In this document: piece by piece, positions 1 to 64,000 of the stretch
Numbering within the stretch: the stretch's first letter is position 1
How the letters are laid out: the number at the start of each line of letters is the position of its first letter
DNA from: an uncultured Gemmatimonadota bacterium
GTDB lineage: Bacteria; SM23-81; DAOVCL01
Reading direction: 5' to 3'
Assembly: GCA_964626665.1 (NCBI GenBank)
Contig: CAZVGK010000017.1
Coordinates: forward strand, 1-64,000
Length of the DNA stretch: 64,000 nucleotides
Position numbers and translations under genes: made by a program
The notes under the pieces: generated by a model
The model's input: only the letters and a program-made list of their open reading frames with translations
What the model was told of the DNA's origin: nothing
Database searches by the model: none

Positions 1-139
1 AATCATAGCAGTAGTAGCGCTTATGGCTCTTAGATCCTTGATTTACAGAGAAAGAACCATATCGTTTGGTATGGAGTCCATAGCAATATGGGCACCGGAC
101 CCGTCTCCTTGCTTTACTTATTCTGGACTCCTGTGGCAA
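1..139 (-). CDS. Partial (runs off window) transposase N-terminus with IS1/InsA-like zinc finger
   Basis: Manual translation from TTG at 139: PQESRISKARRRVRCPYCYGLHTKRYG...HKRYYCYD, a CPxC...YG...RYxCxxC pattern typical of InsA-like domains; not in the ORF track. Confidence 0.55.
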   Translation of the reverse strand, partial: MPQESRISKARRRVRCPYCYGLHTKRYGSFSVNQGSKSHKRYYCYD

Positions 140-382
140 GTAATAAGACCTTATTCCCGTTACTATACCACAGAAAGCTTTGATTTACTTAGAGATTCTC
201 AATTTCAAAAAGCAGATTACTAACAATTTCCGATACGCCACCAATCCTTAAGTTCTTTCTGCTCCACCATCCATACACTATGCCCTAACCCCAAAAATAT
301 ACAAATCACCACCCGATGTCAAGCCAAACTTCCTTCGGGTTTGTCCATTTGACCCATCTTCAAGGAAAAGACCATTCTGAAC

Positions 383-411
383 TTGACAGGGGGAAATAAG
401 TTTGTTATTTT
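383..411 (+). promoter_or_regulatory. Putative sigma70 promoter upstream of the EF-G paralog
   Basis: TTGACA-N17-TATTTT. Confidence 0.45.
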
Positions 412-555
412 ACCTCCTAACCTGTTTTAATCATCAGTTTGTGAATGATATCTTAAACTGCCAAAAGGAAAACGGACAGGCCTCCGCCCAACTAACATTC
501 AGGTCAAGTTGCGGTCTGTTCCTCTAAAACCATAGTCTAAACTAAGGAGGAGTGG

Positions 556-2619
556 GTGAAGGAATATAAGGTTGAAGAGATTCGCAATCTTAGTTTGGTG
601 GGACACGGAGGGGTGGGAAAGACCTCCTTGGCAGAAGCCTTGCTCTTTTCCGCTAATCGCATAACCAGAATGGGAAAGATAGAGGAGGGATCCACCCAGT
701 CGGACTATAGTCAGGATGAGATAGAGAGACAGATCTCCATATCTACTTCTCTCCTCCATCTGGATTGGAAGTCACACAGGTTTAACATCCTGGATACACC
801 AGGGTATACCGATTTTGTTGGGGAGGTGATCAGCGCCCTGAGGGTTTCTGATGGGGCTGTGGTGTTCCTGGGCTCCACATCCGGGGTGGAGGTGGGAACA
901 GAGGTGGTCTGGGAGTATGCCAAGAAGTATGATCTGCCCTGCCTCTTGTTCATCAACCAGATGGAGAAAGAACATGCCGATTTCTTCAAGGTGCTCAGCG
1001 GGGCGGTGGAGAATTTCGGCGCGGCAGTCGTTCCCTTGCAGCTTCCTCTAGGTCAGGGCCCCGATTTTAAGGGAATAATCGATTTAGTGAGCGGCAAAAC
1101 CTACCATCTGCCTTCTGGGGAAGAGGCCAAGGTCCCCGGGGATATGGAGGGGAAAGTTAAGGAGTTTAGGGAAAAGCTGATGGATGGTGTAGCCGAATCT
1201 GATGACGCACTCCTGGAAAAGTATCTGGATAAAGGAGAGCTATCTACAGAGGAGCTCAGGGAGGGGTTAAGAAAGGGAGTAAGGGAAAGGCTCCTCTTTC
1301 CCCTCCTCTGTGGATCAGGGACCGGCAATCTAGGAACCCACCAGCTCTTAGATGGAATTGTCAACTACCTTCCCTCACCCGCAGATCTCCCTTCCCCTGA
1401 GGGAAAGCCTCCAGGCAGCGATAAGGTGGAGAAGAGGGAGGTAAAAGTGGAGGCCCCGACGAGTTCCCTCGTTTTTAAGATTATCTCTGAGCCCCATGTG
1501 GGGGAACTCGCCCTCTTCCGGGTCTACTCCGGCAGCCTGAAATCGGGAGATGAGGTGTTAAATTCCAGCCGAGGGCACAATGAGAAGATCGGTCAGATAT
1601 ACGCTATCAACGGCAAGGAGAGAAGTGAGGTGGGCAGGGTCTCAATGGGGGATATGGGAGCTCTGGTCAAGCTAAAGGATACCCATACCGGGGATACCCT
1701 GTGTGAGAGGTCCCATCCCATAAGCTTCCCAGGGATAGATTTTCCCAAGCCAGTGATCCGGATCGCCATAGAGCCAAAGACAAAGGGCGATGAGGAGAGG
1801 ATCGGCAATGGCTTAAACAAGCTGAGGAATGAGGATCCCACATTCTTCACCCAGATAGACAGCGAGATAAAGCAGACGATCATCTCTGGCTTAGGGGAGC
1901 TCCATTTAGAGGTTATTGTGGGAAAGCTGAAGAGGAAGTTTGGGGTAGATGTAGACCTGGTGAAACCTAAAATCCCTTATAAAGAAACCATCTTGAGGAA
2001 AGCTGAGGCCCAGGGGAAGTATAAGAAACAAACCGGGGGAAGGGGACAATATGGGGATGCCTGGCTGCGCATAGAACCACTTCCCCAGGGAGGGGGCTTT
2101 GAATTCGTGAATGCCGTTGTGGGGGGAGCCATCCCTTCCAAGTACATTCCAGCAGTAGAAAAGGGGGTCAGGGAGGCAATGAACGAGGGGATCTTGGCCG
2201 GCTATCTCCTGGTTGACCTGAAAATTACCCTCTACGATGGCAGCTACCATTCCGTGGATTCCTCTGACCTGGCTTTCAAGATAGCAGGCTCCCTGGCCCT
2301 CAAGAAGGCCTTTATGGATGCTAAACCCGTCCTCCTGGAACCAATCTACAACCTGGAGGTTACGGTGCCTGAGGATTTTTTGGGTGAGGTGATGGGGGAC
2401 CTCTCCAGCCGCCGGGGGAAAATCCAGGGGGTAACCCCTTCCGGGCAATTTAAGAGGATAAAAGCCCAGGCCCCCTTGGCTGAGCTATACAAATATTCTA
2501 CCACCCTGCGTTCCCTTACCCAAGGGAGAGGGATGCACACCATGGATTTCTCCCATTATGAGGAGGTCCCCAAGGAATTAAGCAGTAGGATTGTTGCCGA
2601 GGCAAAGGAATCGCCGTGA
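556..2619 (+). CDS. fusA: Elongation factor G paralog (EF-G2/EF-G-like)
   Basis: GHGGVGKTS P-loop, DTPG, KKQTGGRGQYG, GSYHSVDSS; SD AGGAGG before GTG; located outside the str operon with divergent G motifs. Confidence 0.92.
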   Translation: MKEYKVEEIRNLSLVGHGGVGKTSLAEALLFSANRITRMGKIEEGSTQSDYSQDEIERQISISTSLLHLDWKSHRFNILDTPGYTDFVGEVISALRVSDGAVVFLGSTSGVEVGTEVVWEYAKKYDLPCLLFINQMEKEHADFFKVLSGAVENFGAAVVPLQLPLGQGPDFKGIIDLVSGKTYHLPSGEEAKVPGDMEGKVKEFREKLMDGVAESDDALLEKYLDKGELSTEELREGLRKGVRERLLFPLLCGSGTGNLGTHQLLDGIVNYLPSPADLPSPEGKPPGSDKVEKREVKVEAPTSSLVFKIISEPHVGELALFRVYSGSLKSGDEVLNSSRGHNEKIGQIYAINGKERSEVGRVSMGDMGALVKLKDTHTGDTLCERSHPISFPGIDFPKPVIRIAIEPKTKGDEERIGNGLNKLRNEDPTFFTQIDSEIKQTIISGLGELHLEVIVGKLKRKFGVDVDLVKPKIPYKETILRKAEAQGKYKKQTGGRGQYGDAWLRIEPLPQGGGFEFVNAVVGGAIPSKYIPAVEKGVREAMNEGILAGYLLVDLKITLYDGSYHSVDSSDLAFKIAGSLALKKAFMDAKPVLLEPIYNLEVTVPEDFLGEVMGDLSSRRGKIQGVTPSGQFKRIKAQAPLAELYKYSTTLRSLTQGRGMHTMDFSHYEEVPKELSSRIVAEAKESP

Positions 2620-2811
2620 GGGCGAAAAGGACTGCAGCGGAGGTTATACTCAGGGATAGCCTTTTCTCCTCATTGATGATTATACTGCAAGAATGTTGAA
2701 ATTTGGTAGCCGGAACCTTCTACTTGGTGAGCAATTGATTTATGGGGTTTTAGCTTACTGTAGCCATCAGCTACCCATTGGAGGTTTTCCCAGTTGACCA
2801 TTGATAACCAA

Positions 2812-2890
2812 AGAATTTCCATTTTTAGGCAGGGTGGTCCAGATAAAGCAAAAATCCCCTAAATCCCGTTACCCTGTCAGAAAAGTCCCG
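2812..2890 (+). repeat. Degenerate copy of the GACAGGAT...ATCCTGTC intergenic repeat family
   Basis: AAAATCCCCTAAATCCCGTTACCCTGTCAGAAAAGTCC matches the reverse complement of the 61460-61500 copy. Confidence 0.6.
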
Positions 2891-2907
2891 CCACAGGGTG
2901 GTGGGCT

Positions 2908-4389
2908 TTGCTGAAGGCTTTAAAGAGGCTCATCCCCCTCTTGCTCATTCTCCTTTGGGGGGAAGCGATTTGCGGAGAGTTGGGAGGGGGATATATCCCC
3001 TGGGGAAACCCCACCTATGAGGCCATCGCTCAGCTTAAACTGCAGGGCCTCTTCGCGGATCTCTCCCCTTTGTCCTTCCCCTACACCCAGGAGGAAGTGG
3101 CTGCAGGAATCAGGGGTGCCTTACGGGATTTGCAGATGGGGAAGAGGAAGCTTTCCCCTTATTACCTTTGCCTTTTAAACAGATTAAAGAAGGAGTGGGG
3201 GACAGGCTTCCCCAGAGGGGAGCTTTCCCTCTCTCCTGTGCTTAAGCTTGCCGGAGGGAGAAAGAGGAGGCCGCAGAACAGCCTTTCCCTTACCGGGGAG
3301 GCTTCCCTAAGGGTTACCCCCTCCCTTCTCTTCAGCCAGGGAATTAGGGTAGAGGAGGGGAATTGGCATCCCCCCTGGGTCCTGGCCCGTCCCTGGAAGA
3401 AGAACCTTTGGGGAGCAACCCCCTATGCCTATATTAGATGGCAATCCCAGGGGTTCTACTTCCTTATAGGCAGGCAGGCCTTAAAATGGGGGCCATCACC
3501 CCAGGTATCACTTTTGTTAGGGGATAACTCCCCTTTCTTTGATCAAATCCGGTTGGGATTTAAAATGGGTCGGCTGAGGTTTATCTCCCTCTCCACTGTG
3601 CTGGATGATCTGGGTGGAGCCCACCGCTATCTCTCGGCCCACCGCATAGAGGTGAGGCCGCAGCAGGGGTTAAGCCTGGGGCTTTCTGAGGTGGTGCTCT
3701 ACGGGGGAAAGGGGAGACAACCTGAGCTCTCTTATTTAAACCCCCTCCCTATATACTACGGCGGACAGTTCAACCACCGGGAGGATGACAACATCCTTCT
3801 TGGGGGTGACTTCTCCTGGTATTTCCACTGGGGCAGGATCTATGGGGAGCTGCTCATCGATGATTTTCAATACGACTTCCACAGCGAGCCGCAGCAGATA
3901 GGGATAGATGGGGGGATCGACCTGACAACCCGGACCGGGGTCCGGTTTAACCTGGAATATACCAGGGTAAACAACTGGGTATATGGACAGAACAGGCCTT
4001 GGAATAGATATACCTATCGCGGGAGAATAATCGGATGGGAAATGGGCCCTGATGCCGATCAGCTCTTTTCTGCCCTCCTCTACCCATTGAGGGCCGATCT
4101 GTGGACCAGGCTCTCCCTCCGCCTGAGGAGAAAGGGGGAGGGGAGGGTGGATACGTCCCAGCAATCTGCGGTCCCCTGGCCGAAGAGTTTTCCCTCCGGT
4201 AGGGTAGAGAGGAACTTCCTGCTGGGAGGGGAGGTTGGCTATTTCCCCCGTCCCTTCCTCCAACTGACCTTTGGACTTGGAGTGGAGGTACTGAGGAATG
4301 AGGCAAACATAAGGGGGAAGGGATTCAATTCCCCGACAACGAAACTTCAGGTATTCTACCGGTGGAAGAGGGCGGCAGAAATCCCCTGA
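2908..4389 (+). CDS. Capsule assembly Wzi-family outer-membrane protein
   Basis: Signal peptide; GRQALKWGP...LLLGDN, HRYLSAHRIE, LSEVVLYGG, YLNP, YGELLIDD motifs. Confidence 0.75.
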   Translation: MLKALKRLIPLLLILLWGEAICGELGGGYIPWGNPTYEAIAQLKLQGLFADLSPLSFPYTQEEVAAGIRGALRDLQMGKRKLSPYYLCLLNRLKKEWGTGFPRGELSLSPVLKLAGGRKRRPQNSLSLTGEASLRVTPSLLFSQGIRVEEGNWHPPWVLARPWKKNLWGATPYAYIRWQSQGFYFLIGRQALKWGPSPQVSLLLGDNSPFFDQIRLGFKMGRLRFISLSTVLDDLGGAHRYLSAHRIEVRPQQGLSLGLSEVVLYGGKGRQPELSYLNPLPIYYGGQFNHREDDNILLGGDFSWYFHWGRIYGELLIDDFQYDFHSEPQQIGIDGGIDLTTRTGVRFNLEYTRVNNWVYGQNRPWNRYTYRGRIIGWEMGPDADQLFSALLYPLRADLWTRLSLRLRRKGEGRVDTSQQSAVPWPKSFPSGRVERNFLLGGEVGYFPRPFLQLTFGLGVEVLRNEANIRGKGFNSPTTKLQVFYRWKRAAEIP

Positions 4390-5237
4390 TCTTAGACTCC
4401 TATGCCAAGATAAACCTGGGATTGAAGATCTTGGGCAGGATGGGGAGCTACCATCGGGTGGAAACCATCCTCCAGTCCATAGATCTGCGAGACAGGATTA
4501 CCTTTACACCTCAGGGGGAGGGGGCCATTATCTCCTCCTCTCATCCCCAGGTCCCCGCGGGGGAGAAAAACCTCTGTTATCGGGCCTGGAAGCTTCTCTC
4601 CCCGGAGAGAGGGGTGAGGATAGCCATAGAGAAGAGGATCCCGCTGGGGGGGGGATTAGGAGGAGGAAGCAGCAATGCGGCGGTTACCCTCTGGGCCCTA
4701 AACCATATCTGGGAGCTGGGCAAAAGCCGGGAGGAGCTTCTACGGCTTGCCGCTCAGGTGGGCACGGATGTCCCCTTTTTCTTACTGGGGGGGACTGTGC
4801 TCTGCGAGGGGAAAGGGGATATTCTAAAACCTTTGCCCCTCCTCCAAGGGGTATATTTTCTCTTGGTCAATCCTGGTTTTCAAATCTCTACCAGTTGGGC
4901 CTATAGCAGATGCAGTTTCGGCTTGACAAATATGGATAAATTTAGTAGAATTAAATTTTCACTTTCTCAAGCGGATTTTGCGCATATCCCTGAGGACTTT
5001 CCTAACGACTTAGAGGAGGTGGTCGCCGACAGATATCCCGTTATAAAGCGCATTAAAGAGAGGCTTTACGGATTTGGAGCCCAGGCGGCTTCCCTGAGCG
5101 GCAGCGGTCCCACGGTCTGGGGCCTCTTTCGGGAGGGCCGGGAGGCAATCAGGGCAGCCGAGCAATTGTCCAGGGAGGATGACTGGTGGATAGAGGTCAC
5201 CCATCCCGTAGCTACTGTTCTCCCAGAGGAGGGGTAA
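4362..5237 (+). CDS. ispE: 4-diphosphocytidyl-2-C-methyl-D-erythritol kinase
   Basis: AKINLGL, KRIPLGGGLGGGSSNAA, GTDVPFF, LSGSGPTV. Confidence 0.95.
   Translation: MEEGGRNPLILDSYAKINLGLKILGRMGSYHRVETILQSIDLRDRITFTPQGEGAIISSSHPQVPAGEKNLCYRAWKLLSPERGVRIAIEKRIPLGGGLGGGSSNAAVTLWALNHIWELGKSREELLRLAAQVGTDVPFFLLGGTVLCEGKGDILKPLPLLQGVYFLLVNPGFQISTSWAYSRCSFGLTNMDKFSRIKFSLSQADFAHIPEDFPNDLEEVVADRYPVIKRIKERLYGFGAQAASLSGSGPTVWGLFREGREAIRAAEQLSREDDWWIEVTHPVATVLPEEG
4923..4951 (+). promoter_or_regulatory. Near-consensus sigma70 promoter inside ispE, facing spoVG-tRNA-prs
   Basis: TTGACA-N17-TAGAAT within an AT-rich patch of the CDS. Confidence 0.6.
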
Positions 5238-5240
5238 AAA

Positions 5241-5507
5241 TTGGAGATAACAGATATTAGGATCAGCTTAAGGGATGAGGAGAAGCTGAAGGCATTTGCT
5301 GATGTGACCTTCGACGACTCCTTTGTAGTGAAGGGGATGAGGGTGATAAACGGGACAAGGGGGTATTTTGTCTCTATGCCCTCAAGGCGCCGCAAGGATG
5401 GCACCTTCCAGGATATCGCCCATCCGGTGAACGCCGAGACCAGGAAGTTGATTGAGGAGAAGGTTATCGCTGCCTATCAAAAGGAGAGGGATAAGTTAAG
5501 CGATTGA
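5241..5507 (+). CDS. spoVG: SpoVG family nucleic-acid-binding protein
   Basis: EITDIRI...LKAFADVTFDD...FVSMPSRR...DIAHP; conserved ispE-spoVG-prs synteny. Confidence 0.95.
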   Translation: MEITDIRISLRDEEKLKAFADVTFDDSFVVKGMRVINGTRGYFVSMPSRRRKDGTFQDIAHPVNAETRKLIEEKVIAAYQKERDKLSD

Positions 5508-5514
5508 GGATTGC

Positions 5515-5588
5515 TCGGGGGTCGTCTAAGGGCAGGACAATGGCCTTTGGAGCCATTAATGATGGTTCGAATCCATCCCCTCGAGCCA
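5515..5588 (+). tRNA. tRNA-Gln (anticodon TTG)
   Basis: Acceptor stem TCGGGGG/CCCTCGA with U1-A72, anticodon stem ATGGC/GCCAT around CTTTGGA, T-loop GGTTCGAATCC, encoded CCA. Confidence 0.95.
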
Positions 5589-5801
5589 GATTTGCTCCCC
5601 CCGGTCGCTAACCTGAGAGGATCTCCCACCCCTTTGGTGATCCACAGCGCTCTGCTTTTGCGGATTGGTAATTGCCTCCCGAGGAAGGGGAAGTGATCTC
5701 CTGCGGTCAGGCCTTTGATCCGATGGGGAATAGCGATAAGTGACCTCCATTTTCTGATGAGGTACGGTTTAACTGGAAAATTTTTATTGCCCTAAGGAGG
5801 G

Positions 5802-6740
5802 ATGATGCCTTTTGAGCTAAAGCTTTTGGCCGGGAATTCCAACCCCCCGCTGGCCGAGAAGATCAGCCGCTATTTGGGGGTTCCCCTGACCGATGCCGAT
5901 GTCTCCCGTTTCCAGGATGGGGAGGTATCTGTAAAGATACGCGAGAATATTAGGGGGACAGACCTCTTTATTATCCAATCCACCCAGGTCCCCGCCGATA
6001 ACCTTATTGAACTTCTGGTGATGATCGACGCGGCCCGCCGGGCCTCTGCCCGCGGGATAACTGCAGTGGTCCCCTACTTTGGGTATGCTCGTCAGGACAG
6101 GAAAGATCAGCCCCGGGTCCCTATCTCGGCCAAACTTATGGCCAACCTGATTACCACTGCCGGGGCAAACAGGGTCTTAACTATGGATCTCCATGCCTCT
6201 CAGATCCAAGGTTTCTTTGATATTCCCCTGGATCACCTCTACTCCTCACCCATATTCCTCAAGGTTTTTTCGGAGATGAACCTCTCCAACCTGGTGGTTG
6301 TAGCCCCAGACCCCGGGGGGGTACATATGGCTCGGGCCTATGCCAAGAGACTGGGGGCCTCCCTGGCCTTCATTGACAAGAGGAGGCCAAACAAGGATAA
6401 AGCCGAGGTAATGCATGTGGTGGGGAGAGTAAAGGGCAAAACTGTGATAATTCAGGACGATATCATCAATACCGGAGAGACCCTGACCAAAGGGGCTTGG
6501 GCCATCAAGGAGAGGGGAGCTCAGGAGGTCTATGCCTGCTGCACCCATCCCGTGCTCTCCTCGGGGGCCGTAGAGAGGGTGGAAGAGTCCCCTATCTGTA
6601 GGCTTTTGGTCACCGATACCATCCCCTTAAGGGAGGAGGTTAACTCAAGAAAGATCGAAGTGGTAAGCATCTCCGACCTCCTGGGCGAGGCAATTAAGCG
6701 AATCCATCGGGAGGAGTCGGTAAGTTCCCTTTTTTACTAA
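5802..6740 (+). CDS. prs: Ribose-phosphate pyrophosphokinase
   Basis: PYFGYARQDRK, DLHASQIQGFF, DDIINTGET. Confidence 0.97.
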   Translation: MMPFELKLLAGNSNPPLAEKISRYLGVPLTDADVSRFQDGEVSVKIRENIRGTDLFIIQSTQVPADNLIELLVMIDAARRASARGITAVVPYFGYARQDRKDQPRVPISAKLMANLITTAGANRVLTMDLHASQIQGFFDIPLDHLYSSPIFLKVFSEMNLSNLVVVAPDPGGVHMARAYAKRLGASLAFIDKRRPNKDKAEVMHVVGRVKGKTVIIQDDIINTGETLTKGAWAIKERGAQEVYACCTHPVLSSGAVERVEESPICRLLVTDTIPLREEVNSRKIEVVSISDLLGEAIKRIHREESVSSLFY

Positions 6741-6848
6741 AAAAGGCTACCAGTTTACGGCGGTCAGGGATCAGGAAGAATCTCTGACAACTGATTGCTG
6801 ATTGCTTACCCCTGATCCCTGTGAACTGTTTTCAAAAAAGGAGAGAGT

Positions 6849-7505
6849 ATGAGGGAGATAAAATTGGAGGCAAAGAAAAGGGAAGTTGTGGGCAAAGGCG
6901 CCTGCAGGAAACTGAGGAGGGAGGGGAGGATACCGGCCATCCTCTACGGACCAGGGGAGAAATCAATCCCTCTCACCGTAGATGAGGATACCTTTACCTA
7001 TCTCTACCGCAGTTTACAGGGAGGGAATGCAGTATTTAATCTTGACCTGGGAGGTGGTAGGGGGAAGAAGACGATACTTAAGGAACTGCAAAGGCAACCT
7101 TTTAGTAGAAGGATCGTTCATATAGATTTTGAGCACATCTCCCTGCGGAAGAGGATAACAGTTGAAGTCCCCATCCATCTCATCGGTATCCCCAGGGGAG
7201 TTAAAGAAGGGGGAGGGGTGCTGGAGCACATCCTCAGGGAAGTGGAGATAGAATGCCTGCCCACAGACATTCCAGAGCATATAGAGGTAGATGTATCCGG
7301 GCTGGGCATTGGTGACTCAATTCATTTGGAAGATTTAGAGATCCCCAATGCCCAGATGTTGACTGCCGCAGGGAGACCCGTGGCCACCGTCCTTCCTCCT
7401 ACTGTTTATAAGGAGGCTGAGATTGTTGAGGAGAAGCCTGAGGGCCTGGAGGAGAAACCGGCGGAGGAAGCCCTGGAAGAGGAAGAGAAAAAGGAGGAGA
7501 AATAG
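6849..7505 (+). CDS. rplY: 50S ribosomal protein L25 / Ctc
   Basis: RKLRREGRIPAILYG, HIDF, GVKEGGG, acidic tail; prs-rplY-pth synteny. Confidence 0.95.
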   Translation: MREIKLEAKKREVVGKGACRKLRREGRIPAILYGPGEKSIPLTVDEDTFTYLYRSLQGGNAVFNLDLGGGRGKKTILKELQRQPFSRRIVHIDFEHISLRKRITVEVPIHLIGIPRGVKEGGGVLEHILREVEIECLPTDIPEHIEVDVSGLGIGDSIHLEDLEIPNAQMLTAAGRPVATVLPPTVYKEAEIVEEKPEGLEEKPAEEALEEEEKKEEK

Positions 7506-7508
7506 AAT

Positions 7509-8063
7509 TTGATTGCCCTAATCGGCCTGGGAAATCCGGGGGAGGAATATTTGCAGACGAGGCATAACATAGGCTTTAGGATTGTTGACTCCCTGAGCAA
7601 AAACCTCGGGGCAGAGTTTAAACCAGGAAAAGGGGAATATCTTATCGCCCAGGGTGAATATGAGAGGAACAGGCTTCTCTTAGTGAAACCCACAACTTAT
7701 GTGAACAGGAGTGGCCTAGCCGTAAGCCGGCTTCTCTCCCTTTTCCCCTTAGGGCTCTCCCAGCTTCTGGTCGTCTGCGACGATGTGAACCTCCCCTTGG
7801 GGAGGATTCGGATTAGACACAGAGGATCGGACGGAGGCCATAAGGGCTTGGCCTCCATTATCTACAATTTGGGAGAGGAGGGGTTCCCCAGGCTACGCAT
7901 GGGGATAGGTGGGGGAGAAAGGGATGACTTGGTCGATTTCGTTTTAGGGGGATTCACCCCGGCAGAGGAAGAGGTTATGGGGAAGGCGATAGAACGGGCG
8001 GCAGAAGCCTGTCTTTGCTTTGTGCAAGATGGCCTGGCGGAGGCAATGAACAGGTTTAATTAA
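7509..8063 (+). CDS. pth: Peptidyl-tRNA hydrolase
   Basis: GLGNPG, TRHNIGF, KPTTYVN, GGHKG, FPRLRMGIG. Confidence 0.95.
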   Translation: MIALIGLGNPGEEYLQTRHNIGFRIVDSLSKNLGAEFKPGKGEYLIAQGEYERNRLLLVKPTTYVNRSGLAVSRLLSLFPLGLSQLLVVCDDVNLPLGRIRIRHRGSDGGHKGLASIIYNLGEEGFPRLRMGIGGGERDDLVDFVLGGFTPAEEEVMGKAIERAAEACLCFVQDGLAEAMNRFN

Positions 8064-8076
8064 GATGGAGTAACCG

Positions 8077-8328
8077 ATGAAGTTTAAAAAAGTGTTGGTC
8101 AAGTGTGGGGCTCTCTACTGCGTTTATCGGGATGAGAGAGGGGAATGTACCGGAGAGATCTTGGCCATTGACTGTAAGAACCAAATTGAGTTGAGAGAGT
8201 ATAAGAGAACAGATGGGCAATGGGAATATGTGCATGGTGGATGTTGCACGAGTAATGGGGATAGGCGCCCGGCAAGTTGTATGATTCCATACAAAGATTT
8301 TACCGGGAAGATAATCAGGGAGATGTAG
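8077..8328 (+). CDS. Small Cys-rich protein (DUF1540-like N-terminus)
   Basis: SD GGAG; VKCGALYCVY...CTGEILAI pattern. Confidence 0.5.
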   Translation: MKFKKVLVKCGALYCVYRDERGECTGEILAIDCKNQIELREYKRTDGQWEYVHGGCCTSNGDRRPASCMIPYKDFTGKIIREM

Positions 8329-8368
8329 GAGGTAGCTGTTGTTAGGGAGTTGGATTCTTATCTATTTG

Positions 8369-8488
8369 GTGTCTGTCCGGAAATACCCCTATTCTTGTCA
8401 TTCCGGCCATCTTTAAGCCGGAATCTACTTGAAATCAGCAATGGGTTCCCGCTAACGGCGTGCGGGAATGACAAATTCGGACAGACCC
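8369..8488. mobile_element. ~120 bp MITE with GTGTCTGTCCG terminal inverted repeats (copy 1)
   Basis: Internal GTCATTCCGGC/GCCGGAATC and CCCGC...GCGGGAATGAC hairpins; flanks TATTTG/TATTTA; inverted copy at 35679-35799. Confidence 0.8.
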
Positions 8489-8628
8489 TATTTAGTGGCA
8501 AAAGAGAAACTCTCCCTCGGTCCTGCAGAGTGCAACCTATTGATATTACCGTAAGATCGGTTGCTGTAACGCTTTGGATTCCTGCAAGTTACATAACCCT
8601 TTAGTTTACTTAAACCTAAGGAGATGAT

Positions 8629-10665
8629 ATGACCGCTACCCTTTATCCGGTTTTGGCCAGCTTAGTGGCCCTCCTTTTCGTTCTTTACTTAGCCTGGTCT
8701 ATGATGAAGGTTGATGCCGGATCAGATAAGATGAGGGAGATCTCCTCAGCCATCCAGGATGGGGCACGGACTTTTCTGCTTCACGAATATAGATATGTGG
8801 CCCTGGTGGTTATCTTAGTGGCTATCTTTTTGGCCCTGGGACCAATCATCGGCGGGAAGGTCAAGGTAAACTGGGAGACGGCAATTGCCTTCGTCATCGG
8901 GGCAACTGCCTCTGGGATAGCCGGGTGGACAGCTATGTGGGTGGGGACGCGGGCCAATTCCCGCACTGCTCAAGCTGCCCGCTCTGGGCTCAAATCTGCC
9001 CTCTCCGTCTCCTTCTCCGGAGGAGCAACCACGGGGCTTTCCATTGTGGGAGTAGCCCTTTTAGGCCTCTGTCTGGTCTATCTGCTCTTCGGTGGGAAAC
9101 CGGTGATCATCAATGGATATGCTATGGGGGCCTCCCTAATGGCCCTCTTCGCCCGTGCCGGGGGGGGTATCTACACCAAAGGGGCAGATATGGGGGCCGA
9201 CCTGGTGGGGAAGGTAGAGGAGGGGATACCGGAGGATGACCCTCGGAATGCTGCGGTAATCGCCGACAATGTGGGAGACAATGTGGGAGACACCGCTGGC
9301 TTAGGGGCAGATCTCTTGGAGTCCTATGTGGAATCGATTATCGCCACCATTGCCATTGGAGTTAGCCTAACGATGATCGGCTCAAAGCTCGTCCTCCTCC
9401 CCCTCTGGCTGGCCTCTTGGGGGATAATCTCCTCCGTCTTAGGGGTAATTTGGGTTAAGGTAGCCAAAGCGTCTGAACCCCAGAGGGCATTGAATATGGG
9501 CGTATACATAGCTGCTATCCTCATGGCCTTGGGGGGCTTTTTCATCATCAGGGGAATGGGGATAAGCTATACCGCTGGATCTCACTTTTATGGGGGCTTG
9601 GGGCTCTTCTGGGCTCTTTTAGGGGGGTTGGCCTCCGGCCTGGTAATTGGGAAAGTGAGTGAGTTCTATACCTCTTCCAAGTATAAACCGGTGAGAGACC
9701 TGGCCAGTTCCGCCCAGACAGGCCCAGCAGTGGTGGTAGTGAACGGCCTGGCCATCGGTATGGGCAGCACCCTTATCCCGGTGGTGGTTATCGCCGGGGC
9801 CACCCTCTTGGGGCATAGCTTCGCTGGGATGTATGGAGTCTCCCTGGCCGCCTTGGGAATGCTCTCCATATTGGGGATTACCTTAGCCGTTGATTCCTAT
9901 GGGCCGGTTGCCGACAACGCCGGAGGGATTGCCGAGATGGCCGGTCTTGCCCCTCAGGTGAGGAAGATTACCGATAAGCTGGATGCCGTGGGCAATACCA
10001 CGGCGGCCATTGGCAAGGGCTTCGCCATCGGCTCTGCCGCCTTTGCCGCCTTAGGGCTGATCACCGCCTATATCGCCACGGCCAACTCGGTGGCCGCAGC
10101 GAAGATATCCCTCAGGCTCACCGATCCTACCCTCATCGCCGGGCTTCTGGTGGGGGGAATGATCCCTTACCTTTTCTCCTCCCTTCTGGCGGGAGGGGTA
10201 GGGAAGGTGGCCTTCAAGATAATTGGGGAGGTAAGAAGACAGTTCAAGGAGATCGAGGGTTTAAGGGAGGGAAAGGTAAAGGCGGACTCCTCCCAATGCG
10301 TGGATATTGCCGCCCGAGGAGCGATACACAGTATGATGTTCCCTGGGATCTTGGCCATCCTCATCCCCATAGCCGTCGGCTTCCTCTTAGGTCCTGTCGC
10401 CTTGGGTGGTCTCTTAGTTGGGGCTCTGGTTACCGGCCTGGCCTTAGGCATCCAGACGGCCAACACCGGAGCCGCTTTGGATAATGCCAAAAAATATATC
10501 GAGGAAGGTCACTTTGGAGGCAAGGGAACCGAGGCCCACAAGGCGGCTGTCGTGGGGGATACAGTTGGCGACCCCTTAAAGGACACCCTGGGACCATCCA
10601 TAAACATCCTCATCAAGCTGATGTCGGTCATCTCCTTGGTCCTCGCCCCATTGTTTGTTAGGTAA
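8629..10665 (+). CDS. hppA: Membrane-bound ion-translocating pyrophosphatase, K+-dependent type, likely Na+-pumping
   Basis: [43 protein letters not shown] (Ala = K+-dependent), [10 protein letters not shown]. Confidence 0.93.
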
Positions 10666-10683
10666 AAACGAAAGGAAGGCAGA

Positions 10684-12165
10684 ATGAGCAGGATGGGATT
10701 TACCTTAGTGGTTTCTTGGCTGTTCACCTTGGCAATGTTTTCTCAAGGCCTGGCCACCAGTGCACGAATTGCTGGTATGGGTGGAGTGTCTATCGCCGTT
10801 GACGATTTGGAGTCCGATCCCTTTGTCAACCCGGCTAAGGCGGTGAGGATTGGCAAACCTTTGGTTTTGGGGAATTTCTCCCATCAGGGCTATTCCTATA
10901 GGCACACCTATGAGCGGAGTGATGTAGATCGCTCAGGAAATTATACTTTTTATTATTCGGAAAAGGACCAAGATAGATCCTCCCACTCCTCCTCTATTTG
11001 TAGAGGGGCCTGGCTCTACCCCCTTGGCGCTAATGTGGTTCTGGCGGGCGGGTACCATTTTTTCTATTACAATAGTCTCTATAAATCCGAGGACTATAGC
11101 ACCGATAAGACAACTTTGGGGGATTCCACCACATCGACCTCGTGGCATAATGGTCATAATTCGTGGAAGTATAAGGTTCCGGAAAATGAGATCTCCCTTT
11201 TGGGAGGAGTAAGGATTATGCACTGGATTGCCCTTGGTTTTAGCACAGAGTTGATCTTGGAGAGCACAGCAAAGGAGACTGACAAGAACGAAAGCAGCCG
11301 TTGGTATTCTGGTATGTCGGAACCGTCACATCACGTCTGGGAATGGGGATATAAGAGGGACTTCTCTCGGAAGGGATTCACCGGGGGGTTCCTGGCCAAT
11401 TTAGGTGAAAAGATGGAAGTCGACGGCACCTTCTCCTACAGTGAACATAGTGAGGACCATTGGCAGACAAAGGAGGTGCGGGATTCAATAGTGGTTGAAC
11501 CCGATTCCCTCGCTCAACACAGGCATTTGTCAGATAAGAGTTCTCATTCCCTTTCCTTTGACCCTAAATATAGGCTTAACGAGTTGGTGAGGGTTGCATC
11601 GATAGTTTCCTACTCCTGGAGCAGGAGGACAGACAGTGAGAAGAATTTTGGGGTGAAGACGGATACCGGAAAAGAAAAATTCTCCTCTTTCAATATCGGC
11701 TTTGGCCTTTCCCTTACCCCAGATGAGAAGTCCTTAATAGCCCTTGATTTAATTATTTCGCCACAAAAGAGCACCCAGGATTTCTTCTACACCGAGACCG
11801 AGACAACTTCCACAGGAGAGATACACCAGAAGGGCGATGTCTCTCGGACTGAAGAAAGGGATTGTCTAAACAAAACCGTTCGCATCGGGATGGAAAGGGC
11901 CTTATCCGAGAATTTCTACCTCAGAATGGGGTCCAATTTCGTGATAACCAAGTATGATTTAAAAACTGATGACAAGGAAAACGAAAGCGAGAGGCACTCG
12001 TCTCCCTCGGTGGATAGGAGCATGCCTACCCTTACTGCCGGATTTGGTTATCTCTGGAATGATAGGCTCAGAGTGGACTATGCTCTTCAGGCCCGTCCAG
12101 GCAGTTTTATGTGGTATGGCCCATTGGAATTCAGTCATCAACTAAACCTTGTTTATCACCTTTAG
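10684..12165 (+). CDS. Hypothetical outer-membrane beta-barrel protein
   Basis: Signal peptide; ARIAGMGG...NPA N-terminus as in FadL/PorV-like barrels; alternating beta-strand pattern and C-terminal LVYHL. Confidence 0.6.
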
Positions 12166-12168
12166 CCT

Positions 12169-13266
12169 ATGAAATTAGGCATTATCGGTCTCCCCAATGT
12201 GGGGAAGTCAACCCTGTTCAATGCCCTGACCAGGGCTGGGGCCGAGGCCTCCAACTACCCCTTCTGCACCATAAACCCCAACATCGGGATGGCCATGGTC
12301 CCGGATGCCCGGCTGGAGGAGTTGGGCAGGATGCTCAATCCTCCTAAGCTCACCCCAGTGCATATAGAATTTGTGGACATTGCCGGCCTGGTAAGGGGAG
12401 CACACCAGGGGGAGGGCTTGGGAAACCAGTTTCTCTCCCACATCAGGGGGACAGATGCCATCGTGCACATAGTGAGGTGTTTCCAGGCCAAGGATGTGGC
12501 CCATATCGAGGGGAACATCGATCCTTTGCGGGACATTGGGGTGGTGGAAACAGAGCTCATTCTCTCCGATTTAGAGGTGGTAGAGAAGAGGTTGGCCAAG
12601 GCCAGGAGGATGCTGAAGACCGGGCAAGCCAAGTTCAGGGACGAGGTGGAGTTCTTGGAGGGGTTGAGGGAAGGCCTAAACAAAGAGGAGCCTCCGCAGT
12701 TTAACCATCTGGACAAGCAGCAGGGAATCATCCTCAAGGAGATGGGTCTTTTATCCATCAAACCAGTCCTCTTTGTGGCCAACATCGATGAGGATCAGGC
12801 AGCGGATCTGGACCAAGCCGACCTGCAGGGGATCAGAGAGCATGCCCACAGGGGGGGGAGTGAGGCCATCCCCATCTGTTCCCAGTTGGAGAGCGAACTG
12901 GGGGAGGTAACCCCGGAGGAGGCCAGGGAGTTCCTGCAGGAGCTGGATATGGAGGAGACAGGCCTGGAGAGGTTAGTCAAGGAGTCATATAAGCTCTTAG
13001 ATCTGATCACCTTTTATACCACAGTGGGAGACAAAGAGGTGAGGGCCTGGCCTCTGAAAAGAGGGGGAACGGCAACCGAGGCGGCGGGCCTTGTCCACTC
13101 CGATATGGAGAGAGGGTTTATCAAGGCAGAGGTAATCGGTTTCGCGGATCTCCAAAGGTCTGGCTCTGAAGCAGTGGCCAGAGAGCAGGGTTTGGTTATG
13201 GCCGAAGGGAGAGATTACATAGTAAAAGACGGGGACATCCTGACCATAAAATTTAGAGCAACCTAA
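12169..13266 (+). CDS. ychF: Redox-regulated ATPase YchF
   Basis: GLPNVGKSTLFN, NYPFCTI, DIAGLV, GEGLGNQFL, TGS-type C-terminus. Confidence 0.97.
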   Translation: MKLGIIGLPNVGKSTLFNALTRAGAEASNYPFCTINPNIGMAMVPDARLEELGRMLNPPKLTPVHIEFVDIAGLVRGAHQGEGLGNQFLSHIRGTDAIVHIVRCFQAKDVAHIEGNIDPLRDIGVVETELILSDLEVVEKRLAKARRMLKTGQAKFRDEVEFLEGLREGLNKEEPPQFNHLDKQQGIILKEMGLLSIKPVLFVANIDEDQAADLDQADLQGIREHAHRGGSEAIPICSQLESELGEVTPEEAREFLQELDMEETGLERLVKESYKLLDLITFYTTVGDKEVRAWPLKRGGTATEAAGLVHSDMERGFIKAEVIGFADLQRSGSEAVAREQGLVMAEGRDYIVKDGDILTIKFRAT

Positions 13267-13270
13267 CATA

Positions 13271-13350
13271 TGGGGATTTCTAATTTTTGGACAGGATGAG
13301 CAGGATAAAACAAAAATCCTGTAAATCCTGTTATCCTGTCAAAAACCCCC
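13271..13350 (+). repeat. GACAGGAT...ATCCTGTC palindromic intergenic repeat
   Basis: GGACAGGATGAGCAGGAT...ATCCTGTAAATCCTGTTATCCTGTC; related copies at 2812, 18465, 20993-21226 and 61460-61545. Confidence 0.8.
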
Positions 13351-13392
13351 GCTACAGACGGTTAAGTTCAAACCGATACCAAGGAGAGGAAA

Positions 13393-13731
13393 ATGAGGAA
13401 TTATGAGACCATTTTTATCTTAGAGCCACTCTTAGAGGAGGAGAAGATCGAGCAGGAGGTGGAGAAGGTTAAGAAGGTGATTAGTGCAAAGAAAGGGGAG
13501 ATTCTACAGGAGAATAGATGGGGGATGAGGAAATTAGCCTATGCCATAAAGGGGAAGGAGCAAGGCTATTACACCTTATTGGTGTTCCGAGGGGGACCGG
13601 AGATCCCCGCGGAACTAGAGAGGAACTTCAAGTTGGATGAGAATTGCCTGCGTTATTTTACCACGGTGGCCACCAAGGCCACGATGAAGAAGATAAAGGA
13701 GGAGGAGGTCAAATCCAAGGAGGAGAAATGA
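13393..13731 (+). CDS. rpsF: 30S ribosomal protein S6
   Basis: [20 protein letters not shown]. Confidence 0.95.
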
Positions 13732-13991
13732 GGAGGATTACCAAAAAGCCCAAGAGAGAACCAAGGAGGTTTGTGAGGAAGCCAAGGCCCTGTCCCTTCT
13801 GCCAGGGGGATAATGAATTGGTTGACTACAAGGACGAGCGGGTTTTAAGGAGATATATCTCTGAACGGGGGAAAATACTCCCGCGGCGGGCCACCCACCT
13901 TTGTGCTAAGCACCAGCGGCAGGTGAGCAAGGCTATAAAGAGGGCACAACACATAGCCCTCATCCCCTTCTCCACTGAGATCTACCATTAA
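13728..13991 (+). CDS. rpsR: 30S ribosomal protein S18 (Zn-binding form)
   Basis: ATG overlapping the rpsF stop; CPFC...DYKD...ERGKILPRR...CAKHQR. Confidence 0.93.
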
Positions 13992-14002
13992 GAGGTGAGG
14001 GG

Positions 14003-14446
14003 ATGAAGGTCATATTAAGAGATGATATAACCGGCCTGGGCGGATGTGGAGAGGTGGTGGAGGTAAAAGATGGTCACGCCAGGAACTATCTTATTCCCAA
14101 AAATCTGGCCATAAAGGCCACCAAATCTACCCTCAAGGCCATTGAGGAGATCAGGAGACAGAAGAGGGCGCGGGACAACAAGAAGATGAGAACAATGGAG
14201 CTGCTAGCCAAGAGGATAGAGAAGATCTCCTGTACCGCCGCAGTGGCTGTGGGCGATGAGGATAAGATCTTCGGTTCGGTAACCAGTCAGACCATAGCAG
14301 ACCTCCTCAAGGAAAAGGGCTTTGAGATAGACCGGAAGAAGATCAGCTTGGAGGAGCCGATCAAGGCCTTGGGAGTTTACTCCATTCCCATTAAACTTGA
14401 CTCAGAAGTTACCGCCCGGTTGAAGCTCTGGGTGGTAAAAAAGTAG
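14003..14446 (+). CDS. rplI: 50S ribosomal protein L9
   Basis: MKVILR...VKDGHARNYLIP, KIFGSVT, IKALG. Confidence 0.96.
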   Translation: MKVILRDDITGLGGCGEVVEVKDGHARNYLIPKNLAIKATKSTLKAIEEIRRQKRARDNKKMRTMELLAKRIEKISCTAAVAVGDEDKIFGSVTSQTIADLLKEKGFEIDRKKISLEEPIKALGVYSIPIKLDSEVTARLKLWVVKK

Positions 14447-14456
14447 GAAGTCTGCA

Positions 14457-15560
14457 ATGGCTAAGGTGCAGCTAGAGGGTGTAGAGAAGGAGTTCGCTAA
14501 GGGGGTAGTGGCCGTAGAGGACCTTACCTTGGAGATCAAGGACAAGGAGTTTATGGTGTTGGTTGGCCCCTCCGGCTGCGGCAAATCTACCACCCTGAGG
14601 ATGATTGCCGGCCTGGAGGAGGTAACCAAGGGAAAGGTATACATCGGCGATAGGCTCTGTAATGATGTCCCTCCCAAGGACAGAAACATAGCTATGGTCT
14701 TCCAAAACTACGCCCTCTATCCCCATATGACTGCCTACCAGAATATGTCCTTTGGGCTAAAGTTGCGGAAATACCCCAAACAGGAGGTGGAAAAGAGGGT
14801 AAGGGAGACAGCTACCATCTTAGGAATAGAGGGACTTTTACAAAGGAAACCAAAGGAGCTCTCCGGGGGGGAAAGGCAAAGGGTAGCTGTGGGTCGGGCC
14901 ATAGTGAGGAAACCAGATGTCTTTCTCTTCGATGAACCCCTCTCCAACTTGGATGCCAAGATGAGGGTACAGATGAGGGCTGAAATCAGCAGATTGCACA
15001 AGAGACTGCAGACCACGATCATCTATGTTACCCATGATCAGATGGAGGCGATGACTATGGGGGAGAGGATTGCCGTGATGAAGCAAGGGATAATCCAACA
15101 GGTTGATACCCCCTTGGTCCTCTACCACCGCCCGCTAAACAAATTTGTGGCCGGCTTTATCGGTAGCCCCTCTATGAATTTCGTAGAGGGAGAACTGACC
15201 CGAGGGGATGGCGTGATCTTTCAGGCCAAGGGCTTTAAGGCAAAATTGCCCCAGACCCTTGCTCAAAAGATAGAACCTTTTTTAGGCAAGGAGGTGACCT
15301 TTGGCCTCAGGCCGGAGGAGATATATCCCCCGGATATTCCCTACCCCATCGAGGAAGGTGCTCGGATCAAGGTCAAGGTTGATGTGGTGGAACCAATAGG
15401 AAACGAGATGTTTCTCTACCTCCGCGTCGCGGGGGATCAGCTTGTGGCCAGGATGAGTTCGGATGTGAAGGTAACGGTAGGGAGGGAGGTAGAGGTCATC
15501 CTGGCAATGCGGAAGGCCCATTTCTTCGACTCCCAAAGCGAAAAGAACATCACTCCGTAG
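14457..15560 (+). CDS. Sugar ABC transporter ATP-binding subunit (MalK/UgpC/MsmX family), orphan
   Basis: GPSGCGKST, VFQNYALYPH, LSGGERQR, DEPLSNLDAK, FIGSPSMN, C-terminal TOBE-type region. Confidence 0.93.
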   Translation: MAKVQLEGVEKEFAKGVVAVEDLTLEIKDKEFMVLVGPSGCGKSTTLRMIAGLEEVTKGKVYIGDRLCNDVPPKDRNIAMVFQNYALYPHMTAYQNMSFGLKLRKYPKQEVEKRVRETATILGIEGLLQRKPKELSGGERQRVAVGRAIVRKPDVFLFDEPLSNLDAKMRVQMRAEISRLHKRLQTTIIYVTHDQMEAMTMGERIAVMKQGIIQQVDTPLVLYHRPLNKFVAGFIGSPSMNFVEGELTRGDGVIFQAKGFKAKLPQTLAQKIEPFLGKEVTFGLRPEEIYPPDIPYPIEEGARIKVKVDVVEPIGNEMFLYLRVAGDQLVARMSSDVKVTVGREVEVILAMRKAHFFDSQSEKNITP

Positions 15561-15561
15561 A

Positions 15562-15632
15562 GAAGCTTCGCCTTCCCGGCCCGGGACGGGCAAACCGACA
15601 AGGTGGGAAGAACATAAATTAGGCGAAGCTTC
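15562..15632 (+). repeat. ~70 bp palindrome-bounded repeat (GAAGCTTCGCCT...AGGCGAAGCTTC)
   Basis: Similar copy at 56875-56943 sharing internal CCCGGG...GGG..AACCGAC. Confidence 0.65.
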
Positions 15633-15902
15633 GAATTGCAAAGTGCAAAAGTCAAAATTACTTTCCCTTACAGGTTGGATAAGGCAACACCCTATCTTTC
15701 CATTTTACATTTTTTGCCGATCAATCGGGACATTCTGCATTTTTCATTAGCTGGCTTCAAAAACTTGACCTATCCCTTTTCTTTTGAACTGAATCAGCAT
15801 TGTAAAGAACTTACAAAAATTAGGGTTAAACCCCTCTTTCACCTAAAAGGTGAAAACCTATAGTTGGGTAGATTCTTGTAACATCTGTGAAAATCTGCGT
15901 TC

Positions 15903-16002
15903 ACCCCGTTAAATAATTTAAAAATAGACATCATCGCATCCACAAGCTTGCTTTTATTTAACGGGGTTCACCCCGTGAAATACGAAAGTATATTTAACGG
16001 GG
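15903..16002. mobile_element. Two tandem CCCCGT...AACGGGG mini-elements separated and flanked by TTCA
   Basis: TTCA-CCCCGTT...AACGGGG-TTCA-CCCCGTG...AACGGGG-TTCA inside an ATCTGCGTTCATCCGCGG repeat. Confidence 0.75.
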
Positions 16003-16246
16003 TTCATCCGCGGTTTATGCATATTTTGGGATAAAATCCTTCGAACTTTGAGACGACCTCAACGGAGGCTTAGCCCGGCCGTTATCTGACATTTGGCTAT
16101 GCATAATTTTAGGAGGTTAACTGTGATAGGTTCATCGCTAAAAAAGGAAATTCTCAAGAAACTTGATTTGCTCCCTATTGAAGAGCAACGGAGGGTTCTT
16201 GATTTTACTTGTCTTAGAAAAGGATAGCTTGCAGAATTGTAGTCCA

Positions 16247-16504
16247 CCCGAGTTATTCATAAGTTCCTGCTCAGATTCTTCGAGCCACCAATTTATTGAG
16301 CGGTCAGATGCCCTCATCTGACTGGCGTCGGCCAACCATAAAGTGCCCTTACCTGACGGCACAGGGGAGGGTGGCAGAATTCTTACCGCGCTGTCAGGGC
16401 TCTGCCCTGACAGAAATTCACTTGTAGGGACAGGGCTTCAGCCTTGTCCGAGGATAGCGGACAGACATAAATGTCTGTCCCTACAGAACAATGCATAAAT
16501 CTCT
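16247..16504 (+). repeat. Composite CCCGA..TATTCATAA-ended element carrying CAGATGCCCTCATCTG, GGTGGCAGAAT and GTAG-REP modules
   Basis: Modules shared with 54352-54417, 57007-57201, 62499-62620 and 62634-62806. Confidence 0.7.
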
Positions 16505-16689
16505 AAAAATCAGAGTATTAAGTTCATCCACTATTGGTTCGAGAACAATTCGGGTAAAGACTCAAATTTGGATTGCTATCTCAGTGTTTGTCCTCGTCGC
16601 CACTGTTAAGAAACGGTTTCATCTGGACCTCAGCCTCCACACAATTCTATTTTTAACCTTGGAACGACAATTACTACAAAGGGAGGGCT

Positions 16690-17913
16690 TTGCGGGCTGA
16701 GATCATAACCATTGGAGATGAATTGCTCAGAGGCCAAACCGCGGACACAAATTCGTCCTTTTTGGCCCAAAGGCTATCCCAGATTGGGGTAGAGCTGGCC
16801 CGGATAGCCACCGTAGGAGATGGCTTAGAGCAAATATCCCGTGAGGTTAAGGATGCCCTCTCCCGCTCTGATCTGATTATCACCACCGGCGGCTTGGGAC
16901 CAACCTCGGATGACTTCACCCGAGAGGCCCTGGCCAAGGCCTTGGGAAGGCCTCTGGTCTTTATGGAGGCTCTTTGGGGCAAGATAGAAAAGAGGTTAAG
17001 CCAGAGAGGCCTTGCCTCTTCCCCGGAGAATCGCTCTCAGGCATACCTTCCCCAGGGAACAGAGGAGGTTGCCAACCCCCTGGGAACCGCTCCAGGCATA
17101 CATATAGAAGTCGATAGCAAACATCTCTATGCCCTCCCCGGGGTTCCCCAGGAGATGAGGTCAATGGCCGAGAAATATCTTTTCCCTGAGCTAAGGGGGA
17201 AACCTATCCCTTACCAGGTCTTACGGACAACGGGCATCCCGGAGTCTCAGATTTATGCCCGCATAAAGCCCCTCACCGGATCGGGAAAGGTAAGGATAAG
17301 TTTCCTTCCCTCCCCCCGGGGGGTTGACCTGAGGGTAGAGGCAACTCACCAGGGCACATCTGAGGACCTCTCCCGTGCGGTGGCAGAGATTAAGGGGATA
17401 ATAGGTGAAGCCATCTATGGAGGGGAGGGAGAGGAGTTAGAGGTGGTGGTGGGAAGGCTTCTCACCCAGAGGGGGGAGACCTTATCCGTTGCCGAATCCT
17501 GCACCGGTGGCCTGATCGGCGATCGGCTCACCAACATTCCAGGGAGTTCCCATTACTTTGAGCGAGGGGTAATTAGCTACAGCAACCGGGCCAAGCTAGA
17601 GCTTTTGGGGGTTCCCTGGGAGATGATAAAAGAACACGGCGCGGTAAGCCCACAAACTGCTATAGCTATGGCCAAGGGGATAAAGGGAATTTCGAAGACC
17701 AATTACGGGCTCTCGGTAACCGGCATCGCCGGTCCCACAGGAGGGAGCCGCGAAAAGCCTGTCGGCCTCTGCTACATAGGATTTGCCCACCAAAAGGGCA
17801 CCTCCTCCCAGAAATTCCTCTTCCCGGGCCCCCGCAGAGCAAACAAGGAGAGAGCTGCCCAGGCGGCCTTAAATATGGTGCGGCTATTCCTTCTCAGAGG
17901 AGACAAAAAGTGA
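16690..17913 (+). CDS. cinA: Competence/damage-inducible protein CinA (MocF + PncC domains)
   Basis: IGDELLRG, TTGGLGPTSDD, LPGVPQEM, AESCTGG, TGIAGPTGG. Confidence 0.95.
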   Translation: MRAEIITIGDELLRGQTADTNSSFLAQRLSQIGVELARIATVGDGLEQISREVKDALSRSDLIITTGGLGPTSDDFTREALAKALGRPLVFMEALWGKIEKRLSQRGLASSPENRSQAYLPQGTEEVANPLGTAPGIHIEVDSKHLYALPGVPQEMRSMAEKYLFPELRGKPIPYQVLRTTGIPESQIYARIKPLTGSGKVRISFLPSPRGVDLRVEATHQGTSEDLSRAVAEIKGIIGEAIYGGEGEELEVVVGRLLTQRGETLSVAESCTGGLIGDRLTNIPGSSHYFERGVISYSNRAKLELLGVPWEMIKEHGAVSPQTAIAMAKGIKGISKTNYGLSVTGIAGPTGGSREKPVGLCYIGFAHQKGTSSQKFLFPGPRRANKERAAQAALNMVRLFLLRGDKK

Positions 17914-18467
17914 TCAGGAGCTTCGTTGCCCTGGATATCCTCCCCCAGGTTAAGAAAGAAATAGGGGGGATAATAGGGAAGCTGAAGAGGTTAGGTGGGA
18001 ATGTTAAATGGGTGAGGTCAGAGAACCTCCACATAACCCTCAAGTTCTTAGGAGAGGTAGTGCCGGAGACCTTGGAGGAAGTTTATCAGGTTGTGGAGGA
18101 AAGCGTCAGGGGAACCAAGGCCTTCTCATTTTCCCTCTCCGGGGCAGGCATCTTCCCTAATCCCAGAAGACCGCGGGTATTCTGGATAGGGATCAAGGAG
18201 GAGGGGGAATTGGCGAGGCTCTCCCGCCGTTTAGATGAAGGACTGGAGGCTTTAGGCTTTCCAAGGGAGAAGAGGGGTTTCTCCCCCCACCTCACCATAG
18301 GTAGGGCCAGAACCTCCCAGGAGATGGAGAGATTGGTAGAGGGAATAAGAGAGATGGAATATAGTTCCGGGAAGATAGAGGCCTCCTCCCTCTTCGTGAT
18401 GAAAAGCAAGCTTACCCCCCAGGGCCCCATCTACTCCCCGCTAAAGGAGTTTAAGTTCAAAATATAG
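17910..18467 (+). CDS. thpR: RNA 2',3'-cyclic phosphodiesterase
   Basis: Two 2H motifs, HITLKFLG and PHLTIGR; cinA-thpR-recA synteny. Confidence 0.93.
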   Translation: MIRSFVALDILPQVKKEIGGIIGKLKRLGGNVKWVRSENLHITLKFLGEVVPETLEEVYQVVEESVRGTKAFSFSLSGAGIFPNPRRPRVFWIGIKEEGELARLSRRLDEGLEALGFPREKRGFSPHLTIGRARTSQEMERLVEGIREMEYSSGKIEASSLFVMKSKLTPQGPIYSPLKEFKFKI

Positions 18468-18751
18468 AAAATCAATTTTTAGACAGGGGGAACAGCATCC
18501 ATTAAAGGCCGAAAATCACTGAACAGTAAAGAGCTTAAAAGATTGAGTTAAACCACTCCCCCATCTGAAAGGTGAAAGCCTACATTCTCGACGATTCTAA
18601 TATAATCGGTGGAAATCCGTACTACAATTTTGCAAGATCTTGTTTTTTGGGCAAAGTTTATTAAATTAGGTAGACCCTTTCCCTGGTATAATTAGGACGC
18701 AGATTTTCGCCGATAACCGCAGAAAGTTAAAATCCTGACAATCTGCGTTCA

Positions 18752-18818
18752 CCCCGTTAGATAAGATGTTAAAACTCATTAAATTTGATAAAAGACCTAA
18801 TCTAATTATCTAACGGGG
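18752..18818. mobile_element. CCCCGTTAGA...TCTAACGGGG mini-element nested in a GGACGCAGAT/ATCTGCGTCC repeat
   Basis: Terminal inverted repeats; flanks TTCA/TTTA. Confidence 0.75.
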
Positions 18819-18876
18819 TTTATCTGCGTCCAAAAAAGGAATTTCCTATGCTTTCAAGTTACCTTGAGTGGAGGAT

Positions 18877-19027
18877 TTCTACCGCACTTTAGTGCGGGTT
18901 AAGGGCCTTTAGGCCCTCTATGGTGGAGTGCGTTAACTCCTGTTGACACAAGCTGTGACACGAGTCACAGCACTCCAAACGGGCTAAAGCTCCGAAAAGG
19001 TTACCCCCTGCTTTAGCGGGGGTAGAA
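18877..19027. repeat. REP-like composite (TTCTACCGCACTTTAGTGCGG, GGGCCTTTAGGCCC, GGGCTAAAGCTCCGAA)
   Basis: Same modules in reverse orientation at 49304-49530. Confidence 0.75.
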
Positions 19028-19256
19028 GTGTAGGGGTCGCATTTATACAACTATCTATTCGTGTAGATTCGTTTATTTGGGTCATTCGTGTTCCATAGAT
19101 TCAGTGAAATCGGCGTAATCTGTGGCTGGTGCCTGATTGCTGCTTTGCCGCGCCGTGAAGATCCGTGCCCACCTGCAGTTTATGCATTTTGGGGGTTGTT
19201 TCCCGTGTTTATCAGCGGAAATCCCCATCAAAATTTAAAGAAGGGAGGTGAGAATA

Positions 19257-20267
19257 ATGACAGAAGATTCGTCCCGGAATAAGGCCCTCAGCCTTGCCCT
19301 TGCTCAGATCGAGAGGCAGTTCGGCCGAGGGGCCATAATGAAGTGGGGAGAGGGAACTGGGTTAAAGGTTCCGGTTATTCCCACTGGGGCCCTATCCCTG
19401 GACTTTGCCCTGGGGGTAGGGGGAGTACCTAGAGGTAGAGTAATAGAGATCTTTGGGCCTGAGTCATCGGGAAAGACTACCCTGGCCTATCACATCATTG
19501 CCGAGGCCCAGAAGAGGGGGGGGATAGCCGCCTTTATCGATGCCGAACATGCCGTGGATGCCACCTATGCCCGCAACTTGGGGGTGGACATAGACAACCT
19601 GCTTATGTCCCAACCGGATTTCGGCGAACAGGCCCTGGAGATAGGCGATACCTTAGTGAGAAGCGGGGCGGTGGATGTGATAGTGGTGGATTCTGTAGCT
19701 GCCCTTGTCCCCCGGGCCGAGCTGGAGGGAGAGATGGGGGACTCCCATATGGGCCTGCAGGCCAGGCTGATGTCCCAGGCCTTGAGAAAACTCACCGGCT
19801 CCATAAGCAAGTCCCACACCTGCACCATATTCACCAACCAGATAAGGATGAAGATAGGGACAATGTGGGGCAATCCGGAAACCACCACCGGGGGGAAGGC
19901 CCTCAAGTTTTACTCCTCGGTGAGATTGGACATCAGGAGAATAGCTTCCATCAAAGAGAGGGATCAGGTTGTGGGCAATCGCACCAGGGTGAAGGTGGTG
20001 AAGAACAAGCTCGCCCCCCCATTCAAAGAGGCCATCTTCGATATAATGTATGGAGAGGGCATCTCCTGGGAGGGAGACCTCATCGATTTAGGGGTAGAAT
20101 ATGAGGTGGTGGAGAAGAGCGGAACCTGGTTTTCCTATCAGGGGGAGAGGTTAGGGCAGGGGAGGGAAAATGCCAAGGCCTTCTTAAAGGAGAACAAGGA
20201 TATAGCCAACCAGATAGAGACGAAACTGAAGGAGAAGTTGGGCCTGGCTGATGTCGTAGACAAGTAG
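19257..20267 (+). CDS. recA: Recombinase A
   Basis: [41 protein letters not shown]; start could be GTG 19248. Confidence 0.98.
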
Positions 20268-20284
20268 CCAGCCTCAGAGGACAG

Positions 20285-20935
20285 TTGGGAAGGATTACCA
20301 AGATAGAGCCACAGAAGAGGAACAGGGCCCGCCGTTCGATCTGGCTTGATGGGAGTTACTCCTTCTCCCTGAGCGAGGGGGCCCTCCTCCAGTCCGGACT
20401 GCGGGAGGGGGATGAGCTCTCCGCTGTGGAGGTAGAGAGGCTGGTCTCCCTCGACCAGAGGGGAAAGGCCAAGGGGATCGCTTTCCGGTATCTGAGCTAT
20501 AGGCCAAGGACGGTAAGGGAGGTAGCCGATAAGCTGCAGGACAAGGGAATCTCCCCTGAGATAATCGAATCGGTGATCGAGAATCTGAAGGGGCTGAAGC
20601 TTTTGGATGATCGGGCCTTTGCCCGTTCCTGGATTGCCGAACGATTGGCCCGCCGACCAGGGGGGAAGAGGCTTCTGCACAGGGAGTTGAGGCAAAAGGG
20701 AGTGGATGTGGAGCTGATAGAGGAGGTCATAGATGAGCTTTACCCTAAGGAGGTGGAGGTGGCCAGAGAGCTTTTAAGGAAGAAGATGAGAAGGTTCAAG
20801 GGGCTGGAGCCGCAGAAGGTGAAAGCAAAGGCCTGGGGCCTCCTTCTGCGAAGAGGATTTTCCTCCCAGACAGCCCAGGAGTGTATGGAGGAACTTTCCA
20901 ATATTTCGGAATCTCTCAGAAATTCCGAAATGTAG
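20285..20935 (+). CDS. recX: Regulatory protein RecX
   Basis: ITKIEPQK N-terminus, YLSYRPRT, LLDDRAFA, ELRQKGV, LLRRGFS; follows recA. Confidence 0.9.
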   Translation: MGRITKIEPQKRNRARRSIWLDGSYSFSLSEGALLQSGLREGDELSAVEVERLVSLDQRGKAKGIAFRYLSYRPRTVREVADKLQDKGISPEIIESVIENLKGLKLLDDRAFARSWIAERLARRPGGKRLLHRELRQKGVDVELIEEVIDELYPKEVEVARELLRKKMRRFKGLEPQKVKAKAWGLLLRRGFSSQTAQECMEELSNISESLRNSEM

Positions 20936-20969
20936 GGATCGGATTTATCCAACCCGCTTTCAGAGCGAT

Positions 20970-21245
20970 CGAAGGGAGCTAAGTTCAAAGCTTAGGAAAT
21001 TCCATTTTTAGACAGGATTGACAGGACAATCAGGATAAATAAAACTCCTCCACCAATGCCCTCCTTGCGTGGGTTACATCTAAGCGAATTAGTGGGTGGG
21101 AGATAGCTCCTGATGTCATCAAAAGTGTACTGTCAGCTCTTGAAAAGTCTGGAGACCTCTCTCCCGGATTCAAATACGGGATGGACAGGATGAATAAAAA
21201 TCCTGTTATCCTGTCGAAAAAACCCCACCGAAGGGAGCTAAGTTC
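20970..21245 (+). repeat. GACAGGAT-family repeat with an internal insert, bounded by 17-bp direct repeats CGAAGGGAGCTAAGTTC
   Basis: Direct repeats at 20970-20986 and 21229-21245; the second abuts the alaS TTG. Confidence 0.75.
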
Positions 21246-23810
21246 TTGAGATCTGAGGAGATAAGAAAGAGCTTCTTAGAGTATTTCCGCCAAAGAGGAC
21301 ACAGGATAGTTCCCAGTTCCCCCCTCATTCCCCAGGATGATCCCTCCCTTTTTTTTGCCAATGCCGGGATGAACCAGTTCAAGGGGATCCTACTGGGGAA
21401 GGAGAAACGGGCATTTAAGAGGGCAACATCCTGCCAGAAGTGCCTGCGAGCCAGCGGGAAACACAACGACTTAGAGGAAGTGGGAGGGGATGGTTTCCAC
21501 CACACCTTCTTTGAGATGTTGGGGAACTGGTCATTTGGGGACTACTACAAGGAAGAGGCCATCGGTTATGCCTGGGATTACACCACCCGGATTCTGGGCC
21601 TTTCTCCCCAAAGGCTTTGGATCTCCGTTTACCAGGATGATGAGGAGTCCTATCGGATCTGGAGAGAGTCCGTAGGTATCTCCGAGGAAAAGATAGTCAA
21701 GCTCAGTGAGAAGGATAATTTCTGGTCGATGGGGGAGGTAGGTCCCTGTGGACCCTGCTCTGAGATCTACTACGACTTTGAGCCAGAAGAGGGTGGAGGG
21801 TTTAACCCAGATAGCAATCGTTTCTCGGAGATTTGGAACTTGGTCTTCATTCAGTTTAACAGAGAAAGATCTGGGAAGCTCTCCCCCCTTCCCTTCAGGA
21901 GCGTGGACACTGGTATGGGGCTGGAAAGGGTGGCCGCGGTAACCCAAGAGGTGAAAGCAAACTATCAGACGGACCTATTCCGCCCTTTGATGGATTGGTT
22001 AAAGGAGATCTCACCCAATGGGGACCTCCGCTCCCGCAGGGTGATCTCAGACCATATCAGGGCTCTCTCCTTTTCCATTGCCGCGGGGGTTATCCCCTCC
22101 AATGAAGGAAGGGGCTATGTGATCAGGAGGATACTCAGGAGGGCGGCCAGATACGGCCGACTTCTGGGTTTGAAGGGACCGTTTTTATATCAACTCTCCA
22201 GTTTGGTGGTTGATTTGATGGGGGAGATCTATCCGGAGCTGGTGGCTAAGAGGGAGCACATAGCTTTGGTGATCAAGGCGGAGGAGGAGAGGTTTGGGGA
22301 GACCCTGGATCTGGGAATGGGGCTTTTCTCCCGGGTGGCCCAGAGGGTCAAAGGCCAAGGGGGGAACACCATTAGCGGTCAGGAGGCCTTCAAGCTCTAT
22401 GATACCTATGGCTTCCCCTTGGACCTCATTCAGGTAATGGCCAAGGAGGAGGGCCTGGGGGTGGATTTAGAGGGCTTCAACCTTCTGATGGAAGAGCAGA
22501 GGGAAAAGGCAAGAAAAGGAGCAAAATTTGGCTCTGGGATGCAGGTCTCTGTTGGGAAGATACCGCCAACTAAGTTTTTGGGATATGAAACCCTGCAGAC
22601 AGAAGGGAAGATCATCTGGTTAAAGGGAAATGAAGATAGGGTTGAACTGGGTTTGGACCAGACCCCCTTCTATGCCGAACAAGGGGGGCAGGTAGGGGAC
22701 AGGGGGGAAATTTCTGCCCTCGGTTTAAGGATCAAGGTGAAGAATACGATCAGGAGGGAGGGGGCAACTATCCATTTAGGCAAGTTAGTAGTCGGCCAGC
22801 CTAAGGAGAGGATGGCCGTGACCGCCCAGGTTGACGAGAATTGGAGAAGGGGAGTAGAAAGGAGCCACACAGCCACCCATCTACTCCAGGCCGCCTTAAG
22901 GCATGTCTTAGGGGAACATATCCACCAGTCCGGCTCCTTAGTGGAGCCGGACAGGTTGAGATTTGACTTCACCCATTTTAAGGGCTTAACCCCAGAGGAG
23001 ATCCAGGCCGTTGAATCGCTGGTCAACAAGAAAATTAGGGAAGACCTCAAGGTGGAGACCTACCTGACCTCTCTGCAAGAGGCCAAAGCTCAAGGGGCCA
23101 TTGCCCTCTTCGGGGAAAAGTATGGAGAGAGGGTAAGGGTGATGAAGGCGGGCGATTTCAGCTTGGAGCTCTGTGGGGGAACTCACTTACAAAGCACCGG
23201 ACAGATAGGGTGTTTTAGGTTGGACAAGGAAGAGGGTGTAGCTGCCGGGGTGAGGAGAATAGAGGCCCAGGTGGGAGAGAAGGCCTGGAGATTAGCCCGA
23301 AAGGAGAAGGAGCTGGTGAGTAGGCTCTCTGCTGTTCTCAAATCGGAGCCCGCCGATCTGGAGAAGAGGCTAAGAAAACTCCTCCAGGAGAGGGCAACCC
23401 TCCAAAAGGAGACCCAGAGGTTGCGAGGCCTCTCCTATCGCCAGCTTGTAGAGGGGATAGTGCGGAAAGCAACGATAGCAAACGGAATAAAGGCTGTCTG
23501 GGGGAAGGTAAAGGTAGGAAGCCAGGAGGAACTTCTCCAGATGGGGGACGCCCTCAGAGGGGAGTTGAGGTCAGGGATAGGCCTGTTAGGGGCCATTATA
23601 GAGGGAAAGCCCGCCCTCCTGCTTTTGGTGACCAAGGATCTGGTCTCCGAAAGGGGGCTTAAGGCGGGTGAATTGGTGGGGAAAGTTGTCGCGTTAATGG
23701 GGGGAAGGGGTGGAGGAAGTCCCTATCTGGCCCAGGCTGGAGGGGGTAATATCGATAAGCTGGACGAGGCCCTGGAAAGTCTGCCATCCATTTTGAAGGA
23801 GAGCCTCTGA
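21246..23810 (+). CDS. alaS: Alanine--tRNA ligase
   Basis: NAGMNQFK, HHTFFEMLGN, DTGMGLER, editing motifs HTATH and ELCGGTH, GGRGGG. Confidence 0.98.
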   Translation: MRSEEIRKSFLEYFRQRGHRIVPSSPLIPQDDPSLFFANAGMNQFKGILLGKEKRAFKRATSCQKCLRASGKHNDLEEVGGDGFHHTFFEMLGNWSFGDYYKEEAIGYAWDYTTRILGLSPQRLWISVYQDDEESYRIWRESVGISEEKIVKLSEKDNFWSMGEVGPCGPCSEIYYDFEPEEGGGFNPDSNRFSEIWNLVFIQFNRERSGKLSPLPFRSVDTGMGLERVAAVTQEVKANYQTDLFRPLMDWLKEISPNGDLRSRRVISDHIRALSFSIAAGVIPSNEGRGYVIRRILRRAARYGRLLGLKGPFLYQLSSLVVDLMGEIYPELVAKREHIALVIKAEEERFGETLDLGMGLFSRVAQRVKGQGGNTISGQEAFKLYDTYGFPLDLIQVMAKEEGLGVDLEGFNLLMEEQREKARKGAKFGSGMQVSVGKIPPTKFLGYETLQTEGKIIWLKGNEDRVELGLDQTPFYAEQGGQVGDRGEISALGLRIKVKNTIRREGATIHLGKLVVGQPKERMAVTAQVDENWRRGVERSHTATHLLQAALRHVLGEHIHQSGSLVEPDRLRFDFTHFKGLTPEEIQAVESLVNKKIREDLKVETYLTSLQEAKAQGAIALFGEKYGERVRVMKAGDFSLELCGGTHLQSTGQIGCFRLDKEEGVAAGVRRIEAQVGEKAWRLARKEKELVSRLSAVLKSEPADLEKRLRKLLQERATLQKETQRLRGLSYRQLVEGIVRKATIANGIKAVWGKVKVGSQEELLQMGDALRGELRSGIGLLGAIIEGKPALLLLVTKDLVSERGLKAGELVGKVVALMGGRGGGSPYLAQAGGGNIDKLDEALESLPSILKESL

Positions 23811-24592
23811 TGTCCGTCTTCCAGAGGCTTCTTGGTTCCAGGAAGAAGAAGGGGGCAGCATTATGGGCACTCCTCGATCCGGACAGGGCCCAAGGGGAGG
23901 GGTTCCTCGATCTTGCCCTGAGATGTGAAAGATCCGCTGTAGATGCTCTCCTTGTGGGAAGCAGTCTGCTCCTCTCCTCCAGGTTTGAGGAGGCGCTTAA
24001 GCTAATAAAGGGCAGGGTCTCCCTGCCGGTGATCATCTTCCCTGGTAATGCCAATCAGATTTCCCGCTATGCAGATGCCATCCTCTACCTCAGCCTGATT
24101 TCGGGGAGAAATCCAGACCTCTTGATTGGGGAACAGGTGAAGGCTGCCCCCCTGATCAGGGAATACGGCATAGAGCCCATATCCACAGGCTATATGATAG
24201 TTGACTCCGGAGGCCCGACTGCGGTCCAATTTATGAGCAACACCCAACCTCTTCCTCAGGGAAGGCCGGATATCGCTAAGGCCCACGCCCTGGCCGCCCA
24301 GTATCTGGGGATGAAGATGCTCTATTTGGAAGCGGGAAGCGGCGCCAAAAGCTCGGTCCCAGAGAGGATAATAGAGGGAGTCAGAGGTTATGTAGACCTC
24401 CCTCTCATCGTGGGAGGGGGGATAAGGACTCCGGAGCAGGCAGCCCAGAAGGTGGAGGCCGGCGCAGACTTTGTGGTAGTAGGCAATACCTTCGAGGAGA
24501 CCGGAGGCCAGGAGAAGATAGAAGCTTTCTCCCAGGCCATCCACCAGGCCGGGGAGAAAAGAATAAAAACATCACCAATTTCTAACACTTGA
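23810..24592 (+). CDS. Geranylgeranylglyceryl/heptaprenylglyceryl phosphate synthase (group II-like)
   Basis: LLDPD, LVGSS, IFPG, SLISGRNPDLLIG, YLEAGSGA, VGGGIR, VVGN; TGATG coupling to alaS. Confidence 0.9.
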   Translation: MSVFQRLLGSRKKKGAALWALLDPDRAQGEGFLDLALRCERSAVDALLVGSSLLLSSRFEEALKLIKGRVSLPVIIFPGNANQISRYADAILYLSLISGRNPDLLIGEQVKAAPLIREYGIEPISTGYMIVDSGGPTAVQFMSNTQPLPQGRPDIAKAHALAAQYLGMKMLYLEAGSGAKSSVPERIIEGVRGYVDLPLIVGGGIRTPEQAAQKVEAGADFVVVGNTFEETGGQEKIEAFSQAIHQAGEKRIKTSPISNT

Positions 24593-24748
24593 TGTGCCTG
24601 GTGCGAAAGTTTAGAGCCCCTGATTTATCAGGAGTCCGAAGAGAATGCTTTTCAGTCTGTCCCACAAAAAATGTCAGGTGAGCAACTAACCCCTATTTTG
24701 GGGGAGTAAAAATGAGGGTTTTGGCACTGAGAAATCCCGGAGTTAAAT

Positions 24749-25582
24749 ATGGCTACATTTGAGCTTGGTTCAACTACAGCCAAAGGTGGTTTTGCCAACG
24801 AAAAGGCTGTTTGTAATAAGTTTAATAGTTGGGAAAACGATAATGAGGCTCAAATTTGGCTCAAGATCATGGGATATAATCCAAAAGAAATAGAGTCTGT
24901 GGAGGCGATTCAAATACCAACTCGGATGAAAAGAAAAGATGTTGATCAATTAGGATTAAAGGAGAGTTATGAGGAACTGATGAGATTTAAAAAGTCAGAC
25001 GCTCAAATAAGGATTGTGATTACTATTGGAAAGATAGTAAAGATTGAAAACCTATCAATGAAGAAAGCAAACTCAGACGCAGATTATAATCAGGTTGATA
25101 AAAGATGGGTGGGAACATACCAAGAAATATGGAAATTTGACGATGATGTAGCATTTGGGCTTAAACTTTTTACAGGAGAGATTAACCATGCTTCTTATCC
25201 TGAGATAGTCAAAAACAAGGTGTTGAGAGACAGGAGAAGGATGTTCCTTGATGAACTTCCAGATGATTTAAGGTTTAAAATTCTAAGCTTCTTCACTGAG
25301 AACAAAATCCTTGTGGTTACAGATATCCTGAAAGGCAGAGGAGGTCTATCTGCCAACTGGTTGTTAGTGACAAGATATAACAGGGAAGATGACAACACTA
25401 CATGGATTCTAAAGGATATCAATACAGCAATGAACTTCTTTGGTTCTGGAGAAGTAAGGTTGTCGCCCCGAGGAAGTCTTTACATTGGGAAGATTACTAT
25501 GCAGAGGAAAGGTGGTACTCCAGATCCAACGAAGTTACAATTCAAAATAAAACCATGTGAGTTATTTAAATTGGAGAAATGA
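24749..25582 (+). CDS. Type II restriction endonuclease, HinP1I-like
   Basis: ELGSTTAKGGFANE, EAQIWL..MG, NQVDKRW, RRMF, DILKGRG, LSPRGSL, TMQRKGG, LQFKIKP mirror R.HinP1I motifs as recalled. Confidence 0.82.
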   Translation: MATFELGSTTAKGGFANEKAVCNKFNSWENDNEAQIWLKIMGYNPKEIESVEAIQIPTRMKRKDVDQLGLKESYEELMRFKKSDAQIRIVITIGKIVKIENLSMKKANSDADYNQVDKRWVGTYQEIWKFDDDVAFGLKLFTGEINHASYPEIVKNKVLRDRRRMFLDELPDDLRFKILSFFTENKILVVTDILKGRGGLSANWLLVTRYNREDDNTTWILKDINTAMNFFGSGEVRLSPRGSLYIGKITMQRKGGTPDPTKLQFKIKPCELFKLEK

Positions 25583-27474
25583 ATATGCTCCTCTTAGCAA
25601 AAGTGAAATTTGATTTAAGAGATCCAGACGAACTTTACTTTGCTCAAAGGGAAATAGATAGTTTATTGGGCGAAAAAACGAAGTTTATTAGAACCATTGC
25701 ATCCCTTGTTAAAGCGGAACCGTTCAAGTTGCTTGATGATGAAGTCATTCATTTGATGACTCGATTAGTTTATATGGGTGAAGGGCAAGGATATTTAGCA
25801 AAGATACCGATTCAAGAGATAGTAAGCATAGTAAAAAAGGCAACTTTTTTCAGAGAGATTTATGTGATTTTCAAGGCAAAAAATAATATTGAAGTATTGA
25901 AAGGCTTATTTAAAAAGGTAGGTATAACAATTATCCCTGGACAATTGGAGGAAGAAAAAATATATCCAAGTCCTTATACACAGATTTTCTTAAAGAACGT
26001 ATCGGAAAATAGTAAATTAGTAGCAATTAGATTTTTGCCTTTCCAAACACTTTTTGAATATGCAACGGAGGTAAAGAAACTTCCAGCAGCAGTATTCCGT
26101 CCTAAAAATAGCAAGAACTGGACAGAATACTTTAAGGAGAAAGAAAATGGAATAGAAAAAGGTATAAAAGAATTACTTGAACATATGAAAATGGGTCATT
26201 ATCGTTCGCCCCACTTTGGACTTGGGAAAAATCATGTGGGTGACTTTGTAGACTGGGCATCTACTGACCTGAGAAAACCCTTTCTTCATTACCTCCATAA
26301 ATACAAAGGAAAGGGCGACCCAAGAATATCTCGTGCTTTGATAAATTTGTTACATGTGAAGGAAGGAGATACAATCCTCGACCCTTTTGCAGGTTCAGGA
26401 GCATTTATTGCTGATGCCCCCACTATGGGATTAAATGCTATCGGTATAGAAATTTTGAATATAGGGAAGATGATTGCTGAGGTTAAATGTAATTTAGGTA
26501 TTAATATCGCAAATTTACGGAACTCCATAATCAAATTATTTGAATCTATAGATGGCATGCTTTTCAAACAAGATATAAAGGATGAGCTCATAGAGACAAA
26601 GGAGAAAATTAGAAAAAACACTGGCAATGGTAGAGCTTATGAGAATATCAGCTCACATTTAGCAAAAATTATACTTTTAAAAAAGGGAATAGAAAAATTA
26701 GATGATACAGAAGTAAAGACATTTCTTCTAACTCTCTTGAGTCAAAAGATTGTGGAATATTCCGAAAAAAGGAGAGGATGGGATGTTATCAATACCTTCA
26801 AATCTTATGTTGAGGATAGATACTTAACTTTGTGTGCCACCAAAAATCTTGCGAGAATACTTGGTGTGAATCTTAGTGGAGGGAAAGTCACAATAATCAA
26901 AGGCGATTCAACTAATATGTCAATGATCGAAAATAATTCTATCGATGGAATGCTAACCTCTCCTCCTTATTTTGATGCATTAAACTATATCGGGAATAAC
27001 AAGGTTTCAATTCTAATACTAGATTTAGATGAAGATCTTACCTGGGAATCCACGAAACAATTTTATGAAGCAAAACACAGAGACGAAGGACGGCATGAAA
27101 GATTGCCGTTCTTTGTCAGTGATAGATATTTTTCTGTTCAATTGCCTCCCTCAAGTTTGAAGCTTATAAAACTGCTCCAAGAATCTCGTAGGGTTTATAA
27201 ATCAAAGGTAGTTGAGAATTATCTGAAGATGATGAAGCTTTCATTTGAAGAGTGTCACCGTGTTTTACGCAATGGCAAGTATTACTTGATGGTGGTTAGC
27301 AAATATCATAGATGGACCATAAATGGGCACGAACAAACGATCGAAACATCATCCATACTGGCAGATCTAGGAAAATCTGTAGGCTTTAGAGTAGAAGATG
27401 TCATTGAACATGGCTTATCAAAGGCCGATAAAGGTAAGATCGGGGTAGAGAACATACTGGTTTTCCAAAAATGA
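25579..27474 (+). CDS. Amino-DNA methyltransferase (probably N4-C) with long N-terminal extension
   Basis: Motif I DPFAGSG precedes motif IV TSPPY; ATGA overlap with the endonuclease. Confidence 0.85.
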   Translation: MNMLLLAKVKFDLRDPDELYFAQREIDSLLGEKTKFIRTIASLVKAEPFKLLDDEVIHLMTRLVYMGEGQGYLAKIPIQEIVSIVKKATFFREIYVIFKAKNNIEVLKGLFKKVGITIIPGQLEEEKIYPSPYTQIFLKNVSENSKLVAIRFLPFQTLFEYATEVKKLPAAVFRPKNSKNWTEYFKEKENGIEKGIKELLEHMKMGHYRSPHFGLGKNHVGDFVDWASTDLRKPFLHYLHKYKGKGDPRISRALINLLHVKEGDTILDPFAGSGAFIADAPTMGLNAIGIEILNIGKMIAEVKCNLGINIANLRNSIIKLFESIDGMLFKQDIKDELIETKEKIRKNTGNGRAYENISSHLAKIILLKKGIEKLDDTEVKTFLLTLLSQKIVEYSEKRRGWDVINTFKSYVEDRYLTLCATKNLARILGVNLSGGKVTIIKGDSTNMSMIENNSIDGMLTSPPYFDALNYIGNNKVSILILDLDEDLTWESTKQFYEAKHRDEGRHERLPFFVSDRYFSVQLPPSSLKLIKLLQESRRVYKSKVVENYLKMMKLSFEECHRVLRNGKYYLMVVSKYHRWTINGHEQTIETSSILADLGKSVGFRVEDVIEHGLSKADKGKIGVENILVFQK

Positions 27475-27492
27475 TAAAGTTCGACTCAAACT

Positions 27493-27551
27493 GAAGAAGA
27501 AGGATTTGAAGTATTGGAAAAGTAGTTTCCGATAATTTTATGGACATCCCC
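27493..27551 (+). mobile_element. Family A element, right end only
   Basis: AAGGATTTGAAGTATTGGAAAAGTAG...TAATTTTATGGACATCCCC matches the 3' ends of the other copies. Confidence 0.8.
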
Positions 27552-27641
27552 TCATCCAGGCAATAGAGGGAAACAAGATACTGGTCATTTTTAAACTGCC
27601 GGTCGAATCTCCGTTTCAGGAGATATGAAGGAGAATTAAAT

Positions 27642-29156
27642 ATGACTCGTGCTTTGACGCCCTATGAGGAACGAAACGAATACTATGCCACGATACAGCT
27701 TGGCAGGGATGTAAAAGCTCAAACAGAACTCATTAGTAGGCAGACACGGGAACTAGTTGCTACACACCTTGCCTCAGCCAATGGAATCATTGCCAGCCAA
27801 GAGAGAGTTTCGGAAGGCATAGATGAAATTTCTTACAGAATTGAAGACGTCGCAGAAGGTATTTATGGCCTAAAGGCGGCTTTTGAGTGGGGTATTGATG
27901 AAGTTGTCTGGCAGATAGAACAAAATAGAGAAGTTTTAAAAAATATATTAGAAGCTATAACCAAGCCACTTGATACGCAGGCGAAAGAACTGAGACGGCG
28001 TGCGGAAAAAGCTTATGCAAATGGGTGGATCGATGACGCTTTAGATGACTTTTTGGAATCGGAAAAAAAGAACAGGTATGATTTTGTGGTTCACATCAGC
28101 TTAGGGCATATCTATCTTTTTCACGAGCACAGCAACGCAAAAGCCTTAGAGTATTATGAAAAAGCGGTTAAATATGCCAGACCTGAGTCAAGTTATTATA
28201 CAAGCTATGCCTTAATCCACATAGCCTTTATAAAGTATCTCGAAAAACAGGTCGAGGAGACCGAACGTTATACAAAGGAAGCAATCCAGCTTAGTCCAGA
28301 CTTTACTGAGGCGCTTTATCGGAATGCACAGTACAACGCTGTTTTATTTAACGCTGACAAAGCTATCCCTTCTCTCGAAAGGGCAATTAAAATAGATGTC
28401 AACTACTGCGAGAAGGCAAACAATGAAAAAGAATTCGATGAAATAAAAGCAGATGTAAAAAAACTGTTTGAAAAACTAAGAAGAGAAGAAAAGAGTAAGG
28501 TTGACAGCAGATACAAAACTTTTAGAGAAAGACTAAACGCATTTAATGATCTTAAGAATCAAGTCAAACCTGAAGGCATTACAATGGCCGTAAATACACA
28601 GCTTGAGAACTATATGCAGAGGGTAGAGACCCTGATTCAACGAAACAGCTACCGCGACTATCTGGAAGCCGGGAAAATTCTCTCAAAGAGTGAAGATTTG
28701 CTAGTGCAAGAAATATCCAGTCTACGGAAAAAAGTTCAAGATAAAAGAGAAGAATGTAATGATTCAATAAAAGAATTTGAGACCGCGCATCGGCAGAGAA
28801 AAGAGGATTTTCAGGAACGTTTTTGGTTGTTTTTGTATTTTCTACCTTTAGCTGGTCTCCTTCTTTATCTTGCCATAATAGGACCTGGAGAAAAGAGTGG
28901 TACAGCTGAAGTCATTTTTGCTCTTATAATGGCCGCCGTTCCTGTTTTAAACTGGATTGTGTGGATACTTCTTATAAAAAACGACCCCGTTCTCTGGATA
29001 ATGACGATCGCATGTATTGCAGGTTATTGGATGATTTACGCTGTGCTGGCATCCAGAATTAGCAGTAACATAGAAAATTATAGAACGAGGATAAGACGCC
29101 TCGAAAGGATAGAGGAGATTTCTAGGGATATCGAAGGATATCGAAAGAGGTCTTAG
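27642..29156 (+). CDS. TPR-repeat / coiled-coil protein with C-terminal membrane segments
   Basis: SD AAGGAG; TPR-like ALEYYEKAV, EAIQLSPDF.EALY, LERAIKID; hydrophobic C-terminal stretches. Confidence 0.7.
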   Translation: MTRALTPYEERNEYYATIQLGRDVKAQTELISRQTRELVATHLASANGIIASQERVSEGIDEISYRIEDVAEGIYGLKAAFEWGIDEVVWQIEQNREVLKNILEAITKPLDTQAKELRRRAEKAYANGWIDDALDDFLESEKKNRYDFVVHISLGHIYLFHEHSNAKALEYYEKAVKYARPESSYYTSYALIHIAFIKYLEKQVEETERYTKEAIQLSPDFTEALYRNAQYNAVLFNADKAIPSLERAIKIDVNYCEKANNEKEFDEIKADVKKLFEKLRREEKSKVDSRYKTFRERLNAFNDLKNQVKPEGITMAVNTQLENYMQRVETLIQRNSYRDYLEAGKILSKSEDLLVQEISSLRKKVQDKREECNDSIKEFETAHRQRKEDFQERFWLFLYFLPLAGLLLYLAIIGPGEKSGTAEVIFALIMAAVPVLNWIVWILLIKNDPVLWIMTIACIAGYWMIYAVLASRISSNIENYRTRIRRLERIEEISRDIEGYRKRS

Positions 29157-29185
29157 TCGTGGCCTTTGACAGATGATAGTAGATA

Positions 29186-29465
29186 GGGCGTCCATTAAAT
29201 TATAAATTGACAGGGAAAATCCTTTTTGGGGCTTCAGGCAGCGCCAAGCACGAATTGAAGCAGGAAAGCACTTCCAATAGGGCAAGCTCCGAGTGAATTT
29301 TGCAATCGAGCGGTTAGGGGACTTGGTGTAAGTGCAATAGCTCTTGCTAAGAAGCTGGGGTTTTCCCGTCCGCGGTGAGCATCTCTGTGAAGGGGGGAGG
29401 AAATAGCCAAAGAAAAATGATTTGAAGTATTGGAGATGGAGTTTTTCATAATTTTATGGAAGTCC
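29186..29465 (+). mobile_element. Family A miniature element (internally deleted RAYT-like Y1 transposase gene with terminal inverted repeats)
   Basis: GGGCGTCCATTAAATTA...TAATTTTATGGAAGTCC; remnant RQARIEA plus GVSAIALAKKLG...VSISVK. Confidence 0.8.
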
Positions 29466-29482
29466 TTCCATCTCCTTATACC

Positions 29483-29614
29483 TTAGAAGGGGACCAAGTG
29501 AGATTTCTGTCTATCCAATGAGATCTACCGCTGAAGAACCAATGGAACAAGTTCCTGGTTGATTGGTTACCCAAAGCCGAATATGAGAAATGGTTAAAGG
29601 AAGTCAAGAAGTGA
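29483..29614 (+). pseudogene. 5'-truncated gene tail following the family A right end
   Basis: LEGDQVRFLSIQ*DLPLKNQWNKFLVDWLPKAEYEKWLKEVKK* with no start. Confidence 0.35.
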
Positions 29615-29680
29615 GAAAAGCAGTGTTTTTAGATAATCTCTTCTGGAAAAGAATGGTTGGTAAAACGACATCGGGATTAG

Positions 29681-30115
29681 GTGGATGTGAGCATTACACC
29701 AGATTTTATCCATATTGAAGTCAAAAAACAGAGTTACGAGATTTCGCTCCATGCAGATGATGAAAGAGTTGCCGAGGCTTTAACTATCTCTCAACTGGAG
29801 TTTGCCCTATTGAATTGCGAAATTATAGAACAATACTCCAATGATCCACGAGGAGAAAGTTGCTTGGCGATGGGCCTCACACCTGAAAAGACACCGGTTC
29901 ACATTCATCCTATGTGGAAATCCCTTCGGACTTTCGCTTCTCATCTGGCGAGAAAATATGGTGATTGTTTCTACTTATGCCTCATGAAGTCAGGCGGCGA
30001 GGCCGTTTACTTAGCTTTGAAGATGCCCTTATGGGCGTCTGTACCCAATCTTAAGAGCGGGAACCTGTCTTGCATTTTCAAAAGGGCCGAAACCACTAGA
30101 GGTCTCTTCCTATAG
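29681..30115 (+). CDS. DUF4258-like protein, probably truncated or chimeric after ...TPVHI
   Basis: SLHADDE...EIIEQYSNDPRGESCL..G.....PVHI signature; the remainder does not resemble the family and no partner gene follows. Confidence 0.6.
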   Translation: MDVSITPDFIHIEVKKQSYEISLHADDERVAEALTISQLEFALLNCEIIEQYSNDPRGESCLAMGLTPEKTPVHIHPMWKSLRTFASHLARKYGDCFYLCLMKSGGEAVYLALKMPLWASVPNLKSGNLSCIFKRAETTRGLFL

Positions 30116-30162
30116 ATTCATTCTCGTCCTGTTAGTTGTCGGTAAGATTAAGGGGGACAGTG

Positions 30163-30585
30163 ATGAAAGTCGCCTCAATTATGGCCGAGAGAGTCCTTAA
30201 GGTAAGAATGGATGATTCTATCGGAACAATCCGCAATATCTTGGAGCACGTTGAGTTTCACCATCTTTTGGTGGTGAAAGGCCGAGAATTGGTTGGTATC
30301 CTATCGGATCGCGATGTTTTAAGGGCGATCAGTCCGTTTCTGGGCACGCTCTCCGAGGAGCAACGTGACATGAGCATTCTGAACAGGAAAGTGCATCAGA
30401 TTATGACTCGGAACCCGATCACCGTAGACAAAGATACCAGCATAGAAACCGCCGCGAGCCTACTGTTAGAGAATAACATATCATGCCTCCCGGTGGTCTC
30501 ACCTGAGGGTTGGATCGAGGGAATCGTGACATGGAAAGACATTCTCAGGTCCTACGTGGGGGAAAATAAAACATTACCTGACTAA
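30163..30585 (+). CDS. CBS-domain pair protein
   Basis: MKVASIM...HHLLVV...GILSDRD; QIMTRNPITV...ISCLPVV...GIVTWKDIL. Confidence 0.88.
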   Translation: MKVASIMAERVLKVRMDDSIGTIRNILEHVEFHHLLVVKGRELVGILSDRDVLRAISPFLGTLSEEQRDMSILNRKVHQIMTRNPITVDKDTSIETAASLLLENNISCLPVVSPEGWIEGIVTWKDILRSYVGENKTLPD

Positions 30586-30647
30586 AATAGCTGACAGAAG
30601 AGAGAGACCTTTAAGAGAATGAAAATCTTTCGAGCCATAGCCAAGAT

Positions 30648-31301
30648 TTGAAAGAGAAGAAAACAAGAGAAAAACCCTCATGGGCCACAATAATAATTTC
30701 GCTCTTTGCAGTTGGCCTTTCATGTTACGCAACATACATCGCATCACAAGCGAGAAAGGATGCTCGAGCCGTCGCGCACCTCGATTTCCGTCCCCTGTTG
30801 CGTATTACGACACAACTTCAAGAGAGCAAAGGCGCTCCCCCACATTTGACTATTTGGAACATGGGGCCGGTCGATGCGATTCAACTGGAAGTCCAACTTT
30901 TCGCTCTTATTTTCTCTCCCGGACGTCAGAAAATCAGGACTATCGTGACCGGATCAACCGAGGAAAAGAGAATAGAGAAACTATCCACCTGGAATCGTGT
31001 ATCAGTATCACTCCCTGACCACTGGCTAAATGTCCAGGCTCGGACCGCAAAGCCAATGGAAAACAACGTCATGGAAATCCGGCTGATCTATCGGCGCGAG
31101 GCTGACCTAAGACAATTTGTTGAACGCGCTTTCTACTTCGTAAACCCAGAAGGCCAGTGGGTATCCGAAAACGATGGCTCTCTTTCCAAGGAAGTTTACA
31201 GTCCCATAATAAAAGCCGCGAACCAGACTCCTGCTGTTGGGCTCTTGTGGCCATTGTTCGATCCACTTCATCCCGCTGAGGATGTGATGGACAATTTTTA
31301 G
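30648..31301 (+). CDS. Hypothetical protein with N-terminal membrane anchor
   Basis: TIIISLFAVGLSCYATYIA followed by RP.L...N.G...A pattern. Confidence 0.6.
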   Translation: MKEKKTREKPSWATIIISLFAVGLSCYATYIASQARKDARAVAHLDFRPLLRITTQLQESKGAPPHLTIWNMGPVDAIQLEVQLFALIFSPGRQKIRTIVTGSTEEKRIEKLSTWNRVSVSLPDHWLNVQARTAKPMENNVMEIRLIYRREADLRQFVERAFYFVNPEGQWVSENDGSLSKEVYSPIIKAANQTPAVGLLWPLFDPLHPAEDVMDNF

Positions 31302-31320
31302 TAAACCTGAGGATATAACC

Positions 31321-31518
31321 AAGAAGTTCAAGCTCCTCATCGCCATGGCCTTAGATGCATCTCACGGAGCTATTCAGGGGGTGAAGGCATTGGCTCAGTT
31401 AGCAATGCAAGCTGGGGCCACGAAAGAGGAGATCGCCGAGGCATTGAGAGTTGTCCAATACATCAGTGGGGTAGGCAGCGTTTACACAGCCGCGCATGCT
31501 TTTGAGGAGTTATTCTAA
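31321..31518 (+). pseudogene. 5'-truncated carboxymuconolactone decarboxylase (CMD/AhpD)-family fragment
   Basis: KKFKLLIAMALDASHG...AMQAGATKEEIAEALRV; no in-frame start after the TGA at 31285. Confidence 0.7.
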
Positions 31519-31835
31519 TTTGAGTTAAGAGAATGTCCTTCTATTCATTTATTTGACCCCTAGATTTCCGCTTTGATATTTGTTATTACTACTGGCAGCC
31601 CTTAGCAAACCACTTCTCAATTTGAACCTGGTTGAAAAGCTGGTTTGTTGGGAAGGATAAAAGCCTTGGGTTTTTGGGGTTGGCTGATTTTGCTTGACAG
31701 GGGAAAAAAAGTTTATAGATTGGTTTGTGAAGTGTTGCCTTATGGAACTTATATGGAACAAGATAACCCGTGATTGGTTTAAATAAGGATGAGTAAACGA
31801 ACTCTGGAGATTCGAGACATGGCTGGGAGTAAAAT

Positions 31836-32624
31836 TTGCCGTTCCCCGAAGTAGAAAGAGTAATCTACAAAAGAAATCCTCTCGACCGAGTGATTTGTCA
31901 GTTGAGGTTTCCTCCTATTCTGAAAATAGATGCTGAAGTACCATCTGAATTTCAGAATAGAGTGCGAAAGGATTACCCAGGCTTCTCAGAGAAATGGAAG
32001 GGGGAGGTTCCTTGGGAGGTGAAAGGGCAAATCCCACCTGAGGTATCAAGTCAAATACTACAATCTTCTGGGAACAAGAACTACGAGTTCTCTTCGGATG
32101 ACGGCCAATGGAAGGTAAACTTAACACGCACTTTTATTGCTTTAAGTGCAAACAAATACAAAAGGTGGGAAGGATTCAAAGATAGACTATCTGGCCCTTT
32201 GAGTGCTCTAATTGATGTTTATTCCCCCGCACATTTCTCAAGAATCGGGTTAAGGTATATAGATGTAATAAGGCGGTCAGTATTAAACTTAGGTGATGTT
32301 GGCTGGAGTGAGTTACTTCAACCATACATATTAGGAATACTAGGTACACCAGAGGTGGGTAAGCATGTTCAGGCTTTCGAAAACGCACATGAAGTTCGTC
32401 TGTCGGATGGAGAAAGTATGGCTAGACTAATAACAAGGTTCGTAGAGCACACTGGTGATGGGGAAATATGCTATATGATTGATAGCGATTTCTACAACAC
32501 TAGCAAGACGGGTATCGATGCCACGATAGAAAAACTCGATTATTTCAACAAACGTGCATCTAGACTCATTCAATGGTGCATAACTAATCGCTTACATCAA
32601 GCCATGGAGCCTCAGATACTATGA
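31836..32624 (+). CDS. TIGR04255 family protein
   Basis: YKRNPL..VICQLRFP, Y..WE.F, RIGLRYID, YMIDSD. Confidence 0.85.
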   Translation: MPFPEVERVIYKRNPLDRVICQLRFPPILKIDAEVPSEFQNRVRKDYPGFSEKWKGEVPWEVKGQIPPEVSSQILQSSGNKNYEFSSDDGQWKVNLTRTFIALSANKYKRWEGFKDRLSGPLSALIDVYSPAHFSRIGLRYIDVIRRSVLNLGDVGWSELLQPYILGILGTPEVGKHVQAFENAHEVRLSDGESMARLITRFVEHTGDGEICYMIDSDFYNTSKTGIDATIEKLDYFNKRASRLIQWCITNRLHQAMEPQIL

Positions 32625-33235
32625 TAGACCATTATCAGGAAACCAATTCTGTAGTATTTGCGTTGCCTCATGAGTTTAGGACTTGTTCGAAGATAGCTGC
32701 GAGTTCTGGGCCATGTATTCCCAGTAAAGAGTACGAAGTTAAAACCAAGCAACTCAGTGCGCGCCCTTTCTTTATTGAGCAACTCGATGCACATCCCCTT
32801 TTTACTGAGCCCTCAAATGAAACAATTGGTGGAAGCTTCAAAGCACGCTTCTTGCTACTACCAGAGTATTCAAGTTTAGTAGGATGCGCATTGGATACTA
32901 TCCACCAAACGGAGAATCAGTATGTCGCCAAAGAGGCTAGAAAATTATTATCAATTATCCAGGGGGCGATTGCGTCCTTTAAACAATTCGGGGTTGATCT
33001 AGACTACCTTCCCCCATTGCAAGCCTTCAATGTTGATGATGGATCTGTCTTAATTGAATGGATATTTAGTAACTTTAGGATCGGATTCAATATTGAGCCA
33101 AACTCAGAAGATTCAGGTTGGTATTTGGTTTCAAACGAGAACTTGGGGGAAATCAGTGCGTCTGGATATACTTCAAGTATAGACATTACGCTGATAGTTT
33201 TCTGGCTTTTGAATTTTGCTCTCTCAAATTCCTGA
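32621..33235 (+). CDS. Hypothetical protein (middle gene of TIGR04255 module)
   Basis: ATGA overlap with upstream gene; DDGSVLIEW motif in C-terminal domain. Confidence 0.65.
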   Translation: MIDHYQETNSVVFALPHEFRTCSKIAASSGPCIPSKEYEVKTKQLSARPFFIEQLDAHPLFTEPSNETIGGSFKARFLLLPEYSSLVGCALDTIHQTENQYVAKEARKLLSIIQGAIASFKQFGVDLDYLPPLQAFNVDDGSVLIEWIFSNFRIGFNIEPNSEDSGWYLVSNENLGEISASGYTSSIDITLIVFWLLNFALSNS

Positions 33236-33237
33236 AT

Positions 33238-33660
33238 ATGAGCTTCCCAGATAATAGCATAAGAGGGATTCCAGATAAATCCTTTATGACTAATGATTCA
33301 TTCGGTTCCCATCTCTTCTATTTCAAAAAAGAACATACTAGAGATGATGGATGGATAGAACAATCAATCAACTGGGAAGATGATGACTCTGCAATTGAGT
33401 TTACCCTCAACCAGAGAAAAGAGAATGGACAAAAACAGTTTAAGGTAGGAGTTTTAATAATCCCTCGTGATGAAATAGATAGGCTTAAAAGACGCCCCAC
33501 TGTCAGCGGTATACTTTCGTATGAGAGGCAATACTTGGAGAATAATCCCTACCATGGGAATATCTTGCTTCAGTCGAACGTCCCAAAACCCATTATGAAA
33601 AGGATGGCAGCGGGTCTAGCATTAGCTGTGTCTATATTTATTCCCCAGCATCAGAACTAA
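33238..33660 (+). CDS. Hypothetical protein with possible ADP-ribosyltransferase-like fold
   Basis: ATG 2 nt after the previous stop; IRG, SINW and NPYHGNI spaced like R-S-(NPxH) motifs. Confidence 0.6.
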   Translation: MSFPDNSIRGIPDKSFMTNDSFGSHLFYFKKEHTRDDGWIEQSINWEDDDSAIEFTLNQRKENGQKQFKVGVLIIPRDEIDRLKRRPTVSGILSYERQYLENNPYHGNILLQSNVPKPIMKRMAAGLALAVSIFIPQHQN

Positions 33661-33890
33661 AAACGTCTACCCAAGATAAAACAGGCAATTACCTCAACTG
33701 CTAGTAAGAGATAGTACAAAGAACGGTTAAAGTCATTGTGTAGGGCACAAGCTAACCTCTCGCTAACCCAAGGCGTAAGAACTTCCCACTTTGGACGATG
33801 TGGGAAGTTTTTTGTTGACAGACCCCCAGAAGGAGGCATATTTTAGGGGTAATGGGAAACCTATTTCACGCTTAAAAGTAAATAGGAACT

Positions 33891-34281
33891 ATGGCTAAAC
33901 AGCAACTTAAAGATTCAGAATATCATCTATCCAGCAGAGGAGATCAAAAAGATAATCAACACCACCATCCATTTCAGGGACAGGTGTATTTTAAAGACCT
34001 TTGCCCAGACAGCAATGAGACGGTTTAAGTCGGCCAATTTGGATGTGAGAGATATTGACTTTGAACGAAGGCTTATAGATATTCGGGAAGGGAAAGGAGG
34101 GAAGGCGCAAACGATTCCGGCAACAGAAGATCTTTTAGGAGACCTAAAGCATCTCTTAGGCAAACATAGGAAGGAAGCAGTGTTTACTAACCCCAGTGGT
34201 GACAAGCTCACCGTCAGGCAGATCAACAACATTATAGCAAGACCAGGACAGCGAGCAGGTATCCAGAACCCAAATCCTTAA
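33891..34281 (+). pseudogene. Tyrosine recombinase pseudogene (frameshifted and C-terminally truncated)
   Basis: MAKQQLKDSEYHL, frameshift, then EEIKKII...RDR.IL..FAQTAMRR..L.V.DIDF...EGKGGK; lacks HxxR and the catalytic Tyr. Confidence 0.8.
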
Positions 34282-34294
34282 GTTCAAGGGGTTA

Positions 34295-34559
34295 GGGGTC
34301 ACATCTTTATTCTCGACTTTCCGATTTTTGCCTTAAACAACGCCAAGCGTTAACGCGAGGAGGTATCTCCCAATAATGTAAGCTCAGAGTCTACACTGTT
34401 ATTGGGTTGTAAGGGAACTTGGTGTTGAGTGCAACAGCTTTTGCTAAGAGGCTGAGTTTTTCAGCCCCTGGTAAGCATCTCCGTGAAGAGGAGGAAGAAA
34501 ATAGCCAAAGAAAAAGGAAACGTTAGGAAAAGAGTTTTTTATAATTTTATGGGCGCCCC
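34295..34559 (+). mobile_element. Hybrid element: GGGGTCACATCTTTA left end plus family A body and right end
   Basis: GGGAACTTGGTGTTGAGTGCAACAGC...TAATTTTATGGGCGCCCC. Confidence 0.72.
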
Positions 34560-34576
34560 TATTTTTCACGATGAGG

Positions 34577-34705
34577 GGTTATGCAGATCATATGCGATTC
34601 GATTATCGCAAGGCACAAAGGCATCTGAAGCGATTTGTGGAGTTTGGCCTGCTTGAGATGGTTGGCGCTGGCCCGGCCACGAAATACAGGATCTTGAGGC
34701 AGTGA
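34577..34705 (+). pseudogene. 5'-truncated winged-helix C-terminal fragment
   Basis: YADHMRFDYRKAQRHLKRFVEFGLLEMVGAGPATKY; lies between two family A elements. Confidence 0.5.
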
Positions 34706-34754
34706 TCACGACAAAAATCCCGACAAAATGTCGTGATCAAAGGAACATAAAGAC

Positions 34755-35032
34755 GGGCATAAAATTATAAATTGAAGGAGAGAAATCTTTTTGGGCTTCA
34801 TGCCGTGCGAAGTATGCATTGACATGGTGAAGTCCCCCAAAATGGTGCCAGCCTGCAGTGGATTTTGCTATTGCGCGGTGAGGGAACTTGGTGTTGAGTT
34901 GCAACAGCTCTTGCTAAGAAGTTGGGGTTCCCAGCTTGCAGGGAGCATCTATGTGAAGAGAGGGGAGAAAATAGCCAAAGAAAAAGGATTTGAAGTATTA
35001 GAAAGGTAGTTTTTTCAATTTTATGGACATCC
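34755..35032 (+). mobile_element. Family A miniature element
   Basis: GGGCATAAAATTATAAATTGA...AATTTTATGGACATCC; encodes MPCEVCID joined to SPKMVPACSGFCYCAVRELG...VKRGEKIAKEKG. Confidence 0.82.
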
Positions 35033-35067
35033 GTCCCCCTTATCGTCCTAAAAGAGGAGGTGGTTAA

Positions 35068-35289
35068 ATGCATAAGATAACTGCATATATTGAAAAGGAC
35101 CCAGAAACAGGGTTGTATGTGGCTGTTGTCCCAGGGATTCCTGGCGTCCATACTCAAGCAGAGACTTTGGATGAACTGCAAAAGAATCTTAAAGAAGTGG
35201 TTGAATTATGCTTAGAAGAAATGGACCCTGAGACTAAGAAGCAATTACCTGATTTTGTGGGTATCCAGCAGGTTGAGGTGGCAAGTTGA
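35068..35289 (+). CDS. hicB: HicB family antitoxin (short form)
   Basis: YVAVVPGIPGVHTQAETLDEL..NLKEVVELCLE. Confidence 0.88.
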   Translation: MHKITAYIEKDPETGLYVAVVPGIPGVHTQAETLDELQKNLKEVVELCLEEMDPETKKQLPDFVGIQQVEVAS

Positions 35290-35519
35290 GCCGAATTCAA
35301 ATTATAGATACTAAGGAAATGGAGAAACTACTGTTTCTGTTGGGGTTTAAGAAAATCCGCCAGAAAGGGAACCACGCTTTTTACAGGCATCCCGATGGAA
35401 GAATTACTACTCTTCCTCACCATAGAGGGAGAGTCTTGGCGCGTCCTTTAATAAGAGAAATCCTAAGAGAGATAGAAATTAGTGTTGATGACTACAATCT
35501 ATACTTGAAGAAGATATAG
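35286..35519 (+). CDS. hicA: HicA family mRNA interferase toxin
   Basis: LGF...RQKGNH..YRHPDGR.TTLPHH...L.R.IL; overlaps hicB. Confidence 0.88.
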   Translation: MSRIQIIDTKEMEKLLFLLGFKKIRQKGNHAFYRHPDGRITTLPHHRGRVLARPLIREILREIEISVDDYNLYLKKI

Positions 35520-35600
35520 ATGTAACTTCCGATAACACAGCATAAAAGGTTCGTACCTTACGGCACTCACCCAAACCCAGTGAAAATAACCAAAAAATCT

Positions 35601-35818
35601 GAGGTCAAATCTTTAAATACTAAATTAAAGGGCATCGCTTTCAGGGAACACTGAGTATCAAGCCTAAATTGCTAATTAGTGTCTGTCCGAATTCGCCATT
35701 CCCGCACGCCGTTAGCGGGAATCCATTACTGGCCTTAAGTAGATTCCGGCTTAAAGATTGCCGGAATGACAAGAAATATGGATGTTTCCGGACAGACACT
35801 AATTAAAGGTTTGACCCT
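35601..35818. mobile_element. Family C element (GAGGTCAAATCTTTAA...TTAAAGGTTTGACCCTC) with a nested MITE
   Basis: Imperfect terminal inverted repeats; related single ends at 34295 and 56370-56396. Confidence 0.65.
35679..35799. mobile_element. ~120 bp GTGTCTGTCCG MITE (copy 2, inverted)
   Basis: Perfect 11-bp terminal inverted repeats; TAATTA on both sides. Confidence 0.82.
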
Positions 35819-35891
35819 CTCAGGTTGTTCTCTAACTTGTTGATTCATGTTGGTTTAAACATCCCGCTCTAATAAAAAATTCAAAAATCAC

Positions 35892-35939
35892 TGGACAAAA
35901 GCGTCTACATTTATCATAATGTGTATACAGTTTTGTCCA
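35892..35939 (+). promoter_or_regulatory. abiEi promoter with overlapping inverted-repeat operator
   Basis: TGGACA-N17-CATAAT inside TGGACAAAA...TTTTGTCCA. Confidence 0.6.
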
Positions 35940-35950
35940 ATGAGGTTTTT

Positions 35951-36553
35951 ATGAATAAAAAAGTTGAGATGATATACAAAGTGTTTAGGAAATATGGTTG
36001 TTTTGCCAGAACAAGAGATATTCTGGCAGTCGGAATTCATCGCCGTGATATAAAAAGAATAAGGGACAAGGGAAGGATAATACGGGTAAAAAGAGGGTTT
36101 TATCGTCTCTCAGAGATTCCCGTTATTTCCAATCAAGGGTTTATTGACCTTGCCTGTGCTGTGCCTGAAGGAGTTATCTGTCTGCTCTCGGCTCTCTCTT
36201 ATCATGAGCTTACTACTTTCAATCCCTCAATCATATCGATGGCCCTCTGCAGGGGGACAAGGCGGCCTAAAATTGAATATCCACCTGTTCAGTTCTATCA
36301 TTTTTCTACCAAGCAATTTGAGGCAGGAATTGATGAGATAGAAATCAAAGGTCATAGGGTTCGTATCTACTCTCCAGAGAAAACTATTTGTGACTGTTTT
36401 CGATATCGTAACAAACTGGGGCTTGATATAGCTAAGGAAGGTCTATCTGAATATCTTAAGCGCAAGGATCGCAATCTGGAGAAACTGCTTGAATATGCTG
36501 AAATTTGCAGAGTGAAGAGACTTCTTGAGACCTGGATTAATGCTATGATTTAG
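35951..36553 (+). CDS. Type IV toxin-antitoxin AbiEi family antitoxin (orphan)
   Basis: N-terminal wHTH RVKRGFYRL, GVICLLSALSYHELT, YSPEKTICDCFRYRNKLG. Confidence 0.85.
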   Translation: MNKKVEMIYKVFRKYGCFARTRDILAVGIHRRDIKRIRDKGRIIRVKRGFYRLSEIPVISNQGFIDLACAVPEGVICLLSALSYHELTTFNPSIISMALCRGTRRPKIEYPPVQFYHFSTKQFEAGIDEIEIKGHRVRIYSPEKTICDCFRYRNKLGLDIAKEGLSEYLKRKDRNLEKLLEYAEICRVKRLLETWINAMI

Positions 36554-36575
36554 GAACAAAATAGTAGAGTGTGAA

Positions 36576-36873
36576 GGGGGCAACCCTCAGAAATAGACAT
36601 TGACCGTGATCGTATGTCTCCTCCAGTGTCTCGAAGGTGCTGTGGAAAGATTCGGCCTGCTGGTCAGGCTTTCTGCTTAAGGCCCAATCATTATCATATG
36701 AGGAGTTGCTGAGTAGGTGTAAGGATGCCCCAGCCACTTCAGTTGGGGGGAGGAACTGGGGGAACAAATGTGAGCTATGTAGCACAAAAGGTGAAAGAGC
36801 GTCTCAGTTGGGATGGCAGTTCAGGGAATTGGTTAAGAAGTGGATAAGAATCTATTATCTGAGGGCTGAACCT
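36576..36873 (+). mobile_element. Family B miniature element (degenerate)
   Basis: GGGGGCAACCCTCAGAAATAGA...ATCTATTATCTGAGGGCTGAACC; body shared with 42561-42897. Confidence 0.78.
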
Positions 36874-36942
36874 AATTCCCCTGACTTTCCTGTTTCACGT
36901 CTTTCGTCTTGTTAACTAACCTCATAGAAATATTCTCAAATC

Positions 36943-38673
36943 ATGGAACGAAACAACAAACCAATGCTTCCAAAAGAGCTTAGGTGTCCAAATTGTGGAG
37001 TTGAATTGGAATTGGAACACCGGGAAAGGGTAGAAAGAAGATTTGTTTGCCCGTCTTGTCAAAGTGAAATTGATTTGAGAGAAGAATTATTAGAAGAAGA
37101 AACTGATATCCGTCGTCAACCGGACGTTTTTACTCAGTTACAAAAAGCAATCTCTTCTATATTTTTGTCAGTCCAACCGTTAGAAAGGAAAATCCTCATC
37201 ACATTAGCAGGTATAGTGATTTATAGGTTAGGGTTCTATATCCCTGCACCAGGAATAAATACAGGTTTATTTAACGATTTTTTCTATAATACTACTAGCG
37301 CTTTATTGACCCATTCGATTTTCTCCTTAGGAATTAGGCCGTATATAATTGCCTCTATTTTGGTCATTCCGTTAGGCGGGGTTATCCCATGCCTAAAACG
37401 CCTTCGTGACGGGCCTGTTGAACAGCGCTATCAATTCGATATGATAGTTTATATTGCCACTATCATCATAAGTGTACTTCAAGCCGAGAGAGCAGCGGAG
37501 GTTCTGAGTAGCATAGATATCCTCGGCCGCCCTCTTATAAATTCTGGGTGGGGTTCCCACCTGATATATGTTCTTTCCCTAACCTCAAGCACAATGCTAT
37601 TGGTGTGGATTGCAGATCAAATCACTAAAAGAGGCATCGTGAATGGCGTAGTGCTTTTTTTCCTAATCGATATTCTTGCTCAAGTGATACCTTCAATTAT
37701 AAGGATTATAAGACGATTGAGCGTACCTACTGAAGGGGTTGATCCACTAATGAAAGGCATATTGTTACTTATAGTATATATCGCATTGATAGGGTTTTCG
37801 ATCGTCATAGTAAAGGCCAAAAGAAACATTCCACTCAAGCGGATCAGTCGGAGAGTAAAAAATGAAAAAAGCAGGGATACCGCACTTCCTATTCGGATAA
37901 ACAAAGTTGGAATCTTCCCCATTGAAATTGGGCAGAAGATCTTGTTTATACCAACTTTCTTAATCATTGCCTTCCCTAAAGGCATTTCCCCAGGATGGCA
38001 GGGCAACTTGTTAGATCCTAAGAATTGGCCTTACTGGCTGGGCTATGGAATTTCAATAAGTTTGTTAACTTATCTGTATTCTGTAATGAGCTATGATTCA
38101 AAAGGATTAGCAAATAAAATTGAGAGATATAGGTTTAAGATTGTTGAGGGAGATTTAATTGGAGATGTAGCTAAGTATCTTCATAAAATAGTAGAAACGA
38201 CTATTATACCGGGTGCCATCTTTCTATGTGGCATTGCTATAATTCCGTTTGTAATAAGTGTTTGGTTTGATGTAGGTTTAAACAGTTTTTTGGGGTATTT
38301 TCAACTTTTTGTTATTGCTTCCTGTATCGACATTTACCGCCAATTTCGATGGGATTTTGAAATAACTAAGGGAGTTAAAAACAACAAAAACTTGGGAAAT
38401 GTCGAATGGGTCCCTGTATTCACTGGACAAACGGTTATTGAAGGTGAAATGGTGCGGGAAATCCTTTATGAGTCTGGGATCGGATCATTTATATCCTCAA
38501 ATCAAGTGATTAGTGCATTAGGTACCCTCGCGTTCTGGGGAACCAGGCATCCTACTTATCCAACTCTCAAAAGCTATCAAAGGTTATTGGGACAAGAGCT
38601 AATGGAAGTCTTAGTTCCTTTGAATCGTGTGGAAGAAGCTGAGGAAATTTTAAAATCTAGGGGAATAGTTTAA
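36943..38673 (+). CDS. Divergent SecY homolog fused to an N-terminal Zn ribbon and a C-terminal DUF2007-like domain
   Basis: CPNC/CPSC; KILITL...YRLG..IP.PGIN, SIFSLGI.PYI.ASI, VWIADQITKRGIVNG, LPIRIN..GIFP; C-terminal VF......E.EM...L...GI...EVLVP....EEA.EIL. Confidence 0.8.
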   Translation: MERNNKPMLPKELRCPNCGVELELEHRERVERRFVCPSCQSEIDLREELLEEETDIRRQPDVFTQLQKAISSIFLSVQPLERKILITLAGIVIYRLGFYIPAPGINTGLFNDFFYNTTSALLTHSIFSLGIRPYIIASILVIPLGGVIPCLKRLRDGPVEQRYQFDMIVYIATIIISVLQAERAAEVLSSIDILGRPLINSGWGSHLIYVLSLTSSTMLLVWIADQITKRGIVNGVVLFFLIDILAQVIPSIIRIIRRLSVPTEGVDPLMKGILLLIVYIALIGFSIVIVKAKRNIPLKRISRRVKNEKSRDTALPIRINKVGIFPIEIGQKILFIPTFLIIAFPKGISPGWQGNLLDPKNWPYWLGYGISISLLTYLYSVMSYDSKGLANKIERYRFKIVEGDLIGDVAKYLHKIVETTIIPGAIFLCGIAIIPFVISVWFDVGLNSFLGYFQLFVIASCIDIYRQFRWDFEITKGVKNNKNLGNVEWVPVFTGQTVIEGEMVREILYESGIGSFISSNQVISALGTLAFWGTRHPTYPTLKSYQRLLGQELMEVLVPLNRVEEAEEILKSRGIV

Positions 38674-38686
38674 ATATAAAGACATC

Positions 38687-38892
38687 GGGGTCATTAAATA
38701 CCAATTGATAATGGAAATCTCAATGCACAATGAGCCAATTCGATGTGTGTGCAACAGCAGCTTTTGCTAAGAAACTGAGGCTTCCCCAGTCTGCGGTGAG
38801 CATTTCTGTGAAGAGGAGGGAGAGAATAGTCAAAGAAAAAGGATTTTAAAGTGTTGGAAAAGTAGTTTTTTTACAATTTCATGGACGTCCCC
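38687..38892 (+). mobile_element. GGGGTCA left end plus family A 3' half and right end
   Basis: GTGCAACAGC...GCTAAGAA...CAATTTCATGGACGTCCCC. Confidence 0.75.
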
Positions 38893-38971
38893 GTCCCCCT
38901 TCTTTTTCCCTTGCCCAGCCCCATATCAAGAGTGGAGTTGCATTAGCTGGAATACCAAGAGGTCAAATCAG

Positions 38972-39547
38972 ATGCCCGTACAGTATGTCAATAGAAAGGG
39001 GCAGACATATTATCTTCATCAAGGTACCATTAAGAGTGGTAAGCTAAGATATTTCTTCTCCATGAAGGGTGGGGGAACCCTGGTTGACGTCATACCGGGC
39101 GGTTTCGAAATCTACGAGAACCCAAATGCCCAAGTCTTCTTACGGAAAGTTCAACCCAAGATCATAACCGATGATGAAATTGCCATCGTAGAAATAGGGA
39201 TGAAGCGATTCTCTCAGTTACAGTATTACCAAATAGATGTGAAGAAGGGTGTCATCAGTGTGTTTGTGGCAAATCAGGATGTTGATCGCTTGTCAGATAT
39301 TCTGAGCTTTACTCCCAGAGCGAGAGATGCAAGCATTCAAGATTTACTCCCCCAACTCATATCCTATTCACCGATGCTTCGATTCGTTCTAATCGATAAG
39401 GAGAAGCGAGTGTTTGTTGCTCAGAGGTATTGCTTCCTGGGTTCGATTGATGATTGGATTGGCATAGGCACGCCGGACACCCTACAAAATCTCGTAAAAA
39501 GATACGTGAAACATTTGGGGCAAGATTCCTACTACGAGCTATCTTGA
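38972..39547 (+). CDS. Hypothetical protein, cassette-borne
   Basis: 191-aa ORF with SD GAGG, followed immediately by an attC-like site. Confidence 0.7.
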   Translation: MPVQYVNRKGQTYYLHQGTIKSGKLRYFFSMKGGGTLVDVIPGGFEIYENPNAQVFLRKVQPKIITDDEIAIVEIGMKRFSQLQYYQIDVKKGVISVFVANQDVDRLSDILSFTPRARDASIQDLLPQLISYSPMLRFVLIDKEKRVFVAQRYCFLGSIDDWIGIGTPDTLQNLVKRYVKHLGQDSYYELS

Positions 39548-39552
39548 ACCGC

Positions 39553-39683
39553 GCCTAACGAGTTGCTGCAGCCGACCCCGCTGTCGTGGCTGTTCTTGAG
39601 GTTGCGTCGCGGTTGCAGGGTGTCTTTCTGTGGGTCATCCCGTCGTCAAATCTGTATAGCGGCTGAATTTCAGGTCGCTCTGC
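39553..39683 (+). other. attC-like recombination site (degenerate R')
   Basis: GCCTAAC...TGCAGCCG...CGGCTGAA...; R' reads GCTCTGC rather than GTTRRRY. Confidence 0.5.
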
Positions 39684-39706
39684 AGGGAGAGAATAGGGAA
39701 TTGATT

Positions 39707-39937
39707 ATGGCAAACAAGTCCTTTGATGATTTGCTCGTTGTGGGAACACCGATCTACTTGATAAAGTCTTGGAGCCCCTGTTACAAATGCGGTTCCGCAG
39801 AGCCTGTTGTGGCACTCGCTTCGCGGAACATTAGCAAAGTTCCAGGAGATGATGTGTGCATTCTCAGCAACATTCAAGAAATGCCTGAAGAGATACTTCG
39901 GCTTATCCAGTCAAAATTAACGAAGGCCAGCCCTTGA
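39707..39937 (+). CDS. Short hypothetical protein with one CxxC (probably a truncated cassette gene)
   Basis: SD AGGGA; lies between two attC-like sites. Confidence 0.45.
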   Translation: MANKSFDDLLVVGTPIYLIKSWSPCYKCGSAEPVVALASRNISKVPGDDVCILSNIQEMPEEILRLIQSKLTKASP

Positions 39938-39951
39938 CATTGAACATTTTC

Positions 39952-40013
39952 GCCTAACCAAGGCATGCAACGGACGCGGCTTACTGCTACGCCGGTGATG
40001 CCTGTTGTTAAGT
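39952..40013 (+). other. attC recombination site
   Basis: R'' GCCTAAC; L'' GGCAT(G)CAACGG pairing with L' CCGGTGATGCC leaving an extra G; R' GTTAAGT. Confidence 0.75.
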
Positions 40014-40041
40014 GCAAAATCTAAGAGGGATGTAGGACTAA

Positions 40042-40549
<508 letters not shown>

Positions 40550-40591
40550 ACTCGCGCCCCGTTAAGCCGCCGCAGGTTTGGATAAGGGAGA

Positions 40592-40873
40592 GGGGCATAA
40601 AATTATAAATTGACAGGAGGGGGCCACCTTTTTCTTTATGCCATGCAAAACATGCATTGACGTGGTGAAGCATCCCCAAATGGTGCCAGCCTGCAGTGGA
40701 TTTTGCTATTGTGCTGTGAGGGACTTGGTGTGAGTGCAACAGCTCTTGCTGAGAAGCAAAGGCTTTCCCAGCCTCGGATAAGCATCTCTGTGAAGAAGGA
40801 GAGAAAATGGCCGAAGGAAAAGGATTTGAAGTATTGGGAAAGTAGTTTTTTATAATTCTATGGATGACGTCCC
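40592..40873 (+). mobile_element. Family A miniature element
   Basis: GGGGCATAAAATTATAAATTGACAGG...TAATTCTATGGATGACGTCCC; encodes MPCKTCID plus VPACSGFCYCAVR. Confidence 0.82.
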
Positions 40874-40910
40874 TTTATCCCTTCACTGTTAGTTACAAGG
40901 TCAGGAGATT

Positions 40911-41050
40911 ATGAAAAACAGCGTTGATCCGAAAGATGTCAAGAAACTCCTTAATGAAGCAATAGACATTGCTGACAATTTGCACCGCAATTTCGTTGAT
41001 GCTGCTCAAAGCATCGGATACTCCCGTGATGTGTTGTTACGTTCGAAGGA
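40911..41050 (+). pseudogene. Cassette gene truncated by the IS
   Basis: GTTAGTT, SD AGGAG and ATG; the ORF runs into the IS end at 41051. Confidence 0.5.
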
Positions 41051-42323
41051 CCTGGTGTCCTGTAAGAGCTTGAAAGGTCAACCTATCCCAACCTGATAGG
41101 TGGCCAATTCCTCCATAAACCAGATATGGTCTGTTATCTCCGCTGCCATTGCTGGACTACGGTGTTGATAACTACCAGATTCATCCTTTATCCTGAGGCT
41201 CCTGTGATCCCAACAGAAGTTGTAATAGCTAACAGAGAGCCAACTCTGGTTCACCCCGTTAGGTATGAAATTATCTAACGGGGTGAATATGATCAGCAAC
41301 CTTCTTTGAAAACTCATAGGTCTTCCGAGCCTTTCTGGCATTGAGATGCCGATCAGTGCCATTATAGCGTTCAATGAAAGCAACATTGACCTTCTTGGAG
41401 ACAGTTGACTCCTGCAGTGCCTGCTGAAGGGCCTCTCGGGTGCCAAAGACTAAACGAATCTCTACCTTTACTACTCTACCTCTCTCTCGCCTCTTACACA
41501 CGGTGGCAAAGAGAAGATCAGGAGGAGCCACCTTGTAAGGCTTCTTAGGCCGTCCAGGCTTTCCGGTAGGCTCTGGGCTTACCTCTTTTCCATAGGTTTC
41601 CAGGATGCATTTAGGGTAAAGCCCGTACTCATCGGCTGTCATGAGAGCTGGAGGCTGGCCACCATTAACCCGTAAAGAGAAGTCCTTGACCAATTTCCTT
41701 GTGTTCTCCTGGGTCCTTTTGCCCGGAACCAGAGAAACAACCAGCTTCTCTTTGCTGGCCAAGGCTACATGATCCCATTGATCGCCCTTATTGCCCTGAG
41801 CCTTCTCCTGTTCACTGAGATGTTTCTCTTTTTTTCCCCACAAAACTCCATTTCTCATCAAACTGGACTTCGTCTATAGCCAGATCCCGCACCAACTCAT
41901 CATGTAGGGCCTTGGCATGAGGGCCTGCTATCCTGTGTAGCCGAGAAACAGTATCTTTGGAAACCTCTACTAAACGACCTGTCTTGCGGATGCCACAATC
42001 CTCACCTAAGTGCTCCAGGATGCTGATGGCCTTTTCCAAAGGGAGACGACTTCCTGAAAGGGCAGTGTGGCTCCGTTCAGAGAACCGTTTGCCACAGGTT
42101 TTACACTGAAGCAAGCGAATGGGATTATTCTTTTCATATGTCTGTTGAACCATGATATTTCCATACCCTCTTTTTCCGTAATCTGAGCAGCCAGGATTAA
42201 TACAGCAAAATTCACTTATGTCTTTCATACTGAGCCTCCTGGTATATAGTAAGTCTTTCTAAAACTACATCTTAACTATACATCAGAAGCTCTAATCTTG
42301 TCAAGCCCAATTATGACACCAGG
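41051..42323 (-). mobile_element. IS1-family insertion sequence with disrupted transposase
   Basis: Ends CCTGGTGTC/GACACCAGG; InsA-like CxNxxC..CxxC + HTH (41812-42228), DE.WSFVGKK, TAD, ERYNGTDR, YYNF..H.SL, SPAMAA..TDH.W. Confidence 0.85.
41252..41285. mobile_element. 34-bp palindromic insertion within the IS transposase
   Basis: CACCCCGTTAG...CTAACGGGGTG; removal rejoins KKVADH to QSWLSVSYYNF in frame. Confidence 0.85.
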
Positions 42324-42347
42324 AGAAATTCCGAAACGTTAAATTCC

Positions 42348-42560
42348 CTATGGTTGGCTTAAGATAAGGGGGCCATTGGTGGTGATGGCAATTGTGTTTT
42401 CAAAGTGGGCAGAGAGGCTGCTATCAGCGGTTACCGCGGTCCACCCATCGGAGAGAAGCTCCGCCCTCCAGGTGCCCATATTTACCATTGGCTCCAAGGC
42501 CAAAACCATACCGACCTTGAGAAAAGGCCCGCGATGGGGGGGACCATAGTTGGGTAAGTG
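42348..42560 (-). pseudogene. map: 3' fragment of methionine aminopeptidase
   Basis: Manual translation HLPNYGPPHRGPFLKVGMVLALEPMVN...DGWTAVTADSSLSAHFENTIAIT..GPLILS. Confidence 0.88.
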
Positions 42561-42897
42561 GAGGTCAACCCTCAGAAAATAGATATTGACATTCTTGGGT
42601 GCCCTATTATTCTGGTAGTGGGCAAGCCGTTATGGTTTGTTGGGATCTTCATTGTCCCTGCAGGATACACACTTATGGTAAGGCCTTTGCGGCTGGAGTG
42701 GCCTGGAGCGCTCTATCACCTTACAGGGTGAGGAAACCAAGGGCAGGTGATCTTTGGCAATATTGGAATTTGGAGGGATTGTGGGAACAAATGTGAGCTA
42801 TGTAGCGCAAAAGGTGAAAGAGCACCTCAATTGGGATGGCCAGTTCAGGGAGTCGTGTGAGAGGGCCGAAAAAATCTATTTTCTGAGGGTTGACCCC
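42561..42897 (+). mobile_element. Family B miniature element (internally deleted RAYT-like Y1 transposase gene)
   Basis: Perfect 22-bp inverted repeats GGTCAACCCTCAGAAAATAGAT; internal MVRPLRLEWPGALYHLTG plus a C-terminal HTH-like remnant. Confidence 0.85.
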
Positions 42898-43158
42898 AAT
42901 TTTGCTCTCACCAATTCTGCTTCATGTGGGATTGGCCTACCGCTTGTTTTAAACTGTGAGAATCGCCTAATCCCAAGATGATAAGGCGACCCTCAGTTGA
43001 AGGATCATAATTAGTCACCAAGGTCTCAAGTAACGGAGCCGTCAGGATAATTTTCCTAACGGCTTCGTTTTTGTTTGTGGGAGTTCAACTTAGAAGCCCA
43101 GAGACAGATGTTACCTAGGTGATGTCTCCCATCATTAAGGGGTGAGGCAAACATTTCC

Positions 43159-43187
43159 TTGACAATGGCTCTACACTTTATTATTAT
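43159..43187 (+). promoter_or_regulatory. Putative sigma70 promoter for the carD operon
   Basis: TTGACA-N17-TATTAT. Confidence 0.55.
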
Positions 43188-43218
43188 GAAGTTTAGAACC
43201 TTAAGAAGGACCTGATCG

Positions 43219-43713
43219 ATGAGCGAACTCTTTTCCCCAGGTGACAAGGTCGTGCATAAGAGGTTGGGTGGGGGATACATTAAGTCGGTAGCCAAAAGGG
43301 AGATCGATGGAGAGGAGATAAACTGCCTGGAGATCGATTTCATTATCAGCAATACACGCGCCTATGTGCCCCTCTCTCAAATTGGGCTGGAGGGTTTGCG
43401 GAGGCCGATAAGCATCGCAGAGGTGGGAGTGATGAGGGGAACTTTGCTCTCTCCGGCGGCAGAGCTTGCCGGAGACTGGAAGAGCAGAGCCAAATATCTG
43501 CGGGATAAGCTCTGCCAGGGGGATCCCTATCGGATCGCCGAGATAATTAGGGATCTCTATCCAGCGGCAAATTTGGACAAATTGACTGCCACGGAGAAGA
43601 CGATCTTGGAAAAGGCCAAACACCTTTTGGCCAGTGAGATGAGTTTGGTGGAAGGGATTACTCTAAATGAGGCAGTGGGGAAAATAGAGGAAACCATAGA
43701 GGATAAGATTTAG
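43219..43713 (+). CDS. carD: CarD family transcriptional regulator
   Basis: FSPGDKVVH...G.G.I, YVP, GLRRP, WK.R, AEIIRDL, LLASE. Confidence 0.85.
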   Translation: MSELFSPGDKVVHKRLGGGYIKSVAKREIDGEEINCLEIDFIISNTRAYVPLSQIGLEGLRRPISIAEVGVMRGTLLSPAAELAGDWKSRAKYLRDKLCQGDPYRIAEIIRDLYPAANLDKLTATEKTILEKAKHLLASEMSLVEGITLNEAVGKIEETIEDKI

Positions 43714-43721
43714 GGTAGGGA

Positions 43722-44582
43722 ATGTCCAGGGCAGGGAAGGTCAGAGCAAGGAGGAGGGAGTCTCAGATATTGGAGAGGTATCTGAGGGATGTAAACACTA
43801 TCCCCCTTCTCTCCCCAGGTGAGGAGGTTATCCTCTCCCAGCGGATAAAGGAAGGGGATCAAGAGGCTTTGCAGAAGCTGGTAAAGTCAAACCTCAGGTT
43901 TGTGGTTAGCGTGGCCAAGCAATATCAAAACCAGGGGATGCCCCTTCTCGACCTGATTAATGAGGGGAACATAGGCCTGATAGAGGCTGCCAAGAGATTT
44001 GATGCGGCGAAGGGGTATAAGTTCATCTCCTATGCCGTCTGGTGGATAAGGCAGGCCATACTTAAGGCCCTGGCCGAACAGTCCCGTATAGTTAGGCTTC
44101 CCTTAAATAGAATAGGCGAGCTCTGCAAGATCGTCAAAAAGTCTAGGTGGCTTGAACAAAGGCTACACCGGGCCCCTCAGATCGATGAGGTGGTGGAAGG
44201 CCTGGGAATCGCTGAGGATGAGGCCACAGAGATCATTCAGATAGCGAACCTCCCCGCTCCTTTAGATGCCCCCTTAGAGGGAGAGGATGACCGTAGCCTC
44301 CTGCACATTTTGCCCAACAGGAAGCAGCCCCCTCCAGACAAGGAGACTATGGACAAAAGTTTGGTGAGGGAGTTGCAGAGGATATTGGCGACCTTGGCTC
44401 CCCGAGAGGCGGAGATAATCAAGCTATATTATGGATTAGAGGGGGAGAGACCCCATACCTTAGAGGAGATTGGGAGAAAGTTTGGGCTCTCTCGAGAGAG
44501 GGCCAGACAGATAAAGAAGAAAGCCCTCATCAAGCTTAGACATACTTCCCGAAGCAGTTCCCTGCGACCATATATGAGTTAA
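43722..44582 (+). CDS. RpoD/SigA-family sigma70 factor lacking region 1.1
   Basis: NLRFVVSVAKQY, DLINEGNIGL, KFISYAVWWIRQ, TLEEIG..FGLSRERARQI. Confidence 0.92.
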   Translation: MSRAGKVRARRRESQILERYLRDVNTIPLLSPGEEVILSQRIKEGDQEALQKLVKSNLRFVVSVAKQYQNQGMPLLDLINEGNIGLIEAAKRFDAAKGYKFISYAVWWIRQAILKALAEQSRIVRLPLNRIGELCKIVKKSRWLEQRLHRAPQIDEVVEGLGIAEDEATEIIQIANLPAPLDAPLEGEDDRSLLHILPNRKQPPPDKETMDKSLVRELQRILATLAPREAEIIKLYYGLEGERPHTLEEIGRKFGLSRERARQIKKKALIKLRHTSRSSSLRPYMS

Positions 44583-44594
44583 CCTGGAGGGAAA

Positions 44595-44759
44595 ATGTTA
44601 GACGATGAGCTTCTCAAGATTTTGGCTTGCCCGAAATGTAAGGGTGACCTCGAGTATGATCCCCAAGGGGGCTGGCTCATCTGCCACCACTGTAGGTTGA
44701 AATACCCCATCCGGGATGATATCCCTGTAATGCTCATAGATGAGGCCGAAAAGTTCTAA
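44595..44759 (+). CDS. Trm112-family (YcaR-like) protein
   Basis: Manual translation [19 protein letters not shown]...[22 protein letters not shown]. Confidence 0.9.
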
Positions 44760-44762
44760 AAC

Positions 44763-45548
44763 ATGCAGGCCCCAGCCCGACTTACCTTTGCTCACCTAAA
44801 GTATATAACCCTTGCCATTACCTTGCTCTTCTCCCTCGTTTTTATGGGTTTAAACCAAAGGGCAAAAATCCAATTGGCCAAGGCTGGCTCCTTGGCCTTC
44901 ATCCCTGCTCAAAGGTTGTTCTTCTACCTGGTAAGGATGGGGGAGATCTATGCGGAAAACAGGAGGCTCCGCCTGATGAACACCCAACTCTCCCTTGAGG
45001 TGCAAAGGATGAGGGGTTTTAAGGAGGAGAATCAGAGACTGCGGAGGATGTTGAATTTCAGGGAGGGAGCTCCCTTCCAGTTGGTTCCTGCTGAGGTCAT
45101 TGGGAGGGATCCGGAGAGGGCTACCAATTCCATAATCATAGATGGAGGGGAGGATGAGGGGATAGCGGTTAATCAGTCGGTTATCTCTGCCGATGGCTTA
45201 GTGGGAAGGGTAATTAAGGTGGGCAGGAAGAGGTCAACCGTGCTTCTCCTCTTGGACCCGGACTGTAAGGCCAGCTCCTTGGTGGAAAGGGGCAAGGTCT
45301 ATTCCATAATGGAGTGTGATGGGGGGAGATGCTATTTGAAGGGGGTTCCGCTCTATGCTGATGTCCAGGAGGGCGATAAGGTGGTCACTTCAGGATGGGG
45401 AGGGATCTTCCCCCCGGGGCTGAAGTTGGGGGTGGTGAAAAAGGTCTCCAGCCAGAAGTCCGCGCTCCTCAAGGGGGTGGAAGTGAAACCCATAATTGAT
45501 TTTACCTCTCTCAAGGAGGTATTCATCCTCCAAGGGGGGCCAGGTTAA
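44763..45548 (+). CDS. mreC: Rod shape-determining protein MreC
   Basis: TM, coiled coil ENQRLRRML, AEVIGR, GLVGRV, VVTSG.GGIFPPG. Confidence 0.93.
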   Translation: MQAPARLTFAHLKYITLAITLLFSLVFMGLNQRAKIQLAKAGSLAFIPAQRLFFYLVRMGEIYAENRRLRLMNTQLSLEVQRMRGFKEENQRLRRMLNFREGAPFQLVPAEVIGRDPERATNSIIIDGGEDEGIAVNQSVISADGLVGRVIKVGRKRSTVLLLLDPDCKASSLVERGKVYSIMECDGGRCYLKGVPLYADVQEGDKVVTSGWGGIFPPGLKLGVVKKVSSQKSALLKGVEVKPIIDFTSLKEVFILQGGPG

Positions 45549-45550
45549 TT

Positions 45551-46087
45551 ATGGCCTACAAGATTGGTAAATATCTCCTCCTCTTTCTCCTCACTACTAT
45601 CCTGCAATCAACGGTGGCCGCTCTCCTTTCCATCTGGGGGATAAAACCAGACCTGCTTCTCCTTCTTCTCTTCTACATCTCCCTCAAGGAGGGCCCCATA
45701 TGGGGAGCTGGCTGGGGCTTTGTCTTTGGCTTTACCATTGACTCGACCTATGCCCCTCTCCAATTAGGCATTGGTTCCTTTAGTAAGGTTTGCTTCGGCT
45801 TTTTGGCGGGGAATTGGGGGGATAAGATCTACTTAGAGACCCCACAATCGAAGGGCCTCTTCCTCTTCTCCCTGGTTACCCTCCATGATATCTTGAGATA
45901 TGGAATGGGGAAGATAGGCAACTTTGGCCTGGCCTTTTGGTATCCTCTGTTTACCAAAACCTTGCCCACAGCGGCTTACACGGCTATTTTAGGGGCAATC
46001 GTTTACTATCTCATTAAAAGACAGGCCAAAAAGGGATATATAATTGGCTCACCCCGGGGGAAAGAGGAAACGGAAAGGGGAAAATAG
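45551..46087 (+). CDS. mreD: Rod shape-determining protein MreD
   Basis: Hydrophobic, IKPDLLL, GF.FG..D; synteny. Confidence 0.85.
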   Translation: MAYKIGKYLLLFLLTTILQSTVAALLSIWGIKPDLLLLLLFYISLKEGPIWGAGWGFVFGFTIDSTYAPLQLGIGSFSKVCFGFLAGNWGDKIYLETPQSKGLFLFSLVTLHDILRYGMGKIGNFGLAFWYPLFTKTLPTAAYTAILGAIVYYLIKRQAKKGYIIGSPRGKEETERGK

Positions 46088-47825
46088 GTACAAGTCCTCG
46101 GTCTGGTTTGTGTTGGTTCTCTTCGGGCTCCTCTCCTCGAGACTTATCTGGCTGCAGGGGCTGCAATCAAAGAGGTATAGGAAATGGGCCGAAGACAACC
46201 GGGTAAGGGCACTGAGGATTCAAGCCCCGCGGGGAAAGATAAGGGATCGCCAGGGAAAGGTCATCGCTCAGGATCGTCCCTCCTACACCGTCTCTATTAT
46301 CCCCTCGCAGTTCGATAAAAACAAAAAGCCTGAGTTATCCGAGGTCCTCCACCTTAATCCAGGCTCTCTCAGTAAGAAGTTGCAGAGGCCAGGGCTGCTC
46401 CCCTTTGAACCAGTTAGATTGAAGAGGGATGTTGATTTTCCCACCATCTGCTGGCTGCAGGAGCACGGGCTTTCTGGGGTAATCTACGAGCTGGAACCAA
46501 GGAGGTTTTACCCTTATGGAGAGGCAACCGCTCACCTATTGGGCTATGTGGGCCAGCTTACCCCAGGGGAGTATAAAAAGCTAAAACCCTTAGGTTACAG
46601 GTACAATTCGGTTATCGGCCGCTGTGGATTGGAGAAGGAGTATGAGAATCAGCTTAAAGGCCGAGATGGAGTGGAATATTGGGAGGTAACCGCCTATGGT
46701 AAGACGGTAGGCAGACTCGAGGGCAAGCCTCCACGCCCTCCCCAGATAGGTTCTGAACTCGCCCTGAACATAGATCTCGGGCTCCAGGTGTGGATCAAGG
46801 AAAACTTCCCTGATACCCTAAATGGCTCTGTGGTGGCCATAGACCCTCGTAATGGGGAGATATTGGCCCTTTACAGTTCCCCGTCATTTGATCCCAATCT
46901 CCTCTCTGGGGTTACGCAGGAGAGCACCTGGACGGCCTTGAAGGATGCCCCCCGTTTCCCCTTGTTAAATCGAGCCATCCAAGCAACCTACCCCCCAGGT
47001 TCAATTCTCAAACCCTTGGTGGCCGCAGCGGCAATGCAGGAGAACCTGGTGGAGGGGTCAACCAGGCTTACCCCCTGTACAGGGGCATTTAGGTATGGGA
47101 ACAGGGTATTTAAATGTTGGAAAGCCCATGGGAATTTGGATCTGCAGGAGGCCCTCATCCAGTCCTGCGACATATACCATTACCAATTAGGGATTATGTT
47201 GCAGGTGGAGGGTCTGGCGAGTTATGCCCTGAAATGTGGGTTGGGTAGAAGGCAGGGTATTGACCTCCCCGGCGAGGTTTCTGGCCTTGTTTCCACCCGG
47301 CGCTACCTTAATCAAAGGTATGGGAGGGGAAAGTGGTCCCCAGGGTTGGCCCTGAATCTGGCCATTGGGCAGGGGGAAACCTTGGTTACCACTCTTCAGA
47401 TGGCTGTGGTCTTCTCCGCAATTGCCAATGGGGGTTGGCTCTATACCCCCTTTTTAGTGCGGGCGATAAGGGCCCCAGATGGCTCCGTAATGAAATTGGA
47501 GGTGGATCATCCCCAACCACTCCCTTTCTCTCCCTCTGTGTTGAAGATCATTAGGGAAGCCTTGGTGGGGGTGGTCAATGATGAGGAGGGAACCGGCCGG
47601 AGAGCTCAGCTGCCAGATATTGTGGTAGCCGGGAAGACAGGCACAGCCCAGAACCCTCATGGCCCCGATCATGCTTGGTTTGTCGGCTATGCCCCCACGG
47701 TCCGCCCTCAGATAACAGTCGCCGTGCTGTTAGAGAATGGAGGACATGGAGGGGCAACGGCCGCCCCCTTAGCCGGCGGGATCATTGGTTTCTACCTGAA
47801 GGAGAGGGAGAATGAAGGGTTTTGA
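46044..47825 (+). CDS. mrdA: Penicillin-binding protein 2
   Basis: APRGKI.DR, PGSILK (SxxK), SCD, KTGTAQ. Confidence 0.93.
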   Translation: MAHPGGKRKRKGENRYKSSVWFVLVLFGLLSSRLIWLQGLQSKRYRKWAEDNRVRALRIQAPRGKIRDRQGKVIAQDRPSYTVSIIPSQFDKNKKPELSEVLHLNPGSLSKKLQRPGLLPFEPVRLKRDVDFPTICWLQEHGLSGVIYELEPRRFYPYGEATAHLLGYVGQLTPGEYKKLKPLGYRYNSVIGRCGLEKEYENQLKGRDGVEYWEVTAYGKTVGRLEGKPPRPPQIGSELALNIDLGLQVWIKENFPDTLNGSVVAIDPRNGEILALYSSPSFDPNLLSGVTQESTWTALKDAPRFPLLNRAIQATYPPGSILKPLVAAAAMQENLVEGSTRLTPCTGAFRYGNRVFKCWKAHGNLDLQEALIQSCDIYHYQLGIMLQVEGLASYALKCGLGRRQGIDLPGEVSGLVSTRRYLNQRYGRGKWSPGLALNLAIGQGETLVTTLQMAVVFSAIANGGWLYTPFLVRAIRAPDGSVMKLEVDHPQPLPFSPSVLKIIREALVGVVNDEEGTGRRAQLPDIVVAGKTGTAQNPHGPDHAWFVGYAPTVRPQITVAVLLENGGHGGATAAPLAGGIIGFYLKERENEGF

Positions 47826-49008
47826 CCTGAAGATCTTCCTTCCCCTTCTCCTCCTGGTGGGGATAGGATTGGCTCTAATCTACAGCAGCACCATTCACCC
47901 CATACCGCCAGGTCAGGCGCCGCAGTTTGCCCTCAAGCAGCTTGTCTGGATAGGCATAGGCTTGATCCTCCTGGTGGCCACCTATAACATACCTCCGCGG
48001 TTTCACCTTGCCCTTAGCTACATCTATTATTTCGCCGTTCTCCTCCTTTTGGTCTTCCTCCTGGCCAGAGGGGGAGGACGCTGGATAGAGCTGGGTCCCT
48101 TCAACCTCCAGCCTTCGGAGTTAGCCAAATTAGCCCTCATCTTGGGGCTTGCCCGCTACCTTTCTGCGCAGAGGATAGACCTGACTCACCTGAAGGGTTT
48201 TGGACCCCCCCTTCTCTTGGTGGTCCTACCTGCCCTGATCATCTTAAAGGAACCAGACCTGGGGACAGCACTCCTCTTGCTTATCCTTCCCCTTCCGATG
48301 CTCTGGTGGGCGGGGATGGACCCGCGCAACCTCTTCTTCCTCTACTCCGTTGCCCTGAGTTTAGTCTCTGCCTCCCATTGGCTGGCTTGGGGTGCTTTTC
48401 TCACCCTGCTCATCGTTCTCCTTATCCATTCCTCTCAGTCCCTGCTGACCAAGGTAGGAATCCTCTTGGCCAACCTAGCGGTGGGAGTCTTGACCCCCTT
48501 AATCTGGTCGCACCTCCAGGGGTATCAGAGACAGAGGGTGATAGCCTTCCTCAACCCGGCCAGGGATCCTTTCCGGGCCGGTTACCAGATCATCCAATCG
48601 AAGATAGCCGTTGGCTCAGGGGGCATTTGGGGGAAGGGGTTTATGCAGGGGACCCAGGCCAAGCTTTCCTTCCTTCCCGCCCAGCACACCGACTTCATCT
48701 TCTCCGTGGCTGGCGAGGAGTTGGGACTCTGGGGATGCCTCCTCATCTTGGGCCTCTACCTTATCCTTTTGTGGGGAGCGCTGAAGATTGCCTATCGAGC
48801 AAAAAATCCCTTCTCCAGCCTGGTGGCGGTGGGGATAGCAAGCGTATTTATCATCCAGGTTGGGGTAAATGTGGGGATGACCTTAGGGATGATGCCTATC
48901 ACCGGCCTTCCCCTTCCCTTCCTCAGCTATGGCGGTTCCGCCATAATAGTGGATATGATTATGGTGGGGCTGCTTTTGGCCATCAATTCCAGATGGAGGG
49001 AATACTGA
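47812..49008 (+). CDS. rodA: Rod shape-determining protein RodA (SEDS)
   Basis: QPSELAK, EPDLGT, QSKIAVGSGG, HTDFIFS, PFLSYGGS. Confidence 0.95.
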   Translation: MKGFDLKIFLPLLLLVGIGLALIYSSTIHPIPPGQAPQFALKQLVWIGIGLILLVATYNIPPRFHLALSYIYYFAVLLLLVFLLARGGGRWIELGPFNLQPSELAKLALILGLARYLSAQRIDLTHLKGFGPPLLLVVLPALIILKEPDLGTALLLLILPLPMLWWAGMDPRNLFFLYSVALSLVSASHWLAWGAFLTLLIVLLIHSSQSLLTKVGILLANLAVGVLTPLIWSHLQGYQRQRVIAFLNPARDPFRAGYQIIQSKIAVGSGGIWGKGFMQGTQAKLSFLPAQHTDFIFSVAGEELGLWGCLLILGLYLILLWGALKIAYRAKNPFSSLVAVGIASVFIIQVGVNVGMTLGMMPITGLPLPFLSYGGSAIIVDMIMVGLLLAINSRWREY

Positions 49009-49303
49009 GGTCTCATTCCTCTGATTTCCTGAATGTCCCCCATTTTTCTGGTCAGGCCCTCGGCCAAGGGGGGCAAGTTTCAAACTTTCAGGTGCCGACC
49101 TAACTATTTGCCTTGTTTTTAAAAGTTTTCCTTCCTGAAGGCCTCTTGCCGTTTTTCCCCATTGCACTTTCCTACCCCTCAATGCTCCAAGGTCAATTTG
49201 GCCAGCAAGCAGAGATAAACTATAGCGCAGCCGCGGCCCAAAAATCATCTTGGCCCGTTGCCCCCCACCCCACACTTCTACCCTGCTTTAGCCCCTAAAA
49301 AGA

Positions 49304-49530
49304 AGGGCCTAAAGGCCCTGAACCCGCACTAAAGTGCGGTAGAAATTGGCTACCCAAGCCTACCTGGGGAACCTTGTCAAAAAGAAGATCTGATAAGTCT
49401 CTAGCATAGGATGGTCAAGCAGCAGCCAAATCCTAACCTCAGATTACCCTTGGCAATAACCCAGCACTAATGCGTGGTGGAACCTTTCTACCCAGCTTTA
49501 GCTAGGGTCACCCCTTCGGAGCTTTAGCCC
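49304..49530. repeat. REP-like composite, inverted counterpart of 18877-19027
   Basis: GGGCCTAAAGGCCC, CCGCACTAAAGTGCGGTAGAA, TTCGGAGCTTTAGCCC. Confidence 0.72.
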
Positions 49531-49674
49531 TATACTGGCCCGCCCATTTTCTGGCTTGACTCCCCCCCCCCTCCTTCTTTTATTGGGATGAAGTTTTTTT
49601 GGGAGGTTTTTGTCGGGGTTTTCGTCCTATTTCATCGGATTACGATTTGGTGGCTTAGAACAAAGGGGTGACAG

Positions 49675-50271
49675 ATGTCTTCAACCCTAAGAAGCATAGA
49701 GGAGTTAGTGGGAAAACTCTCCAAGTTTCCGGGCATAGGGAGGAAAACAGCCCAGAGGATGGCCTATCACATCCTCAATCTACCTAAAGAGGATGTTTTC
49801 TCCTTGGCGGAAGCCATAAGGGGGGTAAAGGAAAAAGTTAAATTGTGTTCAATCTGCTTTAACCTCACCGAGGAGGACCCCTGTCCCGTCTGTACTGACC
49901 CTCAAAGGAACCGCTCAATTATCTGTGTGGTGGAGGAGCCAAAGGATGTGCTTACCATCGATCAGGCCGGAGGATACAATGGGCTCTTCCATGTCTTGGG
50001 TGGAGTGATCTCCCCCTTAGATGGGGTGGGGCCGGAGGAGCTGCGGGTGAGGGAACTGGAAGAGAGGCTCAGAGAGGGGGTCAAAGAGGTGATTATCGCT
50101 ACCAATCCCACAACCGAGGGGGAGGCCACTGCCCTTTATCTCTCCAAGTTCATTAAGCAGTTGGGGATAAGGGTAACCCGCATAGCCAGGGGCATCCCTA
50201 TGGGGGGGGAGTTAGAATATGCAGACCGCATCACCTTGAGCAAGGCCATAGAGGGGAGAACCCAGATGTAA
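49675..50271 (+). CDS. recR: Recombination mediator RecR
   Basis: PGIGRKTAQR, C4 zinc finger, CVVE, EVIIATNPTTEGEAT. Confidence 0.97.
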   Translation: MSSTLRSIEELVGKLSKFPGIGRKTAQRMAYHILNLPKEDVFSLAEAIRGVKEKVKLCSICFNLTEEDPCPVCTDPQRNRSIICVVEEPKDVLTIDQAGGYNGLFHVLGGVISPLDGVGPEELRVRELEERLREGVKEVIIATNPTTEGEATALYLSKFIKQLGIRVTRIARGIPMGGELEYADRITLSKAIEGRTQM

Positions 50272-50335
50272 GGATTTTATAACTTGACTTTTGATTTCGA
50301 GTTTGTTAAATTTTTCACAAATAGGAGGAGGTGAG

Positions 50336-50899
50336 ATGATCGAAATCAGATGGCACGGACGAGGAGGACAAGGAGCCAAGACCGGGGCCCTCTTCCTGGC
50401 CGAGGCAGCCATAGGGGAAGGCAAGTATAGCCAAGGGTTCCCGGAGTATGGCCCAGAGAGGATGGGGGCGCCGATGAAAGGGTTTACCAGAATTGACGAT
50501 AAACCAATTAAGGTTCACTGTGAGGTAGCCAATCCCCAGGTGGTGATTGTCCTGGATACCACCCTCTTGGAGGTAGTGGATGTGTGTGAGGGCCTGAGGG
50601 AGGATGGGGTTCTTTTGGTCAACACTCCCCATGATCCCTCCTGGATTCGTCAGAAGCTAAACATCTCTGGGCGAAAGGTCTATACCGTTGATGCTAGTGG
50701 CATTTCCATCAGGGAAATCGGCAAGGCAATTCCCAACACCCCCATGATTGGGGCCTTTATCCGGGCCACTGGACTGCTTAGGTCGGAGACCATCTATGAG
50801 GATATCAGAAGGAAGTTCGGCAAGAAGTTCGATCAGCGGATTACCGAAGGGAACATTCGAGCTATAAAGAGAGCCTATGAGGAGGTGAAGGAGGAATGA
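50336..50899 (+). CDS. porC: Pyruvate/2-oxoacid:ferredoxin oxidoreductase gamma subunit
   Basis: EIRWHGRGGQG, YGPERMGAP, PNTPMIGA. Confidence 0.9.
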   Translation: MIEIRWHGRGGQGAKTGALFLAEAAIGEGKYSQGFPEYGPERMGAPMKGFTRIDDKPIKVHCEVANPQVVIVLDTTLLEVVDVCEGLREDGVLLVNTPHDPSWIRQKLNISGRKVYTVDASGISIREIGKAIPNTPMIGAFIRATGLLRSETIYEDIRRKFGKKFDQRITEGNIRAIKRAYEEVKEE

Positions 50900-51207
50900 G
50901 TGAGTTAAAGGGATGGAAGGAGATACCTATCGGGGGGCTTATCCTCGATGCTGGAAACGCAGAGGATTACCAGACGGGTTCTTGGAGGACTTATCGGCCA
51001 GTTTGGGACGAGGGGAAGTGTATACACTGTCTTTTCTGCTGGATCTACTGTCCCGATTCCGCGATAATGGTTGAGGGGGGGAAGATGACGGGGATAGACT
51101 TAGATCATTGCAAGGGATGTGGGATCTGTGCCCAGGAGTGCCCTCCCAAAGTGAAGGCCATTGAGATGGTCTTAGAGAGCAAACTGCAAAGTGAAAAAGG
51201 AGAATAA
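50896..51207 (+). CDS. porD: Oxidoreductase delta subunit (2x[4Fe-4S])
   Basis: TGSWR..RP, two CxxCxxCxxxCP motifs. Confidence 0.92.
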   Translation: MSELKGWKEIPIGGLILDAGNAEDYQTGSWRTYRPVWDEGKCIHCLFCWIYCPDSAIMVEGGKMTGIDLDHCKGCGICAQECPPKVKAIEMVLESKLQSEKGE

Positions 51208-51208
51208 G

Positions 51209-52390
51209 ATGGGAAGGATAGTGGCCTTAACGGGAAACGAGGCCGCAGGCACGGCAATGATTCAGCTCCGACCGGATGTGGTCCCCGCCTTTCCCATTAC
51301 CCCCCAGACCGAGCTAATGCACAAGTTCGCCGATGCGGTAGCGGATGGAGATGTGGACACCGAATTTGTGCTGGTGGAGTCTGAACATAGCGCGATGAGC
51401 GCTGCTGTGGGAGCCTCTGCCGCTGGGGCCAGGGTGATGACGGCCACCTCGGCGAATGGCTTTGCCCTGATGTGGGAGGTGGTCTATATCGCCGCCTCAA
51501 ACCGCTTGCCTATAGTGATGACCCTGGTCAATCGGGCGCTCTCCGCCCCCATCAATATCCACTGTGACCATTCCGATTCAATGGGAGGGAGGGATACAGG
51601 TTGGATCCAGCTCCACTCGGAGAACTCCCAGGAGGTCTATGACAACCTCATTCAGGGGGTGAAGATAGCGGAGAACAGGGATGTTCTTCTTCCAGTTATG
51701 GTGACCTCCGATGGCTTTATTCTCAGCCACACCTTAGAGCGGATGGATATCCTTAATGACCAACAGGTTCAGAGTTTTGTAGGGGAGTATAATCCTGAAC
51801 ACACTCTCTTGGATGTTGATCATCCAGTCACCTTTGGCCCTTTAGACCTCCCTGACTATTACTTCGAGCACAAAAGACAGCAGGTCTTAGCTATGGAGCA
51901 GGCCAAAAGGGTAATACTGGAGGTGGGCAGGGAGTTTAAGAAGCTGTCCGGACGCGGTTATGAACTCTTTGAGGAGTATCAGATGGAGGGGGCGGAACGG
52001 GCGATTATAGCTTTGGGTTCCACTGCCGGCACGGTGAAGGAGGCCGTAGATGGTTTAAGGAAGGGGGGAGAGAAAGTGGGGCTCATTAAGTTGCGGGTCT
52101 TCCGACCTTTCCCCAAGGAGGAACTCCTTGCGGCCTTAAAGGGGGTCAAGGTTTTGGCTGTCTTCGATAGATCCCACTCCTTTGGTGGTTTTGGTGGTCC
52201 CCTTTTCACCGAGGTGAGATCTACCCTCTATGGTTCAGATCTATCCTTTGAGGTCTTAAACTACATCTATGGCTTAGGGGGGAGGAATTTGAGCGTAGAG
52301 GAGATAGAAGAGGTCTTCTCCGATCTGCAGGAGGTGATGAAAATGGGGAAGGTGCAGGAGAGGATCAACTACTTGGGAGTCAGAGGATAG
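51209..52390 (+). CDS. porA: Oxidoreductase alpha subunit
   Basis: FPITPQT, ESEHSA, NRALSAPINIH.DH. Confidence 0.92.
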   Translation: MGRIVALTGNEAAGTAMIQLRPDVVPAFPITPQTELMHKFADAVADGDVDTEFVLVESEHSAMSAAVGASAAGARVMTATSANGFALMWEVVYIAASNRLPIVMTLVNRALSAPINIHCDHSDSMGGRDTGWIQLHSENSQEVYDNLIQGVKIAENRDVLLPVMVTSDGFILSHTLERMDILNDQQVQSFVGEYNPEHTLLDVDHPVTFGPLDLPDYYFEHKRQQVLAMEQAKRVILEVGREFKKLSGRGYELFEEYQMEGAERAIIALGSTAGTVKEAVDGLRKGGEKVGLIKLRVFRPFPKEELLAALKGVKVLAVFDRSHSFGGFGGPLFTEVRSTLYGSDLSFEVLNYIYGLGGRNLSVEEIEEVFSDLQEVMKMGKVQERINYLGVRG

Positions 52391-52400
52391 GAGGCCCAAA

Positions 52401-53324
52401 ATGGCTTTAAGTCTGAAGGAGTTATCGCACAAAAGAGATCTGTTATCGGGTGGACACCGGGCTTGTGCGGGCTGTGCAGCCAGCACGGCCATCAGACAGG
52501 TCCTTCTGGCTGCAGACGGGCCGGTAGTGGCCGGATGCGCCACCGGCTGTATGGAGGTGGTTACCACCATATATCCGTATACCGCTTGGAGGGTTCCGTT
52601 TATCCATAACGCATTTGAGAATGTGGCCTCAACCATCAGTGGAGTTGAGGCTGCCTATCAAGCCCTGAAGCGACAGGGGAAGATAGATCGGGAGATAAAG
52701 TTCATTGCCTTTGGTGGTGATGGGGGAACCTATGACATCGGCATCCAGGCCCTCTCCGGGGCGATGGAGAGAGGCCATGACATGCTTTACATCTGTTATG
52801 ACAATGAGGCCTATATGAACACAGGCATCCAGAGATCTGGGGCTACCCCTTATGGAGCGGCCACCTCCACCAGTCCAGCAGGGAAGAAAATCCCTGGCAA
52901 GAGGGAGTTCAGGAAGGATCTAACCGCGGTACTGGCTGCCCACGACATCCCCTATGTTGCCCAGGCTGTCCCCTCCAATTGGCGGGACTTTATGGCCAAG
53001 GTGCAGAAGGCCCTCTCCGTAAATGGGCCTTCCTTCATCAATGTGTTGACTCCTTGCCCCCGGGGATGGAGGTTCAAGGATAATGAATCGATAGAGATGG
53101 CCAGATTGGCGGTGGAGACCTGCTTCTGGCCTCTCTTTGAGGTGGAGAATGGCACCTGGAGGCTAACTTATAAGCCCAAGGAGAAGAGGCCAATCACCGA
53201 TTGGATAGGAAGGCAAGGGAGGTTCAGGCACCTGCTAAAGGAGGAAAACAGGCACATCATCGATGAGCTGCAGGCTAATGTGGACAACAAATGGGAGCAA
53301 CTCCTCAAGAGGTGTGAGGCTTAA
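52401..53324 (+). CDS. porB: Oxidoreductase beta subunit (TPP-binding)
   Basis: GHRACAGC, ATGC, GGDGG...DNEAYMNTG, PCP.GW. Confidence 0.92.
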   Translation: MALSLKELSHKRDLLSGGHRACAGCAASTAIRQVLLAADGPVVAGCATGCMEVVTTIYPYTAWRVPFIHNAFENVASTISGVEAAYQALKRQGKIDREIKFIAFGGDGGTYDIGIQALSGAMERGHDMLYICYDNEAYMNTGIQRSGATPYGAATSTSPAGKKIPGKREFRKDLTAVLAAHDIPYVAQAVPSNWRDFMAKVQKALSVNGPSFINVLTPCPRGWRFKDNESIEMARLAVETCFWPLFEVENGTWRLTYKPKEKRPITDWIGRQGRFRHLLKEENRHIIDELQANVDNKWEQLLKRCEA

Positions 53325-53326
53325 GG

Positions 53327-53357
53327 AAAAGGGGGACGCCCGCAGGCGCCCCCCTTT
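53327..53357. terminator. Probable bidirectional intrinsic terminator
   Basis: AAAAGGGGGACGCC-CGCA-GGCGCCCCCCTTT between convergent genes. Confidence 0.65.
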
Positions 53358-53478
53358 AAGTTTATGGAAAGACGTCAAACTTCTTAGTTCTCCCCCATCA
53401 AGGGGGAGGAAACTGCTTTAGATGCCAATGCCCTGCTCTATCCGACCAAATTTGCTCTCCCTATTTGCTTAATGGCCC

Positions 53479-54171
53479 TTAAGATCCGCTGTGAGAGTCA
53501 TCTCTTTCCCCTATCATCATCATCTCGATATCATCAATCCCTAACCCTTGTTGGGCAAAATGGCCAGGTGAACAACCATAAACCTTAATCTGAGAAAATC
53601 CGGCTAAGCGGAACATCATAGTCAATTCCGAGGGGATATACACCCTGTGGTCTTCTTTGAATAAACTATCGTTGAGTTGTGCCCGCCAATGGACGATACC
53701 ATTGATGTAATCAAAAGGATGTTTTGGTTTATATCTCCTGTATTTTCTTAACCCGTTGAAGGTAGTAAGAATTAGCTTTTCTCCAACCTTCAGTAACCTA
53801 TGCACGCACTTGAGAAAATGAAGATCTTCCTCCCAACCCCCTAATACACCAAAGCCCGACTCACAGAGACATATTGCCCCGGAAAACAGTTCCCCCTTCT
53901 TAAACAGGCGCTCAAGCTGAGAGAGGTCTGCCTGATAAAACCCAATGGTTACTCCAGGCTTTCTGGCCCTTTTCTTGGCTTCTGCAAGCATAGGCGCTGA
54001 AATATCGATACCAACAACATCATATCCACGTTTGGCAAGTTCAATAGAGTGCCTTCCCGCGCCACAGCCCAAATCTATTATCCTTTTCCCTGGTTTTATC
54101 CCGAGTTCCCATTCCAGGAAATCAACTTCCTGGCTTGTGTGGGGGGTGAACCTATTGTCCATCTGGGACAA
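53479..54171 (-). CDS. Class I SAM-dependent methyltransferase
   Basis: IDLGCGAGRH, VVGIDIS; the true start may be CTG at 54216. Confidence 0.88.
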   Translation of the reverse strand: MSQMDNRFTPHTSQEVDFLEWELGIKPGKRIIDLGCGAGRHSIELAKRGYDVVGIDISAPMLAEAKKRARKPGVTIGFYQADLSQLERLFKKGELFSGAICLCESGFGVLGGWEEDLHFLKCVHRLLKVGEKLILTTFNGLRKYRRYKPKHPFDYINGIVHWRAQLNDSLFKEDHRVYIPSELTMMFRLAGFSQIKVYGCSPGHFAQQGLGIDDIEMMMIGERDDSHSGS

Positions 54172-54351
54172 ACTAAGTTTGGCGAACTCCCTATTTTCCC
54201 AAGGGCTTTTTCTCAGGACTTATCCCTCCTAAGGATTGGAAAGGAGCCATATCTTTGTTTTTGATTTTTTGCAAGTGGAAGGCCAGTTGATGCTTGTTAT
54301 AACCTAAGATATCGGAAAGTCAAGAGTGAAGGTGTGACCCCCTTCTTACAA

Positions 54352-54417
54352 GAGCCGTCAGATGCCCTCATCTGGCGGCAAGGGGAAATGGTGGCAGAAT
54401 CGGGGTTCTGCCACCTC
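54352..54417 (+). repeat. REP-like CAGATGCCCTCATCTG plus GGTGGCAGAATCGGGGTTCTGCCACC
   Basis: Copies at 16298, 57092 and 62501. Confidence 0.78.
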
Positions 54418-54626
54418 AACAGGAAATTCTATGGCAAATAAGAGTTTTCTTATTCATTCGTGTTCCAAAGACTCAGTGAAATCCGGGTAACTCCTGGTAT
54501 TTATTTGGCTTCGACTCTGCCGCCCTGTATGATTTGGGCTTCCAATGCCTCGAAACTCATTTATAATTTTTTAAATTGGTCCTCTATGATGGAGAGATAG
54601 CTTTATATTATATTCAAATGGTTGAT

Positions 54627-55637
54627 CTACATCCCGACCCCATCTATCTTGGCCCCGCAGAAGGGGCAGTGTGCATCCTTTATTAGGTTCTCCAGCACGG
54701 TAAATCCCCAGCGGTGGATGAGCCTCTTCTTGCACTGGTAACAGTAAGTATTCTCCCCCTCCTCTCCGGGGATATTCCCTGTATAGACATATCTGAGGCC
54801 CGTCTCCAACCCTATCTGGCGGGCCCTCTTCAGGGTGGAGGCGGGGGTGGGAGGCAGGTCCTTAAGTTTGTAGGCAGGGTAGAAGGCGCTGATGTGCCAG
54901 GGCGTTTCCTCCCCCAAGCTGAGGACAAATTTGGCGATTTCCTCCAGCTCCTGGGAGGAGTCATTGAGGGTGGGGATGATTAGGGTGGTTACCTCCACCC
55001 AGACCCCCATCTCCTTAAGCTGGCGCAGGCTATCCAATACGGGACCAAGTTTTGCCCCTACCTGCTTGTGGTAGAACTCCTCCTTAAAGGATTTCAGATC
55101 TACATTGGCCGCATCTAAGAACGGGCCTATCTTTTTTAGGGCTTCTTTGGTCATATACCCATTGGTGACAAAGATGTTTTTTAGCCCGGCCTCTTTGCTT
55201 ATCTTTGCCGTTTCGTAAGCGTATTCGAAGAATATGGTGGGTTCGGTGTAGGTATAGGCTATGCTCTTGCAATCGTATTTTAGGGCCATCTCGACGAATT
55301 CTTGAGGGGTTATCTGGTAGCCGGTGATCTTTCCTTCATCAACGGGCATCTGGGAGATGTTGTAGTTCTGACAGAAGCTGCATCTGAAGTTACAGCCTAC
55401 AGTAGCCACGGAGAGGGAACGGGAGCCAGGGAAGAGATGGAAGAGGGGTTTCTTCTCTATCGGATCGACATTCCAAGAGATGGCCTTCTCATAGACTAAG
55501 GAGTAGAGGGTCCCTTCCCTGTTCTCCCTTACCCCACATATCCCCTTCTGGGATGGTTCGATGAGGCAACGATGGGGACAGAGGTTGCATCTCACTTTCC
55601 CGTCTTCCAGCCTCTCATAGAGCATCGCCTCCCTCAT
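54627..55637 (-). CDS. amrS: AmmeMemoRadiSam system radical SAM enzyme
   Basis: C.LCPH.C...G.CGVR, DPIEKKPLFH, GCNFRCSFCQN, AYTYTEP, YVYTGN, C-terminal Zn motifs. Confidence 0.9.
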   Translation of the reverse strand: MREAMLYERLEDGKVRCNLCPHRCLIEPSQKGICGVRENREGTLYSLVYEKAISWNVDPIEKKPLFHLFPGSRSLSVATVGCNFRCSFCQNYNISQMPVDEGKITGYQITPQEFVEMALKYDCKSIAYTYTEPTIFFEYAYETAKISKEAGLKNIFVTNGYMTKEALKKIGPFLDAANVDLKSFKEEFYHKQVGAKLGPVLDSLRQLKEMGVWVEVTTLIIPTLNDSSQELEEIAKFVLSLGEETPWHISAFYPAYKLKDLPPTPASTLKRARQIGLETGLRYVYTGNIPGEEGENTYCYQCKKRLIHRWGFTVLENLIKDAHCPFCGAKIDGVGM

Positions 55638-56137
55638 TCTCCCCAGTCCCCCTTTTTACGCAATTTCCTTATCTTTCCCTCTAAGAGCCGCCGGCGGATG
55701 GTGGAGACCCTGTCTATAATCAGGGTGCCGTTAAGATGGTCAACCTCATGGAGAATGACCCGCGCCAAAAGCCCTCCCACCTCCAGCTCCCTCTCCTTCC
55801 CATCGAGGTCTACTCCCCTTACCAATATCTTCTTGGCCCTTTTTACATCCGTTCTTATGCCGGGGAGGCTAAGGCAACCCTCCTCAAAGACCTCCTCCCC
55901 TTCCTCTTCCAGGATAAAAGGATTTATCAGACTCACCAGTCCCTCGCCCACATCAAAGGTAATCACCCTTTGGGAGATGCCCACCTGAGGGGCAGCCAAC
56001 CCAATCCCCTTGTAGGTATACATAGTTTCGGTCATATTCTCTACAAGGGACTTCGTATCCGCGCCGATATTTTTCACCTCCTCCGCCCTCTCCCTGAGCA
56101 CGGGGGCCGGATACACCTTTACCTGTAGGATTTCCAT
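55634..56137 (-). CDS. def: Peptide deformylase
   Basis: GIGLAAPQ, EGCLS, HEVDH; SD AGGAGG before ATG at 56137. Confidence 0.95.
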   Translation of the reverse strand: MEILQVKVYPAPVLRERAEEVKNIGADTKSLVENMTETMYTYKGIGLAAPQVGISQRVITFDVGEGLVSLINPFILEEEGEEVFEEGCLSLPGIRTDVKRAKKILVRGVDLDGKERELEVGGLLARVILHEVDHLNGTLIIDRVSTIRRRLLEGKIRKLRKKGDWGE

Positions 56138-56438
56138 TCTATTCCTCCTCCTAAAGGGAAAATATAGGTCACCTCCAAAAAAGTCAACCCTTTTATCTTT
56201 CGAGCTGATTGGTGGCTTTTTCCTGGATACATTCAAGTTGGAGGGGGAGCGTTTCCGCTTCTGCAAGAGGAGGGGCCGAGTTATGGTCTGTCCGCTATCG
56301 CGGTTTGAAGGAATGTGGAGTGAATACCTGAGCTTATCATCCTGACTGATGAATCAGAGAATCTGGAAATGTCTTAGTATTTAGAGGTTTGACCTTTATA
56401 ACCTCTTAGTGGGATGCCTATTAGATGCGTCTCCATTT

Positions 56439-56855
56439 TTAGCCCTTTCTCTTTTCGTAAGATTTGATGAGCTTCGATATTAGTTTGTTCACGCTACAAT
56501 CCTCAATTTCAGCCAGCTCGTTGAGCTTTTTGAAATTTGCTATTGATATTTTTTTGTCTAATAGCTCTACGGATCCATCATTCCAGTGAAGCACTTTTCG
56601 GCCATCAAGAATGAATTTCTGAGGATAGAGCTTTGCTGCCGCCCTCTTCGCTTGATTCCAAGCTTCGTTGATATCGCGGGTAGCAGACATTTGGCCCAGC
56701 CAGCCCATATTGTAGACTATGGCCTCCTTGAGGTTAGGGGTTCCTACAGGAAGTTTTAAGAGGATCTCCAACATAGCTTTGGACAGCTTGGCTTTAGAGA
56801 GTCCAACCTTCATACCTGCTCTTCTCATTTGACCATAGGTTTTTCTGTCAAACAT
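56439..56855 (-). CDS. Hypothetical protein, possible C-terminal RHH-like segment
   Basis: SD AGGAGG; flanked by repeat elements. Confidence 0.6.
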   Translation of the reverse strand: MFDRKTYGQMRRAGMKVGLSKAKLSKAMLEILLKLPVGTPNLKEAIVYNMGWLGQMSATRDINEAWNQAKRAAAKLYPQKFILDGRKVLHWNDGSVELLDKKISIANFKKLNELAEIEDCSVNKLISKLIKSYEKRKG

Positions 56856-56874
56856 TAATACCTCCTTGGCCTGC

Positions 56875-56943
56875 GCAGCTTTGCCTTCCCGCCCCGGGGT
56901 GGGTTAACCGACGAGGGTTGCCATTAAAACTGGGTGAAGCTTC
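56875..56943 (+). repeat. Second copy of the 15562-15632 repeat
   Basis: AGCTTTGCCTTCCC...AACCGAC...GGTGAAGCTTCGAAT. Confidence 0.62.
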
Positions 56944-57006
56944 GAATCGTAGAATCCACTCCGTTAAATATTTGCTTATTTTAAAAGGTAGAATCCTTTT
57001 TCTAAG

Positions 57007-57201
57007 CCTGATTATTCGTAAGTTCCTGCTCAGATCATCCGAGCCATCAATGATTGAGCGATCAGAAACCCTTACCTGACGGCACGGGGAACGGTGGCAG
57101 AATCGGGGTTCTGCCACCTCGCCTTGGGGGTGGGATTATCCCCAACATTCGAGGTAACAGCAGATTACACAGCGCCGTTGGAATTTTATGAATAGATCGG
57201 G
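57007..57201 (+). mobile_element. CCCGA..TATTCATAA-type MITE carrying the GGTGGCAGAA REP
   Basis: Left CCTGATTATTCGTAAG, right TTATGAATAGATCGGG; body similar to 16247-16385. Confidence 0.7.
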
Positions 57202-57387
57202 ATAGAGGTTCCGATCGCTTTGCTGTTACCCTTGAATCCCGACCTAAGGTTGGGGTTGCAGAAGTTCCCTGACCCATTGGAATTTCTTAGAAAATTCGAT
57301 ATGTTTCGTTAAGAAATCAGAAGCTTTCAGGTGGGCAGGGGAGATTCACGACCGACGCATTGGTTCTAATGAACTATTTGTTCCGAA

Positions 57388-58473
57388 CTACTTCCGCAGC
57401 TTTCCCTGCCATCTCTCTAACTTCTTCTGGAATTCCTTATTGCCCCCGCTTAAGGATATGGCCTTCTTTTCAGCTTTGATGGCCTCTGGATAGTTGCCCA
57501 GTCGCGCATAGACCTCGCCCAGCGTATCCCAGATGTTCCCATCTTGCGGGGCAAGTTGCGTTGCCTTTTGTGCCAATCTGAGGGCATCGTCCAAGCGGAA
57601 GTCGTTGATGGCCAGCTCCCAGGCAACCCCGTTGAGCAGGTTGGCATTTCCGGGGTACTTTTTGCTGAGAGATATGGCCCGATCCAGTGCCCTGTTGGCC
57701 TTCTCCTTTTTGCCTTTCTGCAAAGCCTCTATCCCTAACCGCACATAGGCCCCACCCTGAAATGTCTGTTCATGGAGGTTATAGAGCCGCTCCAACTCCT
57801 CAATCGGATGGGGATAGTCATCAATCCGCAGGTCAATAAACCGGTCGTTGAAACCTGAATAACCTCCTCCTTTGCGCACAACTAAAAGGGCAGCCGATTG
57901 TCTCCCCCGTTTATCGCCACCAGCCTCTTGGCCGGCGCACAAGGCAGCAATGAGCCTCCTCCCCAGGGTCCCCTTTGAGGTACGGAAGGATTCAGCCATT
58001 TTCTCCACCACTTGCTCTCCAGCCAGGATATTCCCCTGCACAGTGAACCCCTTGCCTACGATATGGCCTGCCCAACTTAAGCAACCATCGCCTGTCCAGG
58101 CCGCCGCCCGTCCCTGAGCATCGACAATGCCCAATTGGCGCTGATCACGATCCTGATCCTGAGAGGTGAGGATCTCCACAACCTTCTGGGCAGGTATACC
58201 CATTCTCAGAAGGATAAAGCCCTTTGGTCCGTAGGTGGTGTTGCCCCAGGCCTGAGTGGCTATTGCCCCCACTCCAGCCTGGGCCCAGGGAACTACCGCT
58301 CCTACAGCGAGGAACTTGGACTCCACCGCCACACCCCATTCCTGGGCTATGGAGTCATAGGCTACAATGGAGAATGTAGCTGGCGGCAGTGGCTCGGAGC
58401 AGAGGTATGCCGGGAGCATTAGGTTGGCGAGTAAAAGGCCGCCCCAGAAAAGCCGATGATACCTGCGCAACAT
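57388..58473 (-). CDS. DUF1028 (Ntn-hydrolase-like) protein with C-terminal TPRs, secreted
   Basis: Signal peptide, TFSIVA.D, VQGNIL, GGDKRGRQSAAL, DLRIDD, DTLG TPR. Confidence 0.88.
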   Translation of the reverse strand: MLRRYHRLFWGGLLLANLMLPAYLCSEPLPPATFSIVAYDSIAQEWGVAVESKFLAVGAVVPWAQAGVGAIATQAWGNTTYGPKGFILLRMGIPAQKVVEILTSQDQDRDQRQLGIVDAQGRAAAWTGDGCLSWAGHIVGKGFTVQGNILAGEQVVEKMAESFRTSKGTLGRRLIAALCAGQEAGGDKRGRQSAALLVVRKGGGYSGFNDRFIDLRIDDYPHPIEELERLYNLHEQTFQGGAYVRLGIEALQKGKKEKANRALDRAISLSKKYPGNANLLNGVAWELAINDFRLDDALRLAQKATQLAPQDGNIWDTLGEVYARLGNYPEAIKAEKKAISLSGGNKEFQKKLERWQGKLRK

Positions 58474-58581
58474 CTTTACCCCCTTTCTATAGAGAAAATC
58501 TTATCTTCCAATTTGCAAGAGGCCAACCCATCTGATGGCTCTGGCCCTCTCTCTCATGCCCTGGTCTCTTCATTCGTTGGT

Positions 58582-60693
58582 CTACCGTGGAGTTGCCTCG
58601 GGGAGACCACCGTCCACCGGGATGGTGGCCCCGGTAGTTGGCGTCTGATGGGTGGCAAAGAAGAGAACCGCCTTGGCCACATGGGTGGCCGTTATCTTAG
58701 CCTTAAGCAGATTACGGTTGCGATAATGTTCCTCCAGGCCCTTCTCGTCAAGACCTCTGGCCCGCATGCGATCTGGCCCCACCTCGGCCCATAGTCCAGA
58801 TTTACGCTTGCCATAACCAAATACGGCATCAGGGGAGACCATATTGACCCTCACGCCAATCTCGGATAGCTCCAGGCTACCAATGCGGGCCAATTGATGT
58901 GCCGCTGCCTTGGTGGCGCTATAGGCTCCGAATTTTGCTCCTGGGGCAAAGACATTCTTGGTGGATACCAGGACGATGTCTCCTCCGGTTCCCTGAATTC
59001 TGAAATGACGGGCAGCAGTGGAGAGGATGTGGAGGGTCCCTTCCACATTTACCCGTTCCAGCCTCTGAAACTCCTTGGGGTCCATCTCCGCCAAAGAGGA
59101 GACATAGGCAACTCCCGCATTGGCCACCACTAGATCGATCCCTCCCCAGGCTTCGATCACCTGAGTAAAGCCCTGGGCAACCGACTGGGGATCGGTGACA
59201 TCAAGGGGAACGCCGATGGCCCGCTCCCCATAAACTGGCCGCAACTCATCTACCAATGAGTTGAGGTTATCTCCGGCCAAGTCCGTCAAGGCCACCTGGC
59301 AACCATTCCTGAGGAGCTCTTGCGAGATCCCGGAGCCGATGGCTCCCGCGGCACCGGTGATCAGGGCCACCGAGCTCTGTAAGGGGAGTTTATCCCCTTG
59401 GTCAAGCTTAGCCTGTTGCAGGCTTAAATACTCCATATCAAAGCACTCTTCCTCACTTAACCCCTCATACTCTCCCCTAAGGGCGATCTTCAGCTTTACA
59501 GCAAGGGCCTGGGCGGTGATGTCCCGCACTATTGCAGCTTCCTTCCCATCCCTACCAACGCATATCGCCCCCAATCCCGGCAGAAGGATTACCCGGGGCC
59601 TCAGGTCAAACCGCTGGAGTCCCGCCCCCATTCTGGGGGAATTCCGCTGGAAATAGGCATCATATTCCCTGGCATATTTCCCTATGGCCGTGGAGAGCTG
59701 CTCCCGCAATTTTTTTTCATTGGCATATTCTGGGTCATCGATCCACAGGGGGAGCGGCTTTGTTCTAATCAGGTGATCGGAGGTGAGGGGGGGAGTTAAG
59801 GCTATCTCCTTCCCTTGGCTGGAATCGACCAGATCAAGCACATCTCTGGTGATCAGCGGTTGCAGGATAAAACGTTGGTAAGGCCAGTCAGGGTTCCCCG
59901 TGGGTAGGGCCAGGGTGCCCCTGAGGATGGGGGCCACCCGCAGATACCTCTTTGCGGCCCTTGCCAGGGAGGTATTCCTTCTCGCCCTGAGAACCACTTT
60001 TTCCTCCTTAGTCAGATAATCCTCTGCCCTGGTCACCAGCTCAATGGTCCGCGCATAGGACTGGCGAGCTGTCTCCCCCCAGGTAAGCAAGCCATGTTTC
60101 AGCAAGACCATCCCCTTGGCTGTGGGGGAAGCGGCAAATGCCTCGGCCACAGCTTTGGCTAATGGGAATCCTGGCCTGGTATAGCTCAGGACGATCACCT
60201 CGTCCCCCAGTGCCTCCCGGGCTATCTCTCCCCCATCAGGCCGATTGGTCAGGGCCAATATACTGTCAGCATGGGTGTGATCGCTGTATTTGGGGGAGAG
60301 GAAGGTATGCATCAGGGTTTCAATTGATGGCCTCGCCCCCTGAGCATAGAGACGGTGGGTGAGCAATTCGTTAAGCATAGCCTCTTCGGAGAGCTCGGCA
60401 AGACCTTGCAACCGCTGCAGGTAAGCCAGATATAATCCGGTATGTTCCTCTGGTTCGATATGGGCCAGGTTGTGCCCGGATGCCTTGGTATAGATAGCGG
60501 GTATGGGTTGGCCGAAGATGTTAGTGAATGTCCCCTTAACTGCGGTGTTCCCCCCTCCGTGGAGCACGAGCTCCCTTTCCCTCCCGATCAACCTGCTTGA
60601 GTAGGTGCGCAGGGCCAGATCCTCCCCCCACTCTTCCCCGTATTTAGCGATAAATTCAGATGCCTCGGCTGCTGACCATTTGTTTTCCATCAA
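58582..60693 (-). CDS. Bifunctional class II aldolase / short-chain dehydrogenase (RhaD-SDR-like)
   Basis: LVLHGGGNT, RPSIET..H, HTH; TGAAGAIG, NAG, YSATK, VDGG. Confidence 0.88.
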   Translation of the reverse strand: MMENKWSAAEASEFIAKYGEEWGEDLALRTYSSRLIGRERELVLHGGGNTAVKGTFTNIFGQPIPAIYTKASGHNLAHIEPEEHTGLYLAYLQRLQGLAELSEEAMLNELLTHRLYAQGARPSIETLMHTFLSPKYSDHTHADSILALTNRPDGGEIAREALGDEVIVLSYTRPGFPLAKAVAEAFAASPTAKGMVLLKHGLLTWGETARQSYARTIELVTRAEDYLTKEEKVVLRARRNTSLARAAKRYLRVAPILRGTLALPTGNPDWPYQRFILQPLITRDVLDLVDSSQGKEIALTPPLTSDHLIRTKPLPLWIDDPEYANEKKLREQLSTAIGKYAREYDAYFQRNSPRMGAGLQRFDLRPRVILLPGLGAICVGRDGKEAAIVRDITAQALAVKLKIALRGEYEGLSEEECFDMEYLSLQQAKLDQGDKLPLQSSVALITGAAGAIGSGISQELLRNGCQVALTDLAGDNLNSLVDELRPVYGERAIGVPLDVTDPQSVAQGFTQVIEAWGGIDLVVANAGVAYVSSLAEMDPKEFQRLERVNVEGTLHILSTAARHFRIQGTGGDIVLVSTKNVFAPGAKFGAYSATKAAAHQLARIGSLELSEIGVRVNMVSPDAVFGYGKRKSGLWAEVGPDRMRARGLDEKGLEEHYRNRNLLKAKITATHVAKAVLFFATHQTPTTGATIPVDGGLPEATPR

Positions 60694-61420
60694 AACTCCT
60701 ATTGGCTGGTGATCTCAGGGCGTTGAGCATAAACCGGAGGTTTTCCACTGGGTTTCCTCCGGCGAATATGGCGTTTCCGCTGACCACGATGTCCGGGCCG
60801 AGCTCGGCGATCTTAAAGATGTTCTCCCGTTTAACGCCCCCATCGATGCAGAGGAGAATGTCCCTCTTTGCCGCGGAGATAAGCTTCTTCACTTGGGCAA
60901 ATCTCTCCCCTGTGGACTCGATGAAACCCCGTCCAATTGCCTTAAGGTCTACAGCTAAGACGAGGATCATCTCCACATAATCGAGCAATGGCTCCAGCCG
61001 CTCCACCGGTGTGCCCGGGCAAATGGCTACACCTCGGATTAGTCCCCTCTGCGGATCATTTTGGTTCTCCATCTTTCCCAGCTCCCGCAGGACGGGTCGG
61101 AGATCCTTGCTTGATTTCAGATGGAGGGTGATCAGATCCGCGCCGGCCTGGACATATTCGGCGACCTTTCCCTCCGGCTCTTGAACCATCAGGTGCACAT
61201 CCTTTAGCAGATGGGTTTTCACGTCCTTGATAAAAAGAGGCCCCACCGTCATCATCGGGACAAAACATCCATCCATAACATCAAAATGAATCGCTTTTAG
61301 ATCCGTCCCTTCGAGCAAGGCCAACTCAGAGCCCAGATGCATTAAATCGGCTGACAGGATCCCCACACTGATGGTCGGCGAGGATGCGCGCAGGAGACTG
61401 ACGGCTTTGTTGGCTGGCAT
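60656..61420 (-). CDS. Ribulose-phosphate 3-epimerase family, LsrE-like
   Basis: ISVGIL, HFDVMDG.F.P..TVGP, KDVHLMV, IRG...CPGTP, IDGG. Confidence 0.8.
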   Translation of the reverse strand: MPANKAVSLLRASSPTISVGILSADLMHLGSELALLEGTDLKAIHFDVMDGCFVPMMTVGPLFIKDVKTHLLKDVHLMVQEPEGKVAEYVQAGADLITLHLKSSKDLRPVLRELGKMENQNDPQRGLIRGVAICPGTPVERLEPLLDYVEMILVLAVDLKAIGRGFIESTGERFAQVKKLISAAKRDILLCIDGGVKRENIFKIAELGPDIVVSGNAIFAGGNPVENLRFMLNALRSPANRSFDGKQMVSSRGI

Positions 61421-61444
61421 AGGCAGTCTGTCCTATTTTGAAAT

Positions 61445-61564
61445 TACCCCTTCGAGCGGACTTTTCTGACAGGATAACGGGATTTACGGGATTTTTATTT
61501 ATCCTGTTCATCCTGTCAATCCTGTCTAAAAAAGGAGATTCCTACACTATGAGCTTAGCTTCCT
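61445..61564 (-). repeat. GACAGGAT-family repeat (reverse orientation)
   Basis: Reverse complement TAGGAATCTCC...TAGACAGGATTGACAGGA... matches 20993-21045. Confidence 0.8.
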
Positions 61565-61571
61565 GCGGTCG

Positions 61572-62450
61572 CTAAGTTCTCCTCAGGGCCTGATAGACCT
61601 CGTAGGCTTCCTCGGGGGATTTGTTCTCGTGAACGACCTTCCCCACCGCTTGAATCATGGCCACTGGGGATGCGGATTGGAAAACATTTCGCCCCATATC
61701 GACCCCGGCGGCGCCCTGTTGGATCGCATTGTAGGCCATCTTCAAGGCCTCCAGTTCCGGAATCTTCTTTCCGCCGGCGATAACGATAGGGACAGGGCAG
61801 GATGCCGTTACCGTTTCGAAACCATCGGCAACATAATAGGTCTTAACATACGACGCCCCCAGTTCGGCACAGATCCTGGTGGCCAACCTCATATATTTGG
61901 CGTCCCGCACCATCTCCTTGCCTACTGCCGTAACGCCGAGGACAGGTATGCCATACCGGTTACCTAGGTCCACCAACCGCGTTAGATTGTGGATGGATTT
62001 GGTCTCATACTCCCCCCCCACAAACACCTGAACTGCCAGGGCGGCGACATTCAGCCTGATGGCATCCTCGATGTCGACGGCGATCTCCTCATTGGAGAGC
62101 TCTTTAAGTATGCTTGGACCACCGCTTGCTCTGAGGACGATCCCCCTGGTGAGGGTTGGGGGTATGGTTGAGCGTAATATGCCACGGGTGCACATTAGGG
62201 TGTCGGCATAAGGGAGCAGTGGCACAATGGTCACATCGACCCGCTCCAGCCCCGTAGTGGGCCCGAGAAAATATCCATGGTCGATGGCCAACATCACCGT
62301 GCGACCTGTCTCCGGACGAAATATATTCGACAGCCGGTTTTTCATTCCCCAGTCCAACGAGTTTGAGCCGCGCAACCCAAACGGCTCACTCTGCAGAGGA
62401 ATATTTAGATGATAATTGTGGAGTTCTTGAATACTATCTTTGTCTGCCAT
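61572..62450 (-). CDS. lsrF: 3-hydroxy-5-phosphonooxypentane-2,4-dione thiolase LsrF
   Basis: [55 protein letters not shown]. Confidence 0.92.
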
Positions 62451-62498
62451 CTTCGGTCTCCTTTCAAGCTTATGGAAATGTAATCCATCTTTCCCAAA

Positions 62499-62620
62499 GC
62501 GAGGTGGCAGAACCCCGATTCTGCCACCGCCCCCTGGCCATCAGGTGAGGCCATTTGATAGCTGGACTGGCAGTCAGATGAGGGCATCTAACCGCTCGCT
62601 TAGGCTTATGAATAACTCAG
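62499..62620 (-). repeat. REP composite (GGTGGCAGAA palindrome plus CAGATGAGGGCATCT), reverse orientation
   Basis: Reverse complement of the 16250/54352/57010 modules. Confidence 0.75.
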
Positions 62621-62633
62621 CTTAGGTCTTTAT

Positions 62634-62806
62634 CCCGAATTATTCATAAACTAATGATGACCCAGTTATCCAGAGGTTATCCGGTCATCCCGTAGGGAGG
62701 GACATTTATGTCTGTCCGCTTCCTTCGGACTCCGCTAAGGCGGAGTCCTTACAATAGAAACCTATGAGTATCGGAGATCCTCACCCTAATTTATGAATAG
62801 ATCGGG
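62634..62806. mobile_element. 173-bp MITE with TTAT target duplication
   Basis: TTAT-CCCGAATTATTCATAAA...TTTATGAATAGATCGGG-TTAT; contains a GTAG-REP. Confidence 0.82.
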
Positions 62807-63620
62807 TTATGTAATCCTTTTTGACCCAACCCCGGAGGTGGACTTGCACCTCATACCAACCATTGCTTTCCTGCACAATGTCCACGATAGTGCCTCGTAA
62901 CAAGGGCGGCGCAACTGTAGGGGAACTGCGCATAGGCGAAGTGCGAATATTGAGTTTTGATGCGGTTACAATGCCTGGGTTGTGCACAAACCGAGGTTCC
63001 GCTAAGCCCTCATCCTCCCCATCCCAATGGAGCACCGTCTCCCTCAATTCATCCAGGGGAAATGCAGGGCCAGGATCTTCCTTGCGCCCTGGGGCGATCT
63101 CCTCGTGACCTAAAATCGTGAAAATCGGATAAGTGTCGACCAGGAGGATGCAGAGGTCGCGGACGATGGTTATCTGCTTCTCTGTGTAGCGGTGCCAGTA
63201 GGAAGGTTGGGATTTGTTGCGCTGCACGGCCTCCACCACTTCCTCTTCCGGGTAGGCCTGGCCGAACCAAGCCGTGTATCTATTACCATTTTTCTTCAGC
63301 CGTCCAGCGTTATCGATCTCGACGCCGATTGCATACTTGTTGAATCCAACGCGCTCTCCATAGGTGCTCTTTCCCGCATGCCAAGCTATTGTGTCGAAAG
63401 AAACAAGTTGGGTGATCGATCCATCTTGGCCAACTACTAAGTGAGCGGAGGCCTTTGATTTTGGGTTACAGAGCCAATCGACGGAGGCTTGGGCTGATTC
63501 CCCGGCGGTGAAGTGGATGATTATGGTATCCGGAAGGCCCGGGCCAAAGGGGCCGCCGTGATTTGGCGATTCCCGATATGTAACCCCAGCCCCTTCAAGC
63601 CTATTTTCCTTGATGTTCAT
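62781..63620 (-). CDS. N-acetylmuramoyl-L-alanine amidase (Amidase_2/AmpD-like) with C-terminal SH3b
   Basis: IIHFTA, SAH, AWHAG, IGVEI, GHEEI...RK.DPG; LNIR..P...GWY.V...GWV. Confidence 0.9.
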   Translation of the reverse strand: MNIKENRLEGAGVTYRESPNHGGPFGPGLPDTIIIHFTAGESAQASVDWLCNPKSKASAHLVVGQDGSITQLVSFDTIAWHAGKSTYGERVGFNKYAIGVEIDNAGRLKKNGNRYTAWFGQAYPEEEVVEAVQRNKSQPSYWHRYTEKQITIVRDLCILLVDTYPIFTILGHEEIAPGRKEDPGPAFPLDELRETVLHWDGEDEGLAEPRFVHNPGIVTASKLNIRTSPMRSSPTVAPPLLRGTIVDIVQESNGWYEVQVHLRGWVKKDYITRSIHKLG

Positions 63621-63663
63621 ATTACTCAGGTCACATTATAGTTTGCACATTGGTATTTCATTG

Positions 63664-63800
63664 GTCATTGCGAGGCTTGCCCCGAGCGTAAGCGAGGGAA
63701 ATGGCCGAAAGCAATCTCATAGTCTAAACCTCTGTTCAGAGGTTTGGATTGCTTCGCTGCCCCCTCACTTCATTCGGGGCTACGGCTCACCGCAATGATG
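63664..63800. repeat. GTCATTGCGAG...GCAATCTC / GATTGCTTCG...CGCAATGA REP-like element
   Basis: Nested inverted repeats visible in the sequence. Confidence 0.65.
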
Positions 63801-64000
63801 GGTAATCTATTTAGTGGCCCCAGTAGTAACATCCTCTCGAGCTGGCTTCATAAGGCAACTTCTTGAAATTTATGTCAATTTTTTGGGCCGAAAAACAAAC
63901 TCACATTATGCGGGAAAACACCGAATGACACCGAATCCGCTGAAACATCAATGACTTACAAAAACAGCACTTCATTTTTAAGGGGGACTTTCTCTCGGAG

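Follow-up and report, generated by a model that had tools for sequence, protein, structure and literature searches.

The window, the whole 64,000-nucleotide stretch of DNA analyzed from an uncultured Gemmatimonadota bacterium (genome G000), contains an accessory island at 24.6-43.2 kb (18.6 kb), flanked by pcrB and carD and coinciding with a breakpoint in synteny. The island is lineage-specific and carries defence and toxin-antitoxin cargo, where a restriction-modification system, HicAB, BrnT, AbiEi, DUF4258, a SecY-like protein, and others were identified through Pfam. The cargo, the short elements that form its joints, and the two core flanks are as follows.

23810..24592 (+), pcrB-like gene, left core flank (PF01884 at 4.2e-45), conserved in the congeners G001 and G002 and in metagenome relatives; homology stops at 24585
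24749-25582 (+), R.HinP1I-like restriction endonuclease, cargo 1 (PF11463 at 1.9e-55)
25579-27474 (+), DNA methyltransferase, cargo 1 (PF01555/PF01170)
27491..27555 (+), solo right end of family A, 65 bp in length and lacking a left end (nhmmer E 7e-11 over model positions 231-295; terminus with 1 mismatch)
27642..29156 (+), 504-aa TPR-repeat protein, cargo 2 (TPR_2 match)
29182..29474 (+), family A mini-element A1, with both inverted termini and a frameshifted HTH remnant (nhmmer E 1.7e-91; termini 29186(-) and 29448(+))
29681..33660 (+), a DUF4258 protein and a CBS-domain protein, plus several ORFs with no family assignment, cargo 3 (PF14076, PF00571)
34015..34281 (+), tyrosine-recombinase (phage integrase family) fragment, 3'-truncated, ending at the next joint (PF00589 at 8.7e-12, covering positions 36-124 of the 172-position profile)
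34290..34562 (+), family A' mini-element that combines a variant left end with an A-type right end (nhmmer E 3.7e-42)
34563..34743 (+), short cargo remnant between two joints, an open frame without a start (translation)
34744..35041 (+), family A mini-element A2 (nhmmer E 4.3e-93)
35068..35519 (+), hicB-hicA toxin-antitoxin pair (PF15919, PF07927)
35921..36553 (+), AbiEi-type antitoxin/regulator, with no partner gene after it (PF13338 at 5.5e-10)
36557..36904 (+), family B mini-element B1 (nhmmer E 1.3e-95; terminus 36850-36871(-))
36943..38673 (+), 576-aa protein with a SecY domain (PF00344 at 1.1e-46; N-terminal zinc-ribbon matches below cut-off)
38685..38900 (+), family A mini-element with a diverged left end and an internal deletion (nhmmer positions 137-297, E 2.7e-32)
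38972..40549 (+), 191-aa ORF with no assigned function, BrnT toxin (40045-40314; PF04365 at 7.7e-29), and, downstream of it, an overlapping ORF with no family assignment
40582..40878 (+), family A mini-element A3 (nhmmer E 4.7e-94; left end at 40596)
41078..42228 (-), broken IS1-like transposase ORFs, the sole minus-strand genes of the island (PF03400)
42542..42914 (+), family B mini-element B2, the last joint before the core (nhmmer E 3.1e-107; perfect 22-nt inverted termini at 42563(+) and 42874(-), 0 mismatches)
43219..43713 (+), carD-like gene, right core flank (PF21095, PF02559), conserved in G001 and G002, where its upstream neighbours differ

Cargo 1 (24749..27474), with a GC content of 0.35 (~35%), had no match in G001 or G002, the two congeners of G000, and the island cargo as a whole was almost wholly missing from both. 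A hicB fragment with an identity of 87.6% was also found 3' of a family A copy in G002. No Pfam hit was obtained for the ORF at 34483-34656. Every Pfam-matching ORF from 24.7 to 41.0 kb is encoded on the + strand, in line with the preliminary description of the cargo as unidirectional, with the IS1-like fragments at 41.1-42.2 kb on the - strand as the exception. This one-directional cargo is particular to G000; relatives and the other arrays described below have cargo on both strands.

The joints of the island are eight co-oriented, decayed, and non-autonomous copies of two TIRtron families (six of family A and two of family B), all eight on the + strand. The 18-mer proposed earlier for the family A right end, searched with up to three mismatches, had six matches in the window compared to 0.06 expected, and none of 100 shuffles reached six. 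Five of the matches correspond to right ends on the + strand (last positions 27550, 29466, 34559, 35033, and 38891), and the one on the - strand at 29185-29202 is the left inverted repeat of the copy at 29.2 kb. The sixth right end (~40873) contains a 2-base insertion, escaped the 18-mer pattern, and was recovered by nhmmer, which identified 13 family A hits across the G000 genome, six of them in the island and all six on the + strand. The six co-oriented right ends initially reported are thus all real, as are the two family B elements on the + strand (36557-36904 and 42542-42914), both of which have their own terminal inverted repeat. A mixing of left and right ends had also been reported. 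This holds for the copy at 34290, where a variant left end is combined with an A-type right end in a distinct lineage that is also found in two other genomes, while the copy at 38685 has a diverged left end instead.

Five of the six A joints in the island are mini-elements with both termini, and one is solo. Copies that are 207-298 bp long, end in inverted termini, and have broken frames match MITEs in size (70-300 bp), repeats, lack of coding capacity, and copy number (13 family A hits in the genome), and the inverted termini of A1, A2, A3, and B2 (~20-32 nt) represent the long terminal inverted repeats typical of TIRtrons. Unlike MITEs, they displayed no target-site duplication at the few copies read, and neither a clean empty site nor a mini-only insertion in the few G000/G001 cases examined. 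Copies in G000 diverge by 13-26%. Allowing up to three mismatches, 24 termini were counted across the 3.17-Mb genome (a count that misses two A3 ends), seven of which are in the 18.6-kb island; shuffles gave 0-5. Orientation relative to GC skew and gene direction was mixed outside the island, hence a replication-strand rule does not explain the co-orientation of all eight copies.

Other short repeat families are abundant in G000, where single repeats of 170-180 bp match dozens of places. In addition, 5'-truncated gene tails were observed directly after right ends, as in 34563-34743, and integrase tails follow termini on C47, C59, and C5.

The family A terminus is a site of ~30 nt ending in GGACGTCCCC and is conserved across phyla. 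Among 134 distinct termini, conservation extended over ~30 nt through GTCCCC and then fell to zero, and no conserved position was found outside the 30-nt terminus. The pyrimidine tail previously noted after each right end is hence not a separate feature, as the conserved terminus itself continues through GTCCCC. The GTCCC "stutter" did not generalize either, occurring at one of seven island termini, four of 24 genome-wide, and seven of 138 elsewhere. No significant hairpin was detected at the termini in 11 folds (z-scores from -2.4 to +2.2, inconsistent across sites), and the GTAG tag was absent from the terminus, which therefore does not have the form of the REP hairpins of REPtrons. The tip of family A, GGGGACGT, matches only partly (six of eight positions) the motif GGGGWSAS, given for most TIRYT termini in the relevant passages of the published account (PMC3733652, PMC6006769), while the terminus of the copy on C58 of G000, GGGGTCAG, fits it.

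Judged by sequence homology, the elements are decayed miniature TIRtrons. A frameshifted coding remnant was present in every family A copy examined, and a profile of this remnant retrieved 1050 proteins at E<=1e-3 and linked, through P0018, to PF01797 proteins of 317-329 aa that bear the JGI name "REP element-mobilizing transposase RayT". The remnant corresponds to the C-terminal HTH of TIRYT-type Y1/HUH transposases, and the initial recognition of miniature RAYT-like (Y1 HUH) elements was borne out. The proteins matched by the profile had PF08299 (Bac_DnaA_C) at 17-23 bits, below the cut-off, and full-length relatives have precomputed PF08299 together with PF01797, displaying the C-terminal HTH extension. 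The short N-terminal remnant of family B presumably resembles the start of the Y1 proteins. No intact A-type TIRYT gene was found in the island or elsewhere in G000, which contains only a broken copy on C1, while intact relatives with the same terminus are present in two unrelated MAGs, G041 and G042. The intact C58 copy of G000 and families A and B have a common layout of a Y1/HUH gene with an HTH tail and inverted termini.

The family has already been named TIRYT/TIRtron, for TIR-associated tyrosine transposases (Di Nocera et al. 2013, PMC3733652), and was assigned to HUH subclass 2.1, in which the transposase has a Bac_DnaA_C/HTH tail (Quentin et al. 2018, PMC6006769). The elements studied here resemble it in both the remnants, which point to a Y1/HUH transposase with this C-terminal extension, and the long inverted termini in place of REP hairpins. 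In the parts of these two papers that bear on the family, TIRtron termini are presented as moderately abundant repeat families occurring as singles, dimers, and groups or clusters. Co-oriented terminus arrays interleaved with toxin-antitoxin and defence cargo, conserved scaffolds with cargo turnover, and a cross-phylum terminus do not feature in those parts (PMC3733652, PMC6006769).

The sequence after right ends, which the preliminary description had proposed to compare, was variable between strains, with joints kept and cargo replaced at the same locus. In the metagenome contigs that include the pcrB locus (L161-L167), 21 of 21 family A hits were on the pcrB strand; three of these belong to the window's own organism. 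For example, L164 contains five joints and zero cargo match to G000. Between strains, homology begins and ends exactly at the element termini on both sides. An A' joint lineage is common to G000 (34290), L164 (13155), and G002 (L035, 6975), with a support of 100/100 and homology limited to the element, and an A2 lineage is common to G000 and L164 (11478), with 85% identity over 291 nt and a support of 94/91, where joint orthology rests on short alignments and the tree leaves 12 of its 18 inner branches without resolution. The identity of shared joints (84-85%) is similar to that of the core flank (82-84%). Comparison of G000 to G001 further revealed a 3.6-kb indel located <=~12 nt from a terminus tip, a segment of 1.3 kb that has been replaced and is bordered by an A copy, and a 43-kb inversion, one breakpoint of which lies at the edge of the island. 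Neither circles nor excision variants were seen in contig-level metagenome data, where apparent joints look like cross-mapping of related copies. Since related strains keep the relics but swap the genes between them, the ends may act as gene-capture joints.

Solo-terminus arrays without opposite-facing partners were found in G041 and G042. In G041, 21 of 24 termini occur in two arrays on one contig, with 10/10 on the + strand and 9/9 on the - strand, and G042 has an array with 9/9 termini on the + strand. An intact TIRYT gene (338 aa) adjoins the first G041 array, which begins with the left terminus of that gene, and the two arrays face opposite ways, with flanking ORFs (including those matching Pfam) all on the same strand. 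The cargo of these arrays included PIN/MazE, HepT/MNT, MazF, HicB, and AAA_14-DUF4143 genes on both strands, flanked by housekeeping-type genes, and many joints have only ~30-85 nt in common. Among 40 relatives of G041, the terminus was found in only eight, none with more than three copies, and five complete or large genomes had 4-10 scattered termini each. Overall, 4-34 copies were found per genome, some of them as inverted doublets 49-290 bp apart. An adjacent array was present at only one of seven full-length elements in the loci examined; array-bearing loci were chosen for their many hits and do not represent the frequency of arrays. G000 also has a second small array (C2, 90-95 kb), composed of three co-oriented B copies and a truncated Y1 gene between core genes, together with a weak, sub-threshold ParE/Phd-like pair.

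Several known systems share some of these properties. REPs are GTAG-tagged hairpins with hundreds of copies spread over a genome. REPtrons (RAYT/TnpA-REP with REP, BIME, and REPIN) have a related Y1 enzyme clade and short sites as singles and inverted doublets, while the termini here have no hairpin, are few and clustered, and are interleaved with foreign genes. In ISCR/IS91 rolling-circle HUH enzymes, end by-pass mobilises neighbouring DNA, and same-facing ends adjoin unrelated or truncated genes. The 5'-truncated gene tails after right ends here are similar; however, ISCR/IS91 elements have Y2 transposases, distinct ori and ter ends, and no inverted termini, and no Y2 transposase gene of this type is present here. 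IS200/IS605 elements have subterminal hairpins, no inverted termini, a 4-5-nt target, and an orientation that follows the replication fork. The elements here have inverted termini and no fork-linked orientation was seen, which separates them from IS200/IS605. The chemistry of that family is nevertheless the template for the terminus-to-terminus joining proposed here: in elements such as IS608 and ISDra2, Y1 enzymes act on single-stranded DNA, making both cuts in the same strand, and transposition proceeds through a single-stranded circle without target duplication (summarised in PMC6006769).

Similarities to integrons included small, toxin-antitoxin-rich cassettes with one repeated same-facing site per cassette, the retention of sites between strains while cargo varies, and, in G041, an array adjoining a recombinase gene that is transcribed away from it. 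In contrast to integrons, the enzyme proposed here belongs to the Y1 HUH nucleases rather than the tyrosine recombinases, the arrays have neither IntI nor a conserved hairpin at the joints, attC core words are nearly absent there, and most joints in the window are mini-elements of 200-300 bp with two termini. Membership in integrons was rejected: no intI was found at or near the arrays (TIGR02249), and attC core words (GTTRRRY/RYYYAAC) occurred within 40 nt of 0-1 of 20 termini in G041 and 0 of 9 in G042. Nothing in G000 exceeded the 265-bit cut-off of TIGR02249 (140 bits at best, and 32.7 bits for the island integrase fragment), and the true intI genes of G041 and G042 (410, 365, and 354 bits) are on other contigs than the arrays.

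Taken together, the best explanation as a whole, with a rough probability of 0.55, is that TIRtron termini would serve as exchange joints through TIRYT chemistry and that the island is a fossil array. That the termini are joints of cargo turnover appears probable from the sequence comparisons. The earlier proposal of recombination joints that append foreign DNA agrees with the conservation of joints around replaced cargo and with the independent co-oriented arrays, while G000 is without an intact cognate enzyme and the Y1 joining step is one that we infer; catalysis of the turnover by Y1 enzymes is accordingly put forward tentatively, at somewhat less than even odds, and turnover by plain homologous recombination at the repeats is rated about half as likely. 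With the cognate enzyme gone from G000 and its copies 13-26% apart, the array has probably become an inactive fossil.

Persistence of joints across strains while all intervening cargo was replaced argues against a passive pile-up, since joints that were mere passengers should have been removed along with the cargo. Such a pile-up at a foreign-DNA hot spot, with the A and B copies as MITE-like relics in tolerant intergenic gaps and their orientation arising from strand-specific insertion, chance, or shared descent, is considered unlikely. Homology that ends at element termini is also expected from independently inserted mobile copies, and the mini-elements with both termini (five of six A joints) also look like ordinary MITE insertions. 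The decay of all copies, the missing enzyme, the many other short repeat families, the few and scattered termini in most genomes checked, and the integrase fragment and IS1-like debris in the island fit this explanation as well. It is opposed by the failure of the replication-strand rule, the opposite-facing G041 arrays amid same-strand ORFs, the solo-terminus arrays (10/10, 9/9, and 9/9), and the lack of a clean mini-only insertion or empty site in the cases examined.

Homologous recombination at repeats would give the same pattern as Y1 joining. If it acted alone, mini-elements would be portable homology at which RecA-type crossovers swap segments with DNA arriving from related strains that have the same repeats, and one-copy circles would integrate Campbell-style into direct repeats without a transposase. 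The joints of 200-290 bp with 84-87% identity shared by same-locus arrays of related strains, the direct repeats around cargo, the enzyme absence in G000, and the inversion breaking at the island edge are consistent with this, but the ~30-85 nt shared by many G041 and G042 joints is short for efficient homologous recombination. Neither the first acquisition of a flanking terminus by unrelated cargo nor the intact TIRYT element heading a G041 array is explained, and recombination alone is regarded as quite improbable. The reading of the island as a decayed integron or attC cluster (CALIN), in which TIRtron-derived elements would target attC sites in a single orientation in the manner of IS1111-attC elements and group IIC-attC introns, is very improbable given the integrase and core-word results above and the terminus conservation confined to 30 nt, despite toxin-antitoxin-rich arrays that adjoin core genes and true integrases elsewhere in G041 and G042; a crude attC finder gave 0 candidates in the arrays and also 0 beside true intI genes, and is therefore not validated.

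Under the preferred reading of termini as exchange joints, cargo would be gained, lost, and exchanged at termini, and the joints would form a lasting scaffold around DNA that turns over. In the most likely chemistry, a TIRYT enzyme would nick a single strand at the tips of two termini facing the same way and rejoin the ends, releasing or inserting a segment that carries one terminus, similar to IS608 TnpA or E. coli TnpA-REP at their own sites; the latter cleaves and recombines its sites in vitro, according to the pertinent part of PMC3333891. The product would be terminus-cargo-terminus arrays without target duplications, an integron-like outcome from an enzyme and a site unrelated to those of an integron.

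More tentatively still, TIRYT-type Y1/HUH enzymes and their ~30-nt terminus could constitute a second gene-cassette platform in bacteria, mechanistically unrelated to integrons. If so, same-facing termini would be joined on single-stranded DNA, segments with one terminus would be excised as circles and re-inserted at any terminus, and chromosomal arrays of toxin-antitoxin and defence cassettes would be built next to the enzyme gene. An element whose end is almost invariant would have carried the platform across phyla, and the island described here would be one of its fossil arrays.

The island is bordered by a pcrB-like gene and a carD-like gene and has a GC content of 35-47%, against 50-56% in its flanks. 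Its cargo included an R.HinP1I-like restriction-modification pair, a TPR protein, DUF4258, a CBS protein, an integrase fragment, HicB/HicA, AbiEi, a SecY-like protein, BrnT, and IS1-like debris. The SecY-like gene (window 36943-38673, + strand, 576 aa) contains a SecY domain (PF00344, 1.1e-46), with sub-threshold matches to zinc ribbons in its N-terminal part and to a DUF2007-like domain in its C-terminal part, and such a stand-alone SecY paralogue is unusual amid defence and toxin-antitoxin (TA) genes. The sole RNA-family match in the window was a tRNA-Gln (TTG) at 5515-5588, unrelated to the island.

Two families of short elements were found at the joints between cargo genes:

Copies of families A and B in the island (window positions). 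Family A was located by repeat analysis and profile search; family B has its own inverted termini of 22-32 nt. The three full family A copies are named A1, A2, and A3.
27491-27555, + strand, shorter family A copy
29182-29474, + strand, full family A copy
34290-34562, + strand, shorter family A copy with a variant left end
34744-35041, + strand, full family A copy
36557-36904, + strand, family B copy
38685-38900, + strand, shorter family A copy
40582-40878, + strand, full family A copy
42542-42914, + strand, family B copy

The preliminary description had placed co-oriented right ends at cargo boundaries, and its 18-mer, allowing up to three mismatches, matched six places in the window against 0.06 expected. 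Five of these were right ends on the + strand and one was the left inverted repeat of the copy at 29.2 kb; the right end near 40873 carries a 2-base insertion and was recovered by the profile search, not by the 18-mer. The right ends proved to be parts of elements of about 285 bp bounded by inverted termini, and the co-orientation extended to all eight copies. The pyrimidine tail described after the right ends was present, though as the outer part of the terminus rather than a separate feature. A GTCCCC-like stutter, said to follow often, was counted at 7 of 138, 4 of 24, 2 of 12, and 0 of 30 ends; it was not general, and its role as a recombination footprint was rejected on these counts. An outward promoter was not supported, as a consensus scan flagged none in the right end and the region held 39 promoter-like sites against 34.6 expected. 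A hairpin was rejected, with no structure consistent among 11 folds of the terminus.

All family A copies examined, whether in the window, the rest of its genome (G000), or two congeneric genomes (G001 and G002), contained a broken coding remnant that ends just inside the right terminus, in reading frames that vary between copies. Pfam and NCBIfam searches of the remnants alone returned nothing meaningful, and a homologous-protein search for longer relatives of a 55-aa remnant gave no match; an exhaustive search later succeeded, in which a profile aligned from in-frame natural pieces was compared with 1.84 billion proteins. It identified 1050 proteins at E<=1e-3 and 123 at 1e-10, mostly short and matched at the C-terminus, the longer ones with sub-threshold matches to Bac_DnaA_C and HTH. 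The upstream part of one of them (P0020) appeared to us to resemble sequence seen in Y1 transposases, and a search with another (P0018) identified 561 relatives, of which the full-length ones have 317-329 aa, contain PF01797, and bear the JGI name "REP element-mobilizing transposase RayT". Family B carries what is probably a short N-terminal piece of such a gene. The earlier identification as miniature RAYT-like Y1 elements was therefore borne out by homology to PF01797/RayT proteins, and the class is already known, though unstudied. It was named TIRYT/TIRtron, for the transposase and its element, by Di Nocera et al. (PMC3733652) and placed by Quentin et al. in HUH subclass 2.1 with a Bac_DnaA_C/HTH tail (PMC6006769); where these two papers treat the class, repeat families are catalogued and no function or transposition mechanism is given as known (PMC3733652, PMC6006769).

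An intact A-type gene was not found in G000, where the best match was a broken copy on contig C1 and the others belong to other families. Contig C58 encodes an intact 334-aa relative in the order terminus, AAATTGACA-like box, gene, and inverted terminus, which is the layout of family B; after this Y1 and HTH gene, its right terminus block of about 47 bp occurs twice in tandem (L004, G000:C58:3100-3350). A doublet of about 50 bp at G000:C6:69870-69920, in which an A-type and a B-type terminus face each other, indicates that ends of the two families do combine. The region around it is small and variable and also contains a DUF2283 gene pair and SH3-domain genes.

Genome-wide, 13 family A profile matches were found in G000, six of them in the island. 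Termini with up to three mismatches numbered 24, against 1, 5, and 0 in three shuffles; seven were in the island, where both ends of A3 escape the pattern, and the others included small clusters on C6 and C11. A second small array on C2 (90-95 kb) consisted of three co-oriented B copies and a truncated Y1 gene, together with a ParE/Phd-like pair (a weak, sub-threshold match), flanked by SurA-like and ExbB/ExbD/TonB genes. Outside the island, termini of A, B, and a diverged subfamily pointed both with and against GC skew and gene direction, in mixed proportion; a replication-strand rule was accordingly rejected as a general rule, and it fails to explain the common orientation of the eight island copies. 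Fragments of tyrosine-recombinase genes were observed directly beside A-type termini in four places (G000:C47:3220-3445, C59:361-620, C5:13700-14632, and window 33922-34281); in three of these the fragment is a 5'-truncated tail immediately behind a right end, and no N-terminal half was seen in the vicinity. G000 also contains several other families of short, high-copy repeats (for example, L022:1639-1809 and L010:1737-1918), in which single repeats 170-180 bp long have dozens of matches across many contigs; one such repeat separates an A right end from the hicB fragment of G002.

Comparison with the two congeners showed the pcrB/carD locus to be a synteny breakpoint. The DNA after pcrB in G002 is a 3-kb mini-island holding two A copies, beyond which come tatD/ksgA-type genes, and the upstream neighbours of carD differ. 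In G001, contigs break at both island borders, and the sequence of window 540-2621 is inverted directly upstream of carD (G001:C86, L037), which indicates an inversion of about 43 kb between G000 and G001 (window ~290-43140), one of whose breaks falls on the right border of the island. Apart from the repeats, matches to the island in these genomes were limited to the CBS gene, a hicB fragment, and one piece of 135 bp. The CBS gene says nothing about cassette sharing, since it matches G001 only as the paralogue of a gene on contig C38 of G000. Three further differences between G000 and G001 had an A terminus at their border: a 3.6-kb segment (border at most ~12 nt from the terminus tip), a 1.3-kb replaced segment, and a synteny break. 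No clean insertion of a mini-element alone, and no empty site, was found in the few cases examined.

Searching metagenome contigs with the PcrB protein recovered the window's own organism (L161) and six further contigs (L162-L167) at 87-90% protein identity. All seven carried family A copies downstream of pcrB, and all 21 profile matches were on the pcrB strand, five of them in one relative (L164). Repeats aside, the sequence downstream of pcrB in the six relatives had no match to G000; the L164 cargo, for example, comprised SH3-domain proteins (minus strand), DUF4238, and AAA_14-DUF4143. In alignments of G000, L164, and G002, homology extended from the left terminus to the right tip, with unrelated DNA on either side. 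When 21 copies were placed in a tree, the G000 copy with the variant left end grouped with L164 and G002 copies (100/100) and A2 paired with the L164 copy at 11478 (94/91), most other branches being unresolved; the paired copies were 84-85% identical, and adjacent core genes 82-84%. The variability between strains that the preliminary description proposed to look for after right ends was thus observed, with unrelated cargo and joints kept at the pcrB locus. On the simplest reading, the joints would have stood there since the common ancestor while the intervening DNA was all replaced. Homologous recombination at the repeats makes much the same predictions for this locus.

The terminus is not confined to this lineage. 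Its exact 19-mer occurred in more than 117 stretches of species-representative genomes among the matches listed, which included Thermodesulfobacteriota, NC10, Zixibacteria, Nitrospirota, Pseudomonadota, and others. Among 134 distinct termini, drawn from 80 loci in other organisms, conservation ran through GTCCCC and was then nil. The 80 loci listed contained full-length elements (termini ~1.07 kb apart), inverted doublets (49-290 bp apart), solos, and, in two genomes, runs of same-facing solos. One of the two, a Desulfobulbaceae MAG (G041), had 21 of its 24 termini on one contig. An intact 338-aa TIRYT gene is present there, with two - strand termini at its right end and one cassette beyond; a first array of ten + strand termini over 9 kb begins with the left terminus of this gene, and a second, of nine - strand termini over 9 kb, lies 24 kb further on and reaches the contig end. 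The second MAG (G042) had all nine termini on the + strand over 11 kb, also reaching the contig end.

Cargo between these sites lay on both strands and included PIN/MazE, HepT/MNT, MazF, HicB, DUF4160/DUF2442, AAA_14-DUF4143, and others, within flanks of housekeeping-type genes; no cargo common to arrays of different genomes was found. Only about 30 nt were common to all sites, with subsets within one array sharing 45-170 nt. The two G041 arrays face opposite ways, and their flanking ORFs, including those with Pfam matches, are all on the same strand. Only eight of 40 relatives of G041 had any terminus, none more than three, and five other large genomes had 4-10 scattered termini each; arrays are therefore rare and lineage-specific, but recurring. 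The array-bearing loci were picked for their many matches and give no frequency estimate. At four of the nine termini of the second G041 array (L159, G041:C5:100000-115478; termini 10687, 11540, 12418, and 14406), an ATG 2-4 nt past the tip opens a reading frame, one of which, judged by eye, may begin like a Rossmann-fold enzyme; for some of these frames, ORF picking had chosen overlapping frames on the opposite strand. In the G042 array (L160, G042:C20), runs of a CTACTGC-like heptamer precede many termini.

The joints are thus TIRtron termini or mini-elements that are co-oriented in at least three separate lineages and persist longer than their cargo, and an intact enzyme gene stands at the head of one array. 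We infer that the termini are places of DNA addition and exchange. The most economical chemistry would be that of a Y1 enzyme cleaving a single strand at each of two same-facing sites and joining the two, so that a segment with one site would be released or inserted. The TnpA of IS608 reportedly cuts and joins its two ends in this manner. E. coli TnpA-REP cleaves and recombines its sites in vitro (PMC3333891). With such joining, one site should recur as direct repeats, targets should not be duplicated, gene orientation should not matter, and growth should take place beside the enzyme gene; all of this was seen. The gene capture first proposed as a guess may now be treated as a testable hypothesis, to which conserved joints, replaced cargo, and solo arrays lend comparative support and in which joining by Y1 is the hypothetical step. 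The array in G000 itself is most likely an inactive relic. In contigs from four salt-marsh runs, joints between different A or B copies had short sides (20-34 nt), frequently separated by additional letters, and depths that differed from the host's; they were read as related copies from other organisms and so weigh neither for nor against excision.

Homologous recombination is less attractive for G041 and G042 than for the pcrB locus, as the joints there are only 30-85 nt. Passive accumulation of MITEs is possible for this window, where most joints carry both termini, but it fits poorly with the solo arrays and the conservation of the scaffold. An integron origin is unlikely, with no integron integrase at the arrays and attC core words essentially absent at the joints; a crude structural attC finder gave no candidates anywhere, including beside true intI genes, and so had no positive control.

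No published description of such arrays was found in the literature searched, and supplementary tables outside that search may hold relevant data. The material offered here comprises a 30-nt site whose conservation spans phyla, natural arrays with this site as the sole sequence common to TA and defence cassettes, and a locus where related strains retain the joints and swap the cargo. If the enzyme does not join the sites, the terminus is still an unusually conserved transposon end strongly tied to variable islands. If it does, bacteria would possess a cassette-capture system built on HUH single-strand chemistry, in contrast to the tyrosine recombinase of integrons, which could provide a compact tool for single-strand DNA integration and would bear on how TA and defence islands are assembled.

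Follow-up and report, generated by a model that had tools for sequence, protein, structure and literature searches.

Family A, a set of short repeats in a 64,000-nucleotide stretch of contig CAZVGK010000017.1 from an uncultured Gemmatimonadota bacterium (the window), very probably consists of fossil, non-autonomous (MITE-like) derivatives of a transposable element of about 1.09 kb of the TIRYT/TIRtron type. The repeats keep both ends of the parent element, have lost its catalytic part and occur in several copies with one junction. An earlier note on this DNA had proposed that the coding remnants inside them derive from the two extremities of a Y1 transposase gene. Tblastn, Pfam and fold comparison all bear this out: of a Y1 (PF01797) gene with a DnaA-domain-IV-like HTH, the remnants represent the initial ~9 codons and the final ~60.

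The window copy that begins at 34750 is the one singled out by the earlier note (Table 1). It carries TTGAAG (34772–34777) inward of its left repeat, and an open frame (34791–35009; ...MVKSPKMVPACSGFCYCAVRELG...VKRGEKIAKEKGFEVLER) in which the start remnant is joined in frame to the last ~60 codons of the HTH. The HTH remnant was mapped by tblastn of four parents (L029, L042, L072 and L082) against the genome, and the 72-codon ORF at 34791–35009 crosses the middle of the HTH out of frame. Outside the right repeat, TCCCCC (to 35039) is a partial duplication of the terminus. The remnants have cysteine where the parents have arginine or tryptophan, which points to an ancestral start MPR(K/Q)ARID. 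Changes of Arg to Cys and Trp to Cys (CGC to TGC type) are common to 34800–34870 and 40637–40710 at four remnant places. These cysteine changes of the two closest copies were inherited from a common decayed ancestor copy.

Table 1. Positions of family A copies, parts of the copy at 34750 and decayed long-form pieces. Positions without a contig name are in the window.
Feature	Position	Strand	Remarks
Family A copy, complete but decayed mini-element	34750..35039	+	collinear across the deletion junction with four other copies
Left terminal inverted repeat AAGACGGGCATAAAATTATAA	34750..34770	+	4 mismatches to GGGACGTCCATAAAATTATAA
Start-codon remnant MPCEVCID	34800..34823	+	equals parent residues 1–8 (MPRKARID)
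C-terminal HTH remnant, then stop codon	34830..35009	+	parent residues ~277–334, two compensating frame slips
Right terminal inverted repeat TTCAATTTTATGGACATCCG	35013..35033	+
Family A copy, same junction, RQARIEAGKH...	29185..29469	+	ends 29185–29205 and 29446–29466
Family A copy, same junction, MPCKTCID...ACSGFCYCAVRDL	40588..40873	+	of all copies the nearest to that at 34750 (82% identity, BLASTN)
Family A copy, same junction, degenerate left end	34290..34559	+	right end 34539–34559; left boundary approximate
Family A copy, larger internal deletion, degenerate left end	about 38690..38901	+	right end 38871–38891, then CCCCGTCCCCC
5'-truncated family A copy: last HTH-remnant codons and right end	27494..27550	+
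Family A copy	C5:13728–13977		BLASTN
Family A copy	C11:53328–53525		BLASTN
Family A copy	C1:7143–7236		BLASTN
Family A copy	C6:72608–72667		BLASTN
Family A copy	C6:73671–73766	minus	BLASTN
Family A copy	C2:83016–83054	minus	BLASTN
Decayed pieces of the long form	C1:163702–164209; C6:58–135; C6:1179–1256		tblastn of parents

Because the genome itself yielded no full-length match, we searched the species-representative genome collection with the 19-base core of the terminal repeat, which has exact matches in at least 127 stretches from other genomes. The 80 titled records among the matches listed are mostly labelled Thermodesulfobacteriota or Deltaproteobacteria and their orders, other labels being NC10 (one), Zixibacteriota (three) and Nitrospirota (two). 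Loci among the matches listed contain 35 distinct plus-then-minus pairs of ends (21-mer, at most 4 mismatches), 24 of which are 66–310 bp long, 3 are 474–979 bp and 8 are 1089–1150 bp. All eight pairs of the longest class enclose a gene for a protein of about 335 residues. The expectation of the earlier note that full-length parents would have GGGACGTCCATAAAATTA-type inverted ends was thus confirmed: both repeats are found at eight of nine full-length genes, and the ninth (L018) has the upstream repeat and no recognisable repeat after its stop codon. One gene is frameshifted (L043) and another is interrupted by N (L049). A parent of ~1.09 kb consists of a 21–28-bp repeat, (G)GGGACGTCCATAAAATTATAA-RTTTCT, a TTGACA box, a gene of about 335 codons and, directly after the stop codon, an inverted copy of the repeat; at L029, the inverted repeat is perfect over 21 bp.

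The parent protein starts MPR(K/R/H/Q)AR(I/L)D and ends ...ARSxFCYWAVRELG...SQPAVSxxVKRGExI.... It comprises a RAYT-like Y1/HUH nuclease domain followed by a linker and an HTH that resembles the DnaA DNA-binding domain. Y1_Tnp (PF01797) scored above cut-off in all three parents scanned, and the best NCBIfam family, below its cut-off, was REP-associated tyrosine transposase. In the same number of parents the best C-terminal match was Bac_DnaA_C (PF08299; E = 9.5e-5 to 0.036), which is below the Pfam cut-off, so that the C-terminal likeness rests on the fold. Seven intact ORFs of 334–340 aa could be aligned (56–62% identical to the first), and His-60 and His-62 of the HUH motif as well as the catalytic Tyr-119, the last within RYIHLNP, are invariant in all seven. 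The AlphaFold model built from this alignment has a mean pLDDT of 74.6 and a disordered linker at residues 187–230. Its top Foldseek match was the E. coli RAYT on its REP hairpin (4er8_A; TM 0.72, normalised to the target), and the transposases of ISDra2 and IS608 came next among the solved structures. The C-terminal part aligned with the DNA-binding domain of box-bound DnaA (3pvp_B) with a TM of 0.71 and an rmsd of 1.8 over 76 columns. When compared with solved structures by sequence, the profile of the parents gave a weak match to domain IV of DnaA (2z4r, E = 0.019), and a single parent sequence gave nothing at E up to 1.

The inverted ends occur beyond chance. When at most 5 mismatches are allowed, the genome has 36 sites for the 21-mer end and 6 for the same pattern reversed. 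In four complete foreign genomes, the 19-mer with no more than 2 mismatches has 39 sites (4, 7, 9 and 19) and the control has 0. The 130 distinct exact-core sites among the matches listed define the terminus: G occupies the two positions just outside the 19-mer at 122 and 125 sites and the position after them at 84, information content drops to roughly zero immediately beyond this G-run, and on the inner side of the repeat RTTTCT is moderately conserved. At C6:73671 in G000, homology between same-genus genomes stops exactly at the outer G-run. Just outside many ends the terminus is partly repeated, as CGTCCCC or as the G-run plus 6–8 bases; examples are 35030–35039 and 38885–38901 in the window and L049, L072, L082, L132 and L134. 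Such partial repeats could be footprints of nicking or of insertion beside an older end.

Mini-elements keep parent residues 1–9 and ~276–335. About 266 codons (~10–275) are gone, which removes the HUH motif and the catalytic tyrosine and accounts for the size gap of ~800 bp between 1090 and about 285 bp. The junction lies between ...ID(A/V)PG of the start and ...(A/S/G)(P/G)GK before the HTH. Since L029 reads (V/A)PG on both sides, the deletion likely occurred between short similar stretches. In a MAFFT alignment of copies, a step proposed earlier as a means of dating the deletion, identity between copies is 58–76%. Five of them, at 29170, 34285, 34740 and 40575 in the window and on C5, run collinearly through the junction, and the 38690 and C11 copies have larger deletions. 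The earlier note had seen the junction in two copies and suggested that the mini-element itself spread. The sharing holds and the number was too low, because five copies in this genome and orthologues in two same-genus genomes (G001 and G002) have it; one junction common to five copies indicates that the mini-element itself multiplied. L045, alone among foreign loci in having this junction, was considered as a sign of spread beyond the genus and rejected, as it is the same DNA as G001:C102 and hence no independent evidence; spread of the mini-element is seen within the genus only.

Family A occupies 12 distinct places in the genome (BLASTN with three window copies as queries): six on C17, the window contig, two on C6 and one each on C5, C11, C1 and C2. 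The six window copies span 13.4 kb and all lie on the plus strand; the one at 27494 begins 20 bases past the stop codon of a methylase gene. Every family A copy of the genome carries frameshifts or stops, and searches that included tblastn of the parents found no intact parent gene in the assembly. Together with the finding that only decayed pieces of the long form are left, this makes family A a fossil in this genome, although an intact parent could lie unassembled, given an assembly in 63 contigs. G002 has an orthologue of the copy that lies upstream of hicB; this orthologue is 73% identical, against 88% for the adjoining hicB. The C5 copy is orthologous in G001. No empty sites were found in the two same-genus genomes, in which loci were filled orthologously or rearranged; six G001 loci compared with G000 were rearranged, not empty. 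The same-genus comparison gave no orthologue of the C11 locus, and a 14.5-kb island query against 30 relatives showed no synteny. It is thus the number of copies, together with their common junction, that suggests mobility of the mini-element. Some of these copies could reflect local cassette rearrangement, given that 6 of the 12 places are in one 13.4-kb island in one orientation.

In the history that we favour, one internal deletion would have taken codons ~10–275 and left the frame open, giving a ~285-bp element with both ends and no catalytic residues that was then presumably copied to several places. A full-length relative recognising the ends may have copied the minis in trans. Its HTH could read the duplex repeat and its Y1 domain could cut at the G-run terminus, and the position of the repeat beside TTGACA might also let the protein control its own promoter; each of these four steps has, in our judgement, roughly an even chance of being right. 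The ends may also act as a pair, with short elements folding into a single long hairpin as single strands. Predicted foldings are consistent with this: single ends of L029 fold like shuffles on either strand (z = 0.01 to 0.57), and elements of 70–73 nt each form a single long hairpin (-18 and -17.5 kcal/mol; z = -7.3 and -7.4). In the subfamily of L033, L049, L072, L082 and L043, one position consistently distinguishes the upstream repeat from the downstream one, which speaks against strict pairing of the two ends and is easier to reconcile with a protein that recognises each repeat.

The earlier note had also taken these elements for a distinct HUH class. This cannot be upheld, as the class is already in print and the present family is a well-defined addition to it, as far as the published main texts describe it. 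The name TIRYT/TIRtron was introduced for RAYT-like tyrosine transposase genes that lie between terminal inverted repeats (Di Nocera, De Gregorio, Rocco 2013, BMC Genomics 14:522, PMC3733652); according to the main text, the repeats have GGGG[AT][CG]A[CG] (GGGGWSAS) in the majority and also occur as single, dimeric or grouped copies elsewhere in the genome. The text of a later classification equates TIRYT with TnpAREP subclass 2.1, to which it assigns 20 of the 26 TIRYT examples. Proteins of this subclass have C-termini similar to Bac_DnaA_C, HTH_23 or HTH_28, their role being left open by the authors (Quentin, Siguier, Chandler, Fichant 2018, BMC Genomics 19:475, PMC6006769). A preprint on picocyanobacteria repeats the classification under the name RAYT group 1 (10.1101/2020.03.09.984088). 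Among the titles and abstracts searched, none deals with TIRYT-type elements apart from these three sources. The main text of PMC3733652 contains no Desulfo-, Geobacter- or Syntropho- genomes and no gene-derived deletion minis; its Figure 9 and Additional file 5 could list relatives. Likewise, the family A repeat sequence is absent from that main text and, as are these host lineages and deletion minis, from the text of PMC6006769, whose supplements could list relatives.

The family shares with TIRYT/TIRtron elements, as their main text presents them, a RAYT-like gene between terminal inverted repeats instead of REP hairpins, repeats that begin with a G-run, and repeats that are also single, paired or grouped elsewhere in the genome. 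It differs in its terminus, GGGGACGT, which fits GGGG[AT][CG]A[CG] at six of eight positions. As with TnpAREP subclass 2.1 in its published text, and 2.1.2 in particular, the Y1 protein is long, has a C-terminal DnaA_C/HTH-like domain and has no REP nearby, but the Bac_DnaA_C match of the parents is below the Pfam cut-off and the likeness is by fold. The RAYT/REPIN or REPtron system (E. coli TnpAREP, PDB 4er8) provides the best structural match to the catalytic domain and similarly combines one or few gene copies with many short non-coding partners. The shortest partners of our family (66–76 bp) are single long hairpins, like REP doublets; in contrast, the ends are 21–28-bp inverted repeats that form no hairpin by themselves, a GTAG tag is lacking and the protein has an extra HTH domain. 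IS200/IS605 elements (IS608 and ISDra2) have the same Y1/HUH fold and also lack a target-site duplication, whereas the parents have true terminal inverted repeats, no subterminal hairpins at single ends and a protein about 200 residues longer. As far as these publications tell, TIRYT elements have been catalogued twice and never studied biochemically; at issue are how a Y1 enzyme, of a type that ordinarily recognises hairpins of single-stranded DNA, handles plain inverted repeats and what the DnaA-like domain does. The present family offers a clean test case, with at least 127 stretches that have an identical 19-base core, seven aligned proteins of which the others are down to 56–62% identity with the first, a terminus that is sharp at the G-run, and full-length, mini and hairpin-sized partners available.

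Other readings of the copies were weighed against a fossil TIRYT-derived family. They have the size, inverted ends, internal-deletion origin and intergenic location of classical DDE-derived MITEs, and might be ordinary MITEs of that type, or copies of parts of a non-mobile gene, with only a superficial likeness to the ends of a Y1 gene. However, no target-site duplication was found at 31 foreign pairs and three window copies, the family A parent enzyme is Y1/HUH in all eight full-length elements (~1.09–1.15 kb), and the sole DDE relic nearby (IS1-like, 41271–42228, minus strand) is unrelated to the ends. These results contradict the DDE or non-mobile reading, which the earlier note had named as one that would refute its own and which we regard as scarcely credible. 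Internally deleted derivatives of other transposons make repressors, and the in-frame fusion of start and HTH (~68 codons) might likewise be a present or past gene whose product damps transposition by occupying the ends. Of the copies, the two best preserved have an in-frame junction, which by chance would happen one time in three, and TTGA(C)A and a start codon are kept at the left end. The protein collection holds 111 short HTH-matching proteins, but most are plain N-terminal truncations, often on short contigs; the 111 also include other start-to-HTH fusions with different junctions (of the type MPRKAR joined to SLLCYW, in five proteins; P0024), although predicted ORFs are in frame by construction. 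Moreover, no copy in this genome is free of frameshifts or stops, the 72-codon ORF loses the frame in mid-HTH, and a search with it matched only itself, its 43-aa piece and one read-through fragment. A damper gene is therefore very improbable, and the fusion is better read as a remnant of the deleted transposase gene.

The surroundings of the window copies raise a different possibility. All six lie in an 18-kb island of lower G+C (24.7–43.1 kb) between pcrB and carD, with genes for an R.HinP1I-like nuclease and its methylase, DUF4258, HicB/HicA, AbiEi, a SecY paralogue and BrnT, together with an IS1 relic and an integrase relic; Rfam gave no match in the island. The end sites might be junctions or control modules of toxin-antitoxin and defence cassettes, with the copies persisting or moving as boundaries, which we consider unlikely. 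A related and similarly doubtful proposal makes them, in addition to transposon ends, joints of a cassette system in which the Y1/HUH-plus-HTH enzyme inserts, excises or swaps segments; if true, such a system would parallel the cassette arrays of integrons but work with a single-strand nuclease. Behind the idea of joints are the site arrays between toxin-antitoxin cassettes in several lineages, the six co-oriented copies, the cassette differences and the one exact homology break. The six copies punctuate the island on the gene strand, and foreign genomes have runs of 3–6 co-oriented single sites between HepT/MNT, PIN/MazE, HicB and MazF cassettes. G000 and G002 arrange their cassettes differently next to orthologous copies, and whole cassettes differ beside sites at C40 and C6 between same-genus genomes. 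However, dead repeats are expected to accumulate in dispensable islands, the interiors beside single sites are unrelated low-complexity sequence, and no cassette was seen to have moved from one site to another. Lagging-strand targeting would be expected to give a strand bias; orientation against local GC skew was mixed at independent loci (4 agree, 3 disagree and 1 is flat), and four complete foreign genomes had only 4–19 sites each. For control modules, the repeat contains TATAAT reading outward, as read from the sequence, but the ends of family A were not flagged in a promoter scan, and its overall count of promoter-like sites, 35, was no higher than in shuffles (28.2, sd 4.3); a promoter reading of the ends was therefore rejected. 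The co-oriented sites may simply be debris collecting in dispensable DNA. For annotation, neither the six repeats nor the 72-codon ORF at 34791–35009 nor the family at 42560–42890 should count as genes; they are what is left of transposons in a variable island.

Some features of the sites and of the island were recorded in their own right. At L057/L058, L067 and L077/L080, runs of 3–6 sites in one orientation are spaced 0.1–2 kb apart; their G-run often abuts the next start codon, and their inner sides are short-tandem-repeat-like. The SecY-family protein of the island (36943–38670; 576 residues) has an N-terminal zinc-ribbon-like segment and is encoded away from ribosomal-protein operons.

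The window also contains a second mini family that arose by start-to-end deletion of a different TIRYT-type gene, at 42560–42890, with a partial copy at about 36640–36900; the piece common to both is 36749–36817/42772–42840. The copy at 42560–42890 has the left end GGAGGTCAACCCTCAGAAAATAGAT followed by ATTGACA, the start remnant MVRPLRLEWPGALYHLTG and the C-terminal remnant ...VSYVAQKVKEHLNWDG...KIYFLRVDP, then the inverted end. The terminus of this family, GGGGTCAA, fits GGGG[AT][CG]A[CG] at seven of eight positions. An intact relative is encoded at C58:3349–4350 (minus strand), where both Y1_Tnp and Bac_DnaA_C are above cut-off. It was considered as the family A parent and rejected: the architecture is the same, but the protein starts MTRPLRIE and belongs to the second family, and over ~290 aligned residues it is 28–37% identical to the family A parents. 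A third family at G000 C40:21190–21460 has a mini-element of ~215 bp with inverted ends GGGGACACTTCC..., of which GGGGACAC fits GGGGWSAS at all eight positions; the matching locus in G001 (L162:1890–3260) has a family A mini and a 300-codon gene.

Non-coding elements with a perfect 21-mer end are present at C46:11989, C47:3218, C5:45255, C59:602 and C6:72644. Another family with a non-coding interior and the same terminal 21-mer is found at C59:596–940, C22:12689–13016, C47:3043–3248, C11:52952–53213 and C6:70237–70406. Several of its copies have the 21-mer free of mismatches, which suggests that elements with these ends may have been active here later than family A. A repeat of ~134 bp at 35672–35805 in the window has at least eight genome copies at 87–92% identity (C25, two on C26, C6, C15, C7 and C17:8363), gave no Rfam match and is also present in G002 and G008. 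Finally, a repeat of ~170 bp, represented by G000 C5:12811–12983 (L148:412–584), occurs in dozens of copies at 84–94% identity in G001 and G002.

Follow-up and report, generated by a model that had tools for sequence, protein, structure and literature searches.

To our knowledge, bacterial SecY has been described in only two guises, namely as the essential housekeeping channel and as the SecY2 protein of the Gram-positive accessory Sec system. SecY2 is part of Gram-positive SecA2-SecY2-Asp loci, and we know of no SecY2 that carries a fused cytoplasmic domain. The gene described here resembles SecY2 in encoding a second, divergent and non-essential SecY paralog that coexists with a housekeeping copy. 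It was found in a stretch of 64,000 nucleotides (the window) as an uninterrupted open frame of 576 amino acids, whose boundaries at 36943..38673 on the plus strand proved exact upon ORF calling. The features of gene and protein discussed below are the following:

36943..38673, plus strand: SecY-like paralog gene including the stop codon (ORF; Pfam SecY, 160.1 bits)
36964, plus strand: alternative start at Met8, where the start of the closest relative, P0034, aligns
36976..37074, plus strand: predicted zinc ribbon at the cytoplasmic N-terminus, residues 12-44 (CPNC...CPSC motif, AF2 strands)
37177..38382, plus strand: ten-helix SecY channel core, residues 79-480 (AF2, Foldseek, TIGR00967)
37393..37413, plus strand: family-specific LKRLRDG motif, residues 151-157, where TM2b ends on the cytoplasmic side (family conservation)
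38125..38166, plus strand: remodelled C5 loop without IPGxRPGxxT, residues 395-408 (alignment with host SecY)
38401..38670, plus strand: C-terminal cytoplasmic DUF2007-like domain (CTD), residues 487-576 (sub-threshold Pfam match, structure comparisons)
38500..38601, plus strand: long conserved CTD loop between strands 2 and 3, residues 520-553 (family conservation)

That this protein is a SecY paralog, as a sequence-only reading of the window had proposed, is established by profile as well as structure comparisons. The Pfam SecY family PF00344 matches residues 125-454 with an E-value of 1.1e-46 and 160.1 bits (cut-off 32.2), covering profile positions 1-295 of 306, and the NCBIfam model TIGR00967 aligns over residues 82-468 with 160.2 bits, which is below its equivalog cut-off of 253.6. 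The AF2 model displays the ten-helix fold with a pLDDT of 85.4 and a pTM of 0.80, and Foldseek matched it to SecY chains with E-values down to 5.9e-17 and TMt values up to 0.82. Hence, the ORF encodes a genuine SecY-fold protein of the PF00344 superfamily. At its N-terminus, the zinc ribbon of the same reading is retained as a prediction: CPNC at residues 15-18 and CPSC at residues 36-39 form the expected pairs and AF2 places four short strands at residues 11-40 with a pLDDT of 93-94, while every match to Pfam and NCBIfam zinc-ribbon profiles stays below its own cut-off. The ribbon occurs in 6 of 39 family rows.

The host does not depend on this gene for its only SecY. A second secY scores 383 bits on PF00344 (162 bits for the paralog in the same genome scan) and lies beside ribosomal-protein genes, its neighbours being read from their translations, rather than by a family scan, as L15, adk, S13 and S5. 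The paralog, in contrast, is indeed located outside an spc context, next to AbiEi, repeats and unknown ORFs instead of ribosomal-protein genes. It shares the 10-helix fold with housekeeping SecY and is 30% identical to the host protein over 405 residues. Only one SecA (a SecA_DEAD match on contig C7) and one SecE were detected in the host genome. SecY2-specific models score far below their cut-offs on the paralog (TIGR02920, 51.9 bits versus 249.6; NF009082, 60.3 versus 353), and a secA2/asp context is absent as anticipated: neither SecA2 nor Asp genes were found in the surrounding island or at 13 other loci of the family, no glycosyltransferase gene was found in the island, and family genes were not seen to have a SecA, SecE or asp partner of their own at their side.

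The same combination of SecY and CTD is present in about 40 clusters, as revealed by an exhaustive HMMER search, which also recovered full-length homologs including the CTD; the one-off chimera considered in the sequence-only reading is thereby refuted. A word-index protein search had returned the paralog's own cluster and canonical SecY only, and thus missed the family. Among 182 collected proteins, 39 others carry the CTD motif, and a locus search with a six-row alignment yielded four loci from genomes and two from metagenomes, while viral contigs gave none. In a SecY-core tree (a quick LG+G4 search computed with no outgroup), a single branch with an SH-aLRT support of 100 divides 39 family rows including the window copy from 56 canonical rows, so that the paralog falls outside the housekeeping SecY group. 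The tree likewise rejects a derivation from the secY of the host itself, since the window copy groups with family members and not with host SecY. Family MAGs are labelled Latescibacterota, Gemmatimonadales and Bacteroidota, and a normal secY is encoded in all family genomes checked (G061, G062, G064, G222 and G227-G230). Current annotations of family members read either 'preprotein translocase subunit SecY' or 'hypothetical protein'. No description of the family was found in the literature searched.

The family evolves under purifying but relaxed selection. In five related genomes in which the paralog is syntenic, its dN/dS amounts to 0.25-0.38 (10 pairs) compared to 0.00-0.03 for secY, a roughly tenfold difference. 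Synteny groups are formed by L016/L030 and by L031-L034. Among the 13 other loci, an IS interrupts L013, and L018 is truncated. The ORF of the window is very probably an intact member of this rare SecY-paralog family. It could, on the other hand, be a drifting and functionless relic of a horizontally acquired member, with the frame still intact and selection gone. Such a relic would fit the decayed elements around the gene (an integrase fragment, an orphan AbiEi, a split IS1-like transposase and MITE-like repeats), the absence of the gene from both same-genus genomes and the two broken loci elsewhere in the family. Additionally, of 32 positions conserved to at least 85%, five are altered in the window copy. 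Four of these deviations, including E533G, fall among the 14 such positions of the CTD, a maximum that it shares within the family. Nevertheless, 27 of the 32 positions are kept, 576 codons run without stop or frameshift, the AF2 model is confident, and the sequence is found identically in five database records, with a 94% identical N-terminal fragment elsewhere in the databases; a relic is hence distinctly unlikely.

Comparison of 39 family rows with 120 canonical SecY rows shows which parts of the channel core were lost, kept and gained. Measured from the conserved PG after TM1 to the G of TM2b, the plug segment of the paralog comprises 25 residues versus 37 in host SecY, which bears out the shortened plug noted earlier, as canonical proteins have a median of 37 (5-95% range 31-43); the segment is often short in the family as well, with a median of 33 (range 14-40). 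In the C5 loop, the paralog reads RYRFKIVEGDLIGD where host SecY reads RYGGFIPGVRPGKRT, with FKIVEGDLIG at the place of IPG(I/V)RPG. The alignment with host SecY thus confirms that this loop was replaced and that the arginine which we take to be equivalent to R357, placed through conserved columns only, is gone. None of the C5 motif columns reaches 45% in the family rows, while they are conserved to 86-96% in the canonical rows; judging from these alignments, the degenerate C5 loop is a family-wide trait rather than local decay. Likewise, the GTSLLI motif of TM10 is missing, with LGYFQLFVIAS in the paralog instead of GGTSVLIIVGV in host SecY, and TM10 GGT is lost or relaxed across the family. 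Six near-invariant isoleucine columns in TM2b, TM5, TM7 and TM10, presumably the pore ring and mapped through conserved columns only, contain 92-95% isoleucine in canonical SecY but at most 31% in the family, with E, R, K, N, S and T occurring in the TM7 column. Mean loop charges have shifted as well, from +5.9 in canonical SecY to +1.0 in the family for C4 and from +1.3 to -0.6 for C5. Most family members have lost the basic C4 tip, and the window copy alone keeps a basic C4 loop (+7).

Other elements are retained throughout the family, including GI.PY in TM2b, W..IT..G.NG in TM4-5, P..N..G..P.A in TM7 and the base of the C4 hairpin (R294, P..R.N..G..P). Newly gained is an L(K/R)RLRDG motif after TM2b, in which R155 is conserved to 97% and G157 and L151 to 92% each, whereas canonical SecY carries Q/E/G-type residues at these positions. 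Taken together, the protein is probably an accessory membrane channel to which neither SecA nor the ribosome docks any more in the canonical manner. One alternative is a substrate-specific accessory translocon, similar to SecY2, which would use host SecA, SecE and SecG and recruit its client by the CTD or the zinc ribbon. This alternative draws on the whole SecY fold with the C4 hairpin base and TM2b GI.PY retained, on the basic C4 loop of the window copy and on the AF2 model, which is nearer to SecA-bound, substrate-engaged SecY (TMt 0.79-0.82) than to resting SecY (0.70). Yet the family-wide loss of C5 IPGxRPG and the non-basic C4 tip of most members speak against this alternative, as do the low scores of the SecY2 models and the single SecA of a genome devoid of SecA2/asp; a conserved client gene was not found beside the 13 other loci either. 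A translocon of this type is therefore unlikely.

Besides the remodelled core, the extra zinc ribbon and CTD distinguish the paralog from housekeeping SecY. The CTD had been proposed to be DUF2007-like, and this probable assignment rests on a sub-threshold Pfam match backed by structure comparisons. PF09413 (DUF2007) matches the C-terminal ~90 residues with an E-value of 0.0038 and 17.8 bits, below the cut-off of 25.7, and Pfam matches to DUF2007 at E <=0.01 were obtained for 8 of the 34 members in the family alignment (best 0.0007). Foldseek returned 2hfv, the solved DUF2007 representative, as top match (E 0.11, probability 0.97, TM 0.53), VIA-align superimposed both with a Z of 8.0 and an rmsd of 4.1 over 73 residues, and comparison with Atlas structure models of DUF2007 clusters gave TM values of 0.64/0.74. 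Ahead of DUF2007, VIA-align placed the CTD core closest to ring-building motifs of type III secretion systems (T3SS), with a Z of 9.3-10.4; here, the inner-ring proteins PrgK, EscJ and MxiJ superimpose with an rmsd of 1.5-1.7 Å over 58-60 residues once the loop is trimmed. These motifs are periplasmic and ring-forming and share only 8-18% identity with the CTD; the resemblance is one of fold only. A profile of the CTD finds the domain only fused to SecY in a search covering proteins of at least 171 aa, and PF00344 is present in 47 of the 48 longer proteins matched.

In contrast to DUF2007, the CTD of the SecY-paralog family contains a specific conserved loop of ~30 residues with the consensus NRVI..TGTLAFWE..RP.FP.L.IHRRLGGG. 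Within this loop, G527, W532 and L548 are conserved to 100%, P537 to 97% and E533 and R521 to 92% each, while AF2 models it at low confidence (pLDDT about 50-60). The window copy departs from the family at three loop positions conserved to at least 85% (R521Q, E533G and G552E) and carries R536H at a position of 77% conservation. Because of its CTD deviations and its basic C4 loop, the window copy may behave unlike the rest of the family or may be drifting. By AF2 topology, and with the PII topology taken as background, the loop is situated at the position of the PII T-loop. Like the PII regulators of the GlnK-AmtB and SbtB-SbtA pairs, which plug their partner channels, the CTD would be a small alpha/beta domain facing the cytoplasm at a membrane channel, with a long conserved loop between strands 2 and 3. 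It differs in being covalently fused, while PII is a separate trimer, so that the comparison is an analogy of working principle only. Weak Foldseek matches of the CTD include the PII-type proteins GlnK, SbtB and PstA (E 0.3-0.7); in VIA-align, PII proteins reach a Z of about 5-6, which is background level, and no PII family is among the best 25 of the 29 Pfam matches to the paralog.

Based on this analogy, it is tentatively proposed that the fused domain might control the cytoplasmic mouth of its own channel. The CTD would gate the channel by itself or on binding a ligand, in the way of GlnK on AmtB and SbtB on SbtA; alternatively, the CTD could serve as a built-in substrate receptor. A complex prediction of the channel core (residues 60-480) with the CTD gave a score of 0.01, which is evidence neither way. 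The ligand-gated pore suggested in the sequence-only reading would be compatible with a PII/DUF2007-like domain. Considered as a whole, mechanism included, an accessory SecA/ribosome-independent channel controlled by its own domain is the best explanation, held with somewhat less than even confidence. In the furthest-reaching version, a few bacterial lineages would have re-invented SecY as a self-regulated pore that has ceased to work with SecA or the ribosome; a PII/DUF2007-like domain would open and close it on a cellular signal, with the conserved loop inserting into the cytoplasmic funnel against LRRLRDG. This version is possible, if doubtful.

The genomic surroundings of the window copy comprise three further features:

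24749..43140, no strand: low-GC variable island holding the paralog, between a PcrB-family gene and carD (GC)
36561..36877, plus strand: type B dispersed repeat upstream of the paralog, an incomplete copy of the 42540-42910 element (families D5, D6, D9; inverted pair I5)
38744..38885, plus strand: downstream dispersed repeat (type A; repeat families D1-D3)

The island spans 18 kb with a GC content of 0.422, compared to 0.387 for the paralog gene and 0.519 for the rest of the window, and both same-genus genomes carry a different sequence upstream of carD. Horizontal transfer would have brought the paralog into the host genome within this island. The type B repeat has nine matches in the genome and the type A repeat ten, 7 of them in the island including the query copy, all on the plus strand. 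A 92-aa ORF at 36637-36915, which overlaps the type B repeat and has no Pfam match, is probably spurious. As for regulatory elements, no riboswitch or other Rfam element was found near the paralog, with one tRNA as the only match in 145 kb, and a sigma-70 promoter was rejected since consensus matches were no commoner than in shuffled sequences. AbiEi as a regulator of the paralog was likewise dismissed, as it occurs at none of the 13 other loci.

Given its neighbours, a type II R-M pair, HicBA, AbiEi, BrnT and an IS1-like transposase, the paralog might be regarded as an anti-phage or abortive-infection effector, i.e., a triggered pore on a defence island that would depolarise the cell. Relaxed pore residues and a short plug would suit such a leaky pore, and two further family loci have partly comparable surroundings, L013 with integrase and transposase genes and L034 with a gene for a TacA-type antitoxin nearby. 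The labels 'mobile' and 'defence' given to the gene at the outset, however, hold for the island of the window only. With L013 and L034 as partial exceptions, the 13 other loci lie in mostly metabolic or housekeeping surroundings with clade-level synteny, neighbour lists being approximate for loci of 65-72% GC, where ORF calls are crude. PADLOC-DB 2.0 contains no family that matches the paralog at E <=1, and a PADLOC scan of 111 ORFs neighbouring the gene at 10 other loci (L031-L033 lay outside this set) revealed no defence system, matches being confined to generic domains (ABC-F, methyltransferases, ArsR, RidA). The island ORFs, including those of 191 aa and 124 aa downstream of the gene, were rejected as conserved partners because none of 8 proteins gave a tblastn match at the 13 loci; no island neighbour thus recurs elsewhere. 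Moreover, the SecY and CTD architecture was not found on phage, plasmid or viral contigs. An effector role is therefore very unlikely.

Finally, the protein could be an inactive mimic of SecY that soaks up phage or contact-dependent toxins hijacking the channel, or one that withholds SecE, SecG or YidC so as to tune the Sec system. Support for this is circumstantial: according to one paper (PMC7858069), SecY is exploited by two contact-dependent inhibition toxins to gain entry, and the periplasmic and lateral-gate scaffold is retained in the model. No analysis result points to such a decoy, though, the family contexts are not related to conflict, and both the conserved CTD loop and the LRRLRDG motif would be left unexplained, rendering it extremely improbable.

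If the favoured reading of an accessory channel controlled by its own domain applies, the SecY and CTD family would constitute a third lineage of bacterial SecY, one that stands alone, has kept the fold, has shed the conserved docking motifs for motor and ribosome and always carries a cytoplasmic domain. Such a lineage would show that the scaffold of the translocon can take on a different role, and it would serve as a natural experiment on the SecY features needed for gating, sealing and partner binding. The names 'preprotein translocase subunit SecY' and 'hypothetical protein' are both misleading for family members. At the same time, the widespread but uncharacterised DUF2007 domain would gain a concrete partner. 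Should the self-regulated pore prove true, the family would represent a new functional class within the SecY superfamily.

The gene under study is an open frame on the forward strand:

36943-38673, + strand: SecY paralog ORF of 576 codons

Its description in the sequence-only reading (SecY motifs, a CxxC pair, a C-terminal domain, a short plug, altered C5 loop and TM10, low GC) was borne out in all elements by profile scans, GC content and alignment with the normal SecY of the same genome (host SecY). The Pfam SecY model matches residues 125-454 with 160.1 bits (cut-off 32.2) and the NCBIfam SecY equivalog residues 82-468 with 160.2 bits, under its cut-off of 253.6; both SecY2 models reach only 52-60 bits. 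The N-terminus carries CPNC...CPSC, every match to zinc-ribbon profiles being sub-threshold, and the final ~90 residues give a sub-threshold DUF2007 match (E 0.0038). Host SecY shares 30% identity over 405 residues and differs in the C5 cytoplasmic loop (RYRFKIVEGDLIGD in the window protein vs RYGGFIPGVRPGKRT), in TM10 (LGYFQLFVIAS vs GGTSVLIIVGV) and in the plug segment between the PG after TM1 and the G of TM2b (25 vs 37 residues). The gene has a GC content of 0.387, compared with 0.422 for the surrounding island (24749-43140) and 0.519 for the remaining window. That it is distinct from the housekeeping secY was likewise confirmed, as the assembly (3.17 Mb, 99.65% complete) holds two SecY matches, the window copy with 162 bits and another with 383 bits on contig C1, whose neighbours are L15, adenylate kinase, S13 and S5 as read from translations alone. 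SecA and SecE are each present once.

A word-index protein search with the window protein returned only its own cluster and ordinary SecY (23-29% identity). Exhaustive HMMER searching of 1.84 billion representatives gave full-length relatives reaching through the C-terminal DUF2007-like domain (CTD), such as P0034 (567 aa; 38% identical over query residues 8-572). The architecture is thus shared among homologs: a motif search of the 182 collected proteins detected the CTD signature in 39 others, and the CTD was aligned in two further proteins in the family alignment A1, where Pfam SecY is found in 34/34 rows and DUF2007 at E <=0.01 in 8/34. With a CTD-only profile, 48 proteins of 171-2000 aa were returned, 47 of them carrying PF00344 and the remaining one being a 185-aa fragment. 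Hence, with this profile and in this size range, the CTD variant is seen only as a SecY fusion. A zinc ribbon is seen in six family rows out of 39, all grouping together.

For the phylogeny against the host secY that had been proposed, 440 columns of the SecY core were used (CTD columns being removed by a 50% fill rule), with 39 family rows (fragments <430 aa excluded), 55 of 119 canonical-length hits (every second) and host SecY. In this quick LG+G4 search, which has several long branches and no outgroup, one branch with an SH-aLRT of 100 splits family from canonical rows; the unrooted tree thus places the family, and the window protein within it, apart from housekeeping SecY. Nearest to the window protein are the family proteins P0034 and P0035, and host SecY groups with proteins labelled Ignavibacteria by NCBI. 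Searched against 168 genomes from the phylum to which G061 belongs (Candidatus Latescibacterota), the CTD profile matched nine; among 401 genomes sampled from that of G062 (Gemmatimonadales), it matched one, namely the seed genome itself. Of 60 genomes related to that of the window, G005, from another family in the same phylum, is the only one to carry the paralog; the two of the same genus have a normal secY and no paralog. One cluster member bears a Bacteroidota label. In the paralog genomes checked, a normal secY is found alongside (G061, G062, G064, G222, G227-G230), with the exception of G063/G005, which is 78% complete. The family is a conserved SecY-fold membrane protein coexisting with secY.

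Comparing 39 family with 120 canonical rows, conservation is common to both at T87, P103-G104, GI.PY of TM2b, W222..I227-T228..G231.N234-G235, R294, N320..G323..P326..A330 and P435 (numbering of the window protein). Conserved only in canonical SecY are GG ahead of TM2b, KEGE.GR..I..YTR following it, G172, S185, P197, and GGT and G405 of TM10, while the whole C5 motif IPG.RPG..T drops from 86-96% to <45% in the family. Conversely, at the end of TM2b the family acquired LLLSG as well as L(K/R)RLRDG....F (with R155 at 97%); A224, R318 and A459 are further gains. Mean net charge is +1.0 for the C4 loop and -0.6 for C5, compared with +5.9 and +1.3 in canonical rows, and the median plug segment is 33 residues long (range 14-40) vs 37 (5-95% range 31-43). 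The altered C5 loop and TM10 noted for the window protein extend to its relatives, both losses being family-wide. Six columns with 92-95% isoleucine in canonical SecY, which we take to be the pore ring, hold at most 31% Ile in the family; TM2b and TM5 contribute two apiece (i/i+4), TM7 and TM10 a single one. At the TM7 position, family members can have E, R, K, N, S or T, and in the window protein glutamate E328 (37924-37926) stands where canonical rows have 92% isoleucine.

In SecY, the C4 and C5 loops together with the R357-type arginine mediate coupling to SecA and the ribosome. Judged from these alignments, the family is devoid of canonical SecY's conserved cytoplasmic motifs and positive loop charge, and its independence of SecA and ribosome appears somewhat probable. 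An AF2 model of the window protein on A1 (pLDDT 85.4, pTM 0.80) displays ten long helices, a C4 beta-hairpin, a TM10 helix running on to residue 480 and a four-stranded N-terminal ribbon. Its top Foldseek matches are SecA-bound, substrate-engaged SecY structures (8ya3, 8y9z, 5eul; TMt 0.79-0.82), with resting SecYEG (5aww) ranking lower at 0.70, a likeness that may serve as a hint only. Setting this likeness and the shared core positions beside the lost C5 motif and loop charge, a specialised translocon that still depends on SecA is regarded as unlikely.

Besides the relaxed constriction residues, the family always carries the fused cytoplasmic domain, predicted as beta-alpha-beta-(loop 520-553)-beta-alpha, and its loop is strongly conserved. 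Conserved CTD positions are W489, T497, E500, L508, R521, G527, W532, E533, R536-P537, P540, R546, L548, G550, G552 and V558. Modelled by itself, the CTD reaches a pLDDT of 73.7 (loop <50), and Foldseek ranks the solved DUF2007 protein 2hfv first (E 0.11, probability 0.97), with weak matches to PII-type, ACT and SPOR structures behind it. In VIA-align, ring-building motifs of T3SS (PrgK, EscJ) rank first (Z 9.3-10.4, rmsd 1.5-1.7, 58-60 residues) and 2hfv second (Z 8.0), whereas PII-like chains stay at background level (Z 5.3-5.7). Atlas models from DUF2007 clusters give TM values of 0.64/0.74. Regulation of AmtB and SbtA works through PII-type proteins that insert a loop into the cytoplasmic side of the channel; that the CTD gates the SecY-like channel can be proposed tentatively.

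The island is bounded by a PcrB-family gene (23810-24592) and carD (43219).

Features of the island
24749-27474: HinP1I-like R-M pair, R.HinP1I-like type II restriction enzyme and 631-aa methyltransferase
in island: TPR protein; DUF4258 and CBS proteins
34015-34281: integrase fragment, 88 aa, Phage_integrase profile positions 36-124 of 172
in island: HicBA; BrnT; two unknown ORFs
35921-36553: AbiEi antitoxin/regulator, full-length (PADLOC 228 bits)
41271-42228, - strand: IS1-like transposase as two overlapping ORFs of 138 and 196 aa, island's right end
27493-27544, 29193-29460, 34397-34552, 34751-35027, 38744-38885, 40580-40870, + strand: copies of a ~280-bp repeat (type A), 73-87% identical
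42540-42910 and 36561-36877 (just upstream of the paralog): type B repeat, ~360 bp, nine genomic matches

The R-M pair lies at the GC-poorest left edge (GC 0.35). By its profile coverage, the tyrosine recombinase at 34015-34281 is a remnant rather than an intact integrase, and the split transposase may reflect programmed frameshifting or decay. AbiEi is followed by a type B repeat and the SecY paralog instead of an AbiEii toxin gene, which is absent there. Type A repeats, all on the + strand, lie downstream of several island genes (MTase, TPR protein, integrase fragment, SecY paralog, BrnT/A), have inverted-complementary ends of the CATAAAATTATAAA type and look like MITEs or cassette-boundary repeats; seven of their ten genomic matches, including the query copy, are inside the island. 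The type B copy at 42540-42910 carries terminal inverted repeats of 32 nt (42556-42587 / 42871-42902). ORFs called within type B copies (36637-36915, 42754-42981) are probably spurious. A PGALYH-type string in ORF 42558-42731 presumably resembles the N-termini of IS200/RAYT-type Y1 transposases. Upstream of carD, both same-genus genomes differ from the window, which together with the island contents suggests that the paralog lies in a variable, horizontally acquired region in this genome. In one same-genus genome (L041, G001:C86; matching 540-2621 and 43143-43461), carD adjoins, inverted, sequence located 40 kb away in the window, indicating a rearrangement breakpoint at the island's right edge.

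Neighbours at the 13 other loci vary across clades and are syntenic inside clades.

Other loci of the family
L016, L030: MR_MLE ... paralog - 2-Hacid_dh ... ABC-F ... amidase
L031-L034: hydantoinase or amidohydrolase - paralog - GFO_IDH_MocA oxidoreductase
L029: paralog flanked by Kdo transferase gene and HIT/ApbE genes
L013:9707-13155: complete Latescibacterota-labelled chromosome, integrase and transposase genes adjoining the family gene
L018:10001-10837: metagenome contig, GC 0.37, C-terminal half of family gene only (query residues 239-531)

Mobility or antitoxin genes occur at two of these loci, with tyrosine integrase, rve transposase and Zn_ribbon_TFIIB genes directly upstream at L013 and a TacA-type antitoxin gene near the paralog at L034, but PADLOC yielded generic domain matches and no system among 111 neighbour ORFs at 10 other loci. 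No PADLOC model matches the window protein, none of eight island proteins recurs at other loci, phage and plasmid records contain no match covering >=80% of the window protein, and viral contigs gave no match. Hence, of the interpretation drawn from the sequence, the paralog and its odd anatomy stand, whereas the local mobile and defence context proved wrong as the family's nature. A defence pore, which the company of AbiEi, HicBA and the R-M pair could bring to mind, is highly improbable in view of these results, and a decoy or sponge is hardly credible.

The window copy itself departs from the family at 5 of 32 positions conserved at >=85%; four of the departures fall among 14 CTD positions and include R521Q, E533G and G552E. 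It also carries R536H (position conserved at 77%), is tied third-most deviant overall and tied most deviant in the CTD, and alone in the family has a basic, canonical-like C4 loop (+7; 37822-37902). Its 90% cluster comprises five records identical except for start calls, and an N-terminal fragment 94% identical to it exists. Decay is seen elsewhere: a DDE_Tnp_1 transposase gene (11461-12579) splits the L013 gene within the codons of the C5 loop, and unrelated, decayed sequence lies upstream of the L018 remnant. With these departures on one side and the open frame on the other, a drifting relic in this genome is quite unlikely. Across five syntenic genomes (10 pairs, Nei-Gojobori), the paralog displays a dN/dS of 0.25-0.38 (dN 0.065-0.12), compared with 0.00-0.03 for secY, dS being approximate due to the GC content of 71-72%. 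These ratios point to a gene that is maintained, though the housekeeping channel is far more tightly constrained.

The full-text literature searched, which covers journals other than subscription ones, contains no account of such a SecY family, and passages of a preprint on SecA2/SecY2 (10.1101/202358) deal with canonical and SecA2/SecY2 systems only. Among bacterial SecY paralogs, the family is a third type. Its members would act as accessory channels that operate without docking of SecA or ribosome and may be controlled by their own fused CTD.
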